A DNA stretch of 64,000 bases from Candidatus Moraniibacteriota bacterium (GTDB taxonomy: Bacteria > Patescibacteriota > Minisyncoccia > Moranbacterales > UBA1568). Of this stretch, positions 1-64,000 are shown piece by piece. Each line of letters opens with the position of its first letter. Positions within the stretch are counted from its first letter, which is position 1. Below the pieces are notes generated by a model, which did no database searches, was not told where the DNA came from, and saw nothing but the letters and a program-made list of their open reading frames with translations. A program made the translations under genes and the position numbers. Location of the stretch: contig CAVZUR010000002.1 of assembly GCA_963778555.1 (NCBI GenBank), positions 37,817 through 101,816 on the forward strand, given 5' to 3'.

Positions 1-303
1 GCTGGGCTGGTAATTTTTTTTCTCGCTGCTCACCTCTCGTTCACAGATATGGAAGCCTTTGTCCTCGCGGTAGCGATGATGGCCGGCTATGTCGGCCACC
101 TCATTCTCGACGAGTTGTATGCGGCGGTGAATTTCCATGGCACGCCGTTCGTTCCGAACAAAGCGCTGGGGAGCGCGCTCAAGCTCGCCTCGGATGACAC
201 GCTGATCAATGTGGCGGTGTACGGGGCGATCCTCTTCATGCTCGCCGGCAATGTCGGGCGTTTTGCGAATCTAGCGGAGCAGTTCTGGCAGGTCATTCAG
301 TAG
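1..303 (+). CDS. 3'-partial CDS; C-terminal part of a membrane-bound metal-dependent hydrolase-like (DUF457/YdjM-like) protein
   Basis: Frame 1 is open from base 1, with no stop before the listed 49..303 ORF. The hydrophobic segments and the 'AAHLSFTD...HLILDE' region look like a DUF457-type membrane hydrolase. The N-terminus lies outside the window. Confidence 0.45.
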   Translation, partial: AGLVIFFLAAHLSFTDMEAFVLAVAMMAGYVGHLILDELYAAVNFHGTPFVPNKALGSALKLASDDTLINVAVYGAILFMLAGNVGRFANLAEQFWQVIQ

Positions 304-362
304 CGCCCGTGCTAGGATGGGATATGCCGCTCGGCAGCCTTTCGTAATCAAGCGCTATCTCT

Positions 363-1025
363 ATGATCGAACTCAGGGGCGTTTCAAAAAGTTTTTCAGC
401 GGGTACGGAACAAATCAAAATCCTGAAATCGGTTGATCTGTCGCTCAAGAAAGGGGAGAAGGTCGCGATTATCGGTCCGTCGGGATCGGGCAAGACGACA
501 CTCCTCTCGCTGATCGCCGGACTCGATGCGCCGGATACAGGCACGGTCACGGTCGCCGGCACAGATCTCGCCACGCTCGATGAACGCTCGATGGCCCGTT
601 TCCGCAACGCGACGATCGGTATCGTCTTTCAATCGTTCGAGCTTGTAGCCCCCTTTACGGCGATTGAAAACGTCCGGGCGCCGCTCGATATCGCCGGTGC
701 CAGCGATGTCCGAGCAGCTGATGAATGGCTGCATTCGGTTGGTCTCGACGAGCGCCGCGAAGCGTTTCCCGGAACGCTCTCGGGAGGAGAGAAGCAGCGA
801 ACTGCTATCGCTCGCGCACTCGTCATGGGTCCGGCAGTCCTCTTGGCTGATGAGCCGACGGGGAGCCTCGACCGGGTGACTGGGGCAAAAGTGATTGACC
901 TCCTCATTGCGGAGTCGACCAAGACTGGTGCGACGCTCATTATCATCACGCATGACCAGAGTGTCGCGGAAAAGATGGATCGAGTATTTGAATTACGCGA
1001 CCAACAGCTCCATGTCCTCGTCTAG
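363..1025 (+). CDS. ABC transporter ATP-binding protein (YbbA/LolD/MacB-ATPase family)
   Basis: Walker A 'GPSGSGKTT', ABC signature 'LSGGEKQR' and Walker B 'LLADEPTGSLD'. Its stop overlaps the next gene's start. Confidence 0.9.
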   Translation: MIELRGVSKSFSAGTEQIKILKSVDLSLKKGEKVAIIGPSGSGKTTLLSLIAGLDAPDTGTVTVAGTDLATLDERSMARFRNATIGIVFQSFELVAPFTAIENVRAPLDIAGASDVRAADEWLHSVGLDERREAFPGTLSGGEKQRTAIARALVMGPAVLLADEPTGSLDRVTGAKVIDLLIAESTKTGATLIIITHDQSVAEKMDRVFELRDQQLHVLV

Positions 1026-3498
1026 GTATATCTTCACTTTCGGCGCACGACTGCTTCGCCGCGAGTGGCCGAAATACAGTCTCGCTTGCCTTTCGCTCCT
1101 GGTCACGAGCGTGACGTTCACGGTGGTTCTGGTCGGTGTCGATGGGGCTCGTGACTACCTGGAAAGTCGGTCACGAGAATTTGTCGGTGGCGATCTGACG
1201 CTCGAGTCTGGAACGCCGGTCAATGTCGCTCCGATTACCGCGGAGCTCGCGTCGTATGTGGTCGCTGAAGACCGTGAGATCGAACTGGCATTGGCGGTCC
1301 GAAGTTCCGCCGGCGTGTCTGGGGTCGCCGCTCGGGCGATCACCGCCGCTTTCCCACTCTACGGTCAAGTCGGAATCGAATCGGGACAGTACCAATTTCC
1401 AGCCGATGATGAGGTATATGCGGAACGGGTTGTTCTGGATCGGCTCCAGCTTTCGGTCGGTGAGGAACTTCGTATCGGGTTGGTGCCGTATCGAATCAAG
1501 GGTATCATCGCGCGCGAGCCGGATGCATTGGTTCAAGGTTTTCGCATCGCTCCACGACTGATCCTTTCCGAAGCTGGTTTGCGCCGCGCCAATATCACGC
1601 TTTCTGAAAGTCGGAGCGAATATGAATACCGCTATCGTTTTAGTATCCCAGTTCCTGAGGCGACGCTCGCATCGGTAGTCGAACGGGCAGAACAGTCTGG
1701 CATTGAGACACGGGTTGCCGGCGACGGTAAATCTGGCTTTCTTCGACGGCTCGCTAATGTCGAGCGTTTTTTCCTTATCACGGTGCTTATCGGGGCCGTG
1801 CTGTCATCAGTGAACGTCTATGCGAATGCACTTTCGCTCGTTACGCGGCTCCGCCGGAGCTTTGCTATCTTCCTAGTACTCGGCGCGACAAAGCGCTCGC
1901 TTGTTGCACTCGTGCTTGGCATCATCGGAGCGATCACGCTCATGGCCGCTCTGCTCGGTGCCGTTATCGGACTCGGACTCGTCGGTTGGCTCTATGCCTG
2001 GGTGAGACGCGAAACCGGCATCGAACTCACGTTCACAGTATCGTCGGCTGCGATCTCCCTCGTGGTTGTCGGGACGCTGACGACCAGTTTGGCAGCGGCT
2101 TTTCCGGCCATCCGCGACCTCCTTTCGCTCAAGCCCACACTCCTGCTTGCTGGCTCTGATGTCGACCGCACGAAGCAGTCCGGACTCTTGATCATCGGGA
2201 TGTCGTTCGCGTCATTCCTCCCGTTGTTTGCACTCGCGTCATTCCTCATCGGCCGTGTCGATCAGGCCGGTCTTGCAGTGGGCGGCACGCTGGCGGTCTT
2301 TGTCTGTCTCTCATATTTGGTCGGAGCCGGTATCCACGCTCTCTACCGAGGTCGTCGGCGCTACCCATTCTTCTTTCGAACGATCATCGCAGAAAAGTAT
2401 TCCGACGGCGTATTCGGCACCGTCGCAGCGACTTCACTAGCAATCGCGCTCACGAGCATCTTCGCTCTCTCGCTCCTAGAACGCAGCCTGGAACGCTTCT
2501 TCGATACCGGAATCGGTACAACGATCCCGAGCGCTTACGTGATCGACGTCCAGGCGGATCAATTGCCAATTATCGAACGTATCGTCCCGAACGCGGTGCT
2601 TTTTCCGAATATCCGCGCGCGCATTCAGCGCATCGATGAGCGTCAAATCCAGGAGCGCCTTCGCGATGAGGCATCAGGGGAGGATCGAGAGCTGGGAAGA
2701 GAATTTAACCTGACCTTTCGGACGGAGCTTCTCGCAAGCGAAACGGTCGCCGCTGGCCGGTGGCAGGGGGTCCAGACAGGCGAGGTTTCGGTTGAGCAGG
2801 ATTTCGCGGAGCGGGCCGGTATCCGTCTCGGTTCGACGATCGAGTTCTTCATCCAGGGAGTGACGATGACTGTGAGAGTGACAAGTTTTCGAACGACCGA
2901 TACCACGAGCGGTCTGCCGTTCTTTTATTTCGTCCTTCATCCCGATGATGTACGCCGGTATCCGGCGAGCTACTTTGGTTATGCGAACGTGGAAGGCGAG
3001 ACGCTCCGGAGGATGGAGCGCTCGCTCGCCGTGGAGGCCCCCAATGTGAGCGTCCTCGATACCACGGCGCTTGGAGCCACGGTGCGCGAAGTGACGGGGA
3101 TCGTGCTGACCCTTCTTTCGGTTATTACACTACCGCCGCTTCTACTTGCGACGCTCCTCATCATCACGCTCATCGCCTCAACATTCCTCGGTCGGCGACG
3201 TGATGCGCTCCGACTTCGTGTCCTCGGAGCGACGCGGGGACTGACGGTTCGCCTCTATCTCGCCGAGACGGTATTGACGGTGTTCGTGGTGAGTCTGGTT
3301 GCTGTTCTGCTCGCTCAGGGGGTGGTGTTTGCGCTGACGGAATGGGTGCTCGAGGGCGTTTCACCGGTCTGGTACGATATGAAGCTTGTCGAAATCACTC
3401 TCGGCCTCGGTCTGGCGCTGCTCCTCTATGCGTTCGTCCTTCTCCGCACGGGTGAACGAAACTTACGTGACGCCCTGTCCTATGAGGAAAACCACTAG
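1012..3498 (+). CDS. ABC transporter permease, FtsX-like (YbbP family, two FtsX domains)
   Basis: ATG at 1012 overlaps the ATPase stop. It encodes a large polytopic protein whose N-terminus 'MSSSRYIFTFGARLLRREWPKY' is typical of MacB/YbbP permeases. Confidence 0.8.
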   Translation: MSSSRYIFTFGARLLRREWPKYSLACLSLLVTSVTFTVVLVGVDGARDYLESRSREFVGGDLTLESGTPVNVAPITAELASYVVAEDREIELALAVRSSAGVSGVAARAITAAFPLYGQVGIESGQYQFPADDEVYAERVVLDRLQLSVGEELRIGLVPYRIKGIIAREPDALVQGFRIAPRLILSEAGLRRANITLSESRSEYEYRYRFSIPVPEATLASVVERAEQSGIETRVAGDGKSGFLRRLANVERFFLITVLIGAVLSSVNVYANALSLVTRLRRSFAIFLVLGATKRSLVALVLGIIGAITLMAALLGAVIGLGLVGWLYAWVRRETGIELTFTVSSAAISLVVVGTLTTSLAAAFPAIRDLLSLKPTLLLAGSDVDRTKQSGLLIIGMSFASFLPLFALASFLIGRVDQAGLAVGGTLAVFVCLSYLVGAGIHALYRGRRRYPFFFRTIIAEKYSDGVFGTVAATSLAIALTSIFALSLLERSLERFFDTGIGTTIPSAYVIDVQADQLPIIERIVPNAVLFPNIRARIQRIDERQIQERLRDEASGEDRELGREFNLTFRTELLASETVAAGRWQGVQTGEVSVEQDFAERAGIRLGSTIEFFIQGVTMTVRVTSFRTTDTTSGLPFFYFVLHPDDVRRYPASYFGYANVEGETLRRMERSLAVEAPNVSVLDTTALGATVREVTGIVLTLLSVITLPPLLLATLLIITLIASTFLGRRRDALRLRVLGATRGLTVRLYLAETVLTVFVVSLVAVLLAQGVVFALTEWVLEGVSPVWYDMKLVEITLGLGLALLLYAFVLLRTGERNLRDALSYEENH

Positions 3499-4177
3499 CG
3501 CCATCATTATTGGCGGCCTCGTGTTCCTGGTCGCACTTGGGATAGGGCTCGCTGTTCGGTTTCAGTTACCGGCGCAGGAAGCCTCTCCTCCGCCTGCAGC
3601 CGCACCGATGTCTCCGCGTTTCCGTATCGTCGCTTTTGGCGATAGCCTGACCGCGGGCTACAATCTACCGATCGAGGAGGCGTATCCAGCGGCGCTGGAA
3701 CGGGCGCTCGTCGACCGAGGCTGGTCGGTCGAAGTCATCAATTCAGGCGTATCTGGTGAAACATCGGCTGGCGGCGTGCGTCGGGCGGAGTTCATCCGCA
3801 GCCTGGAACCAGACCTCGTCTTGTTCGGTCTCGGTGGCAATGATGCGCTCCGTCTGCTGTCCCCGGCTGAGCTTGAAAGGAACCTTTCCGAAGCGCTGTC
3901 GATCCTCCGAGCTGGCGATAATTCGCCCCAGATTCTCCTCATTGGTATGCGAGCGCCAGCCAATGCTGACGCAGCCTATCGTTCGGCGTTCGACGCGGTG
4001 TATCCAAAGTTGGCGAAACAGCTCGGTCTCCCTCTGATCCCATTCTTTCTTGAAGGCGTGGCGCTCGATCCGCGCTACACCCTAATGGACGGCATCCATC
4101 CGAATCCAGCTGGCTATCAGATCATCGTCGAGCGGACGCTCTTGCCGCCCGTTCTTGAGATACTGAGCGAGTTGTGA
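3482..4177 (+). CDS. tesA: SGNH/GDSL hydrolase (arylesterase / acyl-CoA thioesterase I, TesA-like) with N-terminal signal/TM
   Basis: SGNH/GDSL-family blocks 'FGDSLTAGY', 'GGNDALR' and 'DGIHPN'. The neighbouring ybbA/ybbP-like genes mirror the E. coli tesA-ybbA-ybbP neighbourhood. Confidence 0.8.
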   Translation: MRKTTSAIIIGGLVFLVALGIGLAVRFQLPAQEASPPPAAAPMSPRFRIVAFGDSLTAGYNLPIEEAYPAALERALVDRGWSVEVINSGVSGETSAGGVRRAEFIRSLEPDLVLFGLGGNDALRLLSPAELERNLSEALSILRAGDNSPQILLIGMRAPANADAAYRSAFDAVYPKLAKQLGLPLIPFFLEGVALDPRYTLMDGIHPNPAGYQIIVERTLLPPVLEILSEL

Positions 4178-4227
4178 GAAACTCGCTGGTGGAGGGTGAT
4201 ATCAGGCAGGGTGGCGGATAGGTAATC

Positions 4228-4536
4228 ATGCAGACCATGACGGTAAAGAAGCATTTTAAAATCAGTGGAAAAATTTTCCGCTACACCGTCGAGCCGGCGA
4301 GCTGGTACTTCGTCTATATCGATGATGTTACGACCGCGGCAATCCGGGCGGCCCGGACGAAGACCGTTGGTTTCCAGTATGTGCCGGTCGAGGCGAAGGT
4401 AGGGAAGACGACCTGGCGGACGACCCTGTTTCCGACAAAAGAAGGACCCTATCTCCTGGCACTGAAGGCCAAAGTCCGTCAGGCTGAAGGCCTTCGCGTC
4501 GGCGCGGTGATTCGCTTTACGCTGCAGCTCTTGTGA
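4228..4536 (+). CDS. DUF1905 domain protein
   Basis: 102 aa. The 'TKEGPYLLALKAKVRQAEGLRVGAVI' block matches the DUF1905 family. Confidence 0.55.
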   Translation: MQTMTVKKHFKISGKIFRYTVEPASWYFVYIDDVTTAAIRAARTKTVGFQYVPVEAKVGKTTWRTTLFPTKEGPYLLALKAKVRQAEGLRVGAVIRFTLQLL

Positions 4537-4550
4537 TACAGTGAGAGCAT

Positions 4551-4949
4551 ATGCTTGCATCCAAACCTTCCTTTCGGCAGCTGGCGTTCCTCATCGATTA
4601 CTGGTCGATGCCGCACTTTCTCCTCGGTACGCTCGTCGCGATGATGAGCAGTGTCTTCGGTCAACCCGCGGTGCCGTTTTTTTTCATCACGCTCGCCATC
4701 GCCATTTTGTGGGAACTCGTCGAGATGCGCTTCCGTATCCGCGAAGCCCGGATCAATGTGGCCTCGGACATCATCACCCCGCTCTTCGCCTTTATGCTGA
4801 CTAGATGGATTGTCGGCTCGCAAACCATGACCCAAGAGCAGCACGTCGCGCTCCTCAGCGTGACGATTATCTTCTACGCTTTGGTCAGTTATGCTGCGTG
4901 GAGGGCACGTTACGATGATGACCCGGATTTCCAAGACACGATTGCGTAG
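4551..4949 (+). CDS. hypothetical membrane protein
   Basis: 132 aa with about 4 predicted TM segments and no recognisable family. Confidence 0.5.
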   Translation: MLASKPSFRQLAFLIDYWSMPHFLLGTLVAMMSSVFGQPAVPFFFITLAIAILWELVEMRFRIREARINVASDIITPLFAFMLTRWIVGSQTMTQEQHVALLSVTIIFYALVSYAAWRARYDDDPDFQDTIA

Positions 4950-5252
4950 CCTCCCGGAAATTCCAGGCTTAACTCTGTTTTCGGCTATTGGCCGGCCAGA
5001 TTTTTCGGGTCAATAAAAAAAGCGCTCAAGCGCCGGGGTTTCAATATTCTTGCAGTTGAATGAAAAGCCCTCAATGCGGGCCAGACGACTGAATCCCAAA
5101 AATGATAGTGTCGGAAAAATCATTTCCCTGATACCAGGTGGGTTTCAATTTTTCGTGAGACCGTTCTGAAGGCTTTCCATCTCGAGTATAGCACTTTTCC
5201 AAGGAAGTCAACACGCTCGCGTTTGCGGAGAATGGTATACTGCAAAAAATAG

Positions 5253-6323
5253 ATGACTCGCACGCTTTCATTGCCACTTATGTCGCGACTACTTCAATAC
5301 GGCAGCGGGGCACTTCTAATCGGCACCGTGATTCTCTGGTCGTACTGGTCTTCCGGAGCTGACGGGACACTGCCGACGTACCGACCCGCCGATAGCGATG
5401 CACCGTCGACCGAGGGGCTTCCGACCGTGAATGCTCCAAACCCAGTCTCGCTCCCGGCGCTCATGGCTAAGGATTATGATGGACGTGATTTCCGGGTGGG
5501 GCGAGTGCTCGACGACAACGCCGCTTACACACGGACCTTTATCACGTACAAAAGCGGTGATCTGACCATTTCGGGAATCATGAATGTGCCAAAAGGGATA
5601 CCGCCCATCACCGGCTGGCCGATTCTCTTCCTCAATCATGGGCATATCGATACAGCTATCTATACCAATGGCCGCGGATTGAAGCGCGAACAGGATTATT
5701 TCGCTCGCCATGGCTACGCGGTGATTCATTCTGATTACCGGAATCATGCCGAATCCGACAAGGATCCGGAAAATGAGTTGCATTTTCGGCTCGGCTACAC
5801 CGAGGATATCGTCAATGCGATCTATGCAGTCCGAGCCGCCCGGCTGCCGTATCTCGATAGTGAGCGGATCGGCATGCTCGGCCACTCGATGGGCGGGGGC
5901 GTGACCCTGAATGTACTCGTCGTCGCGCCAACGCTCGTCGATGCGGCGGTCCTGTTCGCTCCCGTCTCGGCCAACTACGAGCGCAACTATGAACGCTGGA
6001 CGAAACGCGAGAGCGCAACCGGGAAGCAAATCATCGAACGCTATGGGACGCCAGAAGCCAACCCGGATTTCTGGAATGCCATCTCGGCGAAGAATTACTT
6101 CGACCGTATCACGGCCCCGATCCAGAACCATCACGGTACGTTGGATGAGTCCGTCGAGTTGAAATGGTCGGATGAGCTCGAGGGGTGGCTGAAGGATGCC
6201 GACAAGGACATAGAGTATCTAGTCTATCCGGGCGAGCCGCATGAGTTCATCGACGCTTGGCCACTTGTCATGCGCCGCACTCTCGCTTTCTTTGACCGGC
6301 ACGTGAAGGGGAAGCCGCGTTAG
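5253..6323 (+). CDS. alpha/beta hydrolase (S9 peptidase/dienelactone hydrolase-like), N-terminal TM
   Basis: Nucleophile elbow 'GHSMGGG', an N-terminal hydrophobic anchor, and a C-terminal His in 'GEPHEF'. Confidence 0.7.
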   Translation: MTRTLSLPLMSRLLQYGSGALLIGTVILWSYWSSGADGTLPTYRPADSDAPSTEGLPTVNAPNPVSLPALMAKDYDGRDFRVGRVLDDNAAYTRTFITYKSGDLTISGIMNVPKGIPPITGWPILFLNHGHIDTAIYTNGRGLKREQDYFARHGYAVIHSDYRNHAESDKDPENELHFRLGYTEDIVNAIYAVRAARLPYLDSERIGMLGHSMGGGVTLNVLVVAPTLVDAAVLFAPVSANYERNYERWTKRESATGKQIIERYGTPEANPDFWNAISAKNYFDRITAPIQNHHGTLDESVELKWSDELEGWLKDADKDIEYLVYPGEPHEFIDAWPLVMRRTLAFFDRHVKGKPR

Positions 6324-6370
6324 GTCGCTGCAGCGGACAATGCGCTATAATGAGGCAGCAAGACAAAAAA

Positions 6371-7601
6371 ATGAAAAGATTTTTTTCGTATCTCTTTTTC
6401 CTCCTCCTGACAGCCGGACTGTTCATCGGGGTCTATTGGCTCAATTGGTTCCATCCCGCCATTAATCCGGGCCAGGAAGTGACCTTCGTTGCTGAACAGC
6501 CGTCGAATGAATCTGGTATTATCATCCGCGATGCTCCCGATCCCGAGGGACGCACGCCGGACAAGAATCCGCCCATTCTGGTCGAAGCAATCGCCTCCGG
6601 TTTGGATACGCCGTGGGATTTGGTTTTCACGTCGCCTTCCCGTATTCTCATCACGGAACGGCCGGGACAGATTCGCGTCCTAGAAAACGGCACTTTGCGC
6701 GAAACGCCGCTCCATGTTTTTACAGAAGTCGTAGAGAAAGGCGAGGATGGGTTGATGTCGATCGCAGTTGGTCCTGCATATTCGGAAAATCATTTCCTCT
6801 ACGCCGCGATCGCGTATGGCGAAGCGGATCGGCTCTGGCTGAAAGTCATGCGTTTCATCGATACCGGAAATGCGCTCACTGAACCGTTTACTGTGATTGA
6901 TCGTATCCCAGCCGCTCAGTTCCATGCTGGCTGCCGGATCGCGTTCGGTCCCGACGGGAAGCTTTATGTCACGACGGGTGACGCGACGGACAAGACTCTC
7001 GCTCAGGATCCGGCATCGCTTGCCGGAAAAATTCTCCGCCTCAATAAAGATGGGACGATACCTGACTGACAATCCCTTTGTCGGAAGTGCAGTCTGGTCA
7101 CTCGGCCATCGCAATCCGCAGGGGCTGGCCTGGCAGCCGGAAGCTGGGATTCTGTTTGAAACGGAACATGGTCCTTCGCTTTTCGACGGACCAGCGGGTG
7201 GAGATGAAGTAAATAGAATCGAGAAGGGTGGGAACTATGGTTGGCCCCTGGTTTCGCATGAAAACTCGCGCGAAGGCTTCGTTTCGCCACTGGTCGTCTT
7301 TACGCCGGCCGAAGCGCCCGGCTCGCTCATGATCTATTCTGGTCGGGTCTTTCCGGAGTGGCGGGGCAATCTGTTCTTTGGCGCGCTTAAAGGCGAAGGA
7401 CTCATGCGGATTCGACTGGAGGGGACTGATGCGAAAAAGGTGGCCGCATACGGTAAACTGGGCGAGGTCAAACTCGGCCGCATCCGGGCGGTAGTGGAAG
7501 GGCCGGACGGCAATATCTATTTCACGACGTCCAACCGTGATGGGCGCGGCCAGCCCGCGCCACTTGATGACCGCATCTTCCGCATCCGAGGCAAGGATTA
7601 G
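6371..7601 (+). CDS. PQQ-dependent soluble aldose sugar dehydrogenase (YliI/SGDH family), frameshifted (fragments 6350..7069 and 6897..7601)
   Basis: Six-bladed beta-propeller SGDH motifs are split over two frames. The reading frame breaks at a tandem CTGA CTGA at 7063-7070. Removing one copy restores '...DGTIPDNPFVG...'. Confidence 0.75.
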
Positions 7602-7627
7602 GCCCAAAACGGACCTTTTTCGGACAC

Positions 7628-7657
7628 TTGACTCTTAGTACCCCCGGGGGGTATAAT
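7628..7657 (+). promoter_or_regulatory. consensus sigma70 promoter TTGACT-18-TATAAT for the SDR gene
   Basis: -35 TTGACT at 7628-7633 and -10 TATAAT at 7652-7657. The spacer contains the palindrome CCCCCGGGGGG. GGAG lies 8 nt before the ATG at 7713. Confidence 0.6.
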
Positions 7658-7712
7658 GCAGGGGTGAATTTCATGCGGTTGAACCTAACCCATTACCACC
7701 AGGAGCAGTCTT

Positions 7713-8471
7713 ATGAGTACGTACCTTAAAGGCAAACACGCGCTTGTTCTCGGAGCGAGCGGCGGTATCGGACAGGCGGTGGCGCGCAAGTATGTCGATG
7801 CGGGTGTTTCAGCGCTCAGCATTACCTATAACAGCAAACAGGCTGAAGCGGAGGCGCTCGCCGAAGAATTACGCGCGAAAGGAGTGCGGGTCTTTGTTTC
7901 GGGCATTGATCGCATGAATCCGATGGCGGTGGAACAACTGCTTGAAGCTGCGGTGGCGGCGAACGGCCAGGAGATCGATATTGTCGCCGACAATATCGGC
8001 TACTCGCCTGATACGCCTTTCGCGGACCAGACGCCGGAACTTTGGGCCAAGGTGCTCGCTACCAATCTCATCGGCTGCTATGTATCGACACGCGCTATCG
8101 GCGACCGGATGGTAGCCAAAGGTATCAAGGGTCGTATCGTTGTTGTGACGTCGATCAATGGCCGCCGGACGTTCAGCTCGAATTCCGCGCCCTACGATTC
8201 TTCGAAAGCAGGCCAGGAAGCACTCGTTAAGAACGCGAGCTACTACTATGCGTCATCGGGCATCCACATTAATGCAGTGGCTCCCGGCTGGGTCGATACC
8301 CAGATGAACAAGACAGTCACTGACGAGGACTGGGCGATTGAGCTGCCGAAGATCAAGAGTGGACGGCAGGCAAAGCCAGAAGAGATTGCCAGCCTGATTA
8401 TTTCGCTTTCCGGCGATGCCTCTGACTACGTCTACGGTTCAATCGTCGATATCGAGGGAGCGTACTACTAA
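7713..8471 (+). CDS. SDR-family short-chain dehydrogenase/reductase
   Basis: Rossmann motif 'LGASGGIGQAVA', catalytic 'YDSSKAG', and an upstream GGAG Shine-Dalgarno. Confidence 0.85.
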   Translation: MSTYLKGKHALVLGASGGIGQAVARKYVDAGVSALSITYNSKQAEAEALAEELRAKGVRVFVSGIDRMNPMAVEQLLEAAVAANGQEIDIVADNIGYSPDTPFADQTPELWAKVLATNLIGCYVSTRAIGDRMVAKGIKGRIVVVTSINGRRTFSSNSAPYDSSKAGQEALVKNASYYYASSGIHINAVAPGWVDTQMNKTVTDEDWAIELPKIKSGRQAKPEEIASLIISLSGDASDYVYGSIVDIEGAYY

Positions 8472-8498
8472 AGAGGGCGAATCAGCAGTTCGCTGTTC

Positions 8499-8529
8499 CA
8501 GGGTCTTCGCACAAGGACCCTGTTTTTTT
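8499..8529 (+). terminator. rho-independent terminator after SDR gene
   Basis: A 7-bp stem CAGGGTC/GACCCTG with a 9-nt loop, followed by T8. Confidence 0.75.
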
Positions 8530-8579
8530 TGTCTCGAACGAGTAGAATGAGAGAGTGCTGCATTATCTTATTTCTGTCT

Positions 8580-9743
8580 ATGGCCGCAAAGAAACGATTG
8601 GTCACAAAAAAGAATTATGGCCAGCTCGCGCTCGCGTTGCACAAAAAGTTGCGTGGGAAAGTGAGTGTGGTACCGAAAATCCCCGTGACAAACAAAGAGG
8701 ATCTCGCTGTGGTGTATACGCCGGGCGTCGGCGCCGTATCGAGCTATCTCGCCACTCACCCGGAGGAGACGGACAAGTATACGATGAAGGGGAATATGGT
8801 CGCCGTCATCTCTGACGGTTCGGCCGTACTCGGTCTCGGCAATATCGGGCCTGCTGCAGCACTGCCGGTCATGGAGGGAAAAGCGATGCTCTTCCAGTCT
8901 CTCGCCGGTGTCGACGCGTTTCCGATCGTCTTGGCGACCCAAGACACCGAAGAGATCATCGAGACGGTGAAGCGGATCGCCCCCGGCTTCGGTGGCGTCA
9001 ATCTGGAGGACATCGCTGCGCCGCGCTGCTTCGAAATCGAACGGCGGCTCCAAGAGGAACTCGATATTCCCGTGATGCATGATGATCAGCATGGGACGGC
9101 GATGGTGGTTCTTACCGGCTTCATCAATGCCTTGAAAGTCGTGAGGAAGAAAAAAGAATCGGTCTGGGTCGTCATCTCGGGCGCCGGTGCGGCTGGACAG
9201 GCGATTGCAGAACTTCTGATTATATATGGAGTGCAGAATATCGTCATCGTCGATAGTCACGGCATTCTCGGTCCGAATCGCGGTGATCTCGATCAGCACA
9301 AACAGGCACTGCGTTCCGAAACCAATCCGGATGGCATCGATGGCGATCTCTCGGTAGCGGTCACTGGGGCCGATGTTTTCATCGGTGTTTCGAAGGCGGG
9401 TGTCTTGACGGAAGACCATGTGCGCACGATGGCGCCTGATCCGATTGTCTTCGCGCTCGCCAATCCGGTGCCCGAAATCATGCCGGAGGCGGCCCTTCGA
9501 GCCGGCGCTCGGATAGTCGCGACGGGGCGGTCGGACTTTCCGAATCAGATCAATAATTCACTCGGTTTCCCGGGTATATTCCGCGGGGCGCTCGATCACC
9601 GTGTGCGGCGGATCACAGATGCGATGCTCGTGAAAGCCGCCAAGAATCTCGCCGCGCTCATCGCTAAACCGACCGCTGCAAACATCATTCCGAATACGTT
9701 CGACCGGCGCGTCGTACCGGCCGTCGCCAAAGCGATCCGGTAA
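8580..9743 (+). CDS. NAD(P)-dependent malic enzyme (malate dehydrogenase, oxaloacetate-decarboxylating)
   Basis: Conserved malic-enzyme blocks 'VYTPGVG', 'GNIGPAAALPVMEGKAMLF' and 'VISGAGAAG'. Confidence 0.85.
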   Translation: MAAKKRLVTKKNYGQLALALHKKLRGKVSVVPKIPVTNKEDLAVVYTPGVGAVSSYLATHPEETDKYTMKGNMVAVISDGSAVLGLGNIGPAAALPVMEGKAMLFQSLAGVDAFPIVLATQDTEEIIETVKRIAPGFGGVNLEDIAAPRCFEIERRLQEELDIPVMHDDQHGTAMVVLTGFINALKVVRKKKESVWVVISGAGAAGQAIAELLIIYGVQNIVIVDSHGILGPNRGDLDQHKQALRSETNPDGIDGDLSVAVTGADVFIGVSKAGVLTEDHVRTMAPDPIVFALANPVPEIMPEAALRAGARIVATGRSDFPNQINNSLGFPGIFRGALDHRVRRITDAMLVKAAKNLAALIAKPTAANIIPNTFDRRVVPAVAKAIR

Positions 9744-9784
9744 TCTCAGGCGGGATGTTATACTAATGGTAGAGTCAGCCTTCT

Positions 9785-10186
9785 ATGCTTTGGATCAAGA
9801 CCTACCTCCTCACTATCCCGGTGTTTTTCGTGATTGACATGCTCTGGCTCGGTTTTTTCGCCAAGGATTTCTATCGTTCTCAGCTCGGCGTGCTCTTACG
9901 AACGGAGTTCAATTGGGCCGCAGCTGGGATTTTCTACGGAGTCTTCATTATTGGCATCCTTTTTTTCGCAGCTGCACCGGCGCTCGAATCGGGTGACTGG
10001 AAACATGCGCTCCTGAATGGAGCCCTATTTGGCTTCATGGCCTATGCGACGTATGATCTCACCAATTTGGCGACTCTACGGGACTGGCCACTGACTGTCA
10101 CGATTGTCGACATCGTATGGGGAACAGTGCTCTCGGGCCTTGTCGCACTCGCCTCATATCGGATCGCATTTTTCCTACAATCATAA
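9785..10186 (+). CDS. DUF2177 family membrane protein
   Basis: 133 aa with 4 TM segments. The N-terminus 'MLWIKTYLLTIPVFFVIDMLWLGF' is characteristic of DUF2177. Confidence 0.55.
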   Translation: MLWIKTYLLTIPVFFVIDMLWLGFFAKDFYRSQLGVLLRTEFNWAAAGIFYGVFIIGILFFAAAPALESGDWKHALLNGALFGFMAYATYDLTNLATLRDWPLTVTIVDIVWGTVLSGLVALASYRIAFFLQS

Positions 10187-10189
10187 ACT

Positions 10190-10564
10190 TTGTGCCCAAT
10201 GCAGTTCAAAGACGCGTTTAAAGTCGCTTCAATACCAGTCATCATCGCGTCTTTATGCTGCCTTTCGCCGGTCATTCTGGTTCTTTTGGGCTTGTCTTCG
10301 GTCAGTTTTGCAGCCTCGCTTTCGAGTACGTTTTACGGCGAATATAAGTGGTTCTTTCGACTGGCGGGACTGCTCGCCCTCGTCAGCGCCTACATCTATC
10401 ATTTACGACGCCAGGGTATCTGCACGCTCGACCAGGCGAAGCGGGAGCGCCGCCGCGTCCTGAATGGCCTACTAGTCACTCTGATTGCCGGTGTGCTCGG
10501 TTACCTCTTCTTCCTCTACGTGGTGGTCGAGTATCTTGGGAAATGGCTTCAGATCTGGGAATAA
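10190..10564 (+). CDS. hypothetical membrane protein (CC motif in first TM)
   Basis: 124 aa with 3-4 TM segments and a 'SLCCLSP' motif. No firm family assignment. Confidence 0.45.
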   Translation: MCPMQFKDAFKVASIPVIIASLCCLSPVILVLLGLSSVSFAASLSSTFYGEYKWFFRLAGLLALVSAYIYHLRRQGICTLDQAKRERRRVLNGLLVTLIAGVLGYLFFLYVVVEYLGKWLQIWE

Positions 10565-10623
10565 GATTGACTAATCGACCGAAACGTGCCAAGATAGCTT
10601 GATTCAGTACTAACCTTTATCGC

Positions 10624-11889
10624 ATGAGTTTTCATAACCTCGGTATTGCCCCCGGACTCCTCGCCATTATCGATGAACTCGGGTTCAAGACACCTACGCC
10701 TATCCAGGAACGTTCCATCCCAATTGCTATTACTGGCAAAGATGTCATGGGGATCGCGCAGACCGGCACGGGCAAGACGCTCGCATTTGGTATTCCAATG
10801 CTTGGACGCATTCTCGAAGACAAGACCCGTCAGGGACTCATCATGCTGCCGACGCGCGAGCTCGCGCTCCAGGTTGATGAGACATTTCAAAAAATCGGCC
10901 GCAAACTCGGCATCCGCACGGCGGTTCTTATCGGCGGCGACTCGATGGAAAAGCAGAAGCGCCAAATCCGTGCCAATCCGCACGTCATTATCGCGACACC
11001 GGGCCGTTTGAACGATCATCTCGGACAGCGGACAGTCCGACTCGATCAGGTGCGCATCCTTGTTCTTGATGAAGCGGACCATATGCTCGACATGGGTTTC
11101 GCGCCGCAGATTGCGGAGGTCGTGAAGCATGTGCCGAAAGAGCGCCAGACAATGCTCTTTTCCGCGACCATGCCCCATGAAGTCATCCGCCTCGCTACGT
11201 CCTATCTCAAAATCCCGACCCGCGTTGAAGTTGCCCCGCCCGGGACGGCCGTCGAGAAAGTCGCTCAGGAGCTTTTTTTCGTGCCACACATGGAAAAGCT
11301 CGACCTCCTCTTAAAACTCCTCAGCGAATACAAGGGAAGCGTGCTCGTCTTTACCCGGACGAAATTCATTGCTAAGCGCATCGCTCTTTCGCTTCGCAAC
11401 AAAGGCCATCAGGCGGTGGAGATTCACTCGAATCGCTCGCTCTCTCAGCGTCGGGAAGCCCTGGACGGCTTCAAGGCGGGCCGCTACCGCGTGATGGTAG
11501 CAACGGATATCGCGGCGCGTGGTATCGATGTCTCCGGCATCGAAGTTGTCATCAATTATGATTTGCCCGAAAAGGCCGAAGACTATGTGCACCGCATTGG
11601 TCGAACCGCGCGTGCTGGTCGCGAGGGTCGCGCCATCTCGTTTGCGACGCCTGACCAGAAAGGCAATGTCCGCGATATCGAACGACTTATGCGTATCACC
11701 TTGCCAGTCACGGGCGGTACTGTTCCGGCCGGCGAAATGAAGCCGATGCGGACGGTTCGTCGTCCCTCTTCCACGGTTCGTCCCGGTACTCGCCATTTCG
11801 GCCGCCGGCCGCTAAAGCTGTACAAACTGACGATTCAGTGCTACGTTCCTGGTACTTCTTTCCCAACCAACTGCGGAGGTTTGCCATGA
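10624..11889 (+). CDS. DEAD-box ATP-dependent RNA helicase (RhlE-like)
   Basis: Q-motif/'PTPIQ', 'AQTGTGKT', 'DEAD', 'SAT' and 'HRIGRTAR' motifs. Confidence 0.9.
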   Translation: MSFHNLGIAPGLLAIIDELGFKTPTPIQERSIPIAITGKDVMGIAQTGTGKTLAFGIPMLGRILEDKTRQGLIMLPTRELALQVDETFQKIGRKLGIRTAVLIGGDSMEKQKRQIRANPHVIIATPGRLNDHLGQRTVRLDQVRILVLDEADHMLDMGFAPQIAEVVKHVPKERQTMLFSATMPHEVIRLATSYLKIPTRVEVAPPGTAVEKVAQELFFVPHMEKLDLLLKLLSEYKGSVLVFTRTKFIAKRIALSLRNKGHQAVEIHSNRSLSQRREALDGFKAGRYRVMVATDIAARGIDVSGIEVVINYDLPEKAEDYVHRIGRTARAGREGRAISFATPDQKGNVRDIERLMRITLPVTGGTVPAGEMKPMRTVRRPSSTVRPGTRHFGRRPLKLYKLTIQCYVPGTSFPTNCGGLP

Positions 11890-12299
11890 CTGCACGGAAA
11901 CGGAAGCGGGGGATTCCGACTCCCCCTGCCAATTACATCGAGCTACGAATCCCGCTAGCCGGCATCAAGCCTGAAACGCCGATGGCCACCGTCAATGACC
12001 TCGTAAGGCCGTTGGTGTTGAAGGCGATTTTGCATCACCTCCACGGGTTTCCGAGTGAAATCGTACCCGATGAGGGAGCGGTGGAATGCGACTATTTTGC
12101 GATTGGCCGCTCGCAGGACCGATACGCAGGCCGCAGTCGCATCAATGTCCGCTACCGCCTGGCTCGGCCGCCGGCCAAGTCGAATGCACGACAGCGATTC
12201 AGCAATTACAGCCGTTCTCGCCATCTGTATGCCTGGATTGGCCGGGGCACGCTGGGAGGCATTGCATTGTTCGTGCGCGATCAGTTGATTCGCACCTAA
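11886..12299 (+). CDS. hypothetical basic protein
   Basis: ATG at 11886 overlaps the helicase stop (ATGA). About 137 aa, Arg-rich, with no recognisable domain. Confidence 0.4.
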   Translation: MTARKRKRGIPTPPANYIELRIPLAGIKPETPMATVNDLVRPLVLKAILHHLHGFPSEIVPDEGAVECDYFAIGRSQDRYAGRSRINVRYRLARPPAKSNARQRFSNYSRSRHLYAWIGRGTLGGIALFVRDQLIRT

Positions 12300-12327
12300 G
12301 GAGGATGACCACATGCGTTCTCTTTTG

Positions 12328-12370
12328 AAGCTCTCGGCGCCGTACCGGCATCGAGAGCTTTTCATTTGTT
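12328..12370 (+). terminator. rho-independent terminator after hypothetical gene 11886..12299
   Basis: A 9-bp stem AAGCTCTCG/CGAGAGCTT followed by TTCATTTGTT. Confidence 0.55.
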
Positions 12371-12395
12371 CAGAAATGTATAGTATACGCAGAGT

Positions 12396-13199
12396 ATGGT
12401 AAAGCAGACTATTTTATTTATTGGCAGCCTGGCGCTTCTGATACTTAGCGTATTTTTTTCTTGGGATTACATGCTCGAGCGAGCGGATGAGGGCATGACA
12501 TTCGATCAAGGGCTCCCTGTACTGCCGATCGTTGAGGAAGTGCGTGTGATTCATGATGAACCAGTCCCGATTTCCGAAATCGCTCCTGAACCTCTAGCAG
12601 TTCCTGAACCGAAATCCTGGCCAGCTGTCCCCTTCATGGTTCAAGCACCGACGGGGGAGTGGGGGAGGAGTGAATTCCAGAACGGATGTGAGGAGGCTGC
12701 AACGCTGATGGTCTCGGCCTGGCGAATAGGGAAGACGTACTCGAAGGATGAAGCAAAGAGCGAGTTGGTCGCCATGGCACGTTTCCAAGAAAAAATGATC
12801 GGCCAAGGAGTCGACACGGACGCGAATGACACGGCAGCGCTTCTTCTCGGGGAGTATTTTACAATTACGGATTATCATCTGAGTTATGATTTTTCGTTGG
12901 ATGATCTGAAGCGGGCGTTGGCGGAGGGGCTGATTATTGTACCGACGAACGGTCAGACTTTGAAGAATCCCAACTTCACCCGGCCCGGACCGCTCCAGCA
13001 TATGCTCGTCATCGTGGGGTACGATCCGCTAGCCAAAGAATTCATCACCAATGATCCCGGTACGCGCAACGGCGAGGGTTATCGCTACGCAGAAGATGTT
13101 TTATATGCCGCCATCCGCGAGTATCCGACGGGCAAACATTTGCCCGTCAAAGGCCAGCGCAAGGCGATGATTGTCATTCCTGAACAGTCCAAGCCTTGA
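12396..13199 (+). CDS. peptidase C39-like (papain-fold) domain protein with N-terminal TM anchor
   Basis: Catalytic Cys context 'FQNGCEEAATLMVSAW' and a C-terminal His in 'HMLVIVGYD', as in the Peptidase_C39_2/BtrH-like family. Single N-terminal TM. Confidence 0.6.
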   Translation: MVKQTILFIGSLALLILSVFFSWDYMLERADEGMTFDQGLPVLPIVEEVRVIHDEPVPISEIAPEPLAVPEPKSWPAVPFMVQAPTGEWGRSEFQNGCEEAATLMVSAWRIGKTYSKDEAKSELVAMARFQEKMIGQGVDTDANDTAALLLGEYFTITDYHLSYDFSLDDLKRALAEGLIIVPTNGQTLKNPNFTRPGPLQHMLVIVGYDPLAKEFITNDPGTRNGEGYRYAEDVLYAAIREYPTGKHLPVKGQRKAMIVIPEQSKP

Positions 13200-13282
13200 T
13201 GTTTCTCGCTTTTGTGCTACCGTAGCAGCACTGTTTTCGAAGTTGTTTCCCAATCGCAACCCACCACTAGAGGAGGTCTTCC

Positions 13283-13705
13283 ATGACCGTCGCGAAAGTT
13301 AGTAAGCCGTCGCAGTTCACCGCGCGTATCAAGCATGATTTTTTCATCCACCCGATCGGGCAAATGACATCAGCGAGCACAATGCTGCTCTTGAAAGCGT
13401 TCAATCTAGGCGATTCAGACGCCGAAATGACACATCTGGAACTCGGTCCCAGGAAGAAGATTCCGGTCTGGCCAGTGACAATCGGGGCGATGTGGCAAGT
13501 GCATCAGTCCAGAGACTTCCATGTGCGGGAGCACTATCTTCTTTATCGGAGGAATCCCGCCACCAGAGCCGTGAGTCTCGTGCCGGATACGTATTTTCAC
13601 GGCGTTCGGACCAATCCCGTCGTCAAAGCAGCGCGACGCGCGCTGTCCGCCATCCACGCGGCCAGAACAAAACCAACCACGGCCAAAGCCGCTGCTAAGT
13701 GTTAG
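13283..13705 (+). CDS. hypothetical protein
   Basis: 140 aa. Strong Shine-Dalgarno 'AGAGGAGG' 6 nt upstream, and a hairpin plus T8 terminator after the stop at 13727-13770. Confidence 0.5.
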   Translation: MTVAKVSKPSQFTARIKHDFFIHPIGQMTSASTMLLLKAFNLGDSDAEMTHLELGPRKKIPVWPVTIGAMWQVHQSRDFHVREHYLLYRRNPATRAVSLVPDTYFHGVRTNPVVKAARRALSAIHAARTKPTTAKAAAKC

Positions 13706-13770
13706 ACTTCAGTCCGAACACGGAGCGAGAAACCAGCCAGGGAGCAACTGTATCCCGGTTGGTTTTTTTT

Positions 13771-14535
13771 ATGAGTGCTATACTTTTTCATATGGCTGTA
13801 CTTCGCTCTCGTAACATCTTTGATCCGAAAAGTGAGTCAGCGTTCAAGCTTTCGCGCTCCAAGATCGAGCAGTTCCTGTCTTGTCCACGCTGCTTCTATC
13901 TAGACCGGCGGCTCGGTGTGGGGCAGCCTCAGGGACCTCCCTTCAACCTGAATAAGGCGGTCGACACGCTTCTGAAGAAAGAATTCGATATTCATCGGGC
14001 TGCTTCGACACAGCATCCGCTCCTCGAAAAGTATGGCGTCGATGCACGGCCGGCGGCTCACGAGAATCTCGATATCTGGCGCGAGAACTTCCAGGGCGTG
14101 CAGTTCCATCATCTACCAACTAACTTCATCATCACAGGCGCGATCGATGATTTGTGGATCAATTCGCGAGACGAGTACATCGTGGTTGATTACAAAGCGA
14201 CGAGCAAAAATGAAGTGATTGATAAATTGAACGACGGCTGGCATCACGCGTATCGTCGTCAGATGGAGATTTATCAATGGCTCCTCAGGGCGAACGGCCA
14301 CACAGTTTCGTCGACGGGCTACTTCGTCTACTGCAATGCGGGGACGGACCACGAGGCGTTTGATGCGCGGCTCGAATTCGATATTCATCTCATCGCGTAT
14401 GAGGGGAATGACGATTGGGTCGAAGGTGTCATCTATCGCGCAAAAGAGTGCCTCATGGCAGACCAGGCGCCGGATGCGGCTCCTACCTGCGATTTCTGCG
14501 TCTATGCTGGCGCTCGAAGGGAGCGGGGCATATAA
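13771..14535 (+). CDS. PD-(D/E)XK nuclease family protein with Cas4/AddB-like Fe-S cysteines (DUF83-like)
   Basis: Motifs 'GAIDDL', 'EYIVVDYKA' and 'QMEIYQWL' (QxxxY). Cys pattern CPRC at the N-terminus and C-x12-C-xx-C at the C-terminus. An alternative GTG start lies at 13699. Confidence 0.65.
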   Translation: MSAILFHMAVLRSRNIFDPKSESAFKLSRSKIEQFLSCPRCFYLDRRLGVGQPQGPPFNLNKAVDTLLKKEFDIHRAASTQHPLLEKYGVDARPAAHENLDIWRENFQGVQFHHLPTNFIITGAIDDLWINSRDEYIVVDYKATSKNEVIDKLNDGWHHAYRRQMEIYQWLLRANGHTVSSTGYFVYCNAGTDHEAFDARLEFDIHLIAYEGNDDWVEGVIYRAKECLMADQAPDAAPTCDFCVYAGARRERGI

Positions 14536-14576
14536 AATAAATAAAAACGGGCCGCATACTTTTCAATATGGGCCCG
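14532..14576 (-). terminator. rho-independent terminator (minus strand)
   Basis: Read on the minus strand, CGGGCC...GGCCCG forms a 6-bp GC stem followed by TTTTTATTTATTTT. The T-tract overlaps the stop codon of the convergent nuclease gene. Confidence 0.6.
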
Positions 14577-14598
14577 AGAAGTGGGGTCAGATAAACAA

Positions 14599-14844
14599 CT
14601 AGATGGGGAGCCGGAGCTGCTCCTTGGGTACGGCCACACGGGTGCGTTGCATCTTGGACTTTACAAGATCCTGAATGATTCGCCGATGTGCCAAGTAGCC
14701 GTCCGTGAAGGGGATTACCTGGTGCGGTCGAGCCGCTTTGGGAAACACCTGTTGAAACACGCTAACGTTGAAGACCGGCCCCATCCGCGCGATGACAGCA
14801 TCGCGGATCGTGTAGTAGTACTCAGGGTGATTGCGCAGAGACAC
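14599..14844 (-). CDS. hypothetical small protein (81 aa), orphan minus-strand gene
   Basis: GTG start preceded by 'GGAGG'. Its own TTGACT-17-TATAGT promoter (14882-14910) and its own rho-independent terminator (14532-14576) flank it. No homology recognised. Confidence 0.5.
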   Translation of the reverse strand: MSLRNHPEYYYTIRDAVIARMGPVFNVSVFQQVFPKAARPHQVIPFTDGYLAHRRIIQDLVKSKMQRTRVAVPKEQLRLPI

Positions 14845-14881
14845 AGTATCCTCCAGTGGTTTGTAAGTTTACGATGCTAAT

Positions 14882-14910
14882 ACTATACACCATCTAAATA
14901 ATAAAGTCAA
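14882..14910 (-). promoter_or_regulatory. sigma70-type promoter TTGACT-17nt-TATAGT for the orphan small gene
   Basis: On the minus strand the -35 TTGACT is at 14910-14905 and the -10 TATAGT at 14887-14882, 17 nt apart. Confidence 0.55.
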
Positions 14911-15051
14911 CCCCGCTAGAAGTAAGTCCGGCCCGTCTTGTCATCTGCGATAAGTATGGGCCTGCGTACGTATCCACTGGACACACGTGGTTGGTTTGCC
15001 ATACTGTGACCGTGACTTCCGACGGGATCAAAGAGTGTATGATACCCATTC

Positions 15052-16323
15052 ATGACCCACCTTTGGCAGAAGAAAATCAGTCTCAAACACTTTCTGAAAG
15101 AAAACACGCTGCCCGAAATTCCAGGGGTCTATTTTTTCCTGGGAGCGGGGGATGAGATTTTGTATATTGGCAAGGCAACCGTGCTCGCCGACCGGGTGAA
15201 GAGTTATTTCGGCCCGGACCTCGAAGCGACACGCGGGCCGAAGCTGATCCTTATGCGCGAGCGTGCCATCGCGATTGCTTGGATTGCGCTCGACTCAGTG
15301 CTCGAAGCGCTCCTGTTGGAGGGCCGACTGATAAAAAAATACCAACCAGCTTACAATTCGGATGCCAAGGATGACAAGAGCTACAACTTCGTGGTTATCA
15401 CCAAAGAAGCGTATCCTCGCATTCTGCTCGTGCGCGAACGCGATATCGAGACGGGGAAGTTCACGTTTCCCATCAGGGAAACATTTGGTCCCTACACGCG
15501 CGGCCAAGCGCTCCACGCAGCTCTCAAGATTGTGCGTCAGATTTTTCCGTATCGTGACAAATGCGTCCCGTATGCAGAGCTCACGCAGGAGCAGCGGAAA
15601 AAATCGCGGCCTTGTTTCCATGCCCAGATCGGACTTTGTCCCGGCGTCTGCGCTGGAACGGTAACGGCGGTGGGATATCGAAAGACCGTGAAGCGCATTG
15701 CACTCTTCTTCGGCGGCAAGAAAGCGCATCTCGTAAAAAATCTCGAGCGTGAAATGAAAGTTGCCGCCAAGGAACTGCGATTCGAGGAAGCGAATGAGAT
15801 CAAGAAGCTCTTGTTTAGTCTCGGCCATATCCGCGATGTCGCATTGATGAAGGCCGATCGCGAGGAAGGTTCAGCGGCGCGGATCGAGGCGTATGACACC
15901 GCGCACCTCCAAGGCGAAGCAACGGTCGGTGTCATGACGGTGGTGCAGTACGCGCTGGCGAAGAAAAGCGAATATCGGCTTTTCACGCTCCGCAACGCTC
16001 ATGGCGGCAACGACTTGTCGGCGCTTGAGGAGATTCTGACGCGACGTCTGGCGCACGGCGAATGGCCGTTGCCTGAGCTCATCGTGGTTGATGGGCCACT
16101 CTTGCAGTCAGATGTCGCGACGCGGATCCTGAAAAAAAAAGGTCTGACAATCCCCGTTGTCGGCGTAGTGAAAAATTCCAAGCACCAGCCTGATCGAATC
16201 ATCGGACCGCGCGGACTCGTGAAACGTTTTGAAAAAGACATCCTCTTCGCGAATGCCGAAGCGCATCGTTTCGCGATTGGTTTCCATCGGAAGAAGAAAC
16301 GCGAATCTTTTCTTCAAGGCTGA
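15052..16323 (+). CDS. uvrC: excinuclease ABC subunit C (UvrC), short form lacking C-terminal (HhH)2 domain
   Basis: GIY-YIG 'PGVYFFLGAGDEILYIGKA', Cys motif 'CPGVCAG', a UVR domain and the RNase H-like domain 'RIEAYDTAHLQGE'. The protein ends after 'FHRKKKR', and no HhH is encoded in any frame downstream. Confidence 0.8.
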   Translation: MTHLWQKKISLKHFLKENTLPEIPGVYFFLGAGDEILYIGKATVLADRVKSYFGPDLEATRGPKLILMRERAIAIAWIALDSVLEALLLEGRLIKKYQPAYNSDAKDDKSYNFVVITKEAYPRILLVRERDIETGKFTFPIRETFGPYTRGQALHAALKIVRQIFPYRDKCVPYAELTQEQRKKSRPCFHAQIGLCPGVCAGTVTAVGYRKTVKRIALFFGGKKAHLVKNLEREMKVAAKELRFEEANEIKKLLFSLGHIRDVALMKADREEGSAARIEAYDTAHLQGEATVGVMTVVQYALAKKSEYRLFTLRNAHGGNDLSALEEILTRRLAHGEWPLPELIVVDGPLLQSDVATRILKKKGLTIPVVGVVKNSKHQPDRIIGPRGLVKRFEKDILFANAEAHRFAIGFHRKKKRESFLQG

Positions 16324-16484
16324 AATAATCTATTGCACGGGCGCGTTTTGATGATCTTTGATTGTATCCGGTCGCGTCTGGATGGAGCGATACTTTACCC
16401 ACGCCTGGAAACCTGGTACACTGGGAAGCAACTTGTTTCTATCGGTCATTCCTCAATTCTCTAGTTGTCTTTCTGGTCCGGACT

Positions 16485-19293
16485 ATGCCTGGAAAAAAGA
16501 GTGTCATCGAGATACGCGGAGCCCGGGTGAACAATCTGAAGAACGTGGACATCGACATTCCGCGCGATTGTCTCGTCGTTATCACCGGACTGTCGGGATC
16601 TGGGAAATCATCACTCGCTTTCGATACGCTGTACGCCGAGGCCAACCGGCGTTATGTCGAATCACTCTCGGCCTATGCGCGGAACTTCATGGAGGGCTAC
16701 GACAAGCCGGATGTCGATACGATAAAAAATCTTTCTCCGGCCATCTCGATCGACCAAAAGAGCGTCTCACGGAGTCCACGTTCGACGGTCGGGACCATGA
16801 CGGAAGTCTACGATTTTCTCCGTCTCCTCTTTGCCAAGGTCGGGAAGCCGCACTGTCCGAAATGCGGCCAGACGCTCTCGCGCAAGACCGCCGTAACCAT
16901 CTTGAATGAAATTCTGGCGCTGCCGAACGAATCGAACCTCGTCTTTGCGGCGGAAAGCCCGCTCCTCGCCGGGAAGAATTGGCAGCAGGCCATCGATCTG
17001 GTCGATGACTGGGGCTTTGTGCGTGTTTGGTACCGCGATGCGGCGGTCTTGCTTTCTGAGCTGCGGACGATCGTCGACCTGACGGCTCCGGCCGAGTGTT
17101 TGATTATCATCGACCGGATCGCGCTCGATACTGCCCGACCGGATAAAGAGCGCATGCTCGACTCGATTCATACCGCCTTTCAGACCGGTCAGGGTGTGAT
17201 GCGACTCTTGGCGGACGGGGAGCATTTTCATAATTACCATGAGCGCTATCGCTGCGAGGTCTGCCAGGTCGAGCTCCCGGAGTTTTCACCGGCGCACTTC
17301 TCGTTCAATAATCCCGAGGGTGCCTGCCCGACCTGCAGCGGCTTGGGCGTGACGTTGGAATTCGACCCGGCGCTCGTCATCCCGAACGATATGCTGTCGA
17401 TCTCCGAAGGGGCTATCCGTCCATGGAGCAAGATGAACAGCGATCGGGGAAATGGCAACGGTCCGATGGCACTCTTGCGGGAGATGGCAAAACGCGAGAA
17501 GATCTCGCTCGATATCCCGGTCAAGAAACTCACTGAGAAGCAGCGCGAGTATATCCTCCGTGGGGATGCAAAGCGTGATCTGGCGGATGAATTCGGTTTC
17601 CCGGGTGTTCTCGGCCTTTTGGAGCGGAAGTATCGCGAGACGAAGTCCGATCACCTGCGAGCGGAGATCGAAACCTTCATGTTCATGCAGCGTTGTCCGG
17701 ATTGTCTCGGGAAGCGGCTGCGCCGAGAGTCGCTTTCGGTCTTTGTGGGCGAGCGGAATGTCAGTGATTTTGTCAATCTTTCTATTGAAGAACTTATTGG
17801 ATTCTTCAAAAAGCTCCGGGGTACGCTGCTCCAGAGCGGGGAGGAGAAATCGCTCGTTGATCCATTGTTCAACGAGATGGAGATGCGGCTCACGGCCGTC
17901 GATAAGGTCGGTCTCGGCTATCTCTCGCTGTCGCGGAGCGCGGATACCCTTTCTGGCGGCGAAGCTCAGCGGATCCGGCTTTCGGTCCAGATCAAGTCCG
18001 GCCTTTCGGGCATCATCTATGTCCTGGATGAGCCGTCGGTCGGGCTGCATAGCCGCGATACGGACCGGCTCATCCGCGCGCTCGAAGAGCTCCGCGGTGC
18101 CAATAACTCACTCGTCGTAGTCGAGCATGACGTCTCGATTATGCGCAAAGCGGATTGGATCATCGATCTCGGACCCGGTGCTGGGAAAGAAGGCGGGGAG
18201 ATGATTTTCTCCGGCACCCCGGAGAAGCTGATGAAATCAAAAATGCTGACGGGACAATACCTCTCCGGCAAGCGTTCGGTCGTGAAAAAGGAGTCCCCCC
18301 GCCAGGGATCCGGCCGAGTCCTCTCGATTGAGGGCGCAACGGAACATAACCTGAAAAATGTGACCGTGGATATCCCGCTCGGGAAATTCGTCTCGGTCTC
18401 AGGCGTTTCGGGATCTGGCAAATCGACCCTGGTGCACGATATCCTCTCACGGGCGCTGGCCAGGCATTTTTATCAGGCCCGAACGGAGCCCGGCGCACAT
18501 CAAGCAATCAAGGGCATCGAGCACATCGACAAAGTGATCACCGTCACGCAGGATCCGATCGGGCGGACGCCGCGTTCCAATGCCGCGACGTATACCGGTA
18601 TTTTCAGTCTCATCCGGGACGTCTTTGCCGCGACTCCCGAAGCGCAGAAGGAACGGTATTCTGCTTCATATTTCAGTTTCAATATGCGCGGCGGACGCTG
18701 CGAAGTCTGCCAAGGCGGTGGATTGAAGAAAATCGAGATGTATCTCCTGCCCGGATGTCTATATTTCATGTGAGGTCTGCAATGGAACGCGCTACAACGC
18801 GAAGACGCTCGCAATCCAGTATCGGGGTATGCATATCTCCGAGGTTTTACGCATGACGGTCGCTGAGGCGCGGCACTTCTTTCTTGACCAACCGATGATC
18901 GAAGAGAAGCTCCGAGTTCTCGAAGAAGTCGGTCTCGGTTATCTCGTCTTGGGCCAGAGCGCACCTAACCTCTCGGGCGGAGAGGCGCAGCGTATCAAGC
19001 TCGCGACTGAACTCGCCCGGAAATCGACAGGCAAGACCCTGTATATTCTCGATGAGCCGACAATCGGACTGCACTTCGAAGACGTCCGGCGTCTGTTGGA
19101 GGTGCTCAACGCGCTGGTGGACAAGGGGAATACGGTCCTGGTCGTCGAACACAATACCGATGTGATCAAGGCCTCCGATTGGGTCATCGATATGGGACCG
19201 GATGGCGGTGACCGCGGCGGCATGATCGTCTATGCCGGGGTACCTGAAAAATTGAAAAAAATAAAAGCGAGTTTTACCGGGAAGTATCTCTAA
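16485..19293 (+). CDS. uvrA: excinuclease ABC subunit A (UvrA), frameshifted (ORF fragments 16362..18773 and 18829..19293)
   Basis: Both ABC modules and the zinc fingers are present. The frame breaks at CCC 18750-18752. Reading one base on restores the UvrA-like '[33 protein letters not shown]...'. Confidence 0.9.
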
Positions 19294-19309
19294 ACGTCCG
19301 ACGCCGCGT

Positions 19310-20230
19310 ATGCTCAAAAAGGCTATCCTCGCGACGATTGCCTACTATGACGCCCTCGAATATCCTTTGACTGGGTTTGAGGTGTGGAAGCATCTCATCC
19401 AGCCGAGCGAGGCACTGACAGTCGGTCCAACACTCGGGGAGACGAACGCAGCGCTCGAGGGCTCATTCAGAGCGGAACGGCCTCGCTGTTCCGGGGTTTT
19501 GTCGTACTGCCGGGTCGGGAATTGCTCGTTCCGACCGCGTATCCGCTCCGAAAAACACGCGGTGAGAAAAATCAAGCGCGCCGTGCAGCTCGTTCGCTCG
19601 CTCGCTTGGGTACCTTTTGTCCGGATGATCGGACTGACAGGAAGTCTCTCGATGAAGCGCGGCGACGAGCACAGCGATTGGGACTTGTTCGTCGTGCTTC
19701 AGAAGGGGGCGATTTGGCGCGGCCGGACGGCATTATCGCTCATCCTCCAGCTGATGGGCAAGCGCCGCCACGGGCGGGCCATCGAAAATCGCGCCTGTCT
19801 CAATCATTTCGTGACGGATGGCAGCCTCGAGATCGTCCTACAGGATTTTTTTTCGGCACATGAGTATCGATTCATGTACCCGATCGTCGGGGAGGAGACG
19901 TTCCGTCGTTTCGAGTTGGCCAATCGCTGGATGGTCAAGATCAAACCGGCGTTCCGCCCGGCGGACCTGCCGGTTTTCTGGATGCGCCGATCCAGGAATT
20001 TCCAGCGATGGATCCAGCGATGGTTGGAAAGACTCTGTTCCTGGAATGGCCTGGAGGCTCGGCTGGCGCGGTGGCAGAAAATGAAAATCATGAATAATCC
20101 GAAATCGCGCGCGCCAGGCGCCTTCATCGTGGCGACGGACGACGCGCTTATCTTTCTCCCGCATCCCAAAGGACCGATGGTTTTCGAACGTTTCAAGGAA
20201 AAACTTTCGATCGCGAGTCTTTCGCTCTAG
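19310..20230 (+). CDS. nucleotidyltransferase-fold family protein (CPR-type 'MLKKAILxxAYYDxxEYPLT' family), probably carrying two compensating frameshifts
   Basis: NTase motif 'GLTGSLSMKRGDEHSDWDLFVV', plus 'ACLNHF' and 'FSAHEY' blocks. The middle segment reads as protein only in the +2 frame ('FRGFVVLPGRELLVP...RKTRGEKNQARRAARSLA'). A (CGCT)3 repeat lies at 19595-19606. Confidence 0.6.
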   Translation: MLKKAILATIAYYDALEYPLTGFEVWKHLIQPSEALTVGPTLGETNAALEGSFRAERPRCSGVLSYCRVGNCSFRPRIRSEKHAVRKIKRAVQLVRSLAWVPFVRMIGLTGSLSMKRGDEHSDWDLFVVLQKGAIWRGRTALSLILQLMGKRRHGRAIENRACLNHFVTDGSLEIVLQDFFSAHEYRFMYPIVGEETFRRFELANRWMVKIKPAFRPADLPVFWMRRSRNFQRWIQRWLERLCSWNGLEARLARWQKMKIMNNPKSRAPGAFIVATDDALIFLPHPKGPMVFERFKEKLSIASLSL

Positions 20231-20283
20231 GCACGCCTGCCACGTGCTATAATGGGGAAAAAGAAAAGCAAAAGAGAACGGCT

Positions 20284-21508
20284 ATGCCGAAGTATTTGTA
20301 TACAGCGAGAAATATCTCGACGGGCGAGACGAAAGGCGGGGAGATCATCGGCAAGGATGAAAGCCATGTCGGTCAGGATCTCCGCGGTCAAGGGTATCTC
20401 GTCACATCCCTCAAGCTCATAGAAGAAGCGACGGAAGGCGTCCAGGTAAAGTTCCTTGACCGCTTCCGGTCGGTGCCATTGAAGGAAAAGATGATGTTTA
20501 CGCGAAACCTCGCGGTTATGACATCATCGGGTTTGACGATTTCACGCGCCATCCATAATCTCGCCCTGCAGACGAAAAACAAGCGCTTTCAGAAGATCCT
20601 GAACGACGTGCATGATGATGTCCAGGCAGGCAAGCAACTCTCTGAAGGTTTGGCCAAATACCCGAGCGTATTCAACGATCTGTTCGTCAACATGGTTTCG
20701 GTCGGGGAAGTCTCGGGAAATCTGGAGGAGGTGCTCGATATCCTCGCGCTTCAGCTTGAGAAGGAGCACGAACTCCTCTCCAAGGTGCGCGGAGCGCTGA
20801 TTTATCCAGCGGTCATCGTTGTCGCCATGATCGGCATCGCGACGCTGATGCTCACCTATATCCTGCCGAAGATTACGCAGACATTCGTCGATATGGACGT
20901 GAAGCTTCCCGCCACGACGCTCTTCATCATGGGGCTTTCAAGTTTCCTTATCACTCACTGGCTCTTGTCGCGTCCTGATCGTCGTCGGATCGATGGTGGC
21001 CGTCCGCGTCGCCGCCAAGACTGAAGCGGGCCGTTATTTTCTCCATTGGCTGGTGCTGCGGCTGCCGATCGTCGGCAATATCGTCATCAAAGTGAACTGC
21101 GCGCGTTTCGCCCGCATTTACAGCTCGCTCTTGAAGAGCGGGGTCTCGGTTATCAACGCGCTGACCATCGTTTCTCGGACTCTGGGCAATGTCTATTACA
21201 AGGAAGCCCTGATCAAAGGCGTGGAAGAGATTCAGAAAGGGACAGAGCTTTCCAAGATCATCGGACAATACCCCGTGATTTTCCCGATACTCGTGACCCA
21301 GATCATCCAGGTCGGCGAAGAGACCGGAAAGACAGAGAACGTCCTTCAGCGCTTGGCGGAGTTCTATGAGGAGGAGGTTTCTCAGATCACGAAGAATATG
21401 TCATCGATCATCGAGCCGATCCTGATGCTCCTCATCGGCAGCATGGTCGGTTTCATGGCTGTGGCCATGCTCCAGCCGATGTACAGCGTCCTGGAAAATA
21501 TCCAGTAA
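20284..21508 (+). CDS. pilC: type IV pilus assembly platform protein PilC / GspF family, frameshifted (fragments 20284..21024 and 20993..21508)
   Basis: Two T2SSF domains split across frames. The frame changes near 20965-20975: '...LITHWLL' is followed in another frame by 'VLIVVGSMVAVRVAAKTEAGRY...'. Confidence 0.85.
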
Positions 21509-22900
21509 TGATTTCCCGTATGCAGAGATCTACCGAACGGCGATCACTCCAGGGATTCACCCTCGTCGAAGGGATGGTCATGCTGTTTCTCTTCGTGTTG
21601 ATTACGACCGTTTTCTTCCAGACGTTTGCCTACGGTACGGCGCTCGTCCAGCAATCGAAGTATCGTTTGGGTGCGGTAGCGCTGGCTAACCAGAAAATGG
21701 AAATCATTCGGAGCCTGGATTACGACAATATCGGCACAATCTCCGGCATTCCGGCGGGCGATATCACGGAGGATGAATCGGTGCAGGTGAATAATAATTT
21801 GTACCAGGTCCACACCTTTATCCAATACGCAGACGACGTATTCGATGGGAGGCTGGGGGACAGTCCGAACGACTTGGTGCCGAACGATTACAAGCGCGCG
21901 CGGGTTGAAGTTGCCTGGGGAGCGGAGAGCGAATCCGAGAAAGTCGCGCTCTTCTCGACTTTCGCCCCACCTGGAGTCGAGCAATCCGTCGGGTGGAGGC
22001 ATTCTCTCCATTAACATCCTTGACTCACAAGGAAACGGGGTTTCAGGCGCGACGGTTCACATTACGAATAGCGCCGTGAGCCCGACGATCGATGTGACGA
22101 CGGCCACGGACTCAACCGGTAATCTTTTCCTGGTTGGCGCGCCAGCCAGTTCGCAGCAATATCATGTGACGTTCTCCAAGAGCGGGTATTTTGGCAGCCT
22201 GACCTATGCGCCCTACCCCACGACGGCCTTCATCCCGACCGACGTCCATGCCTCAGTCGTCAATGCGACCGTCAATCCGGCGTCATTCGTCATGGATCGA
22301 TCCTCGACCCTTCACCTGAGAACCAAGGATTCATTCGGTGTGGCGATACCGGATATCGATTATCGGATCGATGGCGGCCGTCAGATTGGCACGCAGTCTG
22401 GTACAGGAGTTGCCGTCTACGATTTTGGTGAGGCTGCAACGACCGATACGAGCGGCGAGCATGATTACGCGAATCGGAGTTACGGGAGCTATATCTGGAC
22501 GCTCGACGCCGGTGAGACAGGGTACGCGTTCATCCGGCTTTCTCCCGAGTCAGGTTCGGGCGCCAATCTTATCACGCTGACGCCCGATACCACCCAGGAA
22601 GTCCAGATGATCCTCGCTGATGAAGCGGTAAACGGAGTGCTCTTCACGGTGACGAATGCTGACGATGCTACGATCGTCAACGGCGCGTCGGTGCAACTGA
22701 CCAATGCAACACTCGCCTACGATGAAACAGTGACAGCGAACATCTATGGTAAAGTCTATTTCCCCGCGAGCGCCACGCCGGGACTGGCCGCCGGAACCTA
22801 TGACTACGAGATCGTCGCCGCTGGCTATACGACTAAGACCGGCACGGTCACGGTGACCACCGGTTTGGAAGTAACCACCATTGGCCTGAATCCATCATGA
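21508..22900 (+). CDS. prepilin-type N-terminal cleavage/methylation domain protein (large pseudopilin), frameshifted at GGG 21991-21993
   Basis: Pilin leader 'LQGFTLVEGMVMLFLFVL'. ORF 21508..22014 continues as 21845..22900 once a single G is removed ('...EQSVGGGILSINILDSQGNG...'). Confidence 0.75.
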
Positions 22901-23552
22901 TGCAATATCCGTTCCCAATTCGTCGAACCAAGAAGCTGAAGGGTCTGACACTGGTTGAAATGCTAGTTGCTATTTTCATCATGTCGGCGGGGATGCTCGG
23001 CTTCTACCCTCCTCTTTTCAAGCAGCTGGAAAAGCAATAAATTCATACTCGAGACCGGGTACCACGGCAGTCCGGGTAAATCGGGCCTCAAGCGAGATTA
23101 TCAATAATCTTCGCAAAGTCCGTCAAGCCGACAATGGCGATTATCCGATCGAATCTGGCGATGATTTTGATATTCAGGTCTACCTGGATATCGATAATGA
23201 CGGGGTGACAGAGCGGGTGCATTATTGGCTCGATACGGTCAATGATTGGTTGATGCTGGGTATTCGCGAACCTTCGTCGGCGGTCCCTCCGAGTTATGCA
23301 TCTGGCGATGGTACGACCAGGATTCTCGCCGAGTACATTGTCAACGAAGCCGCTCAGCCGGTTTTCTACTACTATAATGAGAATTATCCAGGCGATACGG
23401 TGAATAACCCGATTCCGACGCCCATCGCGATCGAAAATGTTCGGCTAGTGAGAATTTTGCTCCGGATGAATATCGACCCGATTAAAGCGCCGAACAATAT
23501 CAACGTCGAATCCTTCGTGGATCTCCGTAATCTCGAATCATATGGCAATTAG
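22897..23552 (+). CDS. prepilin-type N-terminal domain protein (pseudopilin), frameshifted near 22995-23010
   Basis: A 47-aa ORF 22897..23040 carries 'KGLTLVEMLVAIFIMSAGMLGF'. The 0 frame is open from about 22980 and runs into ORF 23205..23552 ('...SSFQAAGKAINSYS...DIDNDGVTERVHYW...'). Confidence 0.65.
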
Positions 23553-25000
23553 TTCCGCAATAAGGAAAAAAGGAAGCGCGCTCGTGTACGCTCTGGTCAT
23601 CATGACGGTCGTGCAGATTGTGCTGGTCTCGATCGTCGAATATCGTCTCAACGAACATCAAGTACACTCTGAATATCCGTTCGCGCGAACAAGCGCTGCA
23701 GATTGCGGAGGCGGGAATCGATTTCTACCGCTGGTATCTCGCGCATAATGTGGAGGGAAGGACCGCGTCGCAGATCCAGAGCTTCTGGGACGACGGGAGC
23801 GCATATGGCGTGGGGACAGCCTATGAATCGGACTATTCGGATCCGAGCGGCGGAGTCATCGGCCGCTATCGTCTCGAAGTTACGCCTCCGGCGACCGGTT
23901 CAACGATTGCAATGGTGAAATCGACCGGTTGGACGTACAAATACCCGGCGGTCACGCGCGTGCTTCAGGTCCGGCTGCGTCGGCCGTCGTGGAGCGAAAA
24001 CGCCGTGCTGGCGAACGACTTCATGCGCTTCGGTGCGGGGACGGAAACCTTCGGCAAGATTCACTCCAATTATGGCATCCGCTTCGACGGGCTTGCCCAC
24101 AATGTCCTGTCGAGCGCCGTGTATAAGTATAATGATCCCGACCATACGGGCGGCGATGAATTCGGCGTGCATACGCATGACACGCCAGTCGACCCGTTGC
24201 CGGTGTCGCCCGCATTGCCTCCGGCCCGGACCGATGTCTTTGAGGCAGGACGGGAGCTTGAGGTTGCCACCATTGATTTCAATGGCGTGCTCGGTGACTT
24301 GAGCCTGATGAAGACAGCCGCCCAGTCGACCAGTTCGTACTACAGCGGTGCAGGTGCGGGCAATCTCGGGACGCGGGTTATCCTGAAATCCAACGGGACC
24401 TATGATACCTGCAAGGTAAATGCCTATAATACGGCTTATTCCATAACGCGGTATCTGAGGACTTCTAGCTCAAGCACGTGTGCCGCTTGTTCGGGATTAT
24501 GCCTGAGCAATCATACGATACCGGATGACGGAGTGATTTTCGTCGAAGATAACGCGTGGATAGAGGGTACCATCAACGATCGGAAAGTGACGATCGTGGC
24601 CGCCGATCTTCTCGGCGGCGCGGCGCCCTCAGTCTATATCCTGAATGATATCCGCTATACTAATGCGGATGGCAGGGATGTCATCGGTATCATCGGTCAG
24701 AACAATATCGAAATCGGGTGGGCCAGCGAAAGTGATCTGCGCATCGATGCTGCGCTTCTGGCGCAGCAGGGACGAGTCGGCCGCGAGCACTACACGTCAA
24801 AGGGCTACTCACCGGATTCGAAGTCAGTTATCACGGTCTATGGCGCCATCGCGACCAATCTCCGTTACGGTTTTGCTTGGACCGACGGGACTGGCTATAT
24901 CACTCGCAACCTCTACTATGATAATAATCTTCTTTACTATCCGCCGCCGTATTTTCCAACGGGTACGCAGTACGAACTCGATCTCTGGGAAGAGCTCTAG
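23542..25000 (+). CDS. PilX-like / pilus-associated large pseudopilin, frameshifted near 23656-23665
   Basis: The N-terminal TM 'LVYALVIMTVVQIVLVSIVEYRLNEHQ' (ORF 23542..23748) continues in the +1 frame as 'KYTLNIRSREQALQIAEAGIDFYRWYL...' (ORF 23618..25000). Confidence 0.65.
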
Positions 25001-25055
25001 TCGCGCGTGGTATGATGATGAGTGAAGAAAAAAGAAACGAAACAAACATGCCGCT

Positions 25056-26150
25056 ATGAGTTTTTTTCGGAAAAAGATTTTTGATCTCTTCCCTCAGCCC
25101 TTCGGCCTGGATCTGTCCGATCTTTCGGTCAAAGCGGTCTGGCTGGAGCGCGAGGGGAAGGAGGACATCGTCTCCAGTTTCGGATCGGTTCCGATCGCCA
25201 TCGGCAGCATCGTAGACGGGGATATCATAAAGGAGGACGTGGTCGTGCAGGCCATCAAAGACCTGCTCGAGAAGACGAAACCGCGGCCGGTCAAGACACG
25301 CAAGGTCATCTGTTCATTGCCGGAAACCAAAGCGTTTCTCCGAGTCGTCTCATTGCCCGAAATGCCGAGCGACGAAGTGAGGGAGGCGATCAAATGGGAA
25401 ATCGAGGCCAATATCCCGCTCACGCTCGACCAAGTGTACTACGATTATCAGATTCTCGATAAGAAACTCGTCAAGGAAAAAAACAAATTGAGCGTGCTAG
25501 TGGTGGCGGTGGCGCGGAGCATGGTCGACCAGATTCACGCGGTCTTGGAGAAGTCCGGACTGGAAGTGGTCGGGCTGGAGACGGAGTCGATCGCCCAGGC
25601 GCGCAGTCTGCTCATTGAGAAGGACGAGGATAAGACGCGGATGATCGTGGATATCGGCGATCGGCGGACCAGCTTTCTGGTCGCAATCGGCCATACGCCC
25701 TGTTTCACATCGAGCGTTCCGCTTTCCTCCCAGATGATTTCCGATGCTATTTCGAAGGAGATGCGCATTTCATTCGAAGAAGCCGAGGCCATGAAGATCA
25801 AGTACGGACTGGGATCGCTCGCCATGCAAAGCCCGCTCTTCAAGGCCGCCCAGCCGATTCTCGAGAATCTGGCCGTCGAGATCGAACGCTCGACGAATTT
25901 TTATCTCAGCAATCTCGGCTATTCGAACGCGATCGATAACATCGTGCTCTGCGGCGGCGGATCGAATATGAAAGGGCTCCTGCCGTATATGACGAAACGC
26001 CTGAACCAATCGGTCGAGTTCGGCAACCCCTGGGTCAATATCCAGCTCGGCCGGACACTCCCACCAATCGATCGGGGACATTCGGTCCAATACTCAACGG
26101 CCATCGGCCTCGCGCTGCGCGGCCTGGATGAATATGAGGATCTTACTTAA
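25056..26150 (+). CDS. pilM: type IV pilus assembly protein PilM (actin-like ATPase)
   Basis: 364 aa with an actin/FtsA-like fold, directly followed by the pilN and pilO homologues. Confidence 0.85.
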   Translation: MSFFRKKIFDLFPQPFGLDLSDLSVKAVWLEREGKEDIVSSFGSVPIAIGSIVDGDIIKEDVVVQAIKDLLEKTKPRPVKTRKVICSLPETKAFLRVVSLPEMPSDEVREAIKWEIEANIPLTLDQVYYDYQILDKKLVKEKNKLSVLVVAVARSMVDQIHAVLEKSGLEVVGLETESIAQARSLLIEKDEDKTRMIVDIGDRRTSFLVAIGHTPCFTSSVPLSSQMISDAISKEMRISFEEAEAMKIKYGLGSLAMQSPLFKAAQPILENLAVEIERSTNFYLSNLGYSNAIDNIVLCGGGSNMKGLLPYMTKRLNQSVEFGNPWVNIQLGRTLPPIDRGHSVQYSTAIGLALRGLDEYEDLT

Positions 26151-26692
26151 TATCTTGCCGGAAGAGAAACGGAACGGAATCGTTCGACGATTCCGCTCCC
26201 GGTTTTTCCTATGGCAGACAGTACTTATACTCCTCCTCGAGGTGTACTATGTGGCTGTTCTCGGGGGAATCTATATGATACTGAATTACCAAACTGAGGT
26301 GGGAACGGAATCACTCATTACTTTTGACCAGTACAGCGAAGAAGCGAAAAAACTCAGCGAATATCAGGAAGAATTCAAGCAAATCAATGCTCAGACGGAA
26401 AAAGTCAATCGCTATCAGCGTGCTCACTTTCATTGGAGCGCGCTCTTTGTCGCTGCTTCAGGAGCTCGCTCCCAAGGGAGTCGTCATCGTCGAGCTCCTG
26501 ACGAAGGATTATACGGTTTCGATTTCCGGCCAGGCAGGGACACGCGACCAATTTCTCGAATTCGAATCGGCCCTGAAAGGAGCGGAATGTGTCAGTGATG
26601 TCCGGGTCCCGATTTCGAACCTGTTTTCTCAAAAAGAAATTGAATTTCAAGTGGATTTCAAGCTGAAGCGGGAATGTCTGCTCCATCTATAA
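26128..26692 (+). CDS. pilN: PilN-like pilus assembly protein, frameshifted (fragments 26128..26598 and 26324..26692)
   Basis: The N-terminal TM and coiled coil lie in frame 1. The C-terminal 'SLLQELAPKGVVIVELLTKDYTVSISGQA...' lies in the +1 frame. The switch is near 26420-26460. Confidence 0.65.
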
Positions 26693-26696
26693 CACT

Positions 26697-27440
26697 ATGA
26701 CCAGCCCGAATATCGCACAACTGAAGCCATGGCTCATGCAGAGCGCACTGATCGTCATGATTGGACTGGCGGGCTGGTTCGTCATCCGGCCGTTTCTCGT
26801 GACCATCAAAGGGAAAATGGATGATATTCAACGACTTTCTGTGACGCGGGAGCACAGGGAGAAGCAGCTCGAAAAACTTCCCGATCTGGAGACCCAGCAC
26901 GCTTTGATTGAAGCGGAAGGAGATCAAATCGACATCATCCTGACCAAGGAGCGTCTCGTCGAATTCATCGAGACGCTTGAGCGGTTGGCATTGGTTGATG
27001 CTGTTGAGATTGAGATTGAATCGCGCGATAATGCTTTCCTCGAAAGCAAAGTGACCGCTGTGGAGAAGACAACAAAGAAGGAGGGCGCGAAGCCAGCCGC
27101 TACGGACAATCTGGATGAGCCCGTCGAGACCCCGAAACGCGGGGCGAAGGAAACCGGTATTATCACGGAACTGCCGCTCAAGACATTCCTGAAGCTCACC
27201 ATCACGGTCACGGGAGAATATGCCTCCGTCGTCCGATACCTCCATCACCTCGAAACGCTGCCTTATGCGCTCGATGTCATCGCTCTGAATATCAAAGAGC
27301 ACCCAGAGACTGGGGAGGAATTATCGTCCGAATCTGGTGTATTCAACCCGTTTGGAGAAGCAGTGCCAGAGGTGACGCGGGTTGCTCCCAAAGGGAGGCT
27401 GGACGCCACCTTCGAAACGGTCGTGTATATAAAAGAATAA
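26697..27440 (+). CDS. pilO: PilO-like pilus assembly protein
   Basis: N-terminal TM, a coiled coil and a C-terminal beta domain, positioned after pilM and pilN. Confidence 0.6.
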   Translation: MTSPNIAQLKPWLMQSALIVMIGLAGWFVIRPFLVTIKGKMDDIQRLSVTREHREKQLEKLPDLETQHALIEAEGDQIDIILTKERLVEFIETLERLALVDAVEIEIESRDNAFLESKVTAVEKTTKKEGAKPAATDNLDEPVETPKRGAKETGIITELPLKTFLKLTITVTGEYASVVRYLHHLETLPYALDVIALNIKEHPETGEELSSESGVFNPFGEAVPEVTRVAPKGRLDATFETVVYIKE

Positions 27441-27443
27441 CCT

Positions 27444-27770
27444 ATGAAATTCTCCCTGAAGCAGATCTCATTTGACTCGGTCAGGCGCCGGAGTCTTTAC
27501 TTCTGGATCCGGCATTACAAATCACTGTTTGCGATTCTCTTTTTTGTGCTGTCGGGATTCGCTGGCTATCAGTGGCACCGTGACCTCTATCGTTATACCT
27601 GGTCAGTAGAGGAACGAAAGGAGTATCTTGAGACGATTGCCAAAGAAACCGTCTTTCAAGAAAAGAAATTTCAAGATGCATTGGGACAATTACAACAGAC
27701 CCGCGAAATACATCAGTCGGATTTTAATCCAGGGAGAGATTTGTTTGAAGGCGTTCGGAAGAAGGAATAG
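27444..27770 (+). CDS. hypothetical membrane-anchored protein (possible PilP-like accessory)
   Basis: 108 aa with a single TM, last gene of the pil block. The PilP-like function is guessed from position only. Confidence 0.4.
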   Translation: MKFSLKQISFDSVRRRSLYFWIRHYKSLFAILFFVLSGFAGYQWHRDLYRYTWSVEERKEYLETIAKETVFQEKKFQDALGQLQQTREIHQSDFNPGRDLFEGVRKKE

Positions 27771-27828
27771 GAATCTTGACGACTTGATATATTCGGGGTA
27801 GAGTATCCGAACGTTCAATTACCACACT

Positions 27829-28869
27829 ATGGGAACACGTTCCGCGACACTCACTGCGATCTTTTATGGACAACCCGCCTTTCGCCTCCGCCAAGCGGAG
27901 GCGGCTTTGTTTCGGCCAGAATGGCGTTCTTGGGAGAGTGTGACTGTACTGCCGAAGGAATGGCGTTCGAAACTCTCATTGGAAGCTGCCTGGCTCACGC
28001 TGCGGGAAGGAGCGCTGCTCCAGAGCGCGAAGAAAGACACCTTCAAAGCGATCCTTGAAACGGCGGATGGGAAACGCATCGAGACCGTGCTCATGCAGAA
28101 TGCCCGCGGTTTCTGGAGCATCTGCGTCTCCTCCCAGGTCGGTTGCGCCATGGCTTGCACATTCTGTGCGACGGGCAAAATGGGCTATACGCGCAATCTT
28201 ACGGCTGATGAGATTATCGACCAGTATCGCTACTGGATGTATTTTCTGGATGAACATCGTGATTTGGCACAGCGTATCAGCAATGTCGTCTACATGGGGA
28301 TGGGGGAACCATTGGCGAACTACGACAACGTGAAATCCTCGCTCCAGGCCTTCCTCGCCCACACCGACATGGGACCGACGCGGCTGACCGTCTCGACAGT
28401 CGGTCTTATCCCGATGCTCCGGAAACTCCTCACCGACGAAACGTGGCCTCCCGTCCGGCTTGCTATCTCTCTCCACAGCGCCGATGCCAAGACGCGGACC
28501 GATATCATGCCATCGTCGTATCCGAAATTCCTCGACGATCTGGCAGCGTGGACAAAGGAGTATTTCTTGAAATTTGAGAGCCGGCGGCGGCACCTGACTT
28601 TCGAGTACATCATGTTGGCCGGCGTGAATGATACGTCTGCACATGCCGACAAACTCGTCGCGTTCGCGAGGAAAGTCGGTAAGGTGAAGATCAACCTGAT
28701 TCCGTACAATGATACGAAAAGCAAGTACAGCACGAGTGTGAGTACGGCCCTTATCGCTTTTGAAACCAAACTGAACCGGGCAGGGCTCGATGTCACGCGC
28801 CGCCGGACCATGGGCGCCGATATCGCCGCCGCCTGCGGCCAGCTCATTGTGGAAAAGAATTCAGCGTAG
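27829..28869 (+). CDS. rlmN: 23S rRNA (adenine2503-C2)-methyltransferase RlmN (radical SAM)
   Basis: Radical SAM 'CAMACTFC' and RlmN/Cfr family blocks. Confidence 0.85.
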   Translation: MGTRSATLTAIFYGQPAFRLRQAEAALFRPEWRSWESVTVLPKEWRSKLSLEAAWLTLREGALLQSAKKDTFKAILETADGKRIETVLMQNARGFWSICVSSQVGCAMACTFCATGKMGYTRNLTADEIIDQYRYWMYFLDEHRDLAQRISNVVYMGMGEPLANYDNVKSSLQAFLAHTDMGPTRLTVSTVGLIPMLRKLLTDETWPPVRLAISLHSADAKTRTDIMPSSYPKFLDDLAAWTKEYFLKFESRRRHLTFEYIMLAGVNDTSAHADKLVAFARKVGKVKINLIPYNDTKSKYSTSVSTALIAFETKLNRAGLDVTRRRTMGADIAAACGQLIVEKNSA

Positions 28870-28919
28870 TACTTTCCGATTGATTCCAGAGGTGTTTCCG
28901 GTTACAATCGTTAGGTTAT

Positions 28920-30119
28920 ATGAGAAAGCGATATTTCATCCAAACCTTCGGGTGCCAGCAGAATACGGCTGATTCCGAGCGGCTGGCGAGCTATTATGAG
29001 GCACGCGGCTTCGAGGCGGCACCGAGCCTAGAGAAGGCTGACACGCTCATCGTGAATACCTGCATCGTGCGCGACCGGGCCGAGGAGAAAGTCTACGGTC
29101 TGGTACAGAATCTCCGCGAAAAATCGAAGCGCGGACCTGATGATTTGCATATCGTCATCACGGGCTGCTTGGTCGGGGCAGCGGCCCGCGAACCGTCGGG
29201 GAAACTCATTCAGCGCATGAAAGCACGCCTACCGAATGAGGAATTCCTGCCGCTCGAAGATGTCGGTTTCGAGCCGGAACCAAAGCGTGGTGCCGGAAAT
29301 ATGGCCTCCGTTGTCATCTCGAACGGCTGCAATAACTACTGCGCATTCTGCATCGTACCATTTTCTCGGGGCAAAGAACGTTCCCGGGCGTTCGCCGAGA
29401 TCCTGCATGAAGTGCGCGAAGCCGTTCGAGGAGGGAAAACCGAAGTGATGCTGCTCGGTCAGAACGTAAATTCGTATGGTGCGGATTTTCTCATGGAAAA
29501 TATACGGGCTGGTTCGGAGTATGCGCTGCCAGACGGTACGGCCGTGAAGCCAGTGATGGTCAAACACTTGGGCCGTCATCGCATCCCAACCCTTTTTCCA
29601 CATCTGCTCGAAGCGGTTGCTCTGATTCCGGGTGTAAAAAAGGTAATGTTTCTCTCAGCCAATCCGTGGGACTTCTCGGACGAACTCATCGAGTCAATCG
29701 CACGACATCCGAATATCGATCGTCTGCTTCACCTCCCTATCCAGGCGGGGAGCGACAAGATTCTCCGGGCTATGAATCGCTGGTATACCCGCGATGAGTA
29801 TTTGGCGCTCATCGATCGGATCCGGTCCAAGGTATCGGACGTCCGATTCACGACGGATATCATCGTCGGCTTTCCGAGCGAGACGCGGGCGGATTTCGAA
29901 CAGACACTCGATATCGCCAATCGAGTGAAATTCGACAAGGCCTTCATTGCCTGGTATTCGCCGCGTCATGGCACGGCAGCACTCAAGATGGGCGATGACG
30001 TGGATATCCACGAAAAGAAGCGTCGCTATACCGAACTCGATCACCTCGTCTTGCGTCTCTCGGGCAGGGAATATCTGATTGGAAAAACTCTGAAAAAAAT
30101 GGCTCCAATCGCTGCGTAA
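28920..30119 (+). CDS. miaB: radical-SAM methylthiotransferase (MiaB/RimO family)
   Basis: MTTase N-terminal domain 'IQTFGCQQN...NTCIV' and radical SAM 'CNNYCAFCIVP'. It is upstream of a promoter TTGATT-17-TACAAT at 28876-28904. Confidence 0.8.
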   Translation: MRKRYFIQTFGCQQNTADSERLASYYEARGFEAAPSLEKADTLIVNTCIVRDRAEEKVYGLVQNLREKSKRGPDDLHIVITGCLVGAAAREPSGKLIQRMKARLPNEEFLPLEDVGFEPEPKRGAGNMASVVISNGCNNYCAFCIVPFSRGKERSRAFAEILHEVREAVRGGKTEVMLLGQNVNSYGADFLMENIRAGSEYALPDGTAVKPVMVKHLGRHRIPTLFPHLLEAVALIPGVKKVMFLSANPWDFSDELIESIARHPNIDRLLHLPIQAGSDKILRAMNRWYTRDEYLALIDRIRSKVSDVRFTTDIIVGFPSETRADFEQTLDIANRVKFDKAFIAWYSPRHGTAALKMGDDVDIHEKKRRYTELDHLVLRLSGREYLIGKTLKKMAPIAA

Positions 30120-30183
30120 GAGCCACCAGCGTTGCTGTTATACCCGGATGAGAAGTGCTAGGATAAGGGGAGAAAACCCCGCT

Positions 30184-30981
30184 ATGCTTGAACGCTATAA
30201 CCTCATCTCTTGGAATGTCAACGGACTGCGCTCTGCGGGGAAGAAGGATTTCGTCGCGTGGATGCAGCAGGGTAAGTTTCCGATTGTTGCCGTCCAAGAG
30301 ACGAAGATCAGCGACCCCGATCAACTGACCGAGGAGCTTCGGAATCCGGACGGCTACACCAGCTATTTCAGCTGCTCGACAGAAAAGAAAGGCTACAGCG
30401 GCGTCGGAATCTACGTGAAGAAGCAGCCGCTCGCGGTGAAGACGTTTTTCGGGGACAATCTTCTTTCGCGCGAGGGGCGCGTGCTGGAGATGGAATTCCG
30501 GCACTTTACGCTCCTGAACGTCTATTTCCCCAATGGCGGTTCGGGCGAGCTCCGGTTGCAGTACAAGATGCAGTTTTACGAGGAATTTCTTCACTATCTG
30601 ATGCATCTCCGGAAGCAGGGGAAGAAGATCGTACTGTGCGGTGATGTGAACACAGCCCATCAAGCAATGGATTTGGCACGGCCCAAAGAGAATGCGAGCA
30701 CTTCCGGTTTCCTCGAGATGGAGCGGGCTTGGATCGATCGACTCATTGTAGCCGGCTTCACCGATACGTATCGTTTCCTCCATCCGACTGAAGTCGGGTA
30801 TACCTGGTGGGATATGAAGACTCGCTCGCGCGAACGTAATGTCGGATGGCGGATCGATTATTTCTTCGTCGACTCCCGTCTCGTCGGAAATGTAAAAGAG
30901 GCGATCATTCTTGCAGATGTGGCGGGTTCTGATCATTGCCCAATCGGACTGTCACTCGTGTTTTCCGATACCGAAGCCTAG
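30184..30981 (+). CDS. xth: exodeoxyribonuclease III (AP endonuclease, Xth family)
   Basis: 'ISWNVNGLR', 'DHCPI', and the EEP-fold blocks. Confidence 0.85.
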   Translation: MLERYNLISWNVNGLRSAGKKDFVAWMQQGKFPIVAVQETKISDPDQLTEELRNPDGYTSYFSCSTEKKGYSGVGIYVKKQPLAVKTFFGDNLLSREGRVLEMEFRHFTLLNVYFPNGGSGELRLQYKMQFYEEFLHYLMHLRKQGKKIVLCGDVNTAHQAMDLARPKENASTSGFLEMERAWIDRLIVAGFTDTYRFLHPTEVGYTWWDMKTRSRERNVGWRIDYFFVDSRLVGNVKEAIILADVAGSDHCPIGLSLVFSDTEA

Positions 30982-30984
30982 ACC

Positions 30985-32199
30985 ATGTCTCTGGACGAAA
31001 CAATCTTGCATGTTCCCTTAGCGGAGCGCTGCCGGCCGCGACGACTCGCGGACTTCATCGGACAAGAAAAGATTCTCGGTGAGGGCTCGTTTTTGCGCCA
31101 TGCAATCGGCGCGGACCGAGTACCATCGCTGTTGTTCTGGGGACCGCCCGGGAGCGGCAAGACAACCTTGGCCCGACTTATCGCCGAGGAAACGAAATCG
31201 CATTTCATCCAGCTCTCCGCGGTGGAAAGCGGGAAGAAGGATATTCAGCGGATTGTCGAGGGAGCTCGCGCGACGGAGCGGCTCGGTGCTCGGACCATTC
31301 TCTTCGTCGATGAGATCCACCGCTGGAACAAGTCCCAGCAGGATGCCCTGTTGCCGCATGTTGAAAATGGCACGATTACCCTCATCGGCGCGACGACGGA
31401 GAATCCGAGTTTCGAAGTGAACGCGGCGCTGCTCTCGCGGACACGGGTACTGGTTCTAACGCCCCATTCATCCACAGATATCCTTTCGCTTCTCGTGGCC
31501 GCTCTCGAAACAGATGAGGTATTGAAGCGGGGGAAAGTCAAGGCAGAGAGCGCGGCCTTACGTTTCATCGCCGGGATTTCGGGCGGCGATGCACGAGCGG
31601 CCTACAATATTCTCGAGGCTTGCGCGAGTCTGGGGCAGCTGATCACATCGGAATTGGTCGAGGGGGTCGTGGAGCGTTCGCATATCCTCTACGACAAAGC
31701 CGGAGAGGAGCATTATAATATCATCTCAGCTCTCCATAAATCGATGCGTGGCGGCGATGCCGATGCGGCGCTCTATTGGCTCGGTCGGATGCTGGAGGCA
31801 GGGGAGGATCCGCTCTATATTGCTCGCCGCCTCGTCCGTTTTGCGTCCGAGGATGTGGGAATAGGGAATTCGTTCGCGCTGCCGCAAGCGGTCGCCGCCT
31901 ATCAGGCTGCCCAGTATATCGGCATGCCTGAGTGTTCGGTCAATCTCGCCCAGGCGGTCGTGTACCTCGCACAGTCGAAAAAGTCGAATGCGCTCTACAC
32001 CGCGTATAGCAAAGTGAAAGCCGATATCGCCGCTTTCCCGAATGAGTCAGTCCCACTCTATCTGCGCAATGCCCCGACCACATTCATGCAGGATCTCGGC
32101 TACGGAAAAGGATATAAATATACGCCGGAATTCAAGAATCCAGCGGCCGCGGCTCAGGACTACTTGCCTGAGAAATTACGGGGGAGGAAATACTTGTAA
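30985..32199 (+). CDS. rarA: replication-associated recombination protein A (RarA/MgsA AAA+ ATPase)
   Basis: 'LLFWGPPGSGKTTLARLIA', 'ILFVDEIHRWNKSQQD', and the MgsA C-terminal domain. Confidence 0.9.
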   Translation: MSLDETILHVPLAERCRPRRLADFIGQEKILGEGSFLRHAIGADRVPSLLFWGPPGSGKTTLARLIAEETKSHFIQLSAVESGKKDIQRIVEGARATERLGARTILFVDEIHRWNKSQQDALLPHVENGTITLIGATTENPSFEVNAALLSRTRVLVLTPHSSTDILSLLVAALETDEVLKRGKVKAESAALRFIAGISGGDARAAYNILEACASLGQLITSELVEGVVERSHILYDKAGEEHYNIISALHKSMRGGDADAALYWLGRMLEAGEDPLYIARRLVRFASEDVGIGNSFALPQAVAAYQAAQYIGMPECSVNLAQAVVYLAQSKKSNALYTAYSKVKADIAAFPNESVPLYLRNAPTTFMQDLGYGKGYKYTPEFKNPAAAAQDYLPEKLRGRKYL

Positions 32200-32242
32200 A
32201 AAAATGAACGCCCCGGCAAGCCAGGGCGTATCGAGACGCGCA

Positions 32243-32479
32243 TTAGTCAGAAAGGAACGAATCGCTGCATTTCAGGATTCGGTTCGGATCGACATGGGGA
32301 GTCAGCGCCAGTGACTCTCGGCAGCACGCGTAGATGTTTTGTTTCGTACCATGGACGGTCACTCGGCATACCCAGCGTTTGTCGTAGCGGTCATGACCGC
32401 AACGGAGGCATGGATTTGACGATTGCGTCAACGGCATGCCTAGAGCTTTCAGATCCTTCCGATCAGCACCTTCAAACAT
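32243..32479 (-). CDS. hypothetical Cys-rich small protein (78 aa)
   Basis: ATG at 32479 with a consensus Shine-Dalgarno 'AAAAGGAGAGAACT-ATG'. It has 5 Cys, 'CLRCGH...CRV...CC'. No family recognised. Confidence 0.45.
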   Translation of the reverse strand: MFEGADRKDLKALGMPLTQSSNPCLRCGHDRYDKRWVCRVTVHGTKQNIYACCRESLALTPHVDPNRILKCSDSFLSD

Positions 32480-32753
32480 AGTTCTCTCCTTTTCAGTTGG
32501 GAATGAACGAAAAAACCGGTTCCTTGTGGGAGACCGGCTTCTTTTTGTCCTCGAGCTGCATTTCCTATAGGCATTCAAGAGCAAAAACAAATCGGTCTCC
32601 CTTCTTCCAAAAGAAGAAGGCAAAAATCGAGCGAATCAACATGGACCGATATGTCTGCATATGGAAAAAGTATACAAATCTCGCCCGACGGTGTCAAACG
32701 GCCAGCGAGGTGCTACAATGAGTGCTGTTTACTTCCTCACTGCGTAAGTCCCA

Positions 32754-34139
32754 TTGCCTTTTATGCGTATCCGGACCGAGCGAACGCCACCGAAAGAAGC
32801 TGTCTTGGTTGTTTTTCGAGCTGGAGAGGGGGAGGATTGGCACCAGAGTACAGGCAATCGTCCTACCCTTGAACTTGGCATTGGTTCGCCGCCGGTTCTG
32901 AAACGACGCGGATTCATTCTCCTCATCCGGCGCATTATTACGGCGGCCAAGACAAAAAAAATCACTGCGCTCGTGATCGACTTCGCTCGCCTCCGAGAAT
33001 TAGCGACGGATATCGCTGACGCAGAATTGGCCGAGCTCGTGAGTGTGAATCTATTATTGGCCGACTATGCGTTTGAGGATTATAAAACCGCACCGATTGA
33101 CGGTTTCCCTCATGTGAAAAATGTCTATCTCTTGCATGCAAAAAGCACAGCTATTGCAATCGGCCTGAAACGGGGGGGAGTCATTGGCGAGGAAACCAAT
33201 GCCGCGCGGCATATTTCGACGATGCCAGCGGGAGAAATGACACCGGCCATATTGGCGCAGCATGCGCGCAAAACCATGCAGCGCCTCCCGGTGACGGTCA
33301 CGGTCTGGGATGAGCGACAGATCAAGCGTGCTGGCATGCGTGGAATTATCGCGGTCGGCAAGGGATCGGCTTCGAAGCCGCGTTTCATCATCCTTGAGTA
33401 TCGCGGCGGAAAAAAGTCGGACCCACCGGTCATTCTCATAGGAAAAGGCGTAACATTTGATGCAGGCGGCATCAATCTTAAACCGACGACTGCCCTACTC
33501 GGGATGAATATGGATATGTCGGGCGGGGCATGTGTGATTCATACGCTTGCGGCGTGCGCCCGGTTGAAATCCTCGAAGCATCTCATCGTGCTCGTTCCGG
33601 CAGTGGAAAATATGATTTCAGGAGAAAGCTACCGTCCCGGCGATATCATCCGTACCCTCTCGGGTAAGACCATCGAAGTTCAGGACACGGACGCGGAGGG
33701 TCGAATCATCTTGGCGGACGCACTCACGTACGCCAAGCAGTTTGATCCCAGCCTCGTCGTTGATGTCGCGACGCTGACCGGATCGGCGATGGTGGCACTC
33801 GGCGAACGCGCCTCGGCACTCTTTACCGAGGATGAGAAGCTTGAGACGAAGCTTCGGCATATCGGCGCAGCCGTGGTGGATCCAGTATGGCCGCTGCCCC
33901 TCTGGGATGAATACCTTGAAGATATCAAGGGGTCCTACGGCGATATCGGGAATGTTGGGAACACGAAATGGGGCGGCGCGATCACGGCGGCCATCTTTCT
34001 GAAACAATTCATTGCGTATCCATGGGCGCATCTCGATATCGCGCCGCGCATGACCAGTATTGCCGGCGAGCATTTGGCAAAAGGATCGATCGGCGCCGGT
34101 GTGCAGCTCCTCGTGCGCTTTCTCTCAAATAAGAAATGA
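32754..34139 (+). CDS. pepA: leucyl aminopeptidase (M17 family)
   Basis: M17 signature 'NTDAEGRIILADALTYA', 'KGVTFDAGG', and the catalytic Lys and Asp blocks. Confidence 0.9.
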   Translation: MPFMRIRTERTPPKEAVLVVFRAGEGEDWHQSTGNRPTLELGIGSPPVLKRRGFILLIRRIITAAKTKKITALVIDFARLRELATDIADAELAELVSVNLLLADYAFEDYKTAPIDGFPHVKNVYLLHAKSTAIAIGLKRGGVIGEETNAARHISTMPAGEMTPAILAQHARKTMQRLPVTVTVWDERQIKRAGMRGIIAVGKGSASKPRFIILEYRGGKKSDPPVILIGKGVTFDAGGINLKPTTALLGMNMDMSGGACVIHTLAACARLKSSKHLIVLVPAVENMISGESYRPGDIIRTLSGKTIEVQDTDAEGRIILADALTYAKQFDPSLVVDVATLTGSAMVALGERASALFTEDEKLETKLRHIGAAVVDPVWPLPLWDEYLEDIKGSYGDIGNVGNTKWGGAITAAIFLKQFIAYPWAHLDIAPRMTSIAGEHLAKGSIGAGVQLLVRFLSNKK

Positions 34140-34320
34140 ACGGTTGACGAAGACTTCCGAGATTGCAGATAGGAACATATCCTGACCCTTGACAGAGAGT
34201 TGCATCTTTGAAACGATCTGATATACTGGAATTGCTGAACTCCTTCCACCCCCCTCACCATCTATTGTCACACCGACGCCCCAATACTTGGTCCTGTGGA
34301 AGGACCAGCACTCGCGAGCA

Positions 34321-34359
34321 GAGGGATTCAACAACGTTGAACCCTCGCTTTTCTTTATT
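34321..34359 (+). terminator. rho-independent terminator (first of a tandem pair; second at 34392-34422)
   Basis: GAGGGATTCAAC/GTTGAACCCTC stem followed by GCTTTTCTTTATT. The second hairpin AACGCTC/GAGCGTT is followed by TTTTTGGCTTTTT. Confidence 0.6.
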
Positions 34360-34475
34360 AGGGAGTAATTTCTGAGAATATTCGTGAAAGTAACGCTCAA
34401 TGAGAGCGTTTTTTGGCTTTTTAAAAGGGTATTTGCGTATATTTGGAAAGTGTCATAAAATGGGTAGTAAGAACA

Positions 34476-34500
34476 GTGAAGTGGTGAAATGTGGTGAATT
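34476..34500 (+). promoter_or_regulatory. candidate MraZ-box direct repeats (GTGAA-GTGGTGAAAT-GTGGTGAATT) upstream of mraZ
   Basis: Three GTG(G/A)-containing pentamers repeat at 10-bp phase about 85 nt upstream of the mraZ start codon. Confidence 0.45.
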
Positions 34501-34585
34501 TCACGGAAACACGTTTACGGTTCGGTTTTGCCACGCTCTGTCGGGCACGCACTGGCGGCTCGTTGGGGTTTAAGTCTGCGCGCTT

Positions 34586-35020
34586 ATGTTCATCGGCGAG
34601 TATCAACATTCGATCGATCCAAAAAAGCGCCTGGCGCTGCCTTCGAAATTTCGCGGGGAGCTCGGAACCCGGGTCGTCGTGACCCGTGGACTCGATCGTT
34701 CACTTTTCGTCTATCCGGTGAAAGTGTGGGAGATACTCGCGGGAAAGCTCGGTGCGCTTCCGGTCGGTGAAACAGGTACGCGCAGCTTTATTCGGCTGAT
34801 GCTCGCGGGCGCGACGGATGTCGAGCTCGACGCTCAGGGACGAGTGCTCATTCCCGAATACCTCAAGACCGAGGCGGGACTGAAGAAAGAGGTAACCGTT
34901 GTCGGGCTCTACAACCGGCTTGAGATCTGGGATACCAAAGAGTGGCAGAAGTACAAACACCGCGCCGAAAAGAATACCGAAAAAACTGCCAATGAACTCG
35001 GCAAACTCGGTATCTACTAG
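34586..35020 (+). CDS. mraZ: transcriptional regulator MraZ
   Basis: 'MFIGEYQHSIDPKKRLALPSKFR', duplicated SpoVT/AbrB-like halves, and position first in the dcw cluster. Confidence 0.9.
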   Translation: MFIGEYQHSIDPKKRLALPSKFRGELGTRVVVTRGLDRSLFVYPVKVWEILAGKLGALPVGETGTRSFIRLMLAGATDVELDAQGRVLIPEYLKTEAGLKKEVTVVGLYNRLEIWDTKEWQKYKHRAEKNTEKTANELGKLGIY

Positions 35021-35044
35021 TTTTCGAATACGTACCTCAACAAT

Positions 35045-35992
35045 ATGGAACAGGGAAACACAGAGCATGTCCCGGTCATGCTTGAGTCAGTGCTGAGCGC
35101 GCTCAATCTCCAACCGGGTATGCGAGTCGTCGATGCGACCTTGGGCGGCGGCGGATACACACGCGCTATCCTCGAGCGTATCGGTGAAGCCGGACGGCTG
35201 ATCGCGTTTGACTGGGATGAGTCAGCTATCGATCGGTTCCGGTCCCGCGCGGCCGATGATGCCATGCTCTCGGCGGCGCTCAGGACGAGTCGGCTCATTC
35301 TGGCTCGCGCATCCTATGCAGCCATCCGAAACGTCCTTCAGGAAAATGAATGGGCAGGAACTGATGCGATTGTCGCAGATCTCGGGCTCTCGAGCGACCA
35401 GCTGGCTGATCCGTCACGCGGTCTCAGCTTCCAGACGGACGGACCGCTCGATATGCGCCTCAATTCCGAAGAGACCGTCCAGGCAGCACACCTCCTCAAT
35501 CAATTGAGCGAGGCATCACTGACTGATCTCTTTCGCACCTACGGCGACGAGCCTGAAGCAAAGCGTATCGCGGCGGCCGTCGTATCCGCCCGTCGGAAAA
35601 TGCCTCTGACAACAACAACGGCGTTACGGGAACTCATTTGGGAAAACGTCGTTCCCGCTCGCCGACGTGGCAAGATCCATCCCGCTACCAGAGTCTTTCA
35701 GGCGTTGCGCATTGCCGTCAACAGTGAACTCACCCATCTCGAGCAATTCCTGTCGGCCATTCCGGCCGTACTCCTGCCCAACGGGAGAGCGGCGATCGTC
35801 GCGTTCCACTCGGGTGAGGAAAGAATCGTGAAGCACCTGTTCCAGCTAGAGACCCGTTCAAAGGAACCACGCTTAGTCTGGGTGACGAAAAAACCGATCG
35901 TTCCCAGCGTGGCAGAAATTCGAGCGAATCCGCGCTCTCGCAGCGCGAAGCTCCGGGTCGTCGAACGCCTCGCCTCGCCGAAACAAAAATAA
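35045..35992 (+). CDS. rsmH: 16S rRNA (cytosine1402-N4)-methyltransferase RsmH (MraW)
   Basis: 'VVDATLGGGGYTRAIL' and the 'DLGLSSDQL' blocks. Confidence 0.9.
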   Translation: MEQGNTEHVPVMLESVLSALNLQPGMRVVDATLGGGGYTRAILERIGEAGRLIAFDWDESAIDRFRSRAADDAMLSAALRTSRLILARASYAAIRNVLQENEWAGTDAIVADLGLSSDQLADPSRGLSFQTDGPLDMRLNSEETVQAAHLLNQLSEASLTDLFRTYGDEPEAKRIAAAVVSARRKMPLTTTTALRELIWENVVPARRRGKIHPATRVFQALRIAVNSELTHLEQFLSAIPAVLLPNGRAAIVAFHSGEERIVKHLFQLETRSKEPRLVWVTKKPIVPSVAEIRANPRSRSAKLRVVERLASPKQK

Positions 35993-36000
35993 AACAAAAT

Positions 36001-36354
36001 ATGCGCCTCTATTCCGAGCGTCAAATCCAAAGAAAGCCCTATTTTTCCGGGAAGCTCTGGGAGCCGTATGCCGCCGGCGCCCATGTCGCGGTCGTCGCAC
36101 TCCTGGCGCTGTCGCTCCTCTCGGCGGGCCTGTATGTCTACTCGGTGAATCGGAGCGCGGTCCAAGGTTATGCCATACGAACGCTCGAACAGGAATTGCG
36201 ACAATTAAAGAAGGTGAATACCGAGCTCCGGATTCATGAAGCTGAAGCCCAATCGCTCTCGCGTATCGAGGCCGGCAGTCTTGAACTCCGGATGGAAAAG
36301 GTGGGGACCAGTCATATTATCAATACCCAATCGAACGCCGTCGCTTTCCGCTGA
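36001..36354 (+). CDS. ftsL: cell division protein FtsL-like (single TM + coiled coil)
   Basis: 117 aa with one TM and a coiled coil, located between rsmH and ftsI. Confidence 0.55.
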   Translation: MRLYSERQIQRKPYFSGKLWEPYAAGAHVAVVALLALSLLSAGLYVYSVNRSAVQGYAIRTLEQELRQLKKVNTELRIHEAEAQSLSRIEAGSLELRMEKVGTSHIINTQSNAVAFR

Positions 36355-36364
36355 GTCTCTCCTT

Positions 36365-38128
36365 ATGCCGACCATGCGTGCTCCGCTTCAGCCAGCTTCC
36401 CGTCCGGCTCGTCCGGCAGCGCGCTGGCGGCTGTATTTTTTCCGCGGCGCCCTGTTTCTTTTAGGGTTTGTAATCATCGGCCGACTCTACGTGATTCAAG
36501 TCATTGGCCGGGAGAAATGGGTTGCAATGGCCGAGGGACAACACACGGTGGCCCAGGCGTTGCGAGCGGAACGGGGAAGCATCTCGCTGCGTGAGGGTGC
36601 AGAGAGCTATCCTGTCGCCGTGAATCGCGAATATCGGCTCGTCTACGTTATCCCCAAGCTCGTGGAGGATGTTCCGGGTACCGCGATTACGCTCGCGGCC
36701 GTGCTCGGCGTTGATGAATCGATGGTGCGGGAGAGACTTTCGGACCGAGCTGATCCGTTCGAGATCATCAAAAGGAAAATCAGTCCGGAAGAGGAATCCA
36801 AACTTAGGGAGCTCGATCTGAAAGGCGTCAGTTTTCTGCCCGAGGGATATCGCTATTATCCAGCTGGCGAACTAGCCTCGAAGGTCATCGGCTTCGTCGG
36901 ACCGGGCGATGACGGTGAGATTGGTATTTACGGTGCTGAAGCGAGTTGGAACAGTGAACTTCACGGCCAGGACGGCACTCTCTCCCAAGAGCGAGACGCG
37001 GCTGGCCGTTGGCTCTCGCTGACTGATCGGGAACATGTCGAGCCGAAAGATGGAGAAAGTATTGTCTTGACGATTGATCGCGTCGTCCAGTACGAAGTGG
37101 AAAAGATTCTCAGTGAAGCCCGCGAACGCTTCAATGCCGATGCCGCCTCAGCGATTGTCCTTGAGCCGAAGACGGGGAAGATCCTCGCGCTCGCCGCTGT
37201 GCCGCAGTTCAATCCGAATGAATACGGAAAAACCGAAGATCTCAGTCGCTTCATGAATGCACTCGTCAGTCTGCCATATGAGGCGGGATCGGTGATGAAG
37301 CCGTTCACGATGGCGATCGGCATTGAGGAGGGGAAAGTCAGCCCGAACACGGAATTCATCGACACGGGCGTCGTGAACGAGGCGGGCTATGCTATCCGGA
37401 ACGCCGAAGGGAAAGTCTACGGCCGGAGCTCCATGACTACAGTGCTCGATGAATCGATCAATACCGGCGTCATGTTCGTCGAGCGCCTCGTCGGCCCGGC
37501 GGCGTTCCGTGAAGGGTTGAAGAATTTCGGTTTTGGTTCCCGAACCGGCATTCGACTGCCAGCGGAGCATGCCGGGAATCTGCGCAATCTCGATAACTTG
37601 AAATCCACGATCCAGTTCCTGACGGCATCTTTCGGCCAAGGCATCACGGTGACGCCGCTCCAGCTCGCGATGGCGTATGGAGTACTCGCGAATGACGGCA
37701 TCCTCATGAAGCCGCAGATCGTTGAACGCATCACGGACCGGAATGGCGCGACGCGGACACTGGAACCCACGGAAGTGCGGCGAGTACTCTCCCAAGCGAC
37801 GGCGCGCACGGTTGGCGAAATGCTGCGGAGTGTTGTCGTCAACGGCCACGGGAAACGAGCGGATGTGCCTGGGTATCTCGTCGGGGGTAAGACGGGGACC
37901 GCTCAGGTGGCGAAATCCAATGCCCAGGGTTATGAGGAAAACATCACCATCGGGTCATTCGCCGGTTATGCGCCGATCAACGATCCGCGTTATGTTATCG
38001 TCGTGAAGTTTGACAATCCGCGAGACGTCCAGTGGGCCGAATCGAGCGCCGCGCCGACGTTCGGCGCCATCATGCGATTCTTGCTCTCGTATGCTACAGT
38101 ACCGACGACCGAAACCATCAAGCCATAA
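36365..38128 (+). CDS. ftsI: peptidoglycan D,D-transpeptidase FtsI / PBP2-class penicillin-binding protein
   Basis: SxxK 'SVMKPFT', SxN 'SIN' and 'KTGTA' motifs, plus an N-terminal TM and a PBP dimerisation domain. The start is the first ATG (36365) before the TM. Confidence 0.85.
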   Translation: MPTMRAPLQPASRPARPAARWRLYFFRGALFLLGFVIIGRLYVIQVIGREKWVAMAEGQHTVAQALRAERGSISLREGAESYPVAVNREYRLVYVIPKLVEDVPGTAITLAAVLGVDESMVRERLSDRADPFEIIKRKISPEEESKLRELDLKGVSFLPEGYRYYPAGELASKVIGFVGPGDDGEIGIYGAEASWNSELHGQDGTLSQERDAAGRWLSLTDREHVEPKDGESIVLTIDRVVQYEVEKILSEARERFNADAASAIVLEPKTGKILALAAVPQFNPNEYGKTEDLSRFMNALVSLPYEAGSVMKPFTMAIGIEEGKVSPNTEFIDTGVVNEAGYAIRNAEGKVYGRSSMTTVLDESINTGVMFVERLVGPAAFREGLKNFGFGSRTGIRLPAEHAGNLRNLDNLKSTIQFLTASFGQGITVTPLQLAMAYGVLANDGILMKPQIVERITDRNGATRTLEPTEVRRVLSQATARTVGEMLRSVVVNGHGKRADVPGYLVGGKTGTAQVAKSNAQGYEENITIGSFAGYAPINDPRYVIVVKFDNPRDVQWAESSAAPTFGAIMRFLLSYATVPTTETIKP

Positions 38129-39460
38129 ATGACCATGAAGACTCAGACTACTACGCTGAAAAAGGGGATGGCCCGATTATTCGGGGCGCTGGCCCGGACG
38201 GTGCTCCGTGCTCGCCAGCCGATTGTCGTCGGTATCACTGGCTCGGTCGGGAAAAGCTCGGCCAAGGAAGCGATTGCACTCGTCCTTTCGAAGAATTACC
38301 AGGTACGTTTCTCGCCTGGAAACTATAATAATGAATTTGGACTACCCGCCGCCATTCTCGGAATTTCGAGTCCGGGGCGATCGATCAGGCGTTGGTGCTC
38401 CGCTCTGGTCCACTGGTTCGCTATCATGCTTCGTCTGGAGGCGTATCCCGAAGTACTCGTACTGGAGCTGGGAGTGGATCATCCCGGAGACATGGACTAT
38501 CTCCTGGGAATCGTCCAACCGGATGTCGCGGTACTCACGCGGATAGCGGGAAGCCATTTGGCGAATTTCGAGAACCTTGCGCAGATCGCCAAAGAAAAAG
38601 GCAAGCTCATTGCGGCATTGCCCGAGACCGGCTCCGCTGTCCTGAACGCAGATGATGAACGGGTGATGCGGCAAGTGGAACGGACAAAAGCGGCAATCAT
38701 CTCGTTCGGCCTTTCGCCGGCGGCGACGCTGTCGGCCGACAATATCCGCCTCTTACAGGAAAATGGCCGCGTTGATGGGCTGTCGCTCAAGCTCAACTCG
38801 GGTGGGAAGTCTATCCCAGTACGTCTCCCGCACGTGATCGGACGGCATCATCTCACCGCGGCGCTCGCGGCGGCGGGCGTGGGAGTGGCGCTCAAGATGA
38901 ATCTGGTCGATATCGCCGCTGCGCTCGCGGGCTTCAAGCCGCTGCCGGGACGCATGAGCCTTCTCCTGGGGGACAACGCCGTCCGTATCATCGATGACAC
39001 TTATAATGCTTCAGTGGTTTCGACCGAAGCGGCGCTATCTACGCTGCGCGAACTCATTGCGCCGCGCAAAGTCGTCGTGCTTGGCGATATGCTCGAACTT
39101 GGTCCGGGATCGGATGAAGCCCATCGATCGCTTCGCGACGCAGTCATCGCGAGCGGGGCCACGGTCTGCGTCGGCGTCGGCCAGCATATGCGTTTTCTCG
39201 TTGATGCGCTGCGTGGAACGAATTTTCCCGACAAGAGCCTGTATCATTTTCTCGATCCGGTTGCTGGCGCAGCCGGTATCGGCGCCATTACTCGTCCTGG
39301 CGATCTGGTCTTGGTTAAGGGATCGCAGGGCTTGCGGATGGAATATATCGTTGCCGCGATTGTCGGCGAGCGGTCGGCGATCGAGAAAGAGCGATTGCTC
39401 TGCCGCCAGTCAGCCAGTTGGCGGTCGACACCCTTTACTGCTCCGGAGGAATGGCAATGA
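38129..39460 (+). CDS. murF: UDP-N-acetylmuramoyl-tripeptide--D-alanyl-D-alanine ligase MurF
   Basis: Mur ligase P-loop 'GITGSVGKSS' and MurF C-terminal 'IDDTYNAS'. Confidence 0.8.
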   Translation: MTMKTQTTTLKKGMARLFGALARTVLRARQPIVVGITGSVGKSSAKEAIALVLSKNYQVRFSPGNYNNEFGLPAAILGISSPGRSIRRWCSALVHWFAIMLRLEAYPEVLVLELGVDHPGDMDYLLGIVQPDVAVLTRIAGSHLANFENLAQIAKEKGKLIAALPETGSAVLNADDERVMRQVERTKAAIISFGLSPAATLSADNIRLLQENGRVDGLSLKLNSGGKSIPVRLPHVIGRHHLTAALAAAGVGVALKMNLVDIAAALAGFKPLPGRMSLLLGDNAVRIIDDTYNASVVSTEAALSTLRELIAPRKVVVLGDMLELGPGSDEAHRSLRDAVIASGATVCVGVGQHMRFLVDALRGTNFPDKSLYHFLDPVAGAAGIGAITRPGDLVLVKGSQGLRMEYIVAAIVGERSAIEKERLLCRQSASWRSTPFTAPEEWQ

Positions 39461-39538
39461 ACGCTGGACAATGGATTGAACTTTCGGTCCCGATGGCATA
39501 CTATAAATGTGTAGTCATTTAAACCACAATACCTCTGG

Positions 39539-39937
39539 ATGCGTATGACCGATTCAACGCGGGACAAGGAATTTATCGAATACGTCGTGAAGATGTTGGT
39601 GGACAATCCGGATAGCGTGAAAGTTGAGCGGAAAATCGACGAGATGGGGGTGCTCATTACGCTTGATGTCCACGCGGACGACATGGGCATGGTCATCGGC
39701 CGCGAGGGGATGACGGCCAAAGCGCTCCGGACGCTTCTCAGGGTCATCGGGGCGCGGAACAATGCGCGTGTCAATCTGAAGATCAATGAACCGGAAGGTG
39801 GCGAACGGCGCGAACGCAAACACGAAGCGGTCGCACTAGCCGCGCCATTGGCACCCGCCGAGCCGTTCGAGCATGTCGTGCCCGAGACACCGGCCCCCCG
39901 CTCGCTCGAGGACGTGATGAACGATATCAAGCTCTAG
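39539..39937 (+). CDS. KH-domain RNA-binding protein (KhpA/YlqC-like) with C-terminal extension
   Basis: KH fold 'MGMVIGREGMTAKALRTLL', a promoter-like TTGAAC-17-TACTAT upstream, and a strong terminator downstream. Confidence 0.7.
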   Translation: MRMTDSTRDKEFIEYVVKMLVDNPDSVKVERKIDEMGVLITLDVHADDMGMVIGREGMTAKALRTLLRVIGARNNARVNLKINEPEGGERRERKHEAVALAAPLAPAEPFEHVVPETPAPRSLEDVMNDIKL

Positions 39938-39947
39938 CCGGTCGCAA

Positions 39948-39984
39948 GGCGTTCAGAACCAAATCTGGGCGCCTTTTTTGTTTT
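39948..39984 (+). terminator. rho-independent terminator
   Basis: A 10-bp stem GGCGTTCAGA/TCTGGGCGCC (2 G-U pairs) with loop ACCAAA, followed by TTTTTTGTTTT. Confidence 0.7.
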
Positions 39985-40029
39985 CCGGAGATAGGGTAGG
40001 ATGGAGACGCTTAACACTGTACCCAGAGT

Positions 40030-40578
40030 ATGAACGTCAAAACAACTGATATTCCTGGTCTTCTCATCATTGAGCTTCAGTCGTTCACTGATGAGCGGGG
40101 ATTCTTCGTGGAAACCTACAGCCAGGACCGGTACCGGGAAGCGGGGATAGCTGTCGAGTTCGTTCAGGATAACCTCTCCGCTTCGAAACGGGGTGTCTTG
40201 CGCGGACTGCACTTTCAGGCGCCGCCGTTCGCTCAGGGCAAGCTCGTGACCGTGTTCCAAGGTCGCGTCCTCGATGTCGCGGTCGATATCCGGTTCGGCT
40301 CGCCGACTTTTGGCCAGCATGTCGCCGTCGAACTCTCGGCAGAGAACAAAAAGCAGTTCTGGATACCGGCCGGATTCGCTCACGGCTTCGTCGCACTGGA
40401 GCATGACACGCTCTTTGCTTACAAGTGTACGGCGCCGTATTCGAAGGAGCATGACCGCGGCATCCGCTGGAACGATCCGGCGCTCGGCATCGACTGGGGC
40501 GTGAGTGAGCCGATCGTCTCAGAGAAAGACCAACAGCATCCGCTTTTGAAAGATATCGCGGAGGATTTTACAATATGA
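40030..40578 (+). CDS. rfbC: dTDP-4-dehydrorhamnose 3,5-epimerase
   Basis: 'ERGFFVETY', 'RGLHFQ' and 'QFWIPAGFAHGF'. Confidence 0.9.
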   Translation: MNVKTTDIPGLLIIELQSFTDERGFFVETYSQDRYREAGIAVEFVQDNLSASKRGVLRGLHFQAPPFAQGKLVTVFQGRVLDVAVDIRFGSPTFGQHVAVELSAENKKQFWIPAGFAHGFVALEHDTLFAYKCTAPYSKEHDRGIRWNDPALGIDWGVSEPIVSEKDQQHPLLKDIAEDFTI

Positions 40579-40674
40579 AATTTCTGATCACCTGCGGCGG
40601 GCTTCAACTGTCCGAATCGTTACGCGAAGCGTTGCGGGCGTGTCGGATTGAGTAAAACTGAGTATTGTTGAAGT

Positions 40675-41651
40675 ATGAAAATTTTAGTTACGGGAGGAGC
40701 TGGTTTTATAGGCTCCAATTTCATCCGTCATATTCTGGAAACGCGGCCGGAGGCCGAGGTCGTGAATCTCGACGCCCTCACCTACGCGGGGAATCTGGAG
40801 AATCTTGCAACGCTTCGGACGGAGTCGCGGTACCGGTTCGTGAAGGGGGATATCGCGGACGCGGCGACGGTGGACCCGCTGGTCGCCGAAACCGACGCGA
40901 TCGTCCATTTTGCCGCCGAGAGCCATGTCGACCGTTCTATTCTCTCGCCTGACGCATTTGTCCGGACCAACATTCTCGGCACCTTCACGCTGCTCGAAGC
41001 GGCGCGGAAGCATACCAAGCGCTTCCATCATGTTTCGACGGATGAAGTCTTCGGATCGCTTACGGCCACTGACCCAGCGTTTCACGAAGCGACACCGTAT
41101 GACCCACGCAGTCCGTACAGCGCGACCAAAGCCGGATCCGACCATCTCGTCCGGGCGTATTTCCATACCTATGGCTTGCCGGTGACCATCTCGAATTGTT
41201 CGAACAACTATGGCCCGTATCATTTCCCCGAGAAGCTCATCCCGCTCGCAATCACGAATCTCCTTGAGGGAATGAAAGTGCCGGTGTATGGTGACGGAGC
41301 CCAAAGACGCGACTGGTTGTATGTCGAGGACCACTGCCGAGCCATCGCGCTTATCCTCGAACAGGGCAAACTCGGCGAAACGTACTGCATCGGTGGGGAT
41401 GGCGAGCGCGAAAACATCTGGATTGTGAAAAAACTCCTCGAACTCCTGGGCAAAGACGAGCGCAGATCGAATACGTGACCGACCGCCCGGGTCATGACCG
41501 CCGCTACGCGATCGACTACTCGAAAATTAAGTCCGAACTCGGCTGGCAGCCAACGGTGAGTCTGGAGGAAGGTCTGGCTAAAACTGTCGAATGGTTCAAG
41601 GCCAATGAGAGTTGGTGGAAAAATGCTTGCCAGAAACGCGACCACATATAG
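40675..41651 (+). CDS. rfbB: dTDP-glucose 4,6-dehydratase, frameshifted near 41455-41468 (fragment 40675..41478 + C-terminal part in -1 frame to 41651)
   Basis: '[12 protein letters not shown]' and 'YSATKAGSD'. The C-terminal '[29 protein letters not shown]...VEWF' is encoded out of frame. Confidence 0.85.
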
Positions 41652-41830
41652 TGCGATCGTGGGCTGGTGAAGAGCGAGGAGTATCAGAAATACTACGCTG
41701 AGCAGTATGGGCAATAGTAGTCACTATAGCAGTTTGGTGGTTGAGTATGTGGGAACTATGCCCGAATGTATTTATATAGTACAGTTGAATCTGTCCATGT
41801 TCAAAGTAAATCAATATTGTATATAGTTAT

Positions 41831-42505
41831 ATGGCAGATCGGATTCTATTCCTGATTTCAGGGGTCGTCATGATTGGAGGGGCTTATCTGTCTATGTTTT
41901 TTGGTGTTACTGGATATATGGCCTTCTTTTTATTTTGTATCCCCATTATGTCTACTGTACTCAGGCCAATTGTGTCTGCACATGGGGTGGTCAACCAAGA
42001 AAGTAAGCTTGCCTTTCCCGTGAAATTAGTCAGTTATACAATGCTATCCTATGGATTACTTACTATTCTATTATTGATTACAGACTCTATTTTTGTTGGT
42101 TCAATCCCGTTAGTATATCTGTTTCTAAGCATATGTTTGTATCCAATTGTGCATTTCACCTATGTTGTTTTGCCTAAAAGCCTGACGCGAGAGAGGGGAC
42201 TGATTGTTCCATTTTATCCAAGCGGAGTAACTTTGGTATTGGGATACATATTTGTGTACATGTATCATACAGCAGACCTGTCCCCTATCTTAATACTGCC
42301 CATAATAATCTGTTGTATTACCAGTCCTTTTCTGTACAAACGGAGCTTTGAAGTTATGCTTCGTCAGGGTGGGTCAACAGCATATACTAAAAAACAATAC
42401 CTCATACAACTCTTATTGGTTTTTGTAATAGGATTTATTGTTTTCGTATCCGGATACTTGGGTATGGGGCTTTCGAGTATAGAATACGGATTGCCTGGCC
42501 TATGA
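41831..42505 (+). CDS. hypothetical polytopic membrane protein in low-GC insert (possible polysaccharide-related, e.g. Wzy/acyltransferase-like; unassigned)
   Basis: 224 aa with about 7 TM segments. GC is roughly 38% against about 60% for the flanks. The Wzy/acyltransferase guess rests on location inside the rfb cluster only. Confidence 0.5.
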   Translation: MADRILFLISGVVMIGGAYLSMFFGVTGYMAFFLFCIPIMSTVLRPIVSAHGVVNQESKLAFPVKLVSYTMLSYGLLTILLLITDSIFVGSIPLVYLFLSICLYPIVHFTYVVLPKSLTRERGLIVPFYPSGVTLVLGYIFVYMYHTADLSPILILPIIICCITSPFLYKRSFEVMLRQGGSTAYTKKQYLIQLLLVFVIGFIVFVSGYLGMGLSSIEYGLPGL

Positions 42506-42633
42506 TTTCACACTCGGAGATCTGAAAGCGGCTCTCTTTGAACATATTTTAGGTATGTAGCCTAGCTTAGGTTAACATGCATTGAAGTTATGCCTGTGAC
42601 GCTGGCTAGTCGTTTTGCTATAATGAAGGCACT

Positions 42634-43527
42634 ATGGAAGGAACACAGTCAAAACAACGGAAGAAAGTCCTGATTCTGGGGTCAAAAGGGACTTTGGGCC
42701 AGGAACTGGTCCGGGAGTTCCGCATGGCGGGCTATGAGTTGGCCGCCTGGGATATCGGCGATATCGATCTAGCGGAGACTGAACCGTCGATTGCCAAAAT
42801 TGAGGCTTTCGCCCCCGAAATCATCATCAATGCGGCGGCGTACAATGCGGTCGACGCCTGCGAGACCGATGACGAAGAGTATCGCAAAGCGATGATTCTG
42901 AACCGTGATGTCCCGGGCTATCTCGCGCAGTATGCGGCAGGGAAGGGCATCCTCTTCGTGCATTACTCGACGGACTATGTGTTCGACGGCGTGGCGGACG
43001 GCGGGTATGCCGAAGATGCGACGCCGCATCCGATCTCGCGCTACGGCGCTTCGAAATACGAAGGCGAGAAAGTGATGCTTGCCGCCGGCGGCAAGGGCTA
43101 TCTCATCCGGCTCTCGAAACTTTTTGGTGAGCCCGCGACGTCGAAATTGGGGAAGCGCAGTTTTTTCGAAATCATGCTCGCCAAAGGCAAGACCGAAACG
43201 CAGGTAGATGTCGTGGATGATGAAAGGAGCTGCTTCACGTACGCTCCTGATCTCGCGCTCGCGACGCGCCAACTGATCGAATCCGCGTCCGCACCGGGCA
43301 TCTACCATCTCCCTAATGAAGGTAGTGCCACCTGGTTCCAAGCAGCACTCGAGCTGTTTCGCAAGGCGGAACTCCGGGTGGAAGTCGTGCCGATCGCGAG
43401 CCAGGGATTCCTCCGACCTGCCCGGCGGCCGCGCTCTTCCGTTCTCCTCAACACGAAGCGTCCCCGGCAGCGTCCCTATACCGAAGCCCTGACCGAATTT
43501 CTCGAAAATTTTCTGCCCACGCTATGA
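42634..43527 (+). CDS. rfbD: dTDP-4-dehydrorhamnose reductase
   Basis: 'VLILGSKGTLGQEL' and 'YGASKYEGE'. A TGcTATAAT extended -10 lies upstream. Confidence 0.85.
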   Translation: MEGTQSKQRKKVLILGSKGTLGQELVREFRMAGYELAAWDIGDIDLAETEPSIAKIEAFAPEIIINAAAYNAVDACETDDEEYRKAMILNRDVPGYLAQYAAGKGILFVHYSTDYVFDGVADGGYAEDATPHPISRYGASKYEGEKVMLAAGGKGYLIRLSKLFGEPATSKLGKRSFFEIMLAKGKTETQVDVVDDERSCFTYAPDLALATRQLIESASAPGIYHLPNEGSATWFQAALELFRKAELRVEVVPIASQGFLRPARRPRSSVLLNTKRPRQRPYTEALTEFLENFLPTL

Positions 43528-44759
43528 AACATCTCGCCCAGGCCGATCCTGCAGTCGCTCGGATGATTCAAGGCGAGCTTCGGCGCGAAGAAGACGGACT
43601 CGAGATGATCGCGTCCGAGAATTACGTTTCACGGCCGGTACTCGAAGCGCTGGGGAGCGTCTTCACGAACAAATATTCCGAGGGCTATCCGGGCCGGCGC
43701 TACTATGGCGGGCAGGAATTTACCGATGCGGTCGAGTCGTTGGCTATCGAACGGGCGAAGAAGCTCTTTGGCGCCGAACACGCGAATGTCCAGCCGCATT
43801 CCGGGGCGCCCGCGAACATCGCGGTCTATGCCGCGCTTCTCGAGCCGGGGGATACGATACTTGGCATGGATTTGTCTCATGGCGGACACCTGACGCACGG
43901 CCATCCGGTAACCTTTATGCCGAAAATCTATCGCTTTGTCCGATACAAAACCGAACCGGATGGCAGCATTGATTATAAAAAGCTCGCCGCACTGGCAAAA
44001 AAAGTAAAACCCAAGTTGCTCCTGGCAGGTTTCTCATCATACACGCGGCAGCTCGACTATGTGAAGTTCCAAAACATCGCCCGGGCGGTAAAAGCGTATT
44101 CGATGATGGACATGGCGCATATCGCCGGCTTGGTCGCGGCGAAAGTCGTCCCAAACCCCGTCCCGTATTTTGATGTGGTGACTGCGACAACGCACAAAAC
44201 GCTGAGGGGTCCACGCGGCGGGCTCATCCTCTGCCGTGCAGCGGTGGCCCAACGGATCGACAAAGCAGTCTTTCCGGGTCTTCAGGGCGGGCCGCACATG
44301 CACGTGATCGCGGCCAAAGCGGTCGCGTTCGGCGAGGCGCTCCGGCCGGACTTCAAGCGCTACGGAAAACAGATCCTGAAGAACGCTAAGGCGCTCGAGA
44401 AGGGATTACGGGCCGCTGGTTTCAACATCCTCTTCGGTAAGACGGAGAATCACATGGTCATGGTCGATACGGTCGCGAGCCATGGTGTTTCGGGAAAGAC
44501 GGGCGAGCAGCTCCTCGATGCAGCGGGAATCACGGTGAATAAAAATGTCATCCCGGACGATCCGCGCGGCCCGATGGACCCGTCGGGTCTGCGCATCGGA
44601 GTACCGGCCGTGACGACCCGGGGGATGAAAGAAGCAGAGCTGAAGGTGATTGCATCCTGGATCGATGCCGCGCTCCGTTCCCGGGGCGATGCAGCGGTGC
44701 TCGCGAAAATCCGAAAGGAAGTGAAACGGCTGTGCAAAAAATTTCCGGTCTATCGATAA
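43524..44759 (+). CDS. glyA: serine hydroxymethyltransferase
   Basis: 'LEMIASENYVS' and 'TTHKTLRGPRGG'. Confidence 0.9.
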   Translation: MKHLAQADPAVARMIQGELRREEDGLEMIASENYVSRPVLEALGSVFTNKYSEGYPGRRYYGGQEFTDAVESLAIERAKKLFGAEHANVQPHSGAPANIAVYAALLEPGDTILGMDLSHGGHLTHGHPVTFMPKIYRFVRYKTEPDGSIDYKKLAALAKKVKPKLLLAGFSSYTRQLDYVKFQNIARAVKAYSMMDMAHIAGLVAAKVVPNPVPYFDVVTATTHKTLRGPRGGLILCRAAVAQRIDKAVFPGLQGGPHMHVIAAKAVAFGEALRPDFKRYGKQILKNAKALEKGLRAAGFNILFGKTENHMVMVDTVASHGVSGKTGEQLLDAAGITVNKNVIPDDPRGPMDPSGLRIGVPAVTTRGMKEAELKVIASWIDAALRSRGDAAVLAKIRKEVKRLCKKFPVYR

Positions 44760-44837
44760 TCCCGATCAGTGCTACTTGCAGCACCCCTCGTTGAGTGCTA
44801 TGAAGAATGGTCAATTATAAACTATCGGTTCCATCGT

Positions 44838-45632
44838 ATGAAAGGCATCATCCTCGCTGGCGGCAATGGCACCCGGCTCCTCCCGTTGACGGCCATTGCG
44901 TCGAAGCAGCTCCTCCCGGTCTATGATCGGCCGATGGTTTTCTATCCGCTGAATACGCTCGTTTCGGCCGGCATCCGCGATATTCTCATTATCGTTTCGC
45001 CAGAGCACGCGGGCAATTATCTCAATCTACTCGGGTCGCTGCTCCGGAAGCATGGAGTCAATATTTCTTTCATCGTGCAGAAAGAACCCCGAGGTTTGGC
45101 CGAAGCTTTCATTCTCGGGGAAGATTTCATCGATAATGGCCCCTGCACCATGATACTTGGCGATAATCTTTTCGAGGGCGACTTTTCCGAAGCGGTCCAG
45201 AGCTTCGAAGGCGGCGGCCGGATTTTCGCGAAAGCCGTATCTGACCCAGAACGTTTCGGCGTCGTCGAATTTGACTCAACATCCGGCCGAGTCATTTCGA
45301 TCGTCGAAAAACCGCAGGCACCCAAGAGCCACTATGCAATTCCCGGTCTGTACATTTATGATGCGGAGGTCGTATCTGTGGCGAAAAGCCTCACGCCGTC
45401 AGTCCGCGGCGAGCTGGAGATCACGGATCTGCATAATTACTATCTCGGAAAGGGCCGGCTCGATGTCCGGGTGATCGACGGAGCCTGGTTCGATGTCGGC
45501 ACGCATGACTCGCTCCTTGATGCCAGCATTCATGTCCGCGAAAAGAATTTCCGGGACCGTTTCCATCCGATGATAGAAGCGGCACTCAGCGAGTTCAATC
45601 AGGAATTCAAGCGCATCATAGCTATTAAATAG
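44838..45632 (+). CDS. rfbA: glucose-1-phosphate thymidylyltransferase
   Basis: 'MKGIILAGGNGTRLLPLT'. Confidence 0.9.
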   Translation: MKGIILAGGNGTRLLPLTAIASKQLLPVYDRPMVFYPLNTLVSAGIRDILIIVSPEHAGNYLNLLGSLLRKHGVNISFIVQKEPRGLAEAFILGEDFIDNGPCTMILGDNLFEGDFSEAVQSFEGGGRIFAKAVSDPERFGVVEFDSTSGRVISIVEKPQAPKSHYAIPGLYIYDAEVVSVAKSLTPSVRGELEITDLHNYYLGKGRLDVRVIDGAWFDVGTHDSLLDASIHVREKNFRDRFHPMIEAALSEFNQEFKRIIAIK

Positions 45633-45647
45633 GTGACACATAACACT

Positions 45648-46532
45648 ATGCATGATCGACAGAGACCAGTGAAGAAGGCAATTCTCCCGGTGGCGGGTTT
45701 TGGCACACGCTTCCTGCCGGCCACGAAAGCTCAGCCGAAAGAGATGCTGCCGGTCGTGGATAAGCCTGTCATCCAGTACCTGGTCGAAGAGGCGGTGGCG
45801 TCGGGCATTGAGGAGATAATCTTCGTCACGGGCCGCGGCAAGCGCGCGATCGAGGATCACTTCGACGTTTCGTACGAGCTTGAGGATACACTCGTCGAAA
45901 AGAACAAGCATGATCTCCTCGAAGCCGTACAGAAGATTTCCGGACTCGCCAAATTCTCGTATGTCCGCCAGCCGGTGCCGCTCGGCGACGGCCATGCGCT
46001 CCTGCAGGCAGCGCACCTCGTCGATGACGACGAGAGCGTACTCGTGATCTTCGGCGATTGCCTCTATGATTCCGTGGTGCCGGCTTCGCAGCAGCTCATC
46101 GAGACATATGAAAAGTACCATGATCCGATCATCGGACTGTCGGAGGTAGCGCATGAGGACGTCTCAAAATTTGGTGTGATTGATGGGGTTGAGTTGGATG
46201 AGTGGACGTATGAAGTGAAGGGGATGGTCGAGAAGCCGCAGCCGGAAGACGCTCCGTCGAATCTCGTTGCGGTCGGGAAATACATCATCACTCCCGAAGT
46301 CTTCAAAGTGCTCGCCACGATGAAGGCGGGGAAGAGTGGGGAGATCCGCCTGGCGGATGCCTTTGATACGATGCTGGTGAATGGCCGGCCGTTGTATGGC
46401 CGCAAGCTGTCGGGCGAGTGGCTCGATACGGGCGACAAGTTCAATTTCATCAAAGCGACCATTCATCTCGGATTGCAGCATCATGAAGTCGGCGACAAGC
46501 TCCGGGCCTACCTCAGGACGCTCCGGTTCTAA
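45648..46532 (+). CDS. galU: UTP--glucose-1-phosphate uridylyltransferase
   Basis: 'KAILPVAGFGTRFLPATKAQPKEMLPVVDKPVIQY'. An alternative GTG start lies at 45633. Confidence 0.85.
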   Translation: MHDRQRPVKKAILPVAGFGTRFLPATKAQPKEMLPVVDKPVIQYLVEEAVASGIEEIIFVTGRGKRAIEDHFDVSYELEDTLVEKNKHDLLEAVQKISGLAKFSYVRQPVPLGDGHALLQAAHLVDDDESVLVIFGDCLYDSVVPASQQLIETYEKYHDPIIGLSEVAHEDVSKFGVIDGVELDEWTYEVKGMVEKPQPEDAPSNLVAVGKYIITPEVFKVLATMKAGKSGEIRLADAFDTMLVNGRPLYGRKLSGEWLDTGDKFNFIKATIHLGLQHHEVGDKLRAYLRTLRF

Positions 46533-46552
46533 TCGGGCTAATTTGCGACTAC

Positions 46553-47278
46553 ATGTACTGGGCGTATCTCATCCTCTTCGTCGCCATGATCGTCACGCCC
46601 GAGGTGGTCCGTGATGGCGTGCTTTTTTTTAGCGAGGAGGACCTTGAGTCCCTCCTCGTCTTCTGTTTCGGGATGGTCGGGCTCCTACTCTATCTCGGCA
46701 AGGAGTCGGCCTTTCTCCGGGCGGTGCGGGAAAAACTCTCGCTGCAGCAGGAAACGAACCAGATTCGGAAAGACCTCTCGCAATCCTATTCGTACATCGG
46801 CGAGATGAATCGGCGCATCGATATTGTGAAGAACATGGTGGTGTCGCTCCCACAGTCCACGACAACGGTTTTTTCCAAAAGCGGCCAGGATCTGTATGAG
46901 CCGATCATCGATGCCACTGCGCTGCTCGCTCAATCAGACTGCGTCGCGCTGTACTTTGTCGCGACGGCGGATGGAACGATCGCCGAGCAGTATGTCGTCG
47001 GAGAAGGCGAACATCGGGCGCTGCTCCAGACCTTAGCGGGCCGGCATTTGCTCGACACCAAGAAATATATCTGGGAAGAAGGAAAACTCACCTTTGTCAG
47101 ATCGCCTGAAGAGGCACTCGGCATGTCGGCCTTCATCGTGTTCCATCAGGTGAAGAATCGTCTGGAGGAAATGGGTATTTTCCAGATTCTCGCCGCGCAA
47201 GCGCTTTTTGTCTTTGCGACGAATCGTCAGGCGCCGATGCAGCACGGGAGTGCCAGCAATCCGCGGTCCCATCTATGA
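46553..47278 (+). CDS. hypothetical protein (N-terminal TM + cytoplasmic domain)
   Basis: 241 aa, N-terminal TM, no recognised family; lies between galU and the GT4 glycosyltransferase. Confidence 0.45.
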   Translation: MYWAYLILFVAMIVTPEVVRDGVLFFSEEDLESLLVFCFGMVGLLLYLGKESAFLRAVREKLSLQQETNQIRKDLSQSYSYIGEMNRRIDIVKNMVVSLPQSTTTVFSKSGQDLYEPIIDATALLAQSDCVALYFVATADGTIAEQYVVGEGEHRALLQTLAGRHLLDTKKYIWEEGKLTFVRSPEEALGMSAFIVFHQVKNRLEEMGIFQILAAQALFVFATNRQAPMQHGSASNPRSHL

Positions 47279-48432
47279 ACATTGGCATCGACGCTCGTTT
47301 CTACGGCTCGCTTGGCAAAGGGCTTGGACGATACACCGAGAAACTCCTGTCCTACCTGGAAGCAGATGCGACCGATGAGCATACGTATGTCGTGTTCTTG
47401 CGGCGCGAAAATTTCGATGAGTATCAGCCAAAACATGCGCATTTCAAAAAAATCATTGCCGACTATCCTTGGTATGGCTGGCAGGAACAGCTCCTTTTCC
47501 CTTTATTGTTGTGGCGGCACCAGCTGAACCTCGTGCACTTCCCGCACTTCAACGTGCCGTTGTTCGTGCCAGTGCCATTCATCGTCACTCTGCATGACCT
47601 CATCCTGCTCCGTTTTCCGACCGTCAAAGCGAGTGAGCTTCCGCCCTTCTTGTATTGGCTGAAGTATATTGCCTATCGGGTAGTGATAGCTATGGCGGTT
47701 CGTCGCTCCCGGGCCATTATCGCCGTCTCTGAATTCACGCGGCATGACATCGAGCGGGCCTATCCCGCTGCTCGCGGAAAGATATCAGTGACGTTGGAGG
47801 CAGCGGAACCATTTTGCTCTTGGCTTTCGCCGGCGGCTGAACACTCACTGCTCGAATCCTTAGGTTTGATACACTCTGGTGGACCCGGTTCAGCTCCCGA
47901 AAGACTCGCGTTTGTACTCTACGTGGGGAATGCCTATCCACACAAAAATCTCACACTCCTGTTGAAGGTCTCAGCGGCGTTTCCGGAACAGCTCTTTCTG
48001 TGCGTGGGGAAAGATGATTTTTTTTATCGGGCATTCCGGGAGCAAACGAGAATGGCAGGCGCCACCAATATCCGCTTCGCCGGATATGTCAGCGATGCTT
48101 CACTGGGCGTCTTGTACCGGCGCGCGCGCGCGTATCTCTTCCCTTCATTGTACGAGGGTTTCGGACTGCCGGGGCTGGAAGCGATGCTGTATGGCACGCC
48201 CGTCGTGGCGGCCGCAGCGGGCTCATTGCCGGAAATTTATGGGCCGGCGGCGACCTATTTCAATCCGACCAGTGTGTCGGAATGCATCCAAGCGCTGCGC
48301 GCAGTCTTGCAGCAATCAGTCAGCCATTCTCAGCGCGCTGCAGGATTCTCTCAGGTAGCGAAATTCTCCTGGCGGCGCATGGCGCGCGAGACTCAGCATC
48401 TTTACGAAAGTTGTCCGACAAAGCGATACTAA
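47275..48432 (+). CDS. glycosyltransferase family 4 (GT-B, retaining)
   Basis: EX7E region 'EGFGLPGLEAMLYGTPVVAAAAGSLPE'. Confidence 0.8.
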   Translation: MNIGIDARFYGSLGKGLGRYTEKLLSYLEADATDEHTYVVFLRRENFDEYQPKHAHFKKIIADYPWYGWQEQLLFPLLLWRHQLNLVHFPHFNVPLFVPVPFIVTLHDLILLRFPTVKASELPPFLYWLKYIAYRVVIAMAVRRSRAIIAVSEFTRHDIERAYPAARGKISVTLEAAEPFCSWLSPAAEHSLLESLGLIHSGGPGSAPERLAFVLYVGNAYPHKNLTLLLKVSAAFPEQLFLCVGKDDFFYRAFREQTRMAGATNIRFAGYVSDASLGVLYRRARAYLFPSLYEGFGLPGLEAMLYGTPVVAAAAGSLPEIYGPAATYFNPTSVSECIQALRAVLQQSVSHSQRAAGFSQVAKFSWRRMARETQHLYESCPTKRY

Positions 48433-48437
48433 GGGAT

Positions 48438-50528
48438 ATGCGCGACATTATCCCATCCCAGCGTCCGACCACTGGAACAGCCCGGAGAATAGCAGAGTCC
48501 CGGCCTGTGGCACGGCCGCCAGTCCGGTCCGTTCTTACCGAGCGCCCCGTCTTCCAACCGCGGCCGAAGCGAAGAGGTCTCCGCGCTCTCTGGTGGGTGT
48601 TGGGAGTAGTTCTCCTCCTGGCGGTCTGGAGCGGTATAGAGCTGAAGCAGTCATTGCAGCATTCCGGAGAACAAGCGATTGTGCAGTTGGAGGAAGCGGT
48701 GACGGCTCTTCGCGCCAGCGATTTCGATCGGGGGCGGCAGTCTCTGCGCTTGGCTGAAAGCAGTTTCTCAGCGGGCGCGCGTCGTTTGTCTCTCTTCCGC
48801 TGGCTGCCAGATTCCTTTTCACGCATTCCGGGCTGCGCGCAGGTCATGGCCGCTGAAGCCCTCTTTCAGTCGGGGGTAGCCGGGACACAGGCGGCGCAGG
48901 CGCTCGTCTCAATTGTGGGCGGCGTGCTTTCGACGGAAACAGCATCCCACAGTGCGGACTCCATGATCACATCACTCGATCGTTCCCAGGACGCCGCCAA
49001 CGAAGCGCACGCGGCACTCGCCCGCGTCGCCCGGGCGTTTGAACGCATCAATCCGACGGCCGTACCGAGCCGGTATCGTGATCGGCTTGCGACGGTGCGG
49101 CAGGCGCTGCCAATCGCCAACGCGCTCTTGTCCGGCTATGTCGAGCATCAAGCGCTTTTTTCCGAGCTCCTGGGGGCGAACGGTCCGCGCGTATATCTTT
49201 TCCTCTTCCAGAACAATCATGAGCTCCGTGCGACGGGTGGCTTCATTGGGAGTTACGCGCTTTTAGACGTGAATGGAGGCCGAATCCGCCGTTTCTTTGT
49301 CGATGGGATATTCAATCCCGACGGCCAGCTGAAAGAGAACATCGTTCCCCCGAAACCGATCCAAAAGATCAGCGCCGGCTGGAGTCTACATGACAGCAAC
49401 TGGTTCCCGAATTTTCCGACGTCTGCTGAGAAAGCGATCTTCTTCTATGAGAAGACGGGCGGTCCAACGGTAGACGGCATCATTACGCTCACGCCCGCCG
49501 TTCTTCAACGGGTGCTCGCGCTGGTCGGCCCGGTGACGCTCCCGGAGTATGGCGTGACAATTGATGCGGAGAATTTCATCCCAATCATTCAGGATGAAGT
49601 CGAGGTGAAATACGATAAAGAGGAGAATGAGCCCAAACGGATCTTAGGCGATCTGATGGAAGTGCTACTCTTACGCTTTCTGTCTTTCAATCGTCCGGAA
49701 GAGACCTGGCGGCTGGGGAACACGTTTGCGGAACTTCTCAATGAGCGGCATATTCTCTTGTATTCGCGCCATCCGGATATCGAACGGCTGATCCGGAGCG
49801 CCGGTTGGTCCGGCGAGGTGCTCGCCACGCCGCACGATTATCTCTCCGTGATCCATACGAATATCAACGGCTACAAGACGGACGGCGTGATCAAAGAGAC
49901 GATCGAACATATGGCGGATATCCGTGCCGATGGCCGTGTCGTCGATACCGTCACCATCACACGCCAGCACACGGGAGGCCATACGCCCTATACCTGGTGG
50001 AACCAGGTAAACGCTGATTATGCCCGGGTTTATGTTCCTCAAGGGTCGAAGCTGATATCGGCCGAGGGCATGACACGGGAATTTCCGGAAGCGCCGCTGG
50101 ATTATCTTGCGCTTGGTTTTCGGCGCGATCCGGATATCGTCAAAGAGGAAGAAGGAACCGTCATCGACGCCGCCACGGGCACTCGGATCTCTGAAGACGC
50201 GGGCAAGACAGTGTTTGGGAATTGGGTCTACGTGAGTCCGGGTGAATCAGTGAGTGTTCGCTATGTGTACGAGTTGCCCTTCCGGGTTACGCTGGACGAT
50301 GCGGACGAGTCACCGGCGACATCGTACTCGGCGCTCTACCAGAAACAGGCGGGAACGGAAGGCGTGACGCTCAAGGCGTCCATCCAGTATCCGGATAGCC
50401 TCCGTTTAGTTTGGCAGACCCCTGAAAATTTGGTACCGTACCAGCGGGTCTTTCGGACTGAAAGACCGCTCAATAAGGACTTTTATTGGGGTGCCGTGTT
50501 CGGAAGCAGGAATGTGTCTGGAGAATGA
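48438..50528 (+). CDS. DUF4012 domain-containing membrane-anchored protein
   Basis: N-terminal TM, then 'NNHELRATGGFIGSYALLDVNGGRI...DGIITLTPAVLQRVLALVGPV', as in DUF4012. The ATG at 48438 follows the GT4 stop. Confidence 0.65.
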   Translation: MRDIIPSQRPTTGTARRIAESRPVARPPVRSVLTERPVFQPRPKRRGLRALWWVLGVVLLLAVWSGIELKQSLQHSGEQAIVQLEEAVTALRASDFDRGRQSLRLAESSFSAGARRLSLFRWLPDSFSRIPGCAQVMAAEALFQSGVAGTQAAQALVSIVGGVLSTETASHSADSMITSLDRSQDAANEAHAALARVARAFERINPTAVPSRYRDRLATVRQALPIANALLSGYVEHQALFSELLGANGPRVYLFLFQNNHELRATGGFIGSYALLDVNGGRIRRFFVDGIFNPDGQLKENIVPPKPIQKISAGWSLHDSNWFPNFPTSAEKAIFFYEKTGGPTVDGIITLTPAVLQRVLALVGPVTLPEYGVTIDAENFIPIIQDEVEVKYDKEENEPKRILGDLMEVLLLRFLSFNRPEETWRLGNTFAELLNERHILLYSRHPDIERLIRSAGWSGEVLATPHDYLSVIHTNINGYKTDGVIKETIEHMADIRADGRVVDTVTITRQHTGGHTPYTWWNQVNADYARVYVPQGSKLISAEGMTREFPEAPLDYLALGFRRDPDIVKEEEGTVIDAATGTRISEDAGKTVFGNWVYVSPGESVSVRYVYELPFRVTLDDADESPATSYSALYQKQAGTEGVTLKASIQYPDSLRLVWQTPENLVPYQRVFRTERPLNKDFYWGAVFGSRNVSGE

Positions 50529-50541
50529 TGAGCTGTAGCTT

Positions 50542-52197
50542 ATGCTGCGAATGATAGTGCGTCTTTGGCAATGGAGCGAGCGCCCAATCGAGACACTCGG
50601 GGGCGCTGCTTTTATCATTGCCCTCGCCGGCGTCGTAAGTCGGATTCTCGGTTTCATCCGTGATCGCCTGCTCGCTTCATCCTTTGGGGCAGGTGATATT
50701 CTCGATGCCTACTACGCTGCTTTCCGGTTGCCTGATCTCGTCTACGGTTTTCTCGTTCTCGGCGCCCTATCGGCGGCGTTCATCCCAGTCTTTACGGAGT
50801 TTGTCGCGCGTGATGAGCGGGAAAAAGCCTGGCGTCTCACACAAGGGGCGTTGCAGTGGCTCGTGGTCATTTTAGGCGGCGCGGCGCTCTTGGGCATCCT
50901 CTTCGCTGGTCCGATCGCGACCTGGATCGCTCCTGGGTTCTCACCGGAAAAGCAGTCGCTGGTGGCTCTCTTCACACGGATTATGCTCGTGTCACCGATC
51001 TTTCTTGCCGTGTCAGCTGTCATCGGCGGCGTCCTGGTTTCATTCAAGCAGTTTCTGGCGTACTCCTTCGCGCCGGTCTTCTACAATCTGGGTATCATCA
51101 TCGGCATTCTCTTCCTCTACCCAACGCTTGGGCCGGCGGGTCTGGCGGCAGGCGTCGTGCTCGGATCATTGTTTCATGCCTGGGTTCAATTCCCGGCTTT
51201 TCGCCGGGCCGGATATCGCTTTTCTCTCCTTTCGTTCTCGCGAAGCGCGCGTGATCCTGCACTTCGGAAAGTCGCCCGCCTCATGATTCCGCGGTCGCTC
51301 GCCATGGCGGTCAATCAGATCAGCCTTATCATCGTGACGGTTTTCTCCTCGACACTCGTTTCCGGGAGTCTGGCCGCTTTCACGCTTGCAATCAATATCC
51401 AAAGCGTTCCGCTCGGATTGTTCGGGATCGCTTTTTCACTCGCGGCCTTTCCGATACTCGCGACGCTCGTAGCCAAACATGAGGATGCGGAATTTTTTGC
51501 CGTGTTCGCGCGGACCGCACGGCGCATCCTCTATTTCGTGCTCCCGCTCTCGCTCTTCTTCATCATCTTTCGGGCAGAAATTGTCCGCGTCATTCTCGGC
51601 ACTGGAGCGTTCAACTGGGAAGATACCATCCTGACCTTCACCGTACTCGGATGGCTCTCCCTTTCTCTCTTCGCCCAAAGCCTCATCCCGCTGTTCGTCC
51701 GCGCCTTCTTCGCGCTCCAGGATACCAAGACGCCGCTCTTTGCCGCACTGTTCTCGGAAATCGTCCATCTTTCACTCATCCCGATACTGTTGCCGCGCTT
51801 CGCGGTGGCAGGCATCGCAATTGCGTTCTCAGTCGGTGCGGTAGTGAACATCCTCATCCTGTACGCCACGTTGCGGCGACGGGTTGCCGTCTGGAAGGAT
51901 TGGGAGATCCTCTCAGGCATCGGCCGGATTATCGGTATCACACTGATTGCCGGAATCATTGCGCAGTTTTCGAAAAGTATCTTTGTGTTGACCATAGACC
52001 GGCTCGACACGTTTCTCGAGGTGGCGATGAAACTCGGAGTGGGCGCAGTGATCGGCGTAGCGGCGTACATCCTACTTTCGTCCCTGTTCGGATTGCCCGA
52101 GTATCTTCAGGTAAAGCGATTCATCTGGTGTCGGCTGCTCCGGCAACCTGAGACCGTCGTATTGGCTGAGGATCATCCTGAGAAAGGAGACTGGTGA
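50542..52197 (+). CDS. murJ: lipid II flippase MurJ (MviN)
   Basis: 551 aa, 14 TM, MOP-superfamily N-terminus 'SRILGFIRDRLLASSFGAGDILDAYYAAFRLPD'. Confidence 0.85.
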   Translation: MLRMIVRLWQWSERPIETLGGAAFIIALAGVVSRILGFIRDRLLASSFGAGDILDAYYAAFRLPDLVYGFLVLGALSAAFIPVFTEFVARDEREKAWRLTQGALQWLVVILGGAALLGILFAGPIATWIAPGFSPEKQSLVALFTRIMLVSPIFLAVSAVIGGVLVSFKQFLAYSFAPVFYNLGIIIGILFLYPTLGPAGLAAGVVLGSLFHAWVQFPAFRRAGYRFSLLSFSRSARDPALRKVARLMIPRSLAMAVNQISLIIVTVFSSTLVSGSLAAFTLAINIQSVPLGLFGIAFSLAAFPILATLVAKHEDAEFFAVFARTARRILYFVLPLSLFFIIFRAEIVRVILGTGAFNWEDTILTFTVLGWLSLSLFAQSLIPLFVRAFFALQDTKTPLFAALFSEIVHLSLIPILLPRFAVAGIAIAFSVGAVVNILILYATLRRRVAVWKDWEILSGIGRIIGITLIAGIIAQFSKSIFVLTIDRLDTFLEVAMKLGVGAVIGVAAYILLSSLFGLPEYLQVKRFIWCRLLRQPETVVLAEDHPEKGDW

Positions 52198-52243
52198 ACA
52201 CCTGCAAGCGCCATTTATCCCGCTGTTAACGAGCGCACCCCGT

Positions 52244-54049
52244 ATGGATCAGACCCGCATCCGTAATTTCTGCATCATCGCGCATATTGATCATGGCAAA
52301 TCCACTCTGGCTGACCGGCTCCTGGAGCTGACCGCGACGATCGAGAAACGCAAGATGAAGGAACAACTCCTCGATCAGATGGACCTCGAACGGGAGCGCG
52401 GCATCACGATTAAGCTTCAGCCGGTGCAGATGCGGTACCGCTATCAGGGGAACGAGTATCATCTCAACCTGATCGATACCCCGGGCCATGTGGATTTCCA
52501 CTATGAGGTCTCGCGCTCTCTGGCAGCGGTGGAGGGCGCGATTCTTCTCGTCGACGCGACCAAGGGAGTGCAGGCCCAAACTTTGGCCAATCTCTACCTT
52601 GCGATTGAGCAGGGACTGGAGATTATTCCTGTCGTGAACAAGATTGACCTGCCCAATGCCGAGGTCGAAAAAGCGAAGAAAGAGATCATTCATCTCCTCG
52701 GCTGTCCCGAATCGGATGTCCTCCTTGCTTCCGGGAAGACGGGTATGGGTGTGCAGGCAATTTTGGAGCGCGTCATTGAGCGCGTCCCCGCCCCGAAAGG
52801 GAGCGTTGACCAGCCGCTCCGCGCGCTCATTTTCGATTCTGTCTATGATACCTACAAAGGCGTTGTGGCATTCGTACGGGTTGTCGATGGGATGGTGCAA
52901 CGCGATGATGTGCTGCATCTCTTGGGCCGGGCGCATGACAGCGTGACGATTGAAGTGGGTCATTTCGCTCCCGCGCTGACGCCGCAGCCCATGCTGGTGG
53001 CAGGCGATATCGGATACATCGCCACGGGATTGAAAGCTGTAGCACACTGTCGGGTCGGCGATACCATCACGCTTCGACCTCGCGACCGGGAGGCACCGGC
53101 GGTCGAAGCGCTGCCTGGGTACCGCGAAATCAAGCCAGCGGTCTACGCCAGTCTCTATCCAACTGAAGGCGAGGATTATGCGTATATGCGTGACGCGTTG
53201 GATAAACTCAAACTGAATGATGCCGCGTTCACATTTGAGCCCGAAAGCAATTCTGCGCTCGGCCGCGGGTTCCGCTGCGGTTTTCTCGGCCTCCTGCACC
53301 TCGAGATCATCCAAGCCCGGCTGGAGCGTGAATTCGATCTGGTGCCGACCATCACGACGCCGGCAGTAGTCTATGAACTCCAACTCTACGGCCAAAAAGA
53401 GCGGTTGCCGCTCTATTCGCCCTCTGACATGCCGGATCCGGCGGGTATCGAAAAGATCTACGAGCCGTATGTCGCGCTCTCGATCATCACGCCGGGGGAG
53501 TATCTCGGCAACGTCATGCATCTCGCTCAATCCATTCGTTCTGAGTACAAGAATACGGAGTATATCGATGAAGGTCGAGTGATCATTTTGTTCGAGGCGC
53601 CCCTGATGGATGTTATCGTCAATTTCCATGACGATTTAAAGAGCGCTTCGTCGGGTTATGCCTCGATGAACTATGAGCCGATTGGATATCGCGAGAGCGA
53701 TGTGGTAAAGCTCGATATCCTCGTTGCGGGAGAAAAGATCGACGCATTTTCGCGCATGGTTCCGGCGCGCCTCGCCCATCTCGAGGGGAAGAAAACCGTT
53801 GAAAAATTGAAGACGGTCTTGTCGCGGCAGAGCTTCGCCGTTGCCCTCCAGGCGGCCATCGGCGCCAAAGTCATCGCACGCGAGACCATCTCCGCTTTCC
53901 GTAAGGACGTGACTGGCAAGCTCTACGGGGGCGATTTCAGCCGCAAAAAGAAACTGCTCGAGAAGCAGAAAGCCGGTAAGAAGCGCATGAAAGATACGGG
54001 CCGTGTCACTATCCCACCCAAAGCCTTCCTCGAGATATTGAAGCATTAG
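52244..54049 (+). CDS. lepA: translation elongation factor 4 (LepA)
   Basis: 'IRNFCIIAHIDHGKSTLADRLL', 'DTPGHVDF', and the LepA C-terminal domain. Confidence 0.95.
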   Translation: MDQTRIRNFCIIAHIDHGKSTLADRLLELTATIEKRKMKEQLLDQMDLERERGITIKLQPVQMRYRYQGNEYHLNLIDTPGHVDFHYEVSRSLAAVEGAILLVDATKGVQAQTLANLYLAIEQGLEIIPVVNKIDLPNAEVEKAKKEIIHLLGCPESDVLLASGKTGMGVQAILERVIERVPAPKGSVDQPLRALIFDSVYDTYKGVVAFVRVVDGMVQRDDVLHLLGRAHDSVTIEVGHFAPALTPQPMLVAGDIGYIATGLKAVAHCRVGDTITLRPRDREAPAVEALPGYREIKPAVYASLYPTEGEDYAYMRDALDKLKLNDAAFTFEPESNSALGRGFRCGFLGLLHLEIIQARLEREFDLVPTITTPAVVYELQLYGQKERLPLYSPSDMPDPAGIEKIYEPYVALSIITPGEYLGNVMHLAQSIRSEYKNTEYIDEGRVIILFEAPLMDVIVNFHDDLKSASSGYASMNYEPIGYRESDVVKLDILVAGEKIDAFSRMVPARLAHLEGKKTVEKLKTVLSRQSFAVALQAAIGAKVIARETISAFRKDVTGKLYGGDFSRKKKLLEKQKAGKKRMKDTGRVTIPPKAFLEILKH

Positions 54050-54142
54050 AGAAGAATATTTTGACAAAAGAGAGTGAGTCCATTAGGGTAGGAAGGCTTT
54101 CTTTGATAATTTCAAACCCATCAATCAACCCAGGAGGCCAAA

Positions 54143-54418
54143 ATGGATCATTATGACCAGTTTAGGCTGTACCGGGGATTGGTACAGCTTTTGCAACATG
54201 CTGAAGAAAGAACGCTTGAAGCCATCGGTCGCGAACTCATCGCGTACGGCCAAGCCATGGTCGCACAGGCTCAGGCTCCAATGGTGGAGCCGTTACAACT
54301 GCCAACGAATGGGACCACGATCTCAACCATAGAGGCCGAGCTCGAATTGCCAGCCGGGCCGAATGAGACGGCCCAACTGACCCCTCTGTCGGTTCCAGCA
54401 GCTGTTCCCGAGGCATGA
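54143..54418 (+). CDS. hypothetical small protein
   Basis: 91 aa, strong Shine-Dalgarno 'CCAGGAGGCCAAA-ATG', and terminator hairpin GGCATGAC/GTCATGCC plus a T-tract at 54412-54451. Confidence 0.45.
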   Translation: MDHYDQFRLYRGLVQLLQHAEERTLEAIGRELIAYGQAMVAQAQAPMVEPLQLPTNGTTISTIEAELELPAGPNETAQLTPLSVPAAVPEA

Positions 54419-54500
54419 CGATGAAAACTGTCATGCCTCTTTTGCTTTTTTACTCGCGAGAATCTAGAATGAAGGTACGTAAATCATTGAAGGCAATGCT

Positions 54501-54812
54501 ATGGCTTTGGAATTTACCAAGGAGAATTTTGAAACAGAAGTCTTGAAAAGCGAAAAGCCGGTGCTGGTCGATTTTTGGGCGCCCTGGTGCGGACCGTGCC
54601 AGATAATGGGACCGGTGATCGATGAGCTTTCGAGTGAGCTCACGAATGTGAAGATCGGCAAGCTGAATGCTGATGAACATCCGACAGTCGCCCAGGAGTA
54701 CGGCGTCATGTCCATCCCGACCATGAAAGTTTTCAAAGGCGGAGAGATCGTCAAAGAATTCGTCGGTGTTCAGGAGAAAGGCGCCCTCAAAGCAGTCCTC
54801 TCCGCCCTCTAG
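54501..54812 (+). CDS. trxA: thioredoxin
   Basis: 'WAPWCGPCQ'. Confidence 0.9.
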   Translation: MALEFTKENFETEVLKSEKPVLVDFWAPWCGPCQIMGPVIDELSSELTNVKIGKLNADEHPTVAQEYGVMSIPTMKVFKGGEIVKEFVGVQEKGALKAVLSAL

Positions 54813-54846
54813 GCCGGTTGGGTAAATAGCGGCAGCAAACATACAT

Positions 54847-55287
54847 ATGAAAATTCACAAGGAACGTATCGACTTGAAGAGTACGTCGCAGATACAGTTC
54901 ATCGACATCACGACGCAGGTGCAGGAGATCGTGAGTCGGTCAGGTATCCGCGAAGGGCAGGCGCTCATCTATGTGCCGCATACGACGATGGGCGTTGCTA
55001 TCAATCACAATGAAGCAATGCTGCTGCAGGATTTCATGCGCATCCTCTATAAAATGGTCCCGGTCGACGATCAATACTCGCACGATTTGTTTGAGTTACG
55101 GCGCGAGACGAAATCTGACGGCCGGTCTAACGGCCATTCACACTGCAAGGCCATATTGCTCGGGAACAGCGAGACCGTTCCGATTGAGAAGGGATTGCTC
55201 CTCCTGACAGAGCGACAAAATATTTTCGCCGTGGAATTCGACGGTGCTCGCGATCGAGACGTCGTCATCCAGGTGATCGGCTACTAA
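54847..55287 (+). CDS. YjbQ/UPF0047 family secondary thiamine-phosphate synthase-like protein
   Basis: 'ALIYVPHTTMGVAINHNE' and 'HSHCKAILLGNSETVPI' blocks, matching YjbQ. Confidence 0.7.
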   Translation: MKIHKERIDLKSTSQIQFIDITTQVQEIVSRSGIREGQALIYVPHTTMGVAINHNEAMLLQDFMRILYKMVPVDDQYSHDLFELRRETKSDGRSNGHSHCKAILLGNSETVPIEKGLLLLTERQNIFAVEFDGARDRDVVIQVIGY

Positions 55288-56334
55288 TTGCGTCTCCTCA
55301 TGCGTTTTGTCATTGGGATTTTCAAAACAGTCACGGTCGTGAGCGTAAGCCTCATTTTGGTGGGTTCGCTGGTTTTGTGGTATCTGCTCAGCCGGGTGGA
55401 TTCGGCGCGTGGTTCGGCGGTTGAAAACCAGCGTTTTATGGTCGGTCAGGGTGAAGGTGTCGTGTCGATTGCGGGACGGCTCGATGCAGCCGGTATCATC
55501 GACGGGCGACTTACCTTTGTTGTCTATGCTGCGAAAACAGGTCTGTATAAGAAATTTCAAGTTGGCGAGTACGGTCTTTCCGGTCGACTGGCGATACCCG
55601 AAATCGTCAATCGCTTCGTCGATGGGAAAGTGGTGCCGGCCGGTGTGCGAGTGACCTTTCCAGAGGGCTGGACCTTGCGCGAGATGGCTGAACGGCTCAC
55701 CGCTAATGGACTCGCGGGAGCTGAATTCCTGGCCATTGCTGAAAAACCATTTCCGAAGTGGCGCGAACGGTTTAATATTCTGAAGGATCTGCCAGAGGGC
55801 GCGAGCCTTGAGGGCTACCTTTTTCCTGACACCTATATTTTCCCGAAACAGGCGACTGGCGAACTCATCGTGAATGAGCTACTTGAAAATTTCAAGCAAA
55901 AAGCGGTTCCGATCATCACATCAGGACGGGAGGGATCGGCGCTGACCCTTCATGAGACGTTGACGCTCGCATCGATTATCGAAGAAGAGGGCCGGACCGA
56001 GGCCGACCGGAAGAACATCAGTGATGTATTCCGGAAACGCCTCGCAGTCGGTCAAGCGCTTCAGAGTGATGCAACCATCAATTATATCCATGGTACGGCG
56101 AAGGATCAGCCGACCTTTAAAGACCTCGAATCTTCTTCGCCGTACAACACCTATGCCCGACCGGGGTTACCGCCCGGACCGATTGGCAATCCGAGTCTCA
56201 TGTCGATCGAGGCAGCTTTGCATCCGACCAACAACGCCTATTTTTATTTTCTCATTGATCCCGAAACGCGGATCACGTACTTTGCCGAAGACTTCGAAGG
56301 GCATCAGCGGAATCGGGCCGCGCATGGTCTTTGA
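55288..56334 (+). CDS. mltG: endolytic murein transglycosylase MltG (YceG family)
   Basis: N-terminal TM and YceG blocks 'LQSDATINY' and 'NTYARPGLPPGPIGNP'. Confidence 0.85.
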   Translation: MRLLMRFVIGIFKTVTVVSVSLILVGSLVLWYLLSRVDSARGSAVENQRFMVGQGEGVVSIAGRLDAAGIIDGRLTFVVYAAKTGLYKKFQVGEYGLSGRLAIPEIVNRFVDGKVVPAGVRVTFPEGWTLREMAERLTANGLAGAEFLAIAEKPFPKWRERFNILKDLPEGASLEGYLFPDTYIFPKQATGELIVNELLENFKQKAVPIITSGREGSALTLHETLTLASIIEEEGRTEADRKNISDVFRKRLAVGQALQSDATINYIHGTAKDQPTFKDLESSSPYNTYARPGLPPGPIGNPSLMSIEAALHPTNNAYFYFLIDPETRITYFAEDFEGHQRNRAAHGL

Positions 56335-56340
56335 TCGAAT

Positions 56341-57310
56341 ATGTCCTCACACCGCCAAACGATCGCTCTCATCCTCCTCTTCGGTATCGCGGCACCGGCG
56401 TATTTCGGTTATTCAGCCGTGATGCAGGCGGTGCTGGTTGAAGAAGCGAGCGTGTTCATTGTTCCGCTCCTCTGGTTCGTCCTTACTCTGACCGTTTTTT
56501 CAACGGGTGCAGTCTTGTGGCAGGGGATAGCGGAACGGAGCATGGCGAGCGGACTTCTCATCCTGCCGAGCATGTTTTTTGCCCCTTCGCTCATGCATGG
56601 AGCCGTCATCTTGGTCGCAGCTCTCATCGTGTTCGGCGGACTGCTTCGTATCAGCCGCGAGCTTGCTTCGAGACTCCGTTTTTCAGTGTACCGCAGTGTC
56701 TTTGTAGGGCTGGCACAGATTATCTTTGCGCTCTCGCTGGTGATATCGAGCCAGTACTACGTTCATGTCGACACGCTTTCCTGGGACCGACTGGTGCCGA
56801 GTTTCGATTTGGGTGAAGGCACTGGCGCCTGGCTCTTGCGAACTATTGGTACGGTCTCGCCTTCGCTGGTGTCGCTTCAGGACCGCGAACTCTCGGTGGA
56901 CGGATTTCTCCGTGAAGTTCGGCCCGTTCAATCTAGCGACGAGTCACTCGGTCTCGAGAAGAGCGTCGTGGAAGCAGTGCGTCAAGCGGAAACCATGCGT
57001 TCAAAGACTGAGCTTTCACGGCTTCTGGGGCGCGAGGTGGGCGGGGATGAAAAAATGAATGAAATCCTCTCTGAGGTGCTGAGAAAAAAAGTGATTGCGT
57101 TCGTTTCTGGTGGAACGCCAACGGCCTCAGGAAATGTACCGTTCCTACCTTTCTTCCTTGCCATTCTCCTCTTTTTTTACCGTCTATCCGCTCGGCTCCA
57201 TCCTGGTACCCATCGTGCTGTCTTGCTCGACGGTCATATTGGCTGTTGGTATCCGCAGTGGGCTTATTGTTTTGAAGAAGATTCCGGCCGAGCGCGAGGT
57301 CATCGTGTAA
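56341..57310 (+). CDS. hypothetical polytopic membrane protein, frameshifted in a T7 homopolymer (57170-57176)
   Basis: ORF 56341..57339 turns Arg/Cys/Trp-rich after the T7 run. The +1 frame (ORF 57095..57310) continues TM-like: 'VYPLGSILVPIVLSCSTVILAVGIRSGLIVLKKIPAEREVIV*'. Confidence 0.55.
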
Positions 57311-57371
57311 GGATTGTTGAAGTCTGCCCACGGACGTAGCAAGGGGAGAGCTGGAAGTTGACAGGATACTT

Positions 57372-57398
57372 TTAGCACTCGATAATAGAGAGTGCTAA
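57372..57398 (+). promoter_or_regulatory. CIRCE element (HrcA operator) TTAGCACTC-N9-GAGTGCTAA overlapping a TTGACA-17-GATAAT promoter
   Basis: Exact match to the CIRCE consensus inverted repeat. It lies 9-35 nt upstream of the dnaJ start codon. The -35 TTGACA is at 57354-57359 and the -10 GATAAT at 57381-57386. Confidence 0.8.
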
Positions 57399-57406
57399 GA
57401 CTGATT

Positions 57407-58498
57407 ATGGCAAAAGACTACTATTCTATCCTTGGCGTCGCGAAATCGGCGAGTGCCGACGACATCAAAAAGGCCTACCGAAAGCTGGCGCATACTCACC
57501 ACCCCGATAAGCAGGGCGGAAACGAGGCGAAGTTCAAGGAGATTAATGAGGCCTATGGTGTTCTGGGGGACGCGGGTAAGCGACAACAGTATGACCGATT
57601 CGGCCAGACATCTTCCCAGGCAGGGGGGGCGTCGGGCGCGGGCTTCGGCGGTTTTGATTTTGGTGGTTTCTCGGCTCAAGGCGGTTCGGCAACGGATTTC
57701 AATTTCGGCGGAGCGAATATGGAGGATCTCTTTGCTGATCTTTTCACAGGCGGCGGTGGGCGTCGTCGGAGCAGTCGCGGTGCTGATATCCAAGTCGATG
57801 TGACGCTCAGTTTCGAAGAAATGGTGCATGGGGCCGCACGCACAGTCAGGCTCCGTAAACTGAGTGTCTGTTCAGTGTGCCATGGCAAAGGCGGGGCGCC
57901 GCAGGCCAAAGAAGAAACCTGCTCTGCCTGTCACGGCAAGGGTTCGACGATGAAGAATATCAACACGATACTCGGTACCTTTGCCCAGTCGGTCCCGTGT
58001 GCACGCTGTCAGGGAAAAGGGAAGACGTATAGCCAGGCGTGTAAACAGTGTCATGGGCACGGGCGAGCAGAGGAAGAGACAGCAAAGGAGGTGAACATTC
58101 CTCCCGGGATTGAAGATGGTCAGGCGCTGTCGGTGGCGGGGGAAGGTGTGGCAGGGGAATTCGGCGCGCCAGCCGGTGATCTCTATGTCCTCGTCCACGT
58201 TGAAGCGCATCCGGATTTCGTTCGGCACGGCGATGATATCGTAACTGAGGTCGCGCTCCGTTTCGACCAATTCGCCTTGGGCGATAAAGTCCCTGTGAAA
58301 ACGATAGAGGGCGAAGTGGACATGAAAGTCCCGGCAGGTACGCAGCCGGGCGAAGTGTTCCGTATCCGCGGAAAAGGCATACCGAAACTTGGTCGCTTCG
58401 GGCGTGGCGATCAGCTCGTGAAGACCTCGATCGTCATACCGCGCCATCTCTCCTCTGAGGCGAAACGTCAGATCGAAAGCCTCCGGGGCACGCTCTAG
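57407..58498 (+). CDS. dnaJ: molecular chaperone DnaJ
   Basis: J domain 'YYSILGV...HPDK', a G/F region, and four CxxCxGxG zinc motifs. Confidence 0.9.
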
Positions 58499-58560
58499 AG
58501 CAGAATGCAAGCCATCGGTTTTTAGAGTACAATGAAGAGCAGATTGTATGAAATCACCCT

Positions 58561-59115
58561 ATGAATAATGAACAGATTCGGCTGCTTCTCATTGATGACG
58601 ATTCCGACACCCGGGACATCTACGGTCAGTACTTTCGAGACGCCGGATTCCAATTGGACGAAGCAGAAAATGGAGCTGAAGGATTGGAGCGGATTCAGGC
58701 GGCGAAGCCCGATATCATCATCAGCGGCATTATCATGCCAAAAATGGATGGCTTTGAGTTGGTGGAGCGATTGAAACAAGATCCTGAAACGGCTCAGATT
58801 CCAATAATCTTTCTCTCGCATCTCGGCCGGCAGGACGACCAACATCGATCGAAAGAGCTCGGCGTGGACGACTTTATCGTCCGCGACACGACGCCGATAA
58901 AGGAGATTGTCACGCGCATCAAGGTGCTGCTTTCAGCGCAAGAATATATCCTCGCGATCGAGCAGAACAGTTTCGATGCAAAGCGCTTCGCAGCCGATAT
59001 GGGATTGCCAGAAAATTTCGCGAGCTCGGATGGTGTGAATGGCCGCTATGTTCTCCGGCTTCGCTTGGTCGACGCTGCCCAGCGCCGTTTCGGCGGCGAG
59101 ATCATCAGTGCCTGA
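58561..59115 (+). CDS. response regulator receiver domain protein (orphan, CheY-like with ~60-aa non-HTH C-terminal tail)
   Basis: 'LLLIDDDSDTRD' and 'DIIISGIIMPKMDGFEL'. No cognate kinase is present in the window. Confidence 0.75.
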   Translation: MNNEQIRLLLIDDDSDTRDIYGQYFRDAGFQLDEAENGAEGLERIQAAKPDIIISGIIMPKMDGFELVERLKQDPETAQIPIIFLSHLGRQDDQHRSKELGVDDFIVRDTTPIKEIVTRIKVLLSAQEYILAIEQNSFDAKRFAADMGLPENFASSDGVNGRYVLRLRLVDAAQRRFGGEIISA

Positions 59116-59127
59116 AGTACACTATTC

Positions 59128-60828
59128 ATGGATCGCGTCTGGAAGGAAAAACCGGGATTTATCCGATATACGGCCCCACGCGGGCCGTCTTCTATCACTC
59201 AGGAATTGCTCCAACAGCGCGGAATCGCACCGGAAGCGACAGAGACATTCCTGTTTCCGGACTATGACCGCGATCTCCACGATCCCTTCCTTTTTCGCGA
59301 TATGGAGAAAGTTGTGACGCGGATCGATGCCGCCCGGCAGCACGGGGAGTGCATAGGTGTCTTTGGTGATTTTGATGCGGATGGCGTCACTGCATCAGTC
59401 ATCATGCGAGAAGCGCTCGAAGCGCTCGGGATTGATGTATTGGTCCACATCCCTCACAAGATTGATGAAGGTCATGGACTGAGCATCAAGGCTGTCGATC
59501 GTTTCAGGGAAGCGGGTGTACGAATTATTCTGACGCTCGACTGCGGCATGATGAATCATCGGGAGGTGGCGCTCGCCCGTGCTTCGGGTATGGAGACGAT
59601 CATCATCGACCATCACCATGTGCCCGAAGTCTTGCCGGAGGCGTTCGCGATCGTGAATCCGAAGCTGCCGGCCGATTCGTACCCATTCCGTGAATTATGT
59701 GGCGCCGGCACCACTTTCAAGGTTGCAACGGCCCTCTATCGGCGCCTCATTCCAGAGCGTGTCGACGAGCTGAAGTGGTTCTTGGATGTTGCCGCGATCG
59801 GAACGGTCGCAGATGTCATGCCGCTCATCGGCGAGAACCGCGTGCTGGTGAAGTATGGTCTGATTGTCCTCCAGAAAACCCGTCGTCCCGGTCTGCGCGA
59901 GATGTATGCCGTCGGGCGAATTCCGATCGATGATAGCCATATTCCTGACGCCCGCATGATTGCTTTCCAGATCGCGCCGCGTATCAATGCAGCCTCGCGG
60001 ATGGCGCATGCCGAGACGGCTCACGCGCTGCTCGTGACCGCTGACGTGGTGCAGGCCCGGCTGCTCGCCCTGGAATTGGAGAGCTATAATAGCGCGCGCC
60101 AAAAAGTGAGCCAGAAGGCAGCGGAAGCAGTCCATGAAGTCGCAGCTGATCATTTTTCGGATGAGAAATTCGTTATCGCGATCGGCCCGGAATATCCACT
60201 CGGTGTCGTAGGCCTGGTCGCCGGAAAAGTCGCGCGTGAGCTTGGCAAGCCGACCGGGGTGTTTCAGCGCGGAGCAGTGACCAGCACGGGGTCGTTTCGG
60301 AGCATCCCAGGCTTTAATGTGATTGAAGCATTGGAAACGTGTGCTGATCTTTTTGAGAAATTTGGCGGACACGATCAGGCTGCAGGACTGACCATCAAGA
60401 ATGAACGGATGCAAAATTTTCTCGAACGGTTTCGATTGATTGTGAACGAGCGCTTGCGGGGAGTCGAAACCGGACCCGAACTCCTCATTGACGCGGAGAT
60501 CCACCCCGATGATCTTTCCGGAGAATTAGTGCGCGTCATGGGCCAACTCGCGCCGTTTGGTGAGGGCAATCCAGAGCCCATCTTCCGTCTTTCCGGACTT
60601 GAAATTATGCATGCCCGGACAGTTGGTAAGGATGGCAAGCACTGGAAACTCAGCCTGCGCCCTGCGGCCGGGTCGGGGACGTTCGATGCGGTTGGCTGGT
60701 CTTTGACCGCGCCGTATCCGGATCTCGGACCAGGAGACGCGCTCTCCATCGTTTGTCAACTTGAGGAGAATTTCTGGAATGGACAGACGAAGCTTCAGTT
60801 GAAATTGCTTGATCTCCGTAAGCTGTAG
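59128..60828 (+). CDS. recJ: single-stranded-DNA-specific exonuclease RecJ
   Basis: DHH motifs 'VFGDFDADGVTA' and 'IIIDHHH', a DHHA1 domain and a C-terminal OB-like domain. Confidence 0.9.
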   Translation: MDRVWKEKPGFIRYTAPRGPSSITQELLQQRGIAPEATETFLFPDYDRDLHDPFLFRDMEKVVTRIDAARQHGECIGVFGDFDADGVTASVIMREALEALGIDVLVHIPHKIDEGHGLSIKAVDRFREAGVRIILTLDCGMMNHREVALARASGMETIIIDHHHVPEVLPEAFAIVNPKLPADSYPFRELCGAGTTFKVATALYRRLIPERVDELKWFLDVAAIGTVADVMPLIGENRVLVKYGLIVLQKTRRPGLREMYAVGRIPIDDSHIPDARMIAFQIAPRINAASRMAHAETAHALLVTADVVQARLLALELESYNSARQKVSQKAAEAVHEVAADHFSDEKFVIAIGPEYPLGVVGLVAGKVARELGKPTGVFQRGAVTSTGSFRSIPGFNVIEALETCADLFEKFGGHDQAAGLTIKNERMQNFLERFRLIVNERLRGVETGPELLIDAEIHPDDLSGELVRVMGQLAPFGEGNPEPIFRLSGLEIMHARTVGKDGKHWKLSLRPAAGSGTFDAVGWSLTAPYPDLGPGDALSIVCQLEENFWNGQTKLQLKLLDLRKL

Positions 60829-60872
60829 GTTTTCGCTTGTGAGAGTCCGCCCGGGAAAGGTATACTGGACGT

Positions 60873-61310
60873 ATGCAAAAGATAGTCATGTATACCGATG
60901 GCGGTTCGCGCGGCAATCCCGGACCGGCGGCGCTTGGTGTGTATCTGGAGACGCTCGAGAAGCGCTACGGTGAGTTTCTCGGTGTCCGAACGAACAATGA
61001 AGCGGAGTACGCGGCTATCGTTTTTGGCCTGAAGAAGACGAAATCGCTTTTGGGAAAAGCGAAGGCAAAAGTGGCCGCGCTCGAATGCCGGATGGATTCG
61101 GAGCTCGCCTGCCGCCAATTGAACCATGAGTACAAGATTGAAAATTCGAAACTGCAGCCGCTTTTCCTGGAGGTGTGGAATCTGATGCTTGATTTCCATT
61201 CGGTCACATTCGTCCATGTGCCGCGGGAAAAAAATACGGTCGCGGATGCCGAGGCGAACCGGGCGATGGATGAGGCGGCGCGCCAGGTAGCGGGGAGACT
61301 TTTTTCATAA
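60873..61310 (+). CDS. rnhA: ribonuclease HI
   Basis: 'MYTDGGSRGNPGPAA' and 'NNEAEYAA...DAEANRAMDEA'. Confidence 0.85.
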   Translation: MQKIVMYTDGGSRGNPGPAALGVYLETLEKRYGEFLGVRTNNEAEYAAIVFGLKKTKSLLGKAKAKVAALECRMDSELACRQLNHEYKIENSKLQPLFLEVWNLMLDFHSVTFVHVPREKNTVADAEANRAMDEAARQVAGRLFS

Positions 61311-62317
61311 TGACGGATATGAAACTCAAAACAAAATTGTGGCTGGGGATACTCCTCATCATCGGTGTCTTATTTGGCTGGTACTGGGCAACTCGTCCGG
61401 ACCCATTCGCGGACCGGGTGACGGAAACAGTGACGCGTCTTGATGTCTCGGAAACGGTGAGTGTTTCGGGAGAGCTCGTACCAGCGGCTTACGCCGACCT
61501 ATCATTTCAGACGATCGGAACGGTCGAAGAGGTTTTTGTTACCGAAGAAGAAGCTGTCAAAGCGAATGACATTCTCGCTGTCCTTGACCGATCGATTCTC
61601 CAGTCGCAGCTTTCAGCGGCCCGTATTGACCAGACGATTGTCGAAGAGAATGAGAAGCTCGCCCGGCGCGGCTGGGACGATTTGAAGCCGGAGGAGCGAT
61701 CAGTCAAAAAACTCGCCAGCGAAGCCGCGCGTGAGGACGTGCGAACAGTCAATGCACAGTTGGAAAAATCAGTGATTCGTGCTCCTTTTGACGGGAAGGT
61801 TTCTCGCGTGAATCTGCGCTCGGGAGAGACAGCCGTTGTTGGATCCCCAGTCTTCCGGGTAGTCGGGGATGCGCATCTGATCGTCGAGGCGCGCGTGCCC
61901 GAATCGGATATCGTGAAGCTTTCTCTCGGCATGGATGCGGAAGTGACCTTTGACGCACTCCTTCCGACCGACATGTTTCGGGCCACGGTAGCGGCAATTG
62001 ATCCCGTCGCTACGATTGTCCAGGGCGTCGTCTCGTACGTCGTTTCTTTTGAAGTCGCCGATCTTGATCAGCGGTTGAAGGATGGGATGTCGGCCGATAT
62101 CGACATCGTGACCGCAAAGCGCGACCATGTCCTGGCCGTGCCGTTTCGTGCGCTCATCGCGCGCGGAGAAAAAACTTTCGCCACCCGTTTGCTCACGGAT
62201 GGTACGACGGAGGATATCGAAGTAAAGACTGGCCTGGAGGGAGATGATGGAACGGTCGAGATCCTCTCTGGACTCACGGACGGTGACGTCGTTATTGTGA
62301 GTGCCGTTTCAGAATAA
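61310..62317 (+). CDS. efflux transporter periplasmic adaptor subunit (HlyD/MacA family)
   Basis: N-terminal TM, coiled coil, lipoyl and beta-barrel motifs. Start and stop overlap the neighbouring genes (TAATG). Confidence 0.8.
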   Translation: MTDMKLKTKLWLGILLIIGVLFGWYWATRPDPFADRVTETVTRLDVSETVSVSGELVPAAYADLSFQTIGTVEEVFVTEEEAVKANDILAVLDRSILQSQLSAARIDQTIVEENEKLARRGWDDLKPEERSVKKLASEAAREDVRTVNAQLEKSVIRAPFDGKVSRVNLRSGETAVVGSPVFRVVGDAHLIVEARVPESDIVKLSLGMDAEVTFDALLPTDMFRATVAAIDPVATIVQGVVSYVVSFEVADLDQRLKDGMSADIDIVTAKRDHVLAVPFRALIARGEKTFATRLLTDGTTEDIEVKTGLEGDDGTVEILSGLTDGDVVIVSAVSE

Positions 62318-63054
62318 TGCTAGCCACGAACGCTGTGCTCATTACTGCCGAACAGCTGGCCAAGGTGTATGACAATGAGGGCGTGAAGACGGTCGCTCTT
62401 GAAGGTGCCTCGTTTACGATCGACCGGGGCGAATTTGTTTCCATTATGGGTCCATCGGGTTCGGGAAAGTCCACTCTGATGCAGGTGCTCGGTTTGCTCG
62501 ACCGTCCCACCGGCGGACGCTATCTCTTAGAGGGCACCGATGTCGCGACGCTGTCCGATGACGCACTGGCAGAACTACGCAACAAACGGATCGGTTTCGT
62601 CTTTCAGTCTTTCAATCTGCTGCCCAAGACGAGCGTCTTTGAAAATGTCGAACTGCCGCTCCTGTACGCGGCTGCTGTTTCAGAAGATAATCACGCGAAA
62701 ATCCGCGCCGCGCTGGAGTCGGTCGGTATGCTCCACCGCATGGAGTATCTTTCGAACCAGCTTTCGGGCGGCGAGAAACAGCGGGTCGCCATCGCTCGAG
62801 CACTCGTAAATGATCCTGAGATCATCTTCGCAGACGAGCCGACTGGCAATCTTGATTCGAAATCCGGATTGCAGGTCATGCGTATTCTCCAGGACCTGAA
62901 CGCAGCTGGCCGAACGATTATCGTCGTGACGCACGAGCGGGAGACGGCTGAGCATGCGATGCGCATACTCCGCATGCACGACGGGCATATCGTTGGGGAC
63001 GATCCGGTGATTGATCGCAAGAATGCGTATGCTGTCGGGGAGCGGCTGAAATAA
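62317..63054 (+). CDS. ABC transporter ATP-binding protein (MacB/LolD-type)
   Basis: 'GPSGSGKST', 'LSGGEKQR' and '[11 protein letters not shown]'. Confidence 0.9.
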
Positions 63055-63067
63055 GATTCTCCGTCGT

Positions 63068-64000
63068 ATGAAGTTCTCCGATCCCGTCAAAATCGTCTAC
63101 CGCTCGCTGCAGACGGCACGTCTCCGGTTTCTTCTGACGGTACTCGGCGTGGTCATCGGGGTGGCCGCTGTGATTTTGGTCATGGGAATCGGGGCGAGCG
63201 CGCAACGCCTGGTGCTTTCACAGGTAGAAAGTATCGGCTCGAATCTCATCGGAATCCTCCCCGGCGCAGCGGCGGAAGACGGCCCGCCCGCCGCCGCCTT
63301 GGGCATAGTCACGACGACTCTGACGAATGATGATCTCACGGCGCTGCGCGACCGGCGAAACGTTCCCCATCTGATTGCCGTGTCGGGTTATGTGACCGGA
63401 TCAGCCACAGTCGCCTCGAAGCATGAATCGATCGAGTCAACCTTCCAGGGCGTTTCGCCGGCGATGGCGTCCATCGAGAATATCCAGGTTTCAGCCGGGC
63501 GGTTTTTCCAACTTGAGGAAGAGACCGATCTCTCCCGTGTCGCGGTGCTCGGTGCTGGTCGCGCTAAGGATCTCTTCCCTAATCGCAGTCCGGTAGGGGA
63601 AACCATCGAAGTCAAAGGCATCCCTTTCAAGGTAGTCGGCGTTCTCGCCGCGCGCGGCAGTGCAGCCTTTTCTAATCCCGATGTTGTCGTCTATGTGCCG
63701 CTAGAAACGGCGCAAAAGCTCCTGCTGGGTATCAACTACCTGAATTTTACTCGTGGAAAAGTGGACGCGCCAGAGAACATCAATCCGTCGCTCGCTGCCG
63801 TCGAGCGGGTACTGCGTGAGCGCCATGACCTCAAGGGAGGCGAGGAGTCTGATTTCTCCGTTCGAAGCACAGCCGCCGCACTGGGCATACTCACGAAGGT
63901 AACAGATATTCTCAGTTATTTCCTCCTCGCTATCGCCGCTCTTTCACTCCTGGTTGGTGGCATCGGTATCATGAATTCCATGCTAATCTCGGTTTCTCAG
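63068..64000 (+). CDS. ABC transporter permease, MacB/FtsX-like (3' partial, continues beyond window)
   Basis: The reading frame is open from ATG 63068 to the window end. It encodes an N-terminal TM followed by a MacB periplasmic domain. Confidence 0.75.

Follow-up and report, generated by a model that had tools for sequence, protein, structure and literature searches.

The single-base frame changes in a 64,000-nucleotide stretch (the window) of a deposited metagenomic contig from a Moranbacteria-like CPR bacterium are, with a probability of about 0.88, consensus errors in that contig rather than a property of the organism. None of the indels that fall within the reach of a second assembly of the same population is present there, and consensus error is therefore the most likely explanation, rather than real gene loss.

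Frame changes in the window

Comparison of the window with five syntenic relatives (L001, L086, L087, L082 and L085) reveals that 10 of approximately 63 genes carry single-nucleotide frame changes, 12 in total (Table 1). The events were called by frameshift-aware protein-to-DNA alignment against these relatives, with at least two relatives per event. Ten add a base (7064, 18750, ~19531–37, 20971, 21985–91, 23005/6, 23057, 23644, 26446–55 and 57172) and two remove one (~19458–61 and 41462). The proteins of the syntenic relatives (L001, L082 and L085; L086 and L087) give colinear tblastn matches that switch frame, and conservation past each shift equals that before it. Similarly, the halves of GSDH, UvrA, PilC (two T2SSF domains) and RfbB that are recognized by Pfam sit in different frames. 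An earlier note on this DNA had listed split reading frames at nearly these coordinates, and all three approaches bear it out; its count of at least 11 genes becomes 10.

Table 1. Genes of the window with frame changes, and the insertion in rfbB.
Feature	Position	Strand	Change
Glucose/sorbosone dehydrogenase (GSDH)	6350..7601	+	one extra base at 7063/7064 (CC[T/G]AC)
uvrA	16485..19293	+	one extra base within GCCCGG, 18749–18754; outside Logan contig coverage
Conserved 306-aa gene ('NTase-fold' in the earlier note)	19310..20230	+	compensated pair: −1 at ~19458–19461, +1 at ~19531–19537
pilC (T2SSF x2)	20284..21508	+	extra C at 20971
463-aa pilin-like protein, CarboxypepD_reg domain	21508..22900	+	extra G at 21991 (GG to GGG)
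217-aa minor-pilin-like gene	22897..23552	+	two extra bases: A at 23006, G at 23057
~485-aa PilX/GspK-like gene	23542..25000	+	extra C at 23644
pilN	26128..26692	+	one extra base within 26445–26455 (CTCTTTGTCGC)
rfbB (dTDP-glucose 4,6-dehydratase)	40675..41717	+	one missing base at 41460–41462
In-frame 42-nt insertion with TAG stop in rfbB	41623..41664	+	present in both assemblies
322-aa membrane protein	56341..57310	+	one extra T in T7 run (57171–57178) shifts C-terminus; outside Logan coverage

In every relative the affected genes are unbroken and syntenic, with UvrA proteins that are 87–89% identical. Repair by a single base per site restores full orthologue length in all ten genes and leaves an internal stop only in rfbB, where a separate 42-nt insertion supplies it; in-frame stops are absent from the other nine, and no nonsense codons are found in the approximately 11 kb of 'broken' genes. 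Frameshift-aware alignment of some 35 other genes with the same relatives finds no frameshift and no in-frame stop. LepA, MurJ, PBP2, a Mur ligase, DnaJ, RecJ and GlyA show no break and are all intact. The frames at 348–1025/895–3498/3383–4177, 36001–36354/36236–38128 and 47275–48432/48282–50528 and the C-terminus of RarA at 32199 were considered as missed frameshifts, and each looks like ordinary gene overlap or a normal end.

The GSDH Pfam profile is matched in two separate frames (profile positions 1–160 and 157–329), and two relatives place the extra base at 7064 in the frameshift-aware alignment. For uvrA the frame switches at 18750 relative to three relatives with an intact 935-aa protein. 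The repaired ORF is likewise 935 aa with zero stops, and the deposited gene call, P0001, is a 762-aa N-terminal fragment. The ORF of the conserved 306-aa gene stays open because its two shifts compensate, leaving about 25 codons out of frame between them. The missing base and then the extra base were called with three of three relatives, and the alternative frame reads GLIQSGTASLFRGFVVLPGRELLVP, matching the relatives (GFVILPGRE; tblastn E 1e-4 to 1e-6). This gene has no family match in Pfam or NCBIfam. It had been reported as shifted at about 19460 and 19600; the first site holds, whereas the second is placed near 19534.

Within the type IV pilus operon, the 217-aa minor-pilin-like gene uses three frames within 130 nt. 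The earlier note was correct that it is shifted near 23000 but gave a single site in place of two insertions. Its N-terminus gives a weak PilV/ComGF-like match that lies under the curated cut-off. The repaired pilN ORF is 187 aa, compared with 185–187 aa in relatives. In rfbB, Pfam positions 1–269 and 272–332 fall in different frames, and at the missing base the window reads GACGAG-CGCAG against GACGAGTCATCG in the relatives. For the membrane protein, the last 45 aa in the relatives align with frame +2 starting at 57173, and the repaired ORF of 322 aa compares with 324 and 343 aa.

Comparison with a second assembly

The comparison assembly consists of the Logan contigs of run ERR11593397, a k-mer assembly of the same population. 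It is an independent assembly, possibly of the same reads, and hence not independent data. Its contigs for this organism span 1.3–5.5 kb, against 141 kb (140,917 bp) for the deposited contig, and match the window at 99.6–99.9% identity across 14.4 kb, with 24 SNPs. As the two sequences differ, at least two strains exist, and the Logan contigs may follow another co-occurring strain (0.07–0.4% SNPs relative to the window). On the evidence of the Logan contigs alone, the window strain might truly carry the indels.

Six of the 12 frame events are covered by Logan sequence and all six are absent there, five in contig L091 and one via the protein P0290. The preference of the earlier note for assembly or sequencing indel error is well served by this result. 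L091 (5,519 bp) aligns to window positions 19686–25210 with 99.6% identity, 16 SNPs and six one-base gaps; the window is the longer sequence at all six gaps, and five of them fall at predicted frameshift sites (20971, 21991, 23006, 23057 and 23644). At the pilC site L091 reads TGTCG-GTCC, without the extra C, and encodes an intact 407-aa PilC. It similarly lacks the G at 21991 (intact 463-aa P0294), both inserted bases of the minor-pilin-like gene (intact 217-aa protein) and the extra C of the PilX/GspK-like gene (GAATAT-GTCTC; encoded protein 471 aa). After removal of base 7063 the GSDH of the window agrees with the intact Logan protein P0290 at 416 of 416 positions. P0290 carries IPTDNP at the CTGA-x2 site, consistent with one base taken out. 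In contrast to these regions, four further Logan contigs in which no shift is predicted (8.9 kb, 99.86–99.93% identical) have 8 SNPs and zero indels.

The opposite arrangement, in which the window is correct and the Logan contigs have dropped bases, deserves next to no credence: Logan does contain indel errors, as at 23566 in the PilX/GspK-like gene (A5, where the relatives side with the A6 of the window), but at five sites and in GSDH its version encodes proteins of full length that are colinear with every relative, and deletions at random would not, six times over, restore the frame exactly where homology switches frame.

The events outside Logan coverage are those of uvrA (18750), the 19458/19534 pair in the 306-aa gene (L091 begins at 19686), pilN (L092 begins at 26591, 144 nt short of the site), rfbB at 41462 (in a coverage gap from 40815 to 41569; L093 ends 648 nt from the site) and the T7 run at 57172. 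A chimeric protein query for these six sites had its best 120 matches filled by UvrA and RmlB relatives. We infer that the six events are the same kind of error as those that are covered.

Spectrum and clustering of the events

All events are 1 nt in size and 10 of the 12 are insertions. The 4-bp indels that had been proposed are not found, the CTGA-x2 site being explained by the one-base removal seen in P0290, and tandem-repeat slippage is not needed at any site. Comparison with L091 shows at least three non-duplicative insertions (C in G_G, A in T_C, C in T_G), and slippage does not yield insertions of this kind. Short runs among the event sites are limited to CCC, GGG (twice), TTT and T7; the remaining sites are not repeats. 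Only one event lies in a run of at least 4 nt. The window contains 73 runs of at least 6 nt, 28 of them of at least 7 nt, and the T7 at 57172 is the only one affected (1/73); A9, A8, seven T8 and two G7 runs are all in frame. Homopolymer-driven error of the 454, Ion Torrent or Nanopore R9 type is therefore rejected; the earlier note had named homopolymer-prone chemistry as one example of a cause. Combined with the bias to insertion, the 72 correct runs also make an odd profile for nanopore data. The lesions have a technical rather than a mutational spectrum, and the homopolymer undercall of Logan itself at 23566 fits indel-noisy reads.

Nine of the 12 events lie within 18.7–26.5 kb, a region spanning uvrA and the type IV pilus operon. 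For the initial list of ten events, seven fall in 7.7 kb (simulated P ~0.001). Strain differences are concentrated here too, with 13 SNPs between the window and Logan in 0.8 kb of pilC beside the 20971 indel. It was considered whether both alleles of a strain SNP had been written in tandem. Of the five insertions with an exact position, four could represent a synonymous alternative allele of the adjacent base and the fifth (A at 23006) would yield a Thr present in all relatives, but random insertions fit the same pattern 45% of the time. As a mechanism it is not significant (P = 0.13) and is kept as a hint only.

An insertion in rfbB

The 42-nt insertion in rfbB is a genuine sequence feature and separate from the indel artefact. 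Logan contig L089 carries it with zero differences from the window. It is missing in L082, in L085 and in P0296, a JGI cluster mate from the same 90%-identity cluster (WWKN/VKSGEY across the insertion point). The insert does not behave as a hairpin, repeat or bypass element, in that it folds no better than shuffled sequences (z = −0.99) and has no second copy. With this insertion and its stop codon rfbB may be truly damaged, and true decay, seen as a stop in both assemblies, may be limited to this one gene.

Discussion

The contig probably derives from long, indel-noisy reads, sampled from a population in which closely related strains live together. In the more microdiverse stretch from uvrA to pilN, superfluous single bases would have survived the consensus step and, in two places, a base would have been lost, and strain mixing may account for the clustering of the errors. 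Gene callers would then have fragmented the affected genes.

Frameshifted gene calls caused by consensus indels in long reads are well documented, and tools for their repair exist (PMC9262707). As with the residual indels of Nanopore or PacBio CLR data, single-base indels here split otherwise intact conserved genes at a density of approximately 1 per 5 kb and vanish from another assembly of this population. The classic nanopore signature consists of deletions in long homopolymers, unlike the insertions outside long runs that predominate here, and most events in the window also crowd into a single 7.7-kb stretch where strain microdiversity is raised. The proovframe preprint reportedly describes both the phenomenon of indel-frameshifted gene calls and a tool for repairing them.

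The alternative that survives best is that the lesions are real, very recent pseudogenes, the window strain having lost uvrA, GSDH, rfbB and most type IV pilus genes while the sister strain assembled by Logan is intact. The presence of at least two strains, with over half of their SNPs near the pilC indel, is compatible with this, as are the concentration of events in one operon, the sparing of the obviously essential genes named above and an independent real lesion in rfbB. Many interrupted genes in a small region, with DNA repair and surface-structure genes among them and intact orthologues in relatives, also resemble the accumulation of pseudogenes in decaying genomes, such as those of recently host-restricted bacteria. 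In neutral divergence, however, substitutions far outnumber indels, and between 21.4 and 25.2 kb the assemblies differ by five indels but only three SNPs. Mutation in bacteria is deletion-biased, whereas the events here are predominantly +1, several of them non-duplicative, and every indel difference from L091 runs in the same direction. Unlike decaying genomes, the window has no mixture of lesion types: it lacks nonsense codons and larger deletions, and neither substitutions nor amino-acid changes are in excess, as the complete identity of repaired GSDH to the intact allele illustrates. Selection offers no rationale for one small gene to gain two same-direction insertions (23006 and 23057) separated by 51 nt. 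Finally, none of the six covered lesions recurs in the 99.6%-identical assembly, and the 42-nt rfbB insertion alone is reproducible. Real pseudogenes on this scale are accordingly unlikely. The more specific proposal that the contig is faithful to a real strain living beside an intact sister, with uvrA, the type IV pilus operon, GSDH and rfbB just inactivated by an insertion-only mutational process, is very unlikely. The mass pseudogenisation and the slipped-strand switching raised by the earlier note are both disfavoured, with the six events beyond Logan coverage leaving them a formal possibility.

Recoding or switching, whether by programmed +1 ribosomal frameshifting, quadruplet decoding or slipped-strand phase variation, is extremely improbable. 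The +1 direction at most sites recalls frameshifting of the prfB type, and CCC-G or CC-N-G proline contexts occur at 7063 and 18750, with the T7 run at 57172 as a possible switch. Unlike prfB, the sites have no conservation, no stop at the shift and no shared upstream stimulatory motif: orthologues in five relatives are unshifted at all sites, and the zero-frame stop lies 7–17 codons past the shift, which also removes stop-codon-triggered and slippery-site recoding as candidates. The window contains no tRNA gene and no Rfam match, and hence no unusual tRNA; suppressor or quadruplet tRNAs and RNA elements were rejected on this ground. Except for the T7, the repeat tracts are too short for phase variation, the other 72 long runs are in frame, and unshifted sequence is available from the same population.

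The reading preferred here, consensus error, has its main import for quality control: in this publicly deposited CPR genome, approximately 16% of the genes of the window carry wrong annotations as fragments or pseudogenes, and these include uvrA together with most components of the type IV pilus. Residual consensus errors of long reads need not be in homopolymers and may cluster where strains differ; errors outside homopolymers would therefore be missed by homopolymer-aware checks. Were the indels real, the window would offer a moderately interesting example of genes abruptly inactivated in a streamlined symbiont, and a faithful contig would capture a CPR episymbiont at the moment of sudden loss of function; the evidence speaks against this. 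The type IV pilus is central to ideas on host attachment and DNA uptake in the CPR, and to infer from the deposited record that the pilus or nucleotide excision repair has been lost in this lineage would mislead.

Window genes

All ~63 genes of the window lie on the + strand, and the cumulative GC skew climbs over almost all 64 kb (1-64000), indicating a very long co-directional block; the GC content is 51-59% in 2-kb windows. The best named matches of UvrA and of the DUF4012 protein are from Candidatus Moranbacteria/Moraniibacteriota MAGs (CPR/Patescibacteria). The window's own gene products are found in the protein collection (NCBI+ENA) on one 140,917 bp contig, for example P0001 (a 762-aa UvrA fragment) and P0123 (a 560-aa DUF4012 call). 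The frameshifts considered here thus belong to the public record and were not added afterwards.

No frameshift was detected in the DUF4012 gene; P0123 compares with ~630-700 aa in relatives, the open frame permits 748 aa, and poor conservation of the N-terminal ~75 residues leaves the start codon uncertain. The tandem NTP_transferase (RfbA-like) paralogues share ~27% identity, and the pair is kept in the related loci L082 and L085. Neither of the two non-coding gaps, the second of which lies upstream of mraZ, contains an ORF with a family match or an Rfam match. A terminator-looking hairpin is found 3' of the RarA stop (32199).

Location of the frame changes

Pfam matches to the two halves of one protein fall in separate frames for GSDH (profile positions 1-160 and 157-329), UvrA, PilC (its two T2SSF domains) and RfbB (1-269 and 272-332). 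Comparison with close relatives, as proposed in the earlier note, used syntenic loci from five genomes; L001, L086 and L087, whose UvrA is 87-89% identical to that of the window, span ~6-29 kb, and L082 and L085 span ~38-59 kb. Each gene in question is intact in all five. Proteins of the relatives give colinear tblastn matches that switch frame in the window, and a custom frameshift-aware protein-to-DNA alignment called 12 single-nucleotide events in 10 genes, with at least two relatives in support of each (see table). In the same alignment ~35 further genes were clean, and in regions without close relatives the Pfam domains are full-length and further breaks were not seen. Correcting each site by a single base, deleted or inserted, brings every gene to orthologue length and leaves an internal stop in rfbB only. 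The two events in the NTase-like gene compensate, such that this 306-aa gene remains open with ~25 codons out of frame; the alternative frame agrees with the relatives (GFVVLPGRELLV versus GFVILPGRE).

The earlier list of split genes is essentially right, although the count is 10 genes rather than at least 11. The NTase-like gene does have two sites, the second at ~19534 and not 19600, and one of the shifted prepilin-like genes bears two events. The 4-bp indels suggested earlier were not borne out, all 12 events being of 1 nt.

Window coordinates of the frame changes, Logan contigs and other features
Feature	Window position	Change or size	Extra base in window vs L091	Predicted frameshift site
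GSDH	7064	extra base		
uvrA	18750	extra base		
NTase-like gene	~19458-61	missing base		
NTase-like gene	~19531-37	extra base		
pilC	20971	extra base	C	yes
pilin-like gene	21985-91	extra base	G (21991)	yes
pilin-like gene	23005/6	extra base	A (23006)	yes
same pilin-like gene	23057	extra base	G	yes
A6 run (23561-23566)	23566		A	no
pilin-like gene	23644	extra base	C	yes
pilN	26446-55	extra base		
rfbB	41462	missing base		
membrane protein	57172	extra base		
L091 (Logan, ERR11593397)	19686-25210	5,519 bp		
L092 (Logan, same run)	26591-27926			
L093 (Logan, same run)	38166-40814			
L089 (Logan, same run)	41570-43707			
L090 (Logan, same run)	49554-52303			
pilC SNP patch	20599-21412	13 SNPs/0.8 kb		
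non-coding gap	32200-32750	~550 nt		
non-coding gap	34140-34585	~445 nt		
rfbB insertion	41623-41664	42 nt		
rfbB-rfbD interval	41715-42505			
ORF in this interval	41831-42505	224 aa		
NTP_transferase paralogues	44838-45632, 45648-46532			
DUF4012 gene	48282-50528			

Comparison with the Logan assembly

The Logan contigs are an independent k-mer assembly of the same population, possibly from the same reads. An exact-sequence look-up found Logan copies of MurJ, RfbD, RfbC and the 247-aa protein that follows pilN. For two of the broken genes the 90% cluster includes an intact Logan form, P0290 (GSDH, 416 aa) and P0294 (pilin-like, 463 aa). Removal of one base at 7063 makes the window GSDH identical to P0290 over 416/416 residues. 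L091, which encodes P0294, is 99.6% identical to the window; the alignment shows 16 mismatches and, at six places, a gap of one base. At all six the window holds an additional base, and five coincide with predicted frameshift sites. Its products are intact (PilC, 407 aa; pilin-like, 463, 217 and 471 aa). Four more contigs of the run cover 8.9 kb without a predicted frameshift, and these differ from the window by 8 SNPs and zero indels. Taking the L091 gaps with the P0290 identity, six of six testable events are missing from the independent assembly, which supports the assembly error preferred in the earlier note.

Of the 16 SNPs in L091, 13 are packed into a 0.8-kb part of pilC (~1.6%, mostly C/T, against ~0.1% elsewhere), a patch of local strain microdiversity or recombination that adjoins the 20971 indel. 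At the remaining gap the window has A6 and L091 (~3875) has A5; the relatives back A6, which gives a prepilin-like leader (MAISSAIRKKG/SALVY), whereas A5 abolishes the start codon. Either L091 undercalls the homopolymer here or the A5 is a real variant; an undercall suggests that the reads themselves are indel-noisy.

The rfbB insertion

The rfbB gene also carries an in-frame insertion between WWKN and VKSEEY that codes 13 residues and a TAG stop. It is missing from L082, L085 and the JGI protein P0296, a 90%-identity cluster mate, and is unchanged in L089; its identity in the independent contig shows it to be real sequence. The conserved C-terminal 17 codons continue in frame after the insertion, which may shorten RfbB by 17 residues. 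No significant fold and no other copy of it was found. Between rfbB and rfbD lie an AT-rich spacer and an ORF, the latter also in L089, with no Pfam or NCBIfam match. In L082 this spot is free of genes, and in L085 it is occupied by Peptidase_S51 and Lactamase_B genes; the interval is a variable insertion spot of the rfb cluster.

Origin of the frame changes

The frameshifts are very probably an artefact of the deposited assembly (probability about 0.88), to which the events outside the Logan contigs (18750, 19458, 19534, ~26447, 41462 and 57172) would also be assigned by analogy. The 141 kb deposited contig, compared with 1.3-5.5 kb for the Logan contigs, fits a long-read data set, and frameshifted gene calls from residual long-read consensus indels are well documented (PMC9262707). 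Homopolymer error, which the earlier note gave as one example of a cause, was rejected: the window holds 73 runs of at least 6 nt and 28 of at least 7 nt (including A9, A8, seven T8 and two G7), and only the T7 at 57172 is affected.

The window strain might instead truly carry the indels, with Logan having assembled another strain, and the SNPs between window and Logan do show at least two closely related strains to be present. However, over 21.4-25.2 kb five indels and just three SNPs separate the assemblies, while in real divergence substitutions far outnumber indels. Furthermore, every indel difference is in one direction, at least three of the inserted bases do not duplicate a neighbour (C in G_G, A in T_C, C in T_G) and hence are not a slippage product, and the broken genes are without nonsense codons or other damage.

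Insertions of +1 make up 10 of the 12 events. Seven of the first ten listed events lie inside 7.7 kb (simulated P ~0.001), and in the full set of 12 the stretch from 18.75 to 26.45 kb holds nine. Recoding or phase variation is argued against by this pattern of uniform size and clustering, by zero-frame stops 7-17 codons past the shift points, by spared homopolymers, and by finding no common motif among the shift sites and no tRNA genes or Rfam matches within the window.

As to how an assembly artefact could arise, one idea is that the two alleles of a strain SNP were written side by side. Among the five insertions whose position is exact, four are compatible with this as synonymous alternatives and the fifth would yield the relatives' residue; with random insertions compatible in 45% of cases (P = 0.13), this stays a hint. 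Greater microdiversity, or weaker consensus support, in the uvrA-pilus stretch would best account for the clustering.

Follow-up and report, generated by a model that had tools for sequence, protein, structure and literature searches.

In a general bacterial arrangement, a small autoregulator is transcribed divergently from the operon that it controls, and the two share an overlapping control region. Clients of the β sliding clamp, such as Pol II, Pol IV, UmuC and Hda, carry a short peptide (Q-L-x-L-x-[LIV] or QLxLF) at an exposed, disordered terminus; the binding consensus has been given as QLxLF or QLxLxL (PMC4564189) and as QL[SD]LF, a variable motif most often found at the C terminus (PMC9690074). 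In phage Mu, Mor and MuC are a precedent for small DNA-binding factors with terminal clamp-binding motifs, and they link transcription control to the replication/repair clamp (PMC12867686). UvrC lacking its C-terminal (HhH)2 domain retains dual incision in vitro, and its impaired 5' incision can be restored in trans by a C-terminal UvrC fragment (PMC10085695). The locus described here resembles each of these systems in part.

The window, a 64-kb stretch of DNA from a Candidatus Moraniibacteriota bacterium, contains a minus-strand ORF (14599..14844) of 81 aa with a GTG start and a TAG stop, oriented opposite to almost all other genes of the window. It is a genuine monocistronic protein gene with the signals for separate transcription. 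The first-pass annotation placed it between a convergent nuclease gene and uvrC as a complete, compact and self-contained expression unit with its own promoter, Shine-Dalgarno sequence (SD) and terminator, and all of these signals were found and are conserved. The -35 hexamer TTGACT (14905..14910) and the -10 hexamer TATAGT (14882..14887), both on the minus strand and separated by 17 nt, score 10/12, the top match between 12 and 17 kb of the window; sites scoring at least 10/12 number 13 in the 64 kb versus 4.1 ± 2.2 expected in Markov-1 random sequence. The promoter recurs at the same position in relatives, with TTGAC invariant in nine aligned loci and the -10 hexamer reading TATAGT, TATAAT or TACAAT. 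Judged from the promoter position, transcription would start near 14875, giving a short 5' leader (14845..14875, minus strand) that holds GTAAACTTAC at 14863-14872 and the SD GGAGG at 14850..14854, 5 nt upstream of the GTG and likewise recurrent in relatives. The leader motif is kept in the close clade, and distant members have CA-rich leaders instead.

Downstream of the ORF lies an intrinsic terminator (14534..14576, minus strand), composed of a hairpin (14548-14576) and a U-tract (14534-14547) that shares 2 nt with the stop codon (14533-14535) of the convergent nuclease gene, an overlap that had been claimed. The hairpin has a folding energy of -18.3 kcal/mol (z-score, -3.2; 0 of 200 shuffles folded equally well) and was missed by a consensus scanner because its stem contains a bulge. 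Hairpins of differing sequence occupy the same position in four relatives (L001, L003, L005 and L006), and their stems still pair. Promoter, SD and terminator are positionally conserved in nine loci (L001, L003, L005, L006, L009, L012, L013, L016 and L017).

Among relatives, the encoded protein is under purifying selection (dN/dS, 0.11 to 0.26), and the small gene is therefore not an sRNA gene. Differences in the called frame number 21 to 43 at codon position 3 versus 5 to 26 at positions 1 and 2, and the length is steady at 80 to 82 aa over 65 to 83% identity. That the ORF might be spurious, lying over a conserved noncoding RNA, or that a 99-aa plus-strand ORF (14581..14880) might be the real gene, could appeal to the antisense frame, which likewise reads through without a stop in the window, L001 and L004, and to a product without a known family. 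These readings are already effectively refuted by the substitution pattern and the constant length, to which are added a stop codon interrupting the antisense frame in L003, conservation of the SD and start codon, a confident AlphaFold2 (AF2) fold from the family alignment and the lack of an Rfam match in searches of the region and the whole window. The ORF is also not a pseudogene remnant of a longer protein, as its relatives measure just 78 to 132 aa. Both refutations named in the first-pass annotation were thereby answered in favor of the gene. The earlier description of the unit as lying in slightly lower-GC DNA did not survive: the ORF has a GC content of 57.3% versus a window mean of 55.1% and a GC3 of 72% versus 61 to 63% in neighboring genes, and only the flanking intergenic DNA is AT richer (GC, 41 to 46%).

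The gene had also been called an orphan, which it is not: profile searches recovered a small family, with sources mostly labeled Candidatus Moraniibacteriota. An exhaustive profile search of 1.84e9 proteins returned 14 representatives, 10 of them small, a word-indexed profile search returned 21 clusters, and a sister branch was detected by hhalign (probability, 88.7%; E, 2.5e-6). Large repeat proteins (P0008-10 and P0014) were rejected as relatives because the match, to query residues 4-30 through tandem 'H-x3-YY-T-L-Q-D-S-V' repeats, is repeat driven, covers only the N-terminal third and involves no Pfam family in common. The statement that the product belongs to no recognized family holds for Pfam, NCBIfam, PHROGs, PADLOC and the PDB: the small protein has no match in NCBIfam, PHROGs, PADLOC or a PDB sequence profile search, and a Pfam search of the window protein and 14 members (E ≤ 1) gave nothing except two chance-level matches. 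Current databases thus leave the family unnamed.

The product is, as modeled, a strongly basic, soluble three-helix protein of about 80 aa. Its pI is 10.7, and those of all members lie between 9.5 and 11.2 (about 10). The AF2 monomer is a three-helix bundle (residues 8-21, 27-41 and 50-71) with a mean pLDDT of 80.3, dropping at the C-terminal end to 55 and then 51 per block of 10 residues. Comparison of the predicted structure with known folds gave no specific match, and comparison with viral folds gave none; weak homeodomain-like matches were obtained, as was a weak and generic match to eS17.

The predicted disordered tail ends in QLRLPI (residues 76-81; codons at 14602..14619, minus strand), which resembles the β-clamp-binding consensus, being the hexamer with I replacing the last L. 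The corresponding motifs in the sister branch are QLRLPF and QLKLPF (L026 and L030) and QLPLF, the last carried by the L013 and L016 paralogs. A strict motif occurs within the last nine residues of 11 of 25 members, nine more end in Qxx[LMI][LIVF], and about five have no convincing motif (P0011, P0013, P0017 and P0029 among them). The linker ahead of the motif varies freely, and conservation within the tail is concentrated on Q76 (95%), L79 (81%) and P73 (71%), with L77, the second motif position, at only 38%. By chance, such a motif would be expected in about 3e-4 of protein tails, and none of 178 proxy proteins carries it there; when the motif was calibrated on other proteins of the window, bare QLxLxL was found inside malic enzyme and a GDSL lipase, and these were taken as chance hits. 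A conserved hydrophobic C terminus could instead be a protease degron, and this is argued against because the motif is internal in the sister branch.

As in known clamp clients, the best-conserved residues of the motif in the small-protein family are the Gln and the fourth-position Leu. Unlike those clients, the family has a variable second motif position and a three-helix body of about 70 aa without an enzymatic domain, and it shows no homology to any known client; the likeness of the motif is one of sequence only. Similarly, the small protein shares with Mor and MuC the combination of a small DNA-binding-type protein and a terminal clamp-binding-like motif (PMC12867686), but it has no match to the Mor family or to another Pfam family and no PDB sequence match, is about half the size, has one C-terminal motif rather than two, and is encoded on the chromosome and vertically inherited rather than phage borne.

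The small gene is head-to-head with uvrC(-uvrA) in every locus with readable upstream DNA (the window, L001, L003, L005-L007 and L009-L020), and this adjacency holds even where the other flank differs entirely. In the window, the neighbor on that other flank is a PD-(D/E)XK nuclease gene (13792..14535, plus strand; PF12705; E, 1.3e-14), whose start was placed at ATG 13792 (the mechanical ORF starts at 13699) because its relatives are 247 aa long. The nuclease gene is variable, being present in L001, L002, L006, L009, L010 and L018 and absent from L005, L007 and L011-L016, and lies outside the conserved pair of small gene and uvrC. In every relative the small gene sits in a housekeeping block with genes for a DEAD helicase, a C39-like peptidase, UvrC and UvrA. 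This block is vertically inherited, and UvrC identity across the genomes that share the fixed position is 59 to 86%.

All members come from one lineage, in which the entire block is syntenic, so that the position next to uvrC may reflect common ancestry and carry no functional meaning; the product could then be an unrelated, abundant small basic housekeeping protein associated with the nucleoid, the ribosome or RNA. The near-consensus promoter, strong SD and dedicated terminator, which suggest high constitutive expression, fit such a protein, as does its pI. We nevertheless find this account rather doubtful: the adjacency has outlasted complete replacement of the other flank, gain and loss of the nuclease gene, tandem duplication and element insertions. 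A housekeeping protein would also be expected to have a wider range, yet loci with UvrCs 31 to 55% identical (403 to 482 aa) contain no detectable family member within about 2.5 kb on each side, and the match to eS17 is a weak, generic one.

The adjacent uvrC (15052..16323, plus strand) encodes 423 aa with GIY-YIG, UVR and RNase H-like endonuclease domains and ends straight after the endonuclease domain, with no C-terminal (HhH)2. The same holds for the closest UvrC clusters, all 120 of which are 401 to 495 aa long and lack an HhH domain. The cognate UvrC thus lacks exactly the kind of domain that the small protein recalls, one that is small, basic, noncatalytic, presumably DNA binding and UvrC associated, and the small protein, always adjoining uvrC, might serve in trans as a substitute holding the RNase H-like domain on DNA for 5' incision. 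The rescue of 5' incision by a separate C-terminal fragment gives this proposal a precedent (PMC10085695). It is nonetheless unlikely. UvrCs without HhH are common and occur far beyond the range of the small gene, as the loci with 31 to 55% identical UvrCs and no family member within about 2.5 kb on each side indicate, which weakens an obligatory replacement, and dual incision in vitro does not depend on the domain (PMC10085695). The small protein has no HHH match and a predicted fold of three helices, not two HhH motifs (five helices). Furthermore, the gene is divergent from uvrC and not cotranscribed with it, so simple gene fission does not account for it.

In insert-free relatives the strong promoter of the small gene overlaps a predicted weak, near-leaderless uvrC promoter, whose -35 hexamer lies inside the spacer of the small gene and whose -10 hexamer ends 8 to 9 nt before the uvrC ATG. 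In the window, a -10-like TATGAT (15038-15043, plus strand) similarly ends 8 nt ahead of the uvrC ATG, and a palindromic insert separates the two promoters by about 120 bp. Head-to-head genes, overlapping promoters and a small basic helical product are shared with divergent autoregulators, and a transcription factor without a clamp role is the main rival explanation, a possible if tentative one. Such a factor would bind the shared control region and balance its own promoter against the weak uvrC-uvrA promoter, e.g., as a damage-responsive switch. The GTG or TTG starts that follow a strong SD in the window, L001, L003, L006 and L012 are consistent with such a regulator, as are the three-helix fold with its homeodomain-like matches and a conserved GTAA-N1-2-TTAC inverted repeat that members of the close clade share immediately downstream of the -10 hexamer. 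However, no match to a helix-turn-helix (HTH), ribbon-helix-helix (RHH) or other DNA-binding family was obtained in Pfam, NCBIfam or the PDB, no winged helix is recognizable, and the link between the second and third helices is eight residues rather than the tight turn of an HTH. As an operator, the inverted repeat in the leader is a candidate only and was rejected, its spacing varying and the repeat being missing from distant members. In addition, promoter overlap can couple both genes in cis, by promoter competition, without the protein acting, and an autoregulatory role leaves the conserved tail motif unexplained.

The insert in the window (about 116 nt; 14911..15026) lies between the -35 hexamer of the small gene and uvrC, having inserted precisely at that hexamer. 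Miniature palindromic elements of the Correia/REP type are the comparison class for this insert, and the resemblance is one of features. The insert has partly decayed terminal inverted repeats (CCCCGCTAGAAGT ... ACTTCCGACGGG), which form a perfect 13-nt repeat in L006 and L012. On one side it borders TTGAC (14905-14909, read on the minus strand) and on the other a degenerate copy of it, TTGAT (15027-15031), so that TTGACT doubles as the -35 hexamer and as the right-hand TTGAC of the duplicated target. Sites are empty in close relatives (L003 versus L006 and L030 versus L026), from which it follows that the element arrived after the small gene. The same site also holds an element of a second type, and L006 and L012 have additional copies at a different intergenic position. 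Elements of this kind have the form CCCCGTTA...TAACGGGG. With terminal inverted repeats, a target duplication, no coding capacity (the elements are 65 to 120 nt), empty sites, several intergenic copies and a location in a promoter region, the insert is a MITE/REP-like element, although, unlike Correia/REP-type elements, it is represented in the 64-kb window by a single, decayed copy. A structured RNA or uvrC leader was considered for the insert and rejected, only the terminal stem being conserved and the fold having a z-score of -1.5.

The presence of a mobile-looking element abutting the promoter bears on the suggestion, made in the first-pass annotation, that compact units of this kind are typical of small regulatory, toxin or anti-defense proteins. 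The regulatory part is plausible and enters both the best explanation and its main rival. A toxin, antitoxin or anti-defense protein of a mobile element would fit a small, self-contained gene of no known family, and clamp-binding small proteins can be toxic, as are SocB (PMC9690074) and overproduced MuC (PMC12867686). This origin is very improbable, since the gene is monocistronic with no partner gene, has a native composition and lies at a fixed chromosomal site in a housekeeping block whose UvrCs are 59 to 86% identical. The abutting element is noncoding and later than the gene, tblastn of the small protein against phages and plasmids gave no homolog, and the PADLOC, PHROG and viral-fold comparisons were likewise negative.

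For the function of the small protein, we infer that it associates with DNA, docks on the clamp and is connected with excision repair or with the control of that repair, a reading to which we assign a probability of roughly 0.35. The helical body would bind nucleic acid, most likely DNA, and the protein, associated with DNA and tethered to the clamp, would have a connection to nucleotide excision repair, possibly acting at repair or replication sites. Alternatively, it may be a small regulator that binds DNA and works through the clamp, as the Mor/MuC factors of phage Mu do, in which case its own strong promoter would compete in cis with the uvrC-uvrA promoter. A fuller hypothesis states that a hitherto unrecognized, lineage-specific small DNA-binding protein in Moraniibacteriota docks on the β sliding clamp via a C-terminal QLxLx[ILV] tail, that it couples the clamp either to nucleotide excision repair by a UvrC without (HhH)2 or to control of uvrC-uvrA via overlapping divergent promoters, and that TTGAC-targeting palindromic elements repeatedly rewire the control region; taken as a whole, it is speculative and rather doubtful.

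Bacteria of the candidate phyla radiation have tiny genomes and many unannotated small genes, and to our knowledge almost nothing has been established on how their DNA repair is regulated or carried out. The locus offers a testable target, namely, a small protein that is conserved and linked to uvrC-uvrA in a clade where UvrC is missing the DNA-binding domain it usually has, with a specific predicted partner, DnaN, and a defined overlapping-promoter architecture. Even if no functional reading is true, a family of real small genes that is unnamed in databases is now correctly annotated. The palindromic element may be an early case in which MITE-like elements reshape the promoters of these bacteria and, if the link to the clamp is true, the small protein would be a cellular, nonphage example of a minimal clamp-tethered DNA-binding factor.

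The 81-aa ORF reported in the first-pass annotation is present on the minus strand (14599..14844), with its own expression signals. A promoter scan placed its -35 box (TTGACT, 14910-14905) 17 nt from a -10 box (TATAGT, 14887-14882); the 10/12 match made this proposed promoter the top site across 12-17 kb. Sites as good number 13 in the 64-kb window, versus 4.1 ± 2.2 expected from random sequence matched in first-order composition. A minus-strand leader of ~30 nt separates the -10 box from a GGAGG Shine-Dalgarno (SD) sequence (14854-14850), found, as annotated, five bases ahead of the GTG start. The described terminator was also recovered: a bulged, 12-bp minus-strand hairpin (14548-14576; dG, -18.3 kcal/mol; z = -3.2; 0/200 shuffles equally stable) precedes a U-rich run that enters the TAA of the convergent gene by two bases. 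A simple terminator scan overlooked it because the stem is bulged. The neighbors agree with the annotation: the ORF has a convergent PD-(D/E)XK nuclease gene on one side and a divergent uvrC on the other. The claim of lower GC content failed: the ORF has 57.3% GC versus 55.1% in the window, its GC3 is 72% versus 61-63% in adjacent genes, and AT-richer DNA is confined to the flanking intergenic stretches.

Nearly all credible genes of the window lie on the plus strand, and neither tRNA genes nor Rfam families were detected across its 64 kb. A further isolated minus-strand unit occupies 32243-32700, where a TTGACA-17-TATACT promoter (11/12; 32697-32669) precedes a 126-aa ORF and lies upstream of a 27-nt imperfect inverted repeat (32528-32554/32575-32601). 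This ORF has no Pfam match and its region no Rfam match.

The small gene is a real protein gene, neither an sRNA nor a fragment. Codon alignments with relatives gave dN/dS ratios of 0.11-0.26, with 21-43 differences at third positions versus 5-26 at first and second positions, and the overlapping antisense frame gains a stop in one relative. Promoter, SD, and terminator occupy matching positions in relatives, with stem sequences that diverge yet still pair. Coding-type selection and position-conserved signals therefore argue against both alternatives raised by the first-pass annotation, an sRNA conserved only as nucleotide sequence and a pseudogene remnant of a larger protein; a non-coding locus is extremely improbable. 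By these sequence criteria, the gene appears to be an independently transcribed unit under selection, with a basic, putatively three-helix product.

A search of 5.8 billion proteins returned three non-self homologs (80-82 aa, 68-83% identity). Exhaustive HMMER profile searching of 1.84 billion cluster representatives gave 14 matches at E ≤ 1e-3, 10 of them small proteins (78-132 aa) and four large, and a second profile search gave 21 clusters. The four large proteins of the HMMER search (P0008, P0009, P0010, and P0014; 446-1534 aa) were set aside as relatives, as their tandem repeat alone matches. Each carries 5-7 repeats of ~20 residues, 'H-T-x-x-YY-(T/S)-L-(Q/R)-D-S-V-x-N-M-D-S-I-x-N', without a meaningful Pfam family; the likeness to the small protein's N-terminal HPDYYYTIRDAVIARMG was judged coincidental. 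P0023 appears to be a fusion or an over-called ORF. Where sources named an organism, it was Candidatus Moraniibacteriota with two exceptions, MAGs labeled Undibacterium and Bdellovibrionales, whose labels may be mis-assigned. As first noted, the product belongs to no recognized family: no member matched Pfam, NCBIfam, PHROGs, PADLOC, or PDB sequences, and no homologs occurred in phage (50,697 records) or plasmid (72,556 records) databases. The suggestion that so compact a unit encodes a toxin or anti-defence protein is left unsupported by the PADLOC, PHROGs, phage, and plasmid results and is very improbable.

Among 46 metagenomic uvrC loci scanned, a strong family member was present at all four with a UvrC at least 83% identical. 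Loci with ~60% identical UvrC carry small basic ORFs at the equivalent position with weak family scores; profile-profile comparison linked them to the family over helices 2-3 (88.7% probability, E 2.5e-6), and they therefore probably represent a sister branch. Some relatives' loci hold tandem copies, with a distantly related second paralog of 139-141 aa between uvrC and the small gene (L013, 1649-2068; L016, 1751-2176); each of the two genes has a promoter and terminator, the paralog's promoter being near-identical and its terminator separate. At L015, a 178-aa call (4405-4941) resembles a fusion or over-call of paralog and small gene.

Adjacency to uvrC is retained along with the ORF in relatives' loci, and the two genes diverge in every locus with readable upstream DNA (the window, L001, L003, L005-L007, and L009-L020). 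The adjacent uvrC encodes 413-465 aa, and uvrA is usually next. The opposite flank varies: the nuclease gene is found in some loci only, and cold-shock, DUF456, and rhodanese genes occur instead in L013-L015. That the product is a housekeeping nucleoid- or ribosome-associated protein, its position beside uvrC merely inherited, is rather unlikely. In the window, uvrA (16485-19290, plus strand) is split by a one-base frameshift near 18751, at CTGCCCGGATG; relative to the intact 935-aa UvrA of L009, residues 1-756 lie in frame 3 (88% identity) and 756-935 in frame 1 (95% identity). Either the assembly is wrong here or the NER operon has suffered a genuine inactivating lesion.

In three loci free of the palindromic insert discussed below, the promoter scan found a strong small-gene promoter (10-11/12) and, overlapping it on the opposite strand, a weaker uvrC-side site (9/12). 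The uvrC-side -35 falls within the small-gene spacer, and 8-9 nt lie between the end of the uvrC-side -10 and the ATG of uvrC. No SD precedes uvrC in insert-free relatives, and this spacing without an SD implies that the uvrC mRNA would be essentially leaderless there. RNA polymerase presumably could not occupy both promoters at once; such mutual exclusion would couple the small gene and uvrC in cis, protein action aside.

A block of ~116-120 nt separates uvrC from the small-gene -35 box in the window, L006, and L012. Its ends are terminal inverted repeats of 13 nt (CCCCGTTAGAAGT ... ACTTCTAACGGGG), and a TTGAC duplication flanks it, one copy being the -35 box; of two close relatives, L003 has the empty site and L006 the element. 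The window element (14911-15026; flanks TTGAC 14905-14909 and TTGAT 15027-15031), the sole copy in 64 kb, is decayed, as are its terminal repeats. Elements lie at 5810-5928 and 7599-7700 in L006 and at 4827-4938 and 5853-5917 in L012, including copies at another intergenic site. A second type (67-75 nt), with CCCCGTTA/TAACGGGG ends in common, occupies the identical point in L026 (1865-1931) and L029 (560-626), and L030 is empty. In different lineages, two types have inserted between uvrC and the small gene at exactly the -35 box. The elements (65-120 nt, non-coding, palindromic, CCCCGTTA...TAACGGGG ends, TTGAC target duplication) are conserved only in the terminal stem, and their overall fold is not unusually stable. 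The family is MITE/REP-like and targets, or is tolerated at, the small-gene promoter. In the window the insertion has cost the uvrC promoter its native -35 position; the -10 (TATGAT) still lies 8 nt ahead of the ATG, and the scan placed a promoter-like site within the insert (14978-15005), directed toward uvrC.

All family members are strongly basic (pI 9.5-11.2) and hydrophilic. AlphaFold2, with a 21-sequence alignment, predicted a three-helix bundle (residues 8-21, 27-41, and 50-71; mean pLDDT 80.3) and a low-confidence tail. This putatively disordered tail appears to carry a conserved linear motif, the protein's most informative feature: the preceding linker varies freely (mean column entropy, 2.5 bits), and P73, Q76, and L79 are conserved at 71%, 95%, and 81%. 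In the window protein the final residues are QLRLPI. Of 25 members, 11 have a strict motif of the QLxLx[LIVF] or QLxLF type in the last nine residues and nine others end in Qxx[LMI][LIVF]; sister-branch proteins contain QLRLPF, QLKLPF, and QLPLF. The bacterial beta sliding clamp-binding consensus is QLxLF or QLxLxL (PMC4564189), alternatively QL[SD]LF, mostly terminal and tolerant of variation (PMC9690074, PMC12867686). In 178 proxy proteins from these genomes the canonical pattern has a frequency of 6e-5 per residue and is absent from the final nine residues. By itself it is not specific: two enzymes encoded in the window, a malic enzyme and a GDSL lipase, carry it internally.

Functional claims for the protein are hypotheses. 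The favored one, at a probability of about 0.35, is that the helical body would bind DNA and the tail would dock on the clamp, giving a clamp-tethered factor that takes part in excision repair or regulates it. Mor/MuC of phage Mu, small DNA-binding factors with terminal clamp motifs, offer a precedent (PMC12867686). The main rival, a conventional divergent autoregulator with the clamp uninvolved, is somewhat less probable, and the two are not mutually exclusive. It is unlikely, though with some evidence in its favor, that the protein stands in for a missing part of UvrC. The cognate UvrC does stop right after its RNase H-like endonuclease domain, lacking (HhH)2, and without (HhH)2 5' incision is known to be weakened, a defect that trans complementation can rescue (PMC10085695). 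Against this, clade UvrC is uniformly short (401-495 aa; the window's, 15052-16323, plus strand, and ~120 related protein clusters), and (HhH)2-less forms range far beyond the small gene, to relatives at only 31% identity; the predicted three-helix bundle also differs from the helix-hairpin-helix fold. The family is unannotated and, from the homologs recovered, appears restricted to one lineage. What it combines is familiar in kind, namely a helical domain that is small and basic, a candidate clamp motif, and divergent promoters that overlap.

Follow-up and report, generated by a model that had tools for sequence, protein, structure and literature searches.

Clustered single-base frame breaks across a type IV pilus locus of a Candidatus Moraniibacteriota contig most probably reflect errors of the metagenome consensus

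The stretch of DNA analyzed in the current study (64,000 nt, in the following "the window") is part of a 140,917-nt metagenome-assembled contig of an uncultured member of Candidatus Moraniibacteriota (CPR). It contains a type IV pilus operon in the order NTase-like gene, pilC, large prepilin, small prepilin, pilX-like gene, pilM, pilN and pilO, with uvrA immediately upstream (Table 1). No pilB/pilT ATPase or PilD prepilin peptidase domain was detected in the approximately 70 ORFs scanned across the window; these genes may be located elsewhere in the genome.

Table 1. Features of the pilus locus and of the two broken genes outside it (positions in the window).
Feature	Position	Strand	Remarks
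GSDH (glucose/sorbosone dehydrogenase)	6350..7601	+	frame broken by an additional G at 7064
uvrA	16485..19293	+	broken by a 1-nt insertion in CCCGG 18750-18754; left edge of the cluster
NTase-like gene	19310..20230	+	306 aa; conserved directly upstream of pilC
pilC	20284..21508	+	two T2SSF domains; frame broken by an additional C at 20971
large prepilin-like gene	21508..22900	+	463 aa when intact; CarboxypepD_reg-like domain; extra G at 21991
small prepilin	22897..23552	+	217 aa when intact; broken twice (extra A at 23006, extra G at 23057)
intergenic insertion, small prepilin/pilX-like gene	23566	+	A5 to A6, window versus contig L168
pilX-like minor-pilin-like gene	23584..25000	+	471 aa when intact, GTG start; extra C at 23644
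pilM	25056..26150	+	intact; PF11104 PilM_2 over 1-339 of 340, E = 3e-48
pilN	26128..26692	+	187 aa when corrected; one additional T in the run 26446-26448; the cluster ends here
pilO-like gene (247 aa) and 108-aa gene	26697..27770	+	both intact
rmlB	40675..41711	+	1-nt deletion between 41460 and 41461; truncated Pfam match

The positions of the frame breaks were set by DNA alignment with 7–13 relatives and by frameshift-aware protein-DNA alignment, and where a near-identical contig was available it was also compared directly with the window. Three such contigs (L167, L168 and L169) were found in an independent Logan k-mer assembly of run ERR11593397. The coding sequence that could be tested against relatives amounted to 47,555 bases (47.6 kb). 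No split genes were seen at 1–4.2 kb and 54.8–64 kb, where completeness of Pfam domains was the sole check. Stop-to-stop ORFs served as alignment queries, and the apparent extra frameshift events that this produced exactly at start codons or gene boundaries were discarded. The ORF groups 10603/11655, 13271/13699, 35021/35818/36218 and 46487/47110/48018 were considered as further breaks and rejected, being separate intact genes by comparison with relatives.

In uvrA, the inserted base divides the gene into calls of 762 and 154 aa, which are the record's own calls P0258 and P0255. UvrA is one protein of 935–968 aa in relatives, and the extra base was absent in 13 of 13 relatives as well as in L170. 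In the NTase-like gene one nucleotide is missing between 19458 and 19459 and one is inserted at about 19534; the two indels compensate each other, so that 26 aa are scrambled and the ORF stays open. The pair was found by DNA alignment with eight relatives, by frameshift-aware alignment with ten relatives and by comparison with L170, and the corrected N-terminus matched the nearest relative (P0267) more closely than the window's own translation did. These sites in uvrA and the NTase-like gene, together with the one in pilN, make up the four that were judged against relatives at 70–81% DNA identity only. An earlier note on this sequence had also pointed to the (CGCT)3 tract at 19595–19606 as a site to be checked for heterogeneity; the tract is present, but it aligned to the relatives without a gap and is not where the frame is broken.

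The two T2SSF domains of pilC lie on separate fragments in the window. The intact protein, P0247, is encoded on L168 and matched PF00482 in two stretches (E = 2e-58), and the extra base was absent in all relatives. For the large prepilin-like gene the intact form on L168 is P0250, in agreement with the relatives and with Pfam; its extra G is at exactly the G3 run at 21991 that the earlier note had singled out. The methylation motif of this protein scored weakly (E = 0.088). The N-terminal methylation motif of the small prepilin (PF07963) scored above the Pfam cutoff, both in the window fragment (E = 2e-7) and in the L168 form (E = 1e-5). Neither of the two extra bases in this gene occurred in L168 and 7–9 relatives agreed; the extra C of the pilX-like gene was likewise absent from L168 and from the relatives.

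The relatives of pilN have ORFs of 212–217 aa (stop to stop) that lack the extra base. The corrected PilN gave a weak match that spans the junction (20.6 bits, cutoff 22.8). In line with the earlier note, pilM (87–90% identical to relatives over its full length), the pilO-like gene, the 108-aa gene, rlmN and miaB were all intact. The pilO-like gene had no Pfam match and is named by position only.

Only two further frame breaks (7064 and 41460) were found outside this region in the 47.6 kb of homology-tested coding sequence. The first splits the Pfam GSDH domain over two frames (1–160 and 157–329). The second was established by comparison of rmlB with the relatives L165 and L166, and an intact 342-aa protein (P0263) belongs to the same 90% cluster. 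The rmlB gene also has a 42-nt in-frame insertion (41625–41666) with a TAG inside.

Between 19310 and 26692 there are thus eight coding single-base indels across six genes, plus the intergenic insertion. The earlier note had described six consecutive frame-broken pilus-locus genes, and alignment found breaks in all six. Its count of about seven breaks in 7.4 kb compares with eight coding indels here, and in place of the four or so that it had counted elsewhere two were found. Its limits were too narrow, since the cluster includes uvrA and spans 18750–26448, with nine coding indels. Nine of the 11 coding events therefore lie inside 7.7 kb (scan-statistic simulation, P = 8.5e-5, i.e. about 1e-4), and eight of the 11 lie in 19310–26692, a stretch with 15.5% of the tested bases (binomial P = 3.5e-5). 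These values bear out the view that the clustering exceeds uniform error. The indel density in the 7.7-kb stretch was approximately 25-fold that of the remaining tested sequence.

All 12 indels affect single bases, and 10 of them are insertions and two deletions. Only the intergenic one is in a homopolymer of five or more; about five lengthen a 2-base run, and the others are in a non-repetitive context (e.g. tcgCgtc, tctAccc, tatCgtc). Each break required just one event in the frameshift-aware alignments, which extended over the full length, and the fragments retained full-length homology in shifted frames (55–96% identity), except for the 26 aa between the two indels of the NTase-like gene. 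No nonsense codons or larger lesions were found within 18.7–26.5 kb. All relatives examined have these genes intact and in a single frame. GC content and homopolymer density of the region were unremarkable, ruling out composition as the cause. An alternative genetic code is irrelevant, as the breaks are changes of frame and not in-frame stops. Moreover, the unrelated genes uvrA, GSDH and rmlB are also broken, indicating that the process is not specific for the pilus.

The near-identical contigs (99.6–99.95% identity to the window) provide the most direct evidence on the nature of the breaks. L168 (5519 nt) matched window positions 19686–25210 at 99.6%, with six gaps, each of them a single base that the window has and L168 lacks (20971, 21991, 23006, 23057, 23566 and 23644). 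L169 (1826 nt) equals 5824–7650 apart from the extra G at 7064, and L167 (1336 nt) differed from 26591–27926 by one mismatch and no gap. The window's extra base was thus absent at seven of the seven sites covered by L168 and L169, and the window fragments are equal to P0247 and P0250 in protein sequence. The corrected consensus gives intact ORFs for pilC (407 aa), both prepilins (463 and 217 aa), GSDH (416 aa) and the pilX-like gene (471 aa), each encoded in full on these contigs, an outcome that the earlier note had named as a refutation. That every covered gene is intact in an independent, near-identical assembly from the same bacterial population means that the breaks are almost certainly single-base errors of the consensus.

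The substitutions point in the same direction. L168 and the window differ by 15 coding substitutions, all of them synonymous, which indicates that the genes have been under purifying selection up to the present. Thirteen of the synonymous SNPs form a block in pilC; the haplotypes are hence not identical, and at least two haplotypes of the locus exist. Outside this block the three contigs showed four substitutions against six insertions over approximately 7.9 kb, a ratio unlike the spectrum of natural mutation. A search for contigs of the same population over the four sites in uvrA, the NTase-like gene and pilN, with a chimeric protein query (corrected NTase-like protein, PilN and UvrA junction), returned only relatives (up to 96% identity) and, unexpectedly, no PilN hits. 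A metagenome scan with LepA yielded one usefully close locus only, with little synteny.

The data are best explained (probability about 0.9) by errors in the deposited metagenome consensus, and not by features of the organism, whose underlying locus is, as judged from sequence comparison, an intact type IV pilus operon of the ordinary kind. The contig was probably built from error-prone long-read-type data. Over approximately 18.75–26.45 kb the reads behind the consensus would have been mixed or too few, so that insertion errors outlived polishing, and the local cause may have been strain heterogeneity or low effective depth at a fast-evolving pilus locus. The size of the single-run contigs (1.3–5.5 kb) hints at low coverage in ERR11593397. 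The classic Nanopore signature of homopolymer deletions was not matched, and only about one in two inserted bases lengthens a short run; this argues against one platform signature, not against error itself.

Genuine inactivation, in which a possibly minor strain lost the pilus operon and uvrA by many independent insertions while an intact strain coexists, is quite unlikely. The concentration of breaks in one functional locus would fit it, as would the existence of two strains indicated by the different haplotype of L168, and it is biologically plausible that phage pressure leads to the loss of a surface structure. A k-mer assembler gives the dominant path, so a minor real variant may coexist. 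But such a history requires nine very recent indels in 7.7 kb, eight of them insertions, without a nonsense codon, a larger deletion or a single amino-acid change, although one hit is enough to disable the operon. Most of the insertions lie outside slippage-prone contexts, and a like insertion occurs in an unrelated gene on a stretch that is otherwise 100% identical to its independent contig (L169). The relaxed selection or decay raised by the earlier note is contradicted by the exclusively synonymous substitutions and by the 10:2 ratio of insertions to deletions, the natural lesion spectrum being one of deletion bias, nonsense mutations and larger deletions. A related version, a real subpopulation in which a localized burst of single-base insertions over approximately 8 kb disabled uvrA and the pilus operon while the intact strain of the k-mer assembly coexists with it, is very unlikely; if true, it would imply unusual clustered insertion mutagenesis or repeated selection for pilus loss in CPR.

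Assembly faults of a different kind are highly improbable. The locality of the errors would suit a collapsed repeat or a chimeric join, but 18.5–27 kb is not repeated in the window, except for a 77-nt weak match between the ATPase halves of uvrA, and both the gene order of about ten relatives and the independent contigs are colinear with the window over the region. The technical reading in the earlier note (local low coverage or a collapsed repeat) stands as regards error, supported by the intact independent contigs, and is not supported as regards a collapsed repeat. In other bacteria, genes for pili and other surface structures are classic examples of phase variation, and one of the differences is an A5/A6 tract (23566). 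On/off switching of the pilus genes by slipped-strand mispairing, one of the possibilities raised by the earlier note, is nevertheless scarcely credible: none of the coding breaks is in a repeat tract, the change in the A tract falls between genes, (CGCT)3 is free of indels, homopolymer density is not elevated, and independent switching of six genes would make no sense as regulation. Almost all breaks are in the +1 direction, which would be compatible with programmed +1 ribosomal frameshifting or transcriptional slippage restoring the frames. The sites are not conserved, however, and share no common slippery motif; relatives and near-identical contigs use a single frame, and since the near-identical alleles are intact this idea is already refuted, its likelihood being negligible.

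With consensus error as the preferred reading, the biological weight of the locus is small, as it is a normal type IV pilus operon, and the value of the finding lies in quality control. Read at face value, the record would suggest that the pilus and UvrA have been lost in the lineage. As CPR bacteria are thought to use pili to attach and to take up DNA, and to depend on them for this, that would be a false ecological inference. Truncated products are already present in public protein collections; in at least one case a fragment (P0246, 171 aa) represents the 90% cluster that includes the intact 407-aa protein. These results indicate that the consensus errors left in a metagenome-assembled genome can cluster strongly, so that a genome-wide mean error rate gives too low an estimate of the local risk where loci are variable.

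The pilC gene of Neisseria has a phase-variable poly-G tract, and the pilC of the window was likened to it in being out of frame by one G. Unlike the Neisseria gene, the tract here is just GG/GGG, the other breaks lie outside repeats, and the near-identical population is in frame. Among the CPR/Patescibacteria type IV pilus operons, that of the window has the same genes in the same order as about ten Moraniibacteriota relatives, and no difference is left after correction of the consensus. The closest parallel is with indel errors in long-read assemblies (IDEEL test; PMC9262707; Kastor, PMC12007338), where single-base indels likewise cut otherwise perfectly conserved genes into neighboring pieces that lie in different frames, disappear in an independent assembly, affect unrelated genes and leave truncated proteins in databases. 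Indels in long-read consensus sequences are known to fragment gene calls, less so with rising coverage (Sereika et al. 2022, PMC9262707). Unlike typical errors of this type, those of the window are biased toward insertions, lie mostly outside long homopolymers and are approximately 25-fold denser in 7.7 kb. In collapsed assemblies, indel errors arise from nearby allelic variants (Cosentino et al. 2021, PMC8445201), and the co-occurrence of variants (the 13 pilC SNPs) with frameshifts that vanish in a clean haplotype assembly resembles that situation. It differs in that the earlier case was a diploid eukaryote, whereas here the variants would be strains of a metagenome, and in that the SNP block is confined to pilC while the indels extend over 7.7 kb.

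When ORFs of relatives were searched against the window with tblastn, each switched frame, so the pilus gene breaks described in the earlier note between 19310 and 26692 are present in the sequence; the observation was borne out and slightly extended. In local DNA alignments with 7-13 relatives, each break corresponded to one extra base specific to the window. The break in pilC separates its two T2SSF domains (Pfam). The NTase-like ORF that precedes pilC remains open despite two mutually compensating indels, one base lost between 19458 and 19459 and one gained near 19534, which together swap out 26 conserved residues. The (CGCT)3 tract at 19595-19606, suspected as a break site, aligned to relatives without gaps.

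The census of events (see table) was made by frameshift-tolerant protein-to-DNA alignment of 199 pairings of a relative's protein with the window, which together spanned 47,555 bases, with flank relatives obtained via malic enzyme and SHMT homologues. Internal events backed by all relatives were kept (n=11), and gene-start events, artefacts of the stop-to-stop ORF queries, were dropped. No additional compensated indel pairs were detected in these 47,555 bases, nor any split genes in 1-4.2 kb and 54.8-64 kb, where Pfam domains were complete.

Indel events in the window, with single-ORF lengths of the affected genes in relatives (aa, counted stop to stop and thus slightly exceeding true gene length)
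Position	Event	Gene	Evidence	Single ORF in relatives
7064	insertion	glucose/sorbosone dehydrogenase (GSDH)	census
18750	insertion	uvrA	census	937-968
19459	deletion	NTase-like	census	312-382
19531-37	insertion	NTase-like	census
20971	insertion	pilC	census; L168	416-498
21985-91	insertion	large prepilin	census; G21991 vs L168	459-489
23005-23006	insertion	small prepilin	census; A23006 vs L168	217-246
23057	insertion	small prepilin	census; L168
23644	insertion	pilX-like	census; L168	476-518
26446	insertion	pilN	census	212-217
41460-66	deletion	rmlB	census

The clustering proposed earlier is real, since nine of the 11 events lie inside 7.7 kb (simulated scan statistic, P = 8.5e-5) and eight inside the interval originally named (binomial P = 3.5e-5). 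These 7.7 kb carry about 10 indels; the other 40 kb or so carry 2.

Intact PilM, supported by a full-length PF11104 match (Pfam), was used as query against species-representative genomes and gave 80 loci, every one belonging to Candidatus Moraniibacteriota (Moranbacteria, CPR/Patescibacteria). Misnamed deposits ('uncultured Bdellovibrionales bacterium', 'Undibacterium sp.') are common among the closest of these genomes (L001-L004 and others; protein P0242). The nearest relatives (L001-L006, L021, L060) share 87-90% PilM identity and 70-78% DNA identity with the window and are colinear with it over 15-35 kb. The seven indel-bearing genes from uvrA to pilN are single ORFs in every relative. Pilin genes are the fastest evolving here (48-82% identity to relatives, versus 83-96% for UvrA). 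In relative L162, the canonical uvrA is preceded, about 16 kb upstream, by a second UvrA-like gene (1-1644, 861 aa); the window showed no equivalent.

A protein-collection look-up of the window fragments showed that the record's own gene calls are the fragments, two of which fall in 90% clusters with full-length proteins from the Logan assembly of run ERR11593397. Contig L168 of that run (5519 nt) aligns to window 19686-25210 with 99.6% identity. Its pilC (407 aa), large prepilin (463 aa), small prepilin (217 aa) and pilX-like (471 aa) genes are all intact. The alignment contains 16 substitutions and six gaps, every gap being a single window-only base (C20971, G21991, A23006, G23057, C23644 and the intergenic A23566, A5 to A6). 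All 15 coding substitutions are synonymous, and 13 of them form one block in pilC (20599-21412; 1.6% over 0.8 kb), the remaining 4.7 kb diverging by about 0.06%. This block looks like a strain-level haplotype or a recombination block confined to pilC, and shows at least two haplotypes of the locus. Contig L167 differs from window 26591-27926 by one mismatch and zero gaps, and L169 equals window 5824-7650 save for the extra G at 7064, its dehydrogenase being intact (416 aa). Five sites were called from relatives alone, namely those in uvrA and pilN, the two in the NTase-like gene and the deletion in rmlB; among the protein-search matches listed, no same-population contig covered the first four of these sites.

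Of the interpretations offered earlier, the artefact branch stood, given the intact genes on near-identical contigs, and decay and phase variation did not. In pseudogenes of long standing one expects altered amino acids, nonsense codons and deletions. Decay was excluded by perfect protein conservation, by the 10:2 insertion excess and by insertions outnumbering substitutions outside the pilC block (six versus four in about 7.9 kb), a ratio unlike that of a natural mutation spectrum. An insertion of this type also hit a gene with no relation to the pilus (7064), where window and contig are otherwise identical; this shows that pilus genes are not singled out and that the indel-generating process is not pilus-specific. 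Phase variation was excluded, as no coding break lies within a repeat tract, and programmed frameshifting because near-identical alleles are in frame. A collapsed repeat was likewise rejected, no part of the region having a second copy within the window; its GC and homopolymer content are ordinary. A real minority variant carrying the indels is highly improbable rather than impossible, since k-mer assembly outputs the dominant path.

The type IV pilus operon beneath the breaks is predicted to be intact and ordinary for the CPR, comprising in the window platform, alignment-complex and pilin genes only; the ORFs scanned across the window included neither a pilB/pilT-type ATPase gene nor one for a prepilin peptidase. 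The NTase-like gene (~306 aa) lies directly upstream of pilC in the window and in the close relatives, and has a faint nucleotidyltransferase (Polbeta) resemblance only, with no Pfam family above threshold. Among the 120 matches listed for a chimeric query that contained the whole corrected PilN, NTase-like and UvrA relatives appeared but no PilN, which probably reflects a word-index prefilter limit; PilN relatives at 58-80% identity do occur in the fetched loci.

The 90% cluster representatives are truncated P0246 (171 aa) and P0249 (274 aa), with intact P0247 (407 aa) and P0250 (463 aa) as members, so representative-only searches display the broken versions. The value of the present result is as a quality-control flag for the record and for truncated proteins fed into databases.

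Near the rmlB 3' end (41625-41666), a 42-nt in-frame insertion, unique in the window and not in relatives L165 and L166, carries a TAG stop that would leave RmlB without its conserved C-terminal ~16 residues; the insertion may be genuine or a further assembly artefact. Between rmlB and rmlD, a low-GC stretch (~41710-42610; 0.45 vs about 0.55) contains a 231-aa ORF (41810-42505) with no Pfam match, possibly an inserted gene; relatives are empty there or have a different 113-aa ORF.

What remains after other readings are excluded, and is supported by these comparisons, is that the frame breaks are almost certainly consensus errors at a locally raised rate. This rise may stem from the presence of at least two haplotypes at the fast-evolving pilus locus or from low coverage, which the shortness of this organism's contigs in the single-run ERR11593397 assembly suggests. 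Both mechanisms have published support: indels in long-read consensus become fewer as coverage rises and break up gene calls (PMC9262707), and in collapsed consensus, indel errors are induced by nearby allelic variants (PMC8445201). Unlike the classic Nanopore signature, the window pattern is insertion-rich and mostly non-homopolymer, and because of this mismatch no platform is named.

Follow-up and report, generated by a model that had tools for sequence, protein, structure and literature searches.

A seven-helix orphan membrane protein gene, probably a recent foreign insertion, in a variable slot of the conserved cell-envelope block of Candidatus Moraniibacteriota

Introduction

Between rmlB and rmlD, two genes of the dTDP-rhamnose cluster, the genome of a Candidatus Moraniibacteriota bacterium carries a sharply AT-rich segment with a gene for a polytopic membrane protein, here called ORF224. 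The wzx and wzy genes are classic cases of low GC, and the first-pass annotation of this locus took the segment for a horizontally acquired part of a serotype-type rfb locus and its product for a relative of Wzy, Wzx, the membrane acyltransferases or GtrA. Two questions follow: whether the segment is indeed foreign, and whether its gene has anything to do with glycan processing. Nothing was found in the literature on Moranbacteria and rhamnose, or on CPR bacteria, dTDP-rhamnose and the cell wall. The analysis below covers a stretch of 64,000 nucleotides (the window), to whose first letter all positions refer; the principal features of the junction, and the state of the same junction in relatives, are collected in Table 1.

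Table 1. Features of the rmlB-rmlD junction in the window, and the rmlB-rmlD slot in related loci
Feature	Position or slot length	Strand	Details
rmlB (dTDP-glucose 4,6-dehydratase), interrupted frame	40675..41717	+	Pfam GDP_Man_Dehyd, Epimerase; three-frame translation
Left AT-rich spacer	41718..41830	+	GC 0.33; probably belongs to the insert
ORF224, 224-aa 7-TM integral membrane protein	41831..42505	+	GC 0.39, GC3 0.37
Right spacer	42506..42613	+	GC 0.42 over 42506-42633; without terminator-like site
TTTGCTATAATGA, native extended -10 box of rmlD	42614..42626	+	7 nt upstream of ATG
rmlD (dTDP-4-dehydrorhamnose reductase), intact	42634..43527	+	Pfam RmlD_sub_bind E = 2.7e-68
Slot in L007, L008, L010, L012, L013, L025	~0-40 bp		empty
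Slot in L064	126 bp		empty; RmlB 81%, RmlD 73%
Slot in L165	139 bp		empty; RmlD 79%
Slot in L164	~0.4 kb		MazG
Slot in L003	1.0 kb		MBL-fold hydrolase
Slot in L166, L167	~1.4 kb		peptidase S51 + MBL
Slot in L006	2.6 kb		6-TM protein (197 aa) + MazG + MBL
Slot in L005	3.2 kb		DUF5680 + NUDIX + S51 + MBL

A conserved block with a variable slot

The gene order murF-KH-rmlC-rmlB-slot-rmlD-glyA-rmlA-galU-x241 is kept across dozens of Moraniibacteriota genomes, and in the window mraZ-rsmH-ftsI lies before it and GT4-DUF4012-murJ-lepA after it. The rmlD stop overlaps the glyA start. RmlD is 73-79% identical to its nearest relatives, and it is these RmlD relatives that place the host in Candidatus Moraniibacteriota, within the candidate phyla radiation (CPR). 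Judged by gene order, this is a conserved block of cell-envelope genes rather than a variable cluster of the O-antigen type. The serotype-type rfb locus that had been proposed does not fit this arrangement, nor does it fit the non-glycan cargo that the slot holds elsewhere.

What varies is the junction between rmlB and rmlD. The comparison of its spacing among related genomes, which the first-pass annotation had called for, gave lengths from about 0 bp to 3.2 kb, never with ORF224 (Table 1). The slot of L004 is also occupied by other cargo, and more distant relatives carry DUF2207, DUF2000, GNAT or FAD oxidoreductase genes at this position. No glycan polymerase, flippase or membrane acyltransferase is found among the slot cargo of the relatives, most of which is host-like in composition, with a few ORFs (for example in L005) somewhat below the locus average. 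On this comparison of loci, the rmlB-rmlD slot is naturally variable in Moraniibacteriota. Because the cargo in relatives is unrelated to glycan processing, location in the slot is a poor guide to function; the junction is a general variable slot in a conserved envelope block, and its cargo here is an orphan gene.

Several further features of the block deserve mention in their own right. It contains at least three variable slots, namely rmlB-rmlD, rmlD-glyA and, in L014, L018 and L019, rmlC-rmlB. In the rmlD-glyA slot of L014, L016, L018 and L019 sits another seven-TM protein inserted in the same block, of the DUF475/TerC kind; these proteins are 310-322 aa long, have a host-like GC3 of 0.70-0.79 and match Pfam DUF475/TerC at E = 4.7e-43, whereas ORF224 has no such match. 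The recurrent cargo of the rmlB-rmlD slot comprises MazG, MBL-fold hydrolase, peptidase S51, NUDIX and DUF5680, and the presence of MazG and NUDIX beside a dTTP-consuming pathway might not be accidental. The serine hydroxymethyltransferase gene glyA (43524-44759) lies between rmlD and rmlA, a phylum-wide arrangement; it is an unusual companion of rhamnose genes. Finally, x241 (46553-47278) encodes a protein of 241 aa that has two TM segments at its N terminus and matches nothing in Pfam. It is always situated between galU and GT4, orthologues occur in most Moraniibacteriota loci, and it makes a more promising candidate than ORF224 for a still uncharacterised membrane component in the glycan pathway.

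Composition and boundaries of the AT-rich segment

From about 41700 to about 42600 the GC content, taken in 300-nt windows, is 0.37-0.40, and the segment is the GC minimum of the whole 64-kb window (z = -5.3 in 300-nt windows, z = -7.2 in 900-nt windows). Over 41718-42633 it amounts to 0.386, against 0.553 +/- 0.023 for the remainder, and every other 1-kb bin lies at 0.50-0.61. The figure of about 38% originally given for the segment therefore stands, while that of about 60% for its surroundings was too high, the flanking genes having a GC of 0.53-0.59. Of the two AT-rich spacers described at the same time, only the left one is confirmed: the 27 other intergenic spacers of the window that measure 50 nt or more all have a higher GC (0.39-0.58), and that of the right spacer falls inside this native range.

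The left edge also had to be moved. The start first proposed, 41652, immediately follows an in-frame TAG that belongs to a 42-nt insertion in rmlB; AT-rich DNA begins only at about 41718, and the sequence up to 41717 is rmlB-homologous and of native GC. The ends of the insert are bounded within 41718 to about 42613. Mapping them more closely against the spacers of L064 and L165, the nearest relatives with an empty slot, failed: alignment is restricted to the rmlB end and the TTTGCTATAATGA box, and the left spacer resembles nothing in these spacers.

Both insert junctions are spanned by an independently assembled Logan contig, L001 (run ERR11593397, 2138 bp), which corresponds to window positions 41570-43707 with 3 SNPs and extends from the 3' end of rmlB through the complete insert and rmlD into the start of glyA. 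Since L001 spans both junctions, the AT-rich segment is not an assembly chimera.

A seven-helix membrane protein

ORF224 is the one long ORF of the AT-rich segment; there is no second ORF, and hence no integrase gene. When the 916-nt segment was shuffled 5000 times, the longest ORF had a mean of 78 codons and a maximum of 189, against the observed 231 from stop to stop; as none of the 5000 shuffles reached the observed length, a chance ORF is excluded. The product had been described as a 224-aa protein with about seven TM segments, and so it is: seven hydrophobic segments are seen in the Kyte-Doolittle profile and seven helices in the AF2 model, with TM helices predicted at approximately residues 5-23, 26-48, 66-87, 95-113, 124-146, 150-169 and 192-214. 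Charged residues are concentrated in the loops 45-65, 114-123 and 169-190, from which an N-in/C-out topology follows by the positive-inside rule. By the same rule the longest loops, of about 20 residues, are cytoplasmic. An internal repeat of hairpins (three pairs of TM segments plus one) was considered and rejected, as it amounted to a weak secondary BLAST HSP and hhalign of the three hairpins gave probabilities of at most 0.3.

When 1.84 billion cluster representatives were searched exhaustively with phmmer, a single relative emerged, P0002 (241 aa, 35% identity, E = 7.6e-26). Its alignment with ORF224 runs from end to end, with 75 of 227 aligned residues identical, and the two have in common the motifs FGVTGY, CIPI, LPKSLT, PSG..GYI and P.LY. 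This end-to-end alignment with shared motifs supports the ATG at 41831 as the start of ORF224, and it bears the mark of long-term purifying selection. Many prolines, glycines and aromatic residues in the helices are conserved between the two. The only conserved acidic residues are E57 and E218, both situated in loops outside the predicted TM segments. No histidine or aspartate is conserved in the alignment, H51, H108 and H146 of ORF224 being all unconserved, and the pair shares no His, Asp or Arg pattern. ORF224 encodes a genuine, conserved, N-in/C-out seven-helix membrane protein.

The topology of ORF224, the lack of conserved catalytic residues and helices rich in conserved prolines, glycines and aromatics suggest a non-enzymatic accessory membrane protein, a reading to which we would give about an even chance. 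Such a protein might be a small permease or channel, or else an immunity- or exclusion-type factor; motif matches were absent, and the structure model has a pLDDT of 44.7.

An exceptionally rare family

Beyond P0002, searches for relatives came back empty. A word-index search of 5.8 billion proteins retrieved ORF224 itself only, whether the query was the sequence or a profile. In Pfam-A, hmmscan gave no family at E <= 1 for ORF224 and none at E <= 10 for P0002; NCBIfam gave none at E <= 10 for ORF224; and PHROGs and PADLOC gave none at E <= 1 for either protein, so that no phage or defence membrane protein was matched there. The one match in a profile search of the PDB, a ribose regulator (E = 0.93), is noise, as are the GPCRs and designed helical proteins returned by Foldseek for the AF2 model against the PDB (E >= 0.79, TM <= 0.36); that model was built on the two-sequence alignment of ORF224 and P0002 and has a pTM of 0.30. 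No relatives of ORF224 were found in IMG/VR, the INPHARED phages or the PLSDB plasmids. Within the block, the profile of ORF224 and P0002, run against six-frame ORFs of 162 fetched loci, recovered only the window itself, L001 and L002, and kinship with the 6-TM protein in the slot of L006 was rejected at BLASTP E > 5. In collections derived from some 15 billion predicted proteins, the ORF224 family has only two detectable members.

The second of these, P0002, sits on a 927-bp Logan contig (L002, from SRR34294545). Its ORF has a GC of 0.35 and a GC3 of 0.29, and it adjoins a 143-nt downstream flank of GC 0.60. Among the fetched loci the flanks of L002 matched nothing by blastn or tblastx, and the contig contains no tRNA and no significant Rfam match, a snoRNA match at E = 0.73 being sub-threshold. 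An rmlB tail upstream of P0002 was also considered, for L002 starts with GTGAAGAG, like the rmlB tail; an 8-mer match of this kind is expected by chance, and the idea was dropped.

Two things are unusual about the event: how extremely rare the family is, and that each of its two known copies is a compositional alien in its host. A bolder proposal, which we regard as improbable, is that ORF224 and P0002 represent a previously undescribed seven-helix family that travels as minimal, promoter-proximal, very-low-GC single-gene cassettes into higher-GC genomes and may give episymbiotic CPR bacteria a trait related to their surface or to interaction with hosts or phages. If that were true, the alien composition of both copies would reflect ongoing mobility from an unsampled low-GC reservoir. 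At a minimum, a very rare seven-TM family is hereby flagged, and it could turn informative with more members or with a longer P0002 contig.

Is ORF224 a glycan-processing protein?

A rival reading is that ORF224 is a serotype-specific glycan-processing protein, Wzy-, Wzx-, O-acyltransferase- or GtrA-like, that is exchanged horizontally and acts on a rhamnose-containing cell-wall polymer. It draws on the position of the gene between rmlB and rmlD, with GT4, DUF4012 and MurJ genes about 5-9 kb downstream, on the polytopic topology of the product and on its low GC. Against it stand the empty Pfam and NCBIfam searches reported above, which included the profile search against Wzy_C, acyltransferase_3 and GtrA that the first-pass annotation had proposed, and a size and TM count unlike those of all four families.

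Wzy and Wzx proteins as a rule have 10-14 TM segments and exceed 350 aa. More specifically, Wzy has at least 10 TM segments in about 350-450 aa and a large extracytoplasmic loop with conserved basic residues, while the Wzx/MOP flippases have 12-14 TM segments in more than 400 aa. Members of Acyl_transf_3 have about 10 TM segments in more than 330 aa and a conserved catalytic histidine in TM1, and GtrA is a protein of 4 TM segments and about 120-140 aa. ORF224, with 224 aa and 7 TM segments, fits none of these descriptions. Wzy (Wzy_C PF04932, EpsG) is rejected for want of a profile match, for this size and topology and for the loops of about 20 residues placed in the cytoplasm; Wzx/MOP (Polysacc_synt PF01943, MurJ) and GtrA (PF04138) are rejected on the missing Pfam match together with length and TM count; and Acyl_transf_3 (PF01757) is rejected on the missing Pfam match and the three histidines that P0002 does not conserve. 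The genuine MOP member of the window lies at 50542-52197 and is a protein of 551 aa and 13 TM segments that matches MurJ at E = 3.1e-83 (GC3 0.67).

The surroundings argue in the same direction. The block is conserved housekeeping synteny and not a variable O-antigen locus, and the slot elsewhere carries MazG, MBL-fold hydrolase, S51, NUDIX, DUF5680, DUF2207, DUF2000, GNAT or FAD oxidoreductase genes. The missing His, Asp or Arg pattern shared with P0002 likewise weighs against it. Taken with the clues of position, topology and GC, this leaves the glycan-processing reading a long shot. ORF224 would have no part in dTDP-rhamnose synthesis and, by size, TM count and profile comparison, is no homologue of Wzy, Wzx, AT3 or GtrA.

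The likeness to known systems is nevertheless instructive. The low-GC wzx, wzy and O-acetyltransferase genes of enterobacterial O-antigen (rfb) clusters are also AT-rich, rich in rare codons, polytopic in product, situated beside rml genes and absent from relatives. ORF224 differs from them in having no sequence or profile similarity and in being much smaller than proteins of 10-14 TM segments and more than 330 aa, and its host locus differs from rfb clusters in being a conserved CPR envelope block whose slot elsewhere holds non-glycan cargo. GtrA resembles ORF224 as a small integral membrane protein able to ride with sugar-modification genes, but the ORF224 segment contains no partner gene of the GtrB or GtrC type, and the TM count and length of GtrA differ. 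A low-GC membrane gene beside rml genes is not automatically a serotype-determining Wzy, Wzx or acyltransferase gene.

Foreign origin of the segment

The horizontal acquisition that had been suspected is, by contrast with the glycan assignment, well borne out by third-position composition, by codon choice and by the absence of the gene from every relative examined. The GC3 of ORF224 compares with 0.62-0.74 in 11 neighbouring genes and with 0.63 +/- 0.066 for 68 non-overlapping ORFs of the window, the next lowest of which has 0.48. Membrane proteins as such do not deviate in this way: the native polytopic proteins, namely a 12-TM FtsX-like protein (GC3 0.63), the 13-TM MurJ and a 5-TM protein (0.58), carry host GC3, and the bias of ORF224 is thus not a membrane-protein effect. 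Codon usage, another check that had been suggested, shows a preference that is inverted relative to host genes. Among isoleucine codons the fraction of ATA is 0.33 in ORF224 and 0.06 in host genes, and that of ATC 0.17 and 0.69; among leucine codons TTA accounts for 0.20 against 0.02 and CTC for 0.09 against 0.47; and the glycine codon GGC accounts for 0.05 against 0.44.

The counter-sign would have been the same gene at similar GC in relatives, and the gene is present in no relative examined; its absence from them favours acquisition. We therefore consider it quite probable that a recent insertion of foreign DNA placed a single gene in the variable rmlB-rmlD slot, that this gene encodes an orphan seven-TM protein other than a glycan-processing one, and that the native rmlD promoter was left intact. 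Such an event would have been a lineage-specific horizontal insertion of about 0.8-0.9 kb of AT-rich DNA, its target being the intergenic slot of the conserved cell-envelope block of Candidatus Moraniibacteriota. The word recent refers only to the lack of amelioration, for the closest RmlD in the collections searched is 79% identical. No sibling strain was found: the best RmlD identity was 75% among GTDB representatives, 57% in JGI metagenomes and 79% in the 5.8-billion protein set, the window's own RmlD aside.

In kind, this is an ordinary gene-acquisition islet. Like the single-ORFan genomic islets known from hypervariable slots, it combines a sharp composition break, a single gene, one lineage and a variable slot; both deviating composition and codon usage and absence at the orthologous site are found. 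It differs from other islets in having no integrase, tRNA or repeat signature, and in the unusual rarity of its family. No hallmarks of mobility were seen: direct and inverted repeats flanking the insert do not exceed chance matches, the insert segment has no Rfam or tRNA match, no tRNA occurs in the 64-kb window, and no Rfam family reaches the gathering threshold anywhere in it.

Could the gene be ancestral, lost from all sampled relatives, with its low GC a family-specific constraint? Such an intrinsic bias is conceivable, given that the sole homologue, P0002, is low in GC as well and lies beside a flank of much higher GC. Yet the shift in ORF224 affects GC3 and synonymous codon choice, beyond amino-acid content; native polytopic proteins have host GC3; the left spacer is abnormally AT-rich too; and many independent losses would be needed across a conserved block. 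The ancestral reading is accordingly very unlikely. That the segment is an artefact, be it an assembly chimera or a spurious reading frame in AT-rich sequence, is scarcely credible even for a metagenome-assembled genome whose window contains 3 frameshifted genes and is thus of imperfect assembly quality, given the near-identical contig L001, a homologue as significant as P0002 and an ORF longer than in all 5000 shuffles.

The rmlD promoter box and expression

The insert lies entirely before the rmlD promoter box. A TGcTATAAT box, which the first-pass annotation had taken for the insert's own promoter for rmlD, is indeed present at 42617-42624, and TTTGCTATAATGA scores as an extended -10 promoter. 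It does not belong to the insert: in L064 and L165, whose slots are empty, the same box is found at the identical distance of 7 nt from the rmlD ATG, and it recurs in L003, L004, L005, L006, L164 and L166, in some of them with one or two substitutions. By this comparison, TTTGCTATAATGA is the ancestral rmlD promoter box, outside the insert, and the insertion left it intact downstream. Because the box is intact, rmlD-glyA-rmlA-galU are probably insulated from the insert, and probably unaffected in their expression.

Transcription of ORF224 itself would probably come from rmlC-rmlB by read-through, or start at AT-rich promoter-like sites a short way upstream; the left spacer contains promoter-like hexamers, TTCAAA-16-TATAGT, at 41800-41827. 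After the gene there is no terminator-like site. Like nearly all of the host genes checked, ORF224 is not preceded by a Shine-Dalgarno motif, and its translation probably proceeds without one, as appears to be the case for most genes here. The clade-wide box 7 nt before the rmlD ATG, the missing Shine-Dalgarno motifs and the TATAAT-like boxes that several other genes have within about 5-15 nt of the start codon together suggest leaderless or very short-leader mRNAs.

An interrupted rmlB upstream of the insert

Alignment of the 3' end of rmlB to four intact relatives uncovered two lesions. One nucleotide is lacking between 41460 and 41461, so that the frame changes and the ORF stops at 41478. 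Farther downstream, the insertion of 42 nt mentioned above is in frame, occupies 41625-41666 and contains the TAG at 41649-41651; the remaining stretch, 41652-41717, is a relic of the ancestral RmlB C-terminal tail (VKSEEYQKYYAEQYGQ and stop), again of native GC. The 42-nt insertion is reproduced in L001. The 1-nt deletion is seen in the window assembly only, Logan contigs stopping at 40814 and 41570, on either side of it.

The two lesions would differ in consequence. The 42-nt insertion need not by itself inactivate RmlB, because the RmlB match ends at about residue 315-320 in many Moraniibacteriota, whereas the 1-nt deletion, if real, would be inactivating. There is no second copy of rmlB in the 64-kb window, and no record of a truncated RmlB product was found. 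For the annotation, the interrupted rmlB joins the native rmlD promoter box and the adjusted insert boundaries as a correction, of modest practical value.

Other features of the window

Two further genes are split. The glucose/sorbosone dehydrogenase (GSDH) gene at 6350-7601 is divided into two overlapping ORFs, which match Pfam profile positions 1-160 and 157-329, with a frameshift near 7055-7065 in a non-homopolymer context (cctgactgacaat). A pilC-type gene at 20284-21508, with two T2SSF domains, is divided into ORFs of 246 aa and 171 aa by a frameshift near 20960. The three split genes in 64 kb, rmlB, GSDH and pilC, reflect either assembly indel errors or gene decay.

The second most atypical stretch of the window is 26128-27770, in which the ORFs 26128-26598 and 27444-27770 have a GC of 0.45-0.48 and a GC3 of 0.48-0.51; these two and the ORF between them, 26697-27440, have no Pfam match. 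Lastly, the non-coding stretch 34140-34585 (446 nt, GC 0.46, with a local 300-nt minimum of 0.427) precedes mraZ and heads the block of division and cell-wall genes.

Follow-up and report, generated by a model that had tools for sequence, protein, structure and literature searches.

A CIRCE operator interleaved with a predicted promoter upstream of a detached dnaJ gene in Candidatus Moraniibacteriota

In Bacillus subtilis, dnaJ is located inside a chaperone operon without an operator of its own. The operator lies between the transcription start site and the start codon, so that it is also present in the mRNA, and CIRCE in this leader position influences mRNA stability as well. Titration of GroEL by unfolded proteins inactivates the repressor, HrcA. 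For the two B. subtilis targets of CIRCE and HrcA, hrcA-grpE-dnaK-dnaJ and groESL, PMC4585701 cites Zuber and Schumann (1994). The CIRCE motif of Lactococcus lactis is found upstream of dnaJ and also of hrcA and groES (PMC3547956), and hrcA-grpE-dnaK, dnaJ and groES-groEL form separate units according to PMC3164122, which cites van Asseldonk (1993). In Geobacter sulfurreducens, CIRCE is located upstream of rpoH (PMC545781).

Here we describe a CIRCE element in the genome of an ultra-small, uncultured Candidatus Moraniibacteriota bacterium; the window, i.e. the whole stretch of DNA that was analysed, is 64 kb long. It contains a single exact match to TTAGCACTC-N9-GAGTGCTAA, at 57372-57398 on the plus strand, with the sequence TTAGCACTCGATAATAGAGAGTGCTAA. 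Both the left arm TTAGCACTC (57372-57380) and the right arm GAGTGCTAA (57390-57398) are free of mismatches, so that the inverted repeat agrees with the consensus at 18 of 18 positions around a 9-nt spacer, GATAATAGA (57381-57389). The perfect operator proposed in the first-pass annotation is therefore accurate to the base. A perfect match is expected by chance about 2e-6 times in an analytic estimate (2 x 64000/4^18), and none of 100 dinucleotide-preserving shuffles of the window produced a match, even when 3 mismatches were allowed. The relaxed search of the window itself yields one further site, at 8218, which has 3 mismatches and lies within a coding region, and is treated as noise. An independent Logan assembly of run ERR11593397 (4715 nt, L001) is identical to the window save for one base elsewhere, indicating that the CIRCE site is no assembly artefact.

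The element is located in the 5' region of a chaperone gene, ending 8 nt before the ATG of dnaJ (57407-58498, plus strand). The start codon is this ATG at 57407, not the GTG at 57392 given by the ORF lister. The encoded protein of 363 aa is a type I Hsp40, matching Pfam PF00226, PF00684 and PF01556 and scoring 392 bits against TIGR02349, the bacterial DnaJ equivalog (cutoff 377). It is composed of a J domain with the HPD motif, a G/F-rich linker, four CxxCxGxG repeats and the C-terminal domains; HHPDK and CKQCHGHG are visible in the translation.

The position of dnaJ between a membrane-protein gene and a response regulator, as first described from the letters, is borne out by ORF and Pfam annotation. 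The membrane-protein gene (56341-57310, plus strand) has no Pfam family, adjoins dnaJ on its upstream side and is the conserved partner of the CIRCE-dnaJ unit across the clade; yceG/mltG, yjbQ, trx and lepA are found further upstream. On the other side, dnaJ is followed by a receiver-domain-only response regulator (58561-59115, plus strand) and by recJ (59128-60828, plus strand; DHH/DHHA1/RecJ_OB), a context gene here, and then by an RNase H-like gene, an HlyD-like gene and an ABC ATPase. No Pfam domain is found in the C-terminal extension of about 60 aa that the response regulator carries. Elsewhere the window contains PilM/T2SSF, MurJ, DUF4012 and rml genes, and nearly all genes are on one strand. 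This gene content, together with the relatives described below, assigns the window to the Patescibacteria, the closest named genomes being those of Candidatus Moraniibacteriota.

Two genes of the window appear to be disrupted. The membrane-protein gene upstream of dnaJ shows an apparent frameshift near 57140-57180, between the frames 56341-57339 and 57095-57310. Its homolog in one relative (L075) aligns to residues 1-267 only (56341-57138), and the conserved C-terminus, which ends in AEREVIV, is located in the other frame, terminating at 57310. The frameshift probably occurred at a T7 run around 57171, and the sequence is unchanged in the independent Logan assembly. A PQQ-type glucose/sorbosone dehydrogenase gene (PF07995) is split into overlapping frames, 6350-7069 and 6897-7601, at about 7055 (ctgaCTGAcaat), and is either a frameshifted pseudogene or the result of a sequencing error.

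No HrcA, GrpE, DnaK or GroEL was found by Pfam among all window ORFs of at least 300 aa and a subset of those of 150-300 aa. When the whole window was searched by tblastn with CPR references for HrcA, GrpE, DnaK, GroES, GroEL and ClpB, dnaJ alone matched. Both searches thus agree with the earlier statement that the window holds no hrcA, grpE or dnaK. A 630-aa ORF of DnaK-like length (36236-38128) was rejected as DnaK, being a penicillin-binding protein by Pfam.

The operator overlaps a predicted promoter. A -35 hexamer TTGACA (57358-57363, plus strand), a 17-nt spacer and a -10 hexamer GATAAT (57381-57386) together match the consensus at 11 of 12 positions. This is the best promoter-like site in the region of 54-62.5 kb; in the whole window, both strands included, there are three sites of 11/12, and the dnaJ site is one of them (tied best). 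The first-pass annotation called operator and promoter interleaved, and the term is accurate because GATAAT opens the CIRCE spacer, taking up six of its nine bases: reading downstream, the last part of the promoter spacer is occupied by the left arm, after which come the -10 hexamer, in the CIRCE loop, and the right arm. Judging from the standard distance between a -10 box and its start site, transcription of dnaJ would begin at about 57393-57395, approximately 7 nt past the -10 hexamer and within the right arm. The predicted leader is then about 13 nt long, with no obvious Shine-Dalgarno sequence, as is likewise the case at the neighbouring genes. The sequence data support the view that the element is a CIRCE apparently merged with a sigma-70-type promoter, and that the gene immediately behind it is a genuine dnaJ. 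In the L. lactis locus known from 1993, the operator is said to lie downstream of the promoter core, whereas here it is wrapped round the promoter hexamer.

Comparison with the described systems places the locus close to what is known. The CIRCE consensus is identical to that of B. subtilis, and both systems would share a sigma-A/sigma-70 promoter, predicted in the window, and the negative control of class I chaperone genes. The autoregulated hrcA comes first in the B. subtilis operon, and it does so in most CPR loci. Differences from B. subtilis are the location of the -10 hexamer of the window in the CIRCE loop and a CPR HrcA that is shorter by about 90 aa. The L. lactis dnaJ is likewise separated from hrcA-grpE-dnaK and provided with its own CIRCE, and is co-expressed with groES/EL, dnaK and hrcA; however, L. 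lactis belongs to the Bacillota and the present organism to the Patescibacteria. The G. sulfurreducens rpoH is an instance of the perfect CIRCE sites that occur routinely at single genes outside the groESL and dnaK operons, but the target gene is a different one, and proteobacteria combine HrcA with sigma-32.

Relatives of the element were retrieved by scanning one genome per GTDB species for a CIRCE whose spacer begins with nATAAT. At least 120 loci were obtained, and the window's own genome is absent among the 120 matches listed. At least five of the six bases of TTGACA are present at 16-18 nt from the loop hexamer in 56 of the 120 listed loci, compared with about 1.4% expected by chance. 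These 56 loci are overwhelmingly from Patescibacteria (Peregrinibacteria/Peribacteria, Uhrbacteria, Moraniibacteriota, Gracilibacteria and Magasanikiibacteriota), joined by some doubtfully labelled MAGs. Among the matches listed, 48 of the 56 precede dnaK (14), clpB (11), hrcA (10), groES (9) or dnaJ (4). The hrcA loci run on as hrcA-grpE-dnaK, sometimes with dnaJ thereafter, and nine of the ten hrcA genes encode a short form of about 235 aa. Because many listed CPR loci share the arrangement in front of chaperone genes or hrcA, the predicted placement of the -10 hexamer within the loop of CIRCE is widespread among CPR bacteria as a promoter-operator design and is not peculiar to this locus.

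The same scan provides two further observations. CPR-type CIRCE promoters also precede genes that are not classical chaperones at three places (L120:1607-2034, L023:3740-4141 and L030:1132-1868), where they are followed by a 23S-rRNA-intervening-sequence/bAvd-like protein gene (PF05635, in an Uhrbacteria MAG) and by two ORFs without Pfam family; these three genes may be additional members of the HrcA regulon. Eight TPA MAGs (L025, L027, L030, L075, L081, L085, L088 and L105) are labelled as Gammaproteobacteria or Bdellovibrionales and carry CPR-type short hrcA operons or the full Moranbacteria synteny with the window, and their labels look wrong.

The four dnaJ cases come from two loci assigned to Moraniibacteriota (L007 and L040) and two labelled Bdellovibrionales (L075 and L085). 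Within their 8-kb loci, they share with the window the gene order yceG-membrane gene-dnaJ-(response regulator)-recJ-rnhA-hlyD-ABC. Further upstream, trx and yjbQ are present in L007, L040 and L085, and lepA in L085 only. The proteins of the four relatives are about 50% to 94% identical to those of the window, with 65-69% for DnaJ and about 60-64% for the membrane protein. When the intergenic regions of the five genomes are aligned, conservation is confined to GTTGACA, the two arms and GATAAT; no alignment is possible for the 8 nt that separate the -35 hexamer from CIRCE, for the last three bases of the loop or for anything upstream. CIRCE is thus kept at the orthologous position while its flanks diverge, in a comparison whose four closest relatives were retrieved by the motif. 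Since a perfect operator was required for retrieval, the perfect arms in these four relatives are partly an ascertainment effect. TTGACA was not in the search pattern, and the invariance of the -35 hexamer is therefore independent evidence.

To this set we add 80 loci that were retrieved from JGI/ENA metagenomes by DnaJ protein (39-56% identity), without regard to the operator, sorted by the gene upstream of dnaJ and scanned for CIRCE. A homolog of the window's membrane protein is directly upstream in seven loci, all seven of which carry a CIRCE in the gap, with at most one mismatch. Another or unknown gene is found upstream in 39 loci, and a CIRCE with 2 mismatches is present in the gap of two of these (L131 and L132). 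In two loci there is too little upstream sequence to judge, and no CIRCE is seen in the gap. The remaining 32 loci have dnaK directly upstream. The full CIRCE-hrcA-grpE-dnaK-dnaJ operon is present in about 35 of the 80. This canonical CPR operon (L125, L129, L134, L135, L138, L142 and others) is from the same superphylum and has the same operator and a short HrcA, and its dnaJ is orthologous to that of the window, with 39-46% identity. It differs in that dnaJ follows dnaK with no CIRCE directly upstream (0 of 32), whereas the dnaJ of the window is detached and has its own operator-promoter. As read from these gene orders, most CPR relatives possess the canonical operon, and the detached dnaJ carries its own predicted operator.

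The closest unbiased relative (L122, 54-56% identity) retains the gene order of the window from lepA to hlyD on an 11.6-kb contig, with an extra gap of about 760 nt between yjbQ and yceG. It is the sole unbiased close relative with full synteny, and it has a CIRCE with 1 mismatch and a promoter design different from that of the window. In two other loci (L128 and L131), hrcA-grpE-dnaK is located 2-3 kb upstream of a CIRCE-bearing dnaJ, and intermediate relatives have the membrane-protein gene between dnaK and dnaJ. The simplest history is that the membrane-protein gene came to lie between dnaK and dnaJ, breaking up the ancestral CPR operon, and that dnaJ either gained or kept an operator for itself; in the sublineage of the window, the pair of membrane-protein gene and dnaJ now follows lepA-trx-yjbQ-yceG, away from hrcA. 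The pairing of the two genes might reflect a functional link.

Two promoter/operator designs can be distinguished among these loci. The window and its four closest relatives have a perfect palindrome, with the -10 hexamer in the loop and TTGACA 17 nt upstream. The right arm of the unbiased relatives is GATTGCTAA throughout, with GATTGCCAA in L131, and the variant TTAGCACTC-N9-GATTGCTAA is located upstream of dnaJ in L122-L124, L128, L131, L133, L145 and L183. The G-to-T change in the variant right arm creates TTGCTA, which is -35-like. The best -10-like hexamer is found exactly 17 nt past TTGCTA in all eight loci, and in seven of them it is a TGn extended -10. It appears that the variant right arm also serves as the -35 box. 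Whichever design is present, bound HrcA would overlap one of the core elements of the promoter. The design with the -10 in the loop is found in the clade of the window and also at dnaK, groES, clpB and hrcA in Peregrinibacteria, Uhrbacteria, Gracilibacteria and others. We consider it an evenly balanced proposition that CPR bacteria have reshaped the HrcA system into two compact promoter-operator fusions, one with the -10 in the loop and one with an arm as the -35, which would be read by a truncated HrcA of about 240 aa and give near-leaderless transcripts. If this is true, Moranbacteria would provide, in the switch of design at their orthologous dnaJ, a natural case of operator and promoter evolving together.

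The identity of the CPR repressor is given by Pfam PF01628 and by the alignment of residues 1-117 to the Thermotoga maritima HrcA (1STZ; E = 2e-20). The short CPR proteins were taken from L005, L019, L027, L033, L071, L072, L096, L105, L109 and L131 and from the proteins P0001-P0120. They are 231-256 aa long, compared with 338-345 aa in T. maritima and in Clostridium loci. About 90 C-terminal residues are missing or diverged in comparison with Thermotoga/Clostridium. A search with the HrcA of L131 gave 3303 homologs, and many among the best 120 are from named Candidatus Moranbacteria MAGs. The HrcA of the GC-rich sublineage of the window was not found among the best 120 of the 3303, all of which are from AT-rich Moranbacteria (amino-acid bias). 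We infer that hrcA is present in this genome.

From what the element's sequence, position and conservation show, and from the context of the regulon in relatives, we hold it to be highly probable that the element works as an HrcA operator built into the sigma-70-type promoter of dnaJ, through which the detached gene, with an operator of its own, would be repressed by HrcA and derepressed under stress. An HrcA dimer bound to both arms would cover the -10 hexamer and the presumed start site, blocking the binding of RNA polymerase or the formation of the open complex. Repression would then occur by occlusion, not by a roadblock or an mRNA hairpin. Upon heat or proteotoxic stress, HrcA would become inactive, and dnaJ would be induced together with hrcA-grpE-dnaK, groESL and clpB. 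If the B. subtilis model holds here, unfolded proteins would titrate GroEL, and HrcA would lose its activity as a consequence. That dnaJ has a separate operator is presumably explained by its departure from the CIRCE-hrcA-grpE-dnaK-dnaJ operon in this lineage.

How far the transcript extends is a separate question. The first-pass annotation described dnaJ as stand-alone and monocistronic; the gene is indeed detached from hrcA-grpE-dnaK, but monocistronic transcription is not established because no terminator is predicted after dnaJ. It is possible, though rather doubtful, that heat-inducible transcription from the CIRCE promoter runs on from dnaJ into the response regulator and recJ, and possibly rnhA. 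The response regulator would be the nearest target of such read-through, and the HrcA regulon would, with similarly modest likelihood, take in both a signalling protein and a nuclease of DNA repair. Consistent with a longer transcript, no intrinsic terminator is predicted on the plus strand between dnaJ and recJ, the genes are co-oriented with gaps of 62 nt (dnaJ to response regulator) and 12 nt (response regulator to recJ), and the order dnaJ-response regulator-recJ is kept in L007, L075, L085 (to the end of the locus) and L122. The fold of the intergenic region between dnaJ and the response regulator is weak (-8.2 kcal/mol), and terminators cannot be predicted reliably in CPR, whether the call is positive or negative. 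However, this gap contains a -10-like TACAAT (58528-58533, plus strand), and the box is found as TACAAT or TATACT after dnaJ in six of six genomes (the window, L007, L040, L075, L085 and L122). Its conservation suggests that the downstream genes, the response regulator and recJ, have a promoter of their own. The absence of the response regulator in L040 also speaks against a common transcript.

Another reading is that the site could be a relic, i.e. that hrcA has been lost and the site is now a constitutive promoter that happens to retain the CIRCE arms. The 64-kb window contains no hrcA, and CPR genomes are reduced and have often lost regulators. Nevertheless, we regard this explanation as very unlikely. 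The palindrome is perfect (18/18) in five genomes that differ at the species level, although changes have saturated the intergenic DNA around it, and an equivalent CIRCE-dnaJ site persists down to 45% DnaJ identity. Moreover, the arms add nothing to the promoter consensus in this design, and therefore only operator function explains their conservation. HrcA is also widespread in Moranbacteria and is present in related lineages with the same arrangement at dnaJ (L128 and L131).

The idea that the inverted repeat acts as RNA, either as a terminator or attenuator of the upstream membrane-protein gene or as a stability hairpin of the dnaJ leader, is rejected as the least probable of all: an 11-bp stem can form from the two 9-nt arms and two flanking pairs (centroid -14.5 kcal/mol, z = -2.2), and the leader CIRCE of B. 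subtilis affects mRNA stability too, but the folding z-score is modest, there is no match to an Rfam family, the terminator scan is silent with no T/U tract past the stem (GACTGATTATG), the exact CIRCE sequence is conserved without compensatory changes, and, because the -10 in the loop puts the predicted start inside the right arm, the hairpin would not form in the dnaJ mRNA.

With the reading as an HrcA operator fused to the dnaJ promoter, the locus is an ordinary example of known regulation. Its consensus, target class and logic are those of classical CIRCE/HrcA control, and a stand-alone CIRCE-dnaJ has been known since 1993 in L. lactis. The arrangement is not exceptional because the L. lactis dnaJ has its own CIRCE and because CPR CIRCE promoters precede dnaK, groES, clpB, hrcA and dnaJ singly. 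The details specific to CPR, namely the two fused designs, the short HrcA and the pairing of the membrane-protein gene with dnaJ, appear to be undescribed, since no paper in the literature searched links HrcA or CIRCE with Patescibacteria; they are incremental, and the understanding of heat-shock regulation is unchanged. For this group of organisms, the locus indicates that at least this CPR branch has preserved the classical HrcA/CIRCE circuit, and that dnaJ, on leaving the dnaK operon, kept its co-regulation by means of its own operator. The finding aids the annotation of regulons in unculturable organisms, and the genetics now emerging for Patescibacteria gains from it a promoter that is ready for use and probably stress-inducible.
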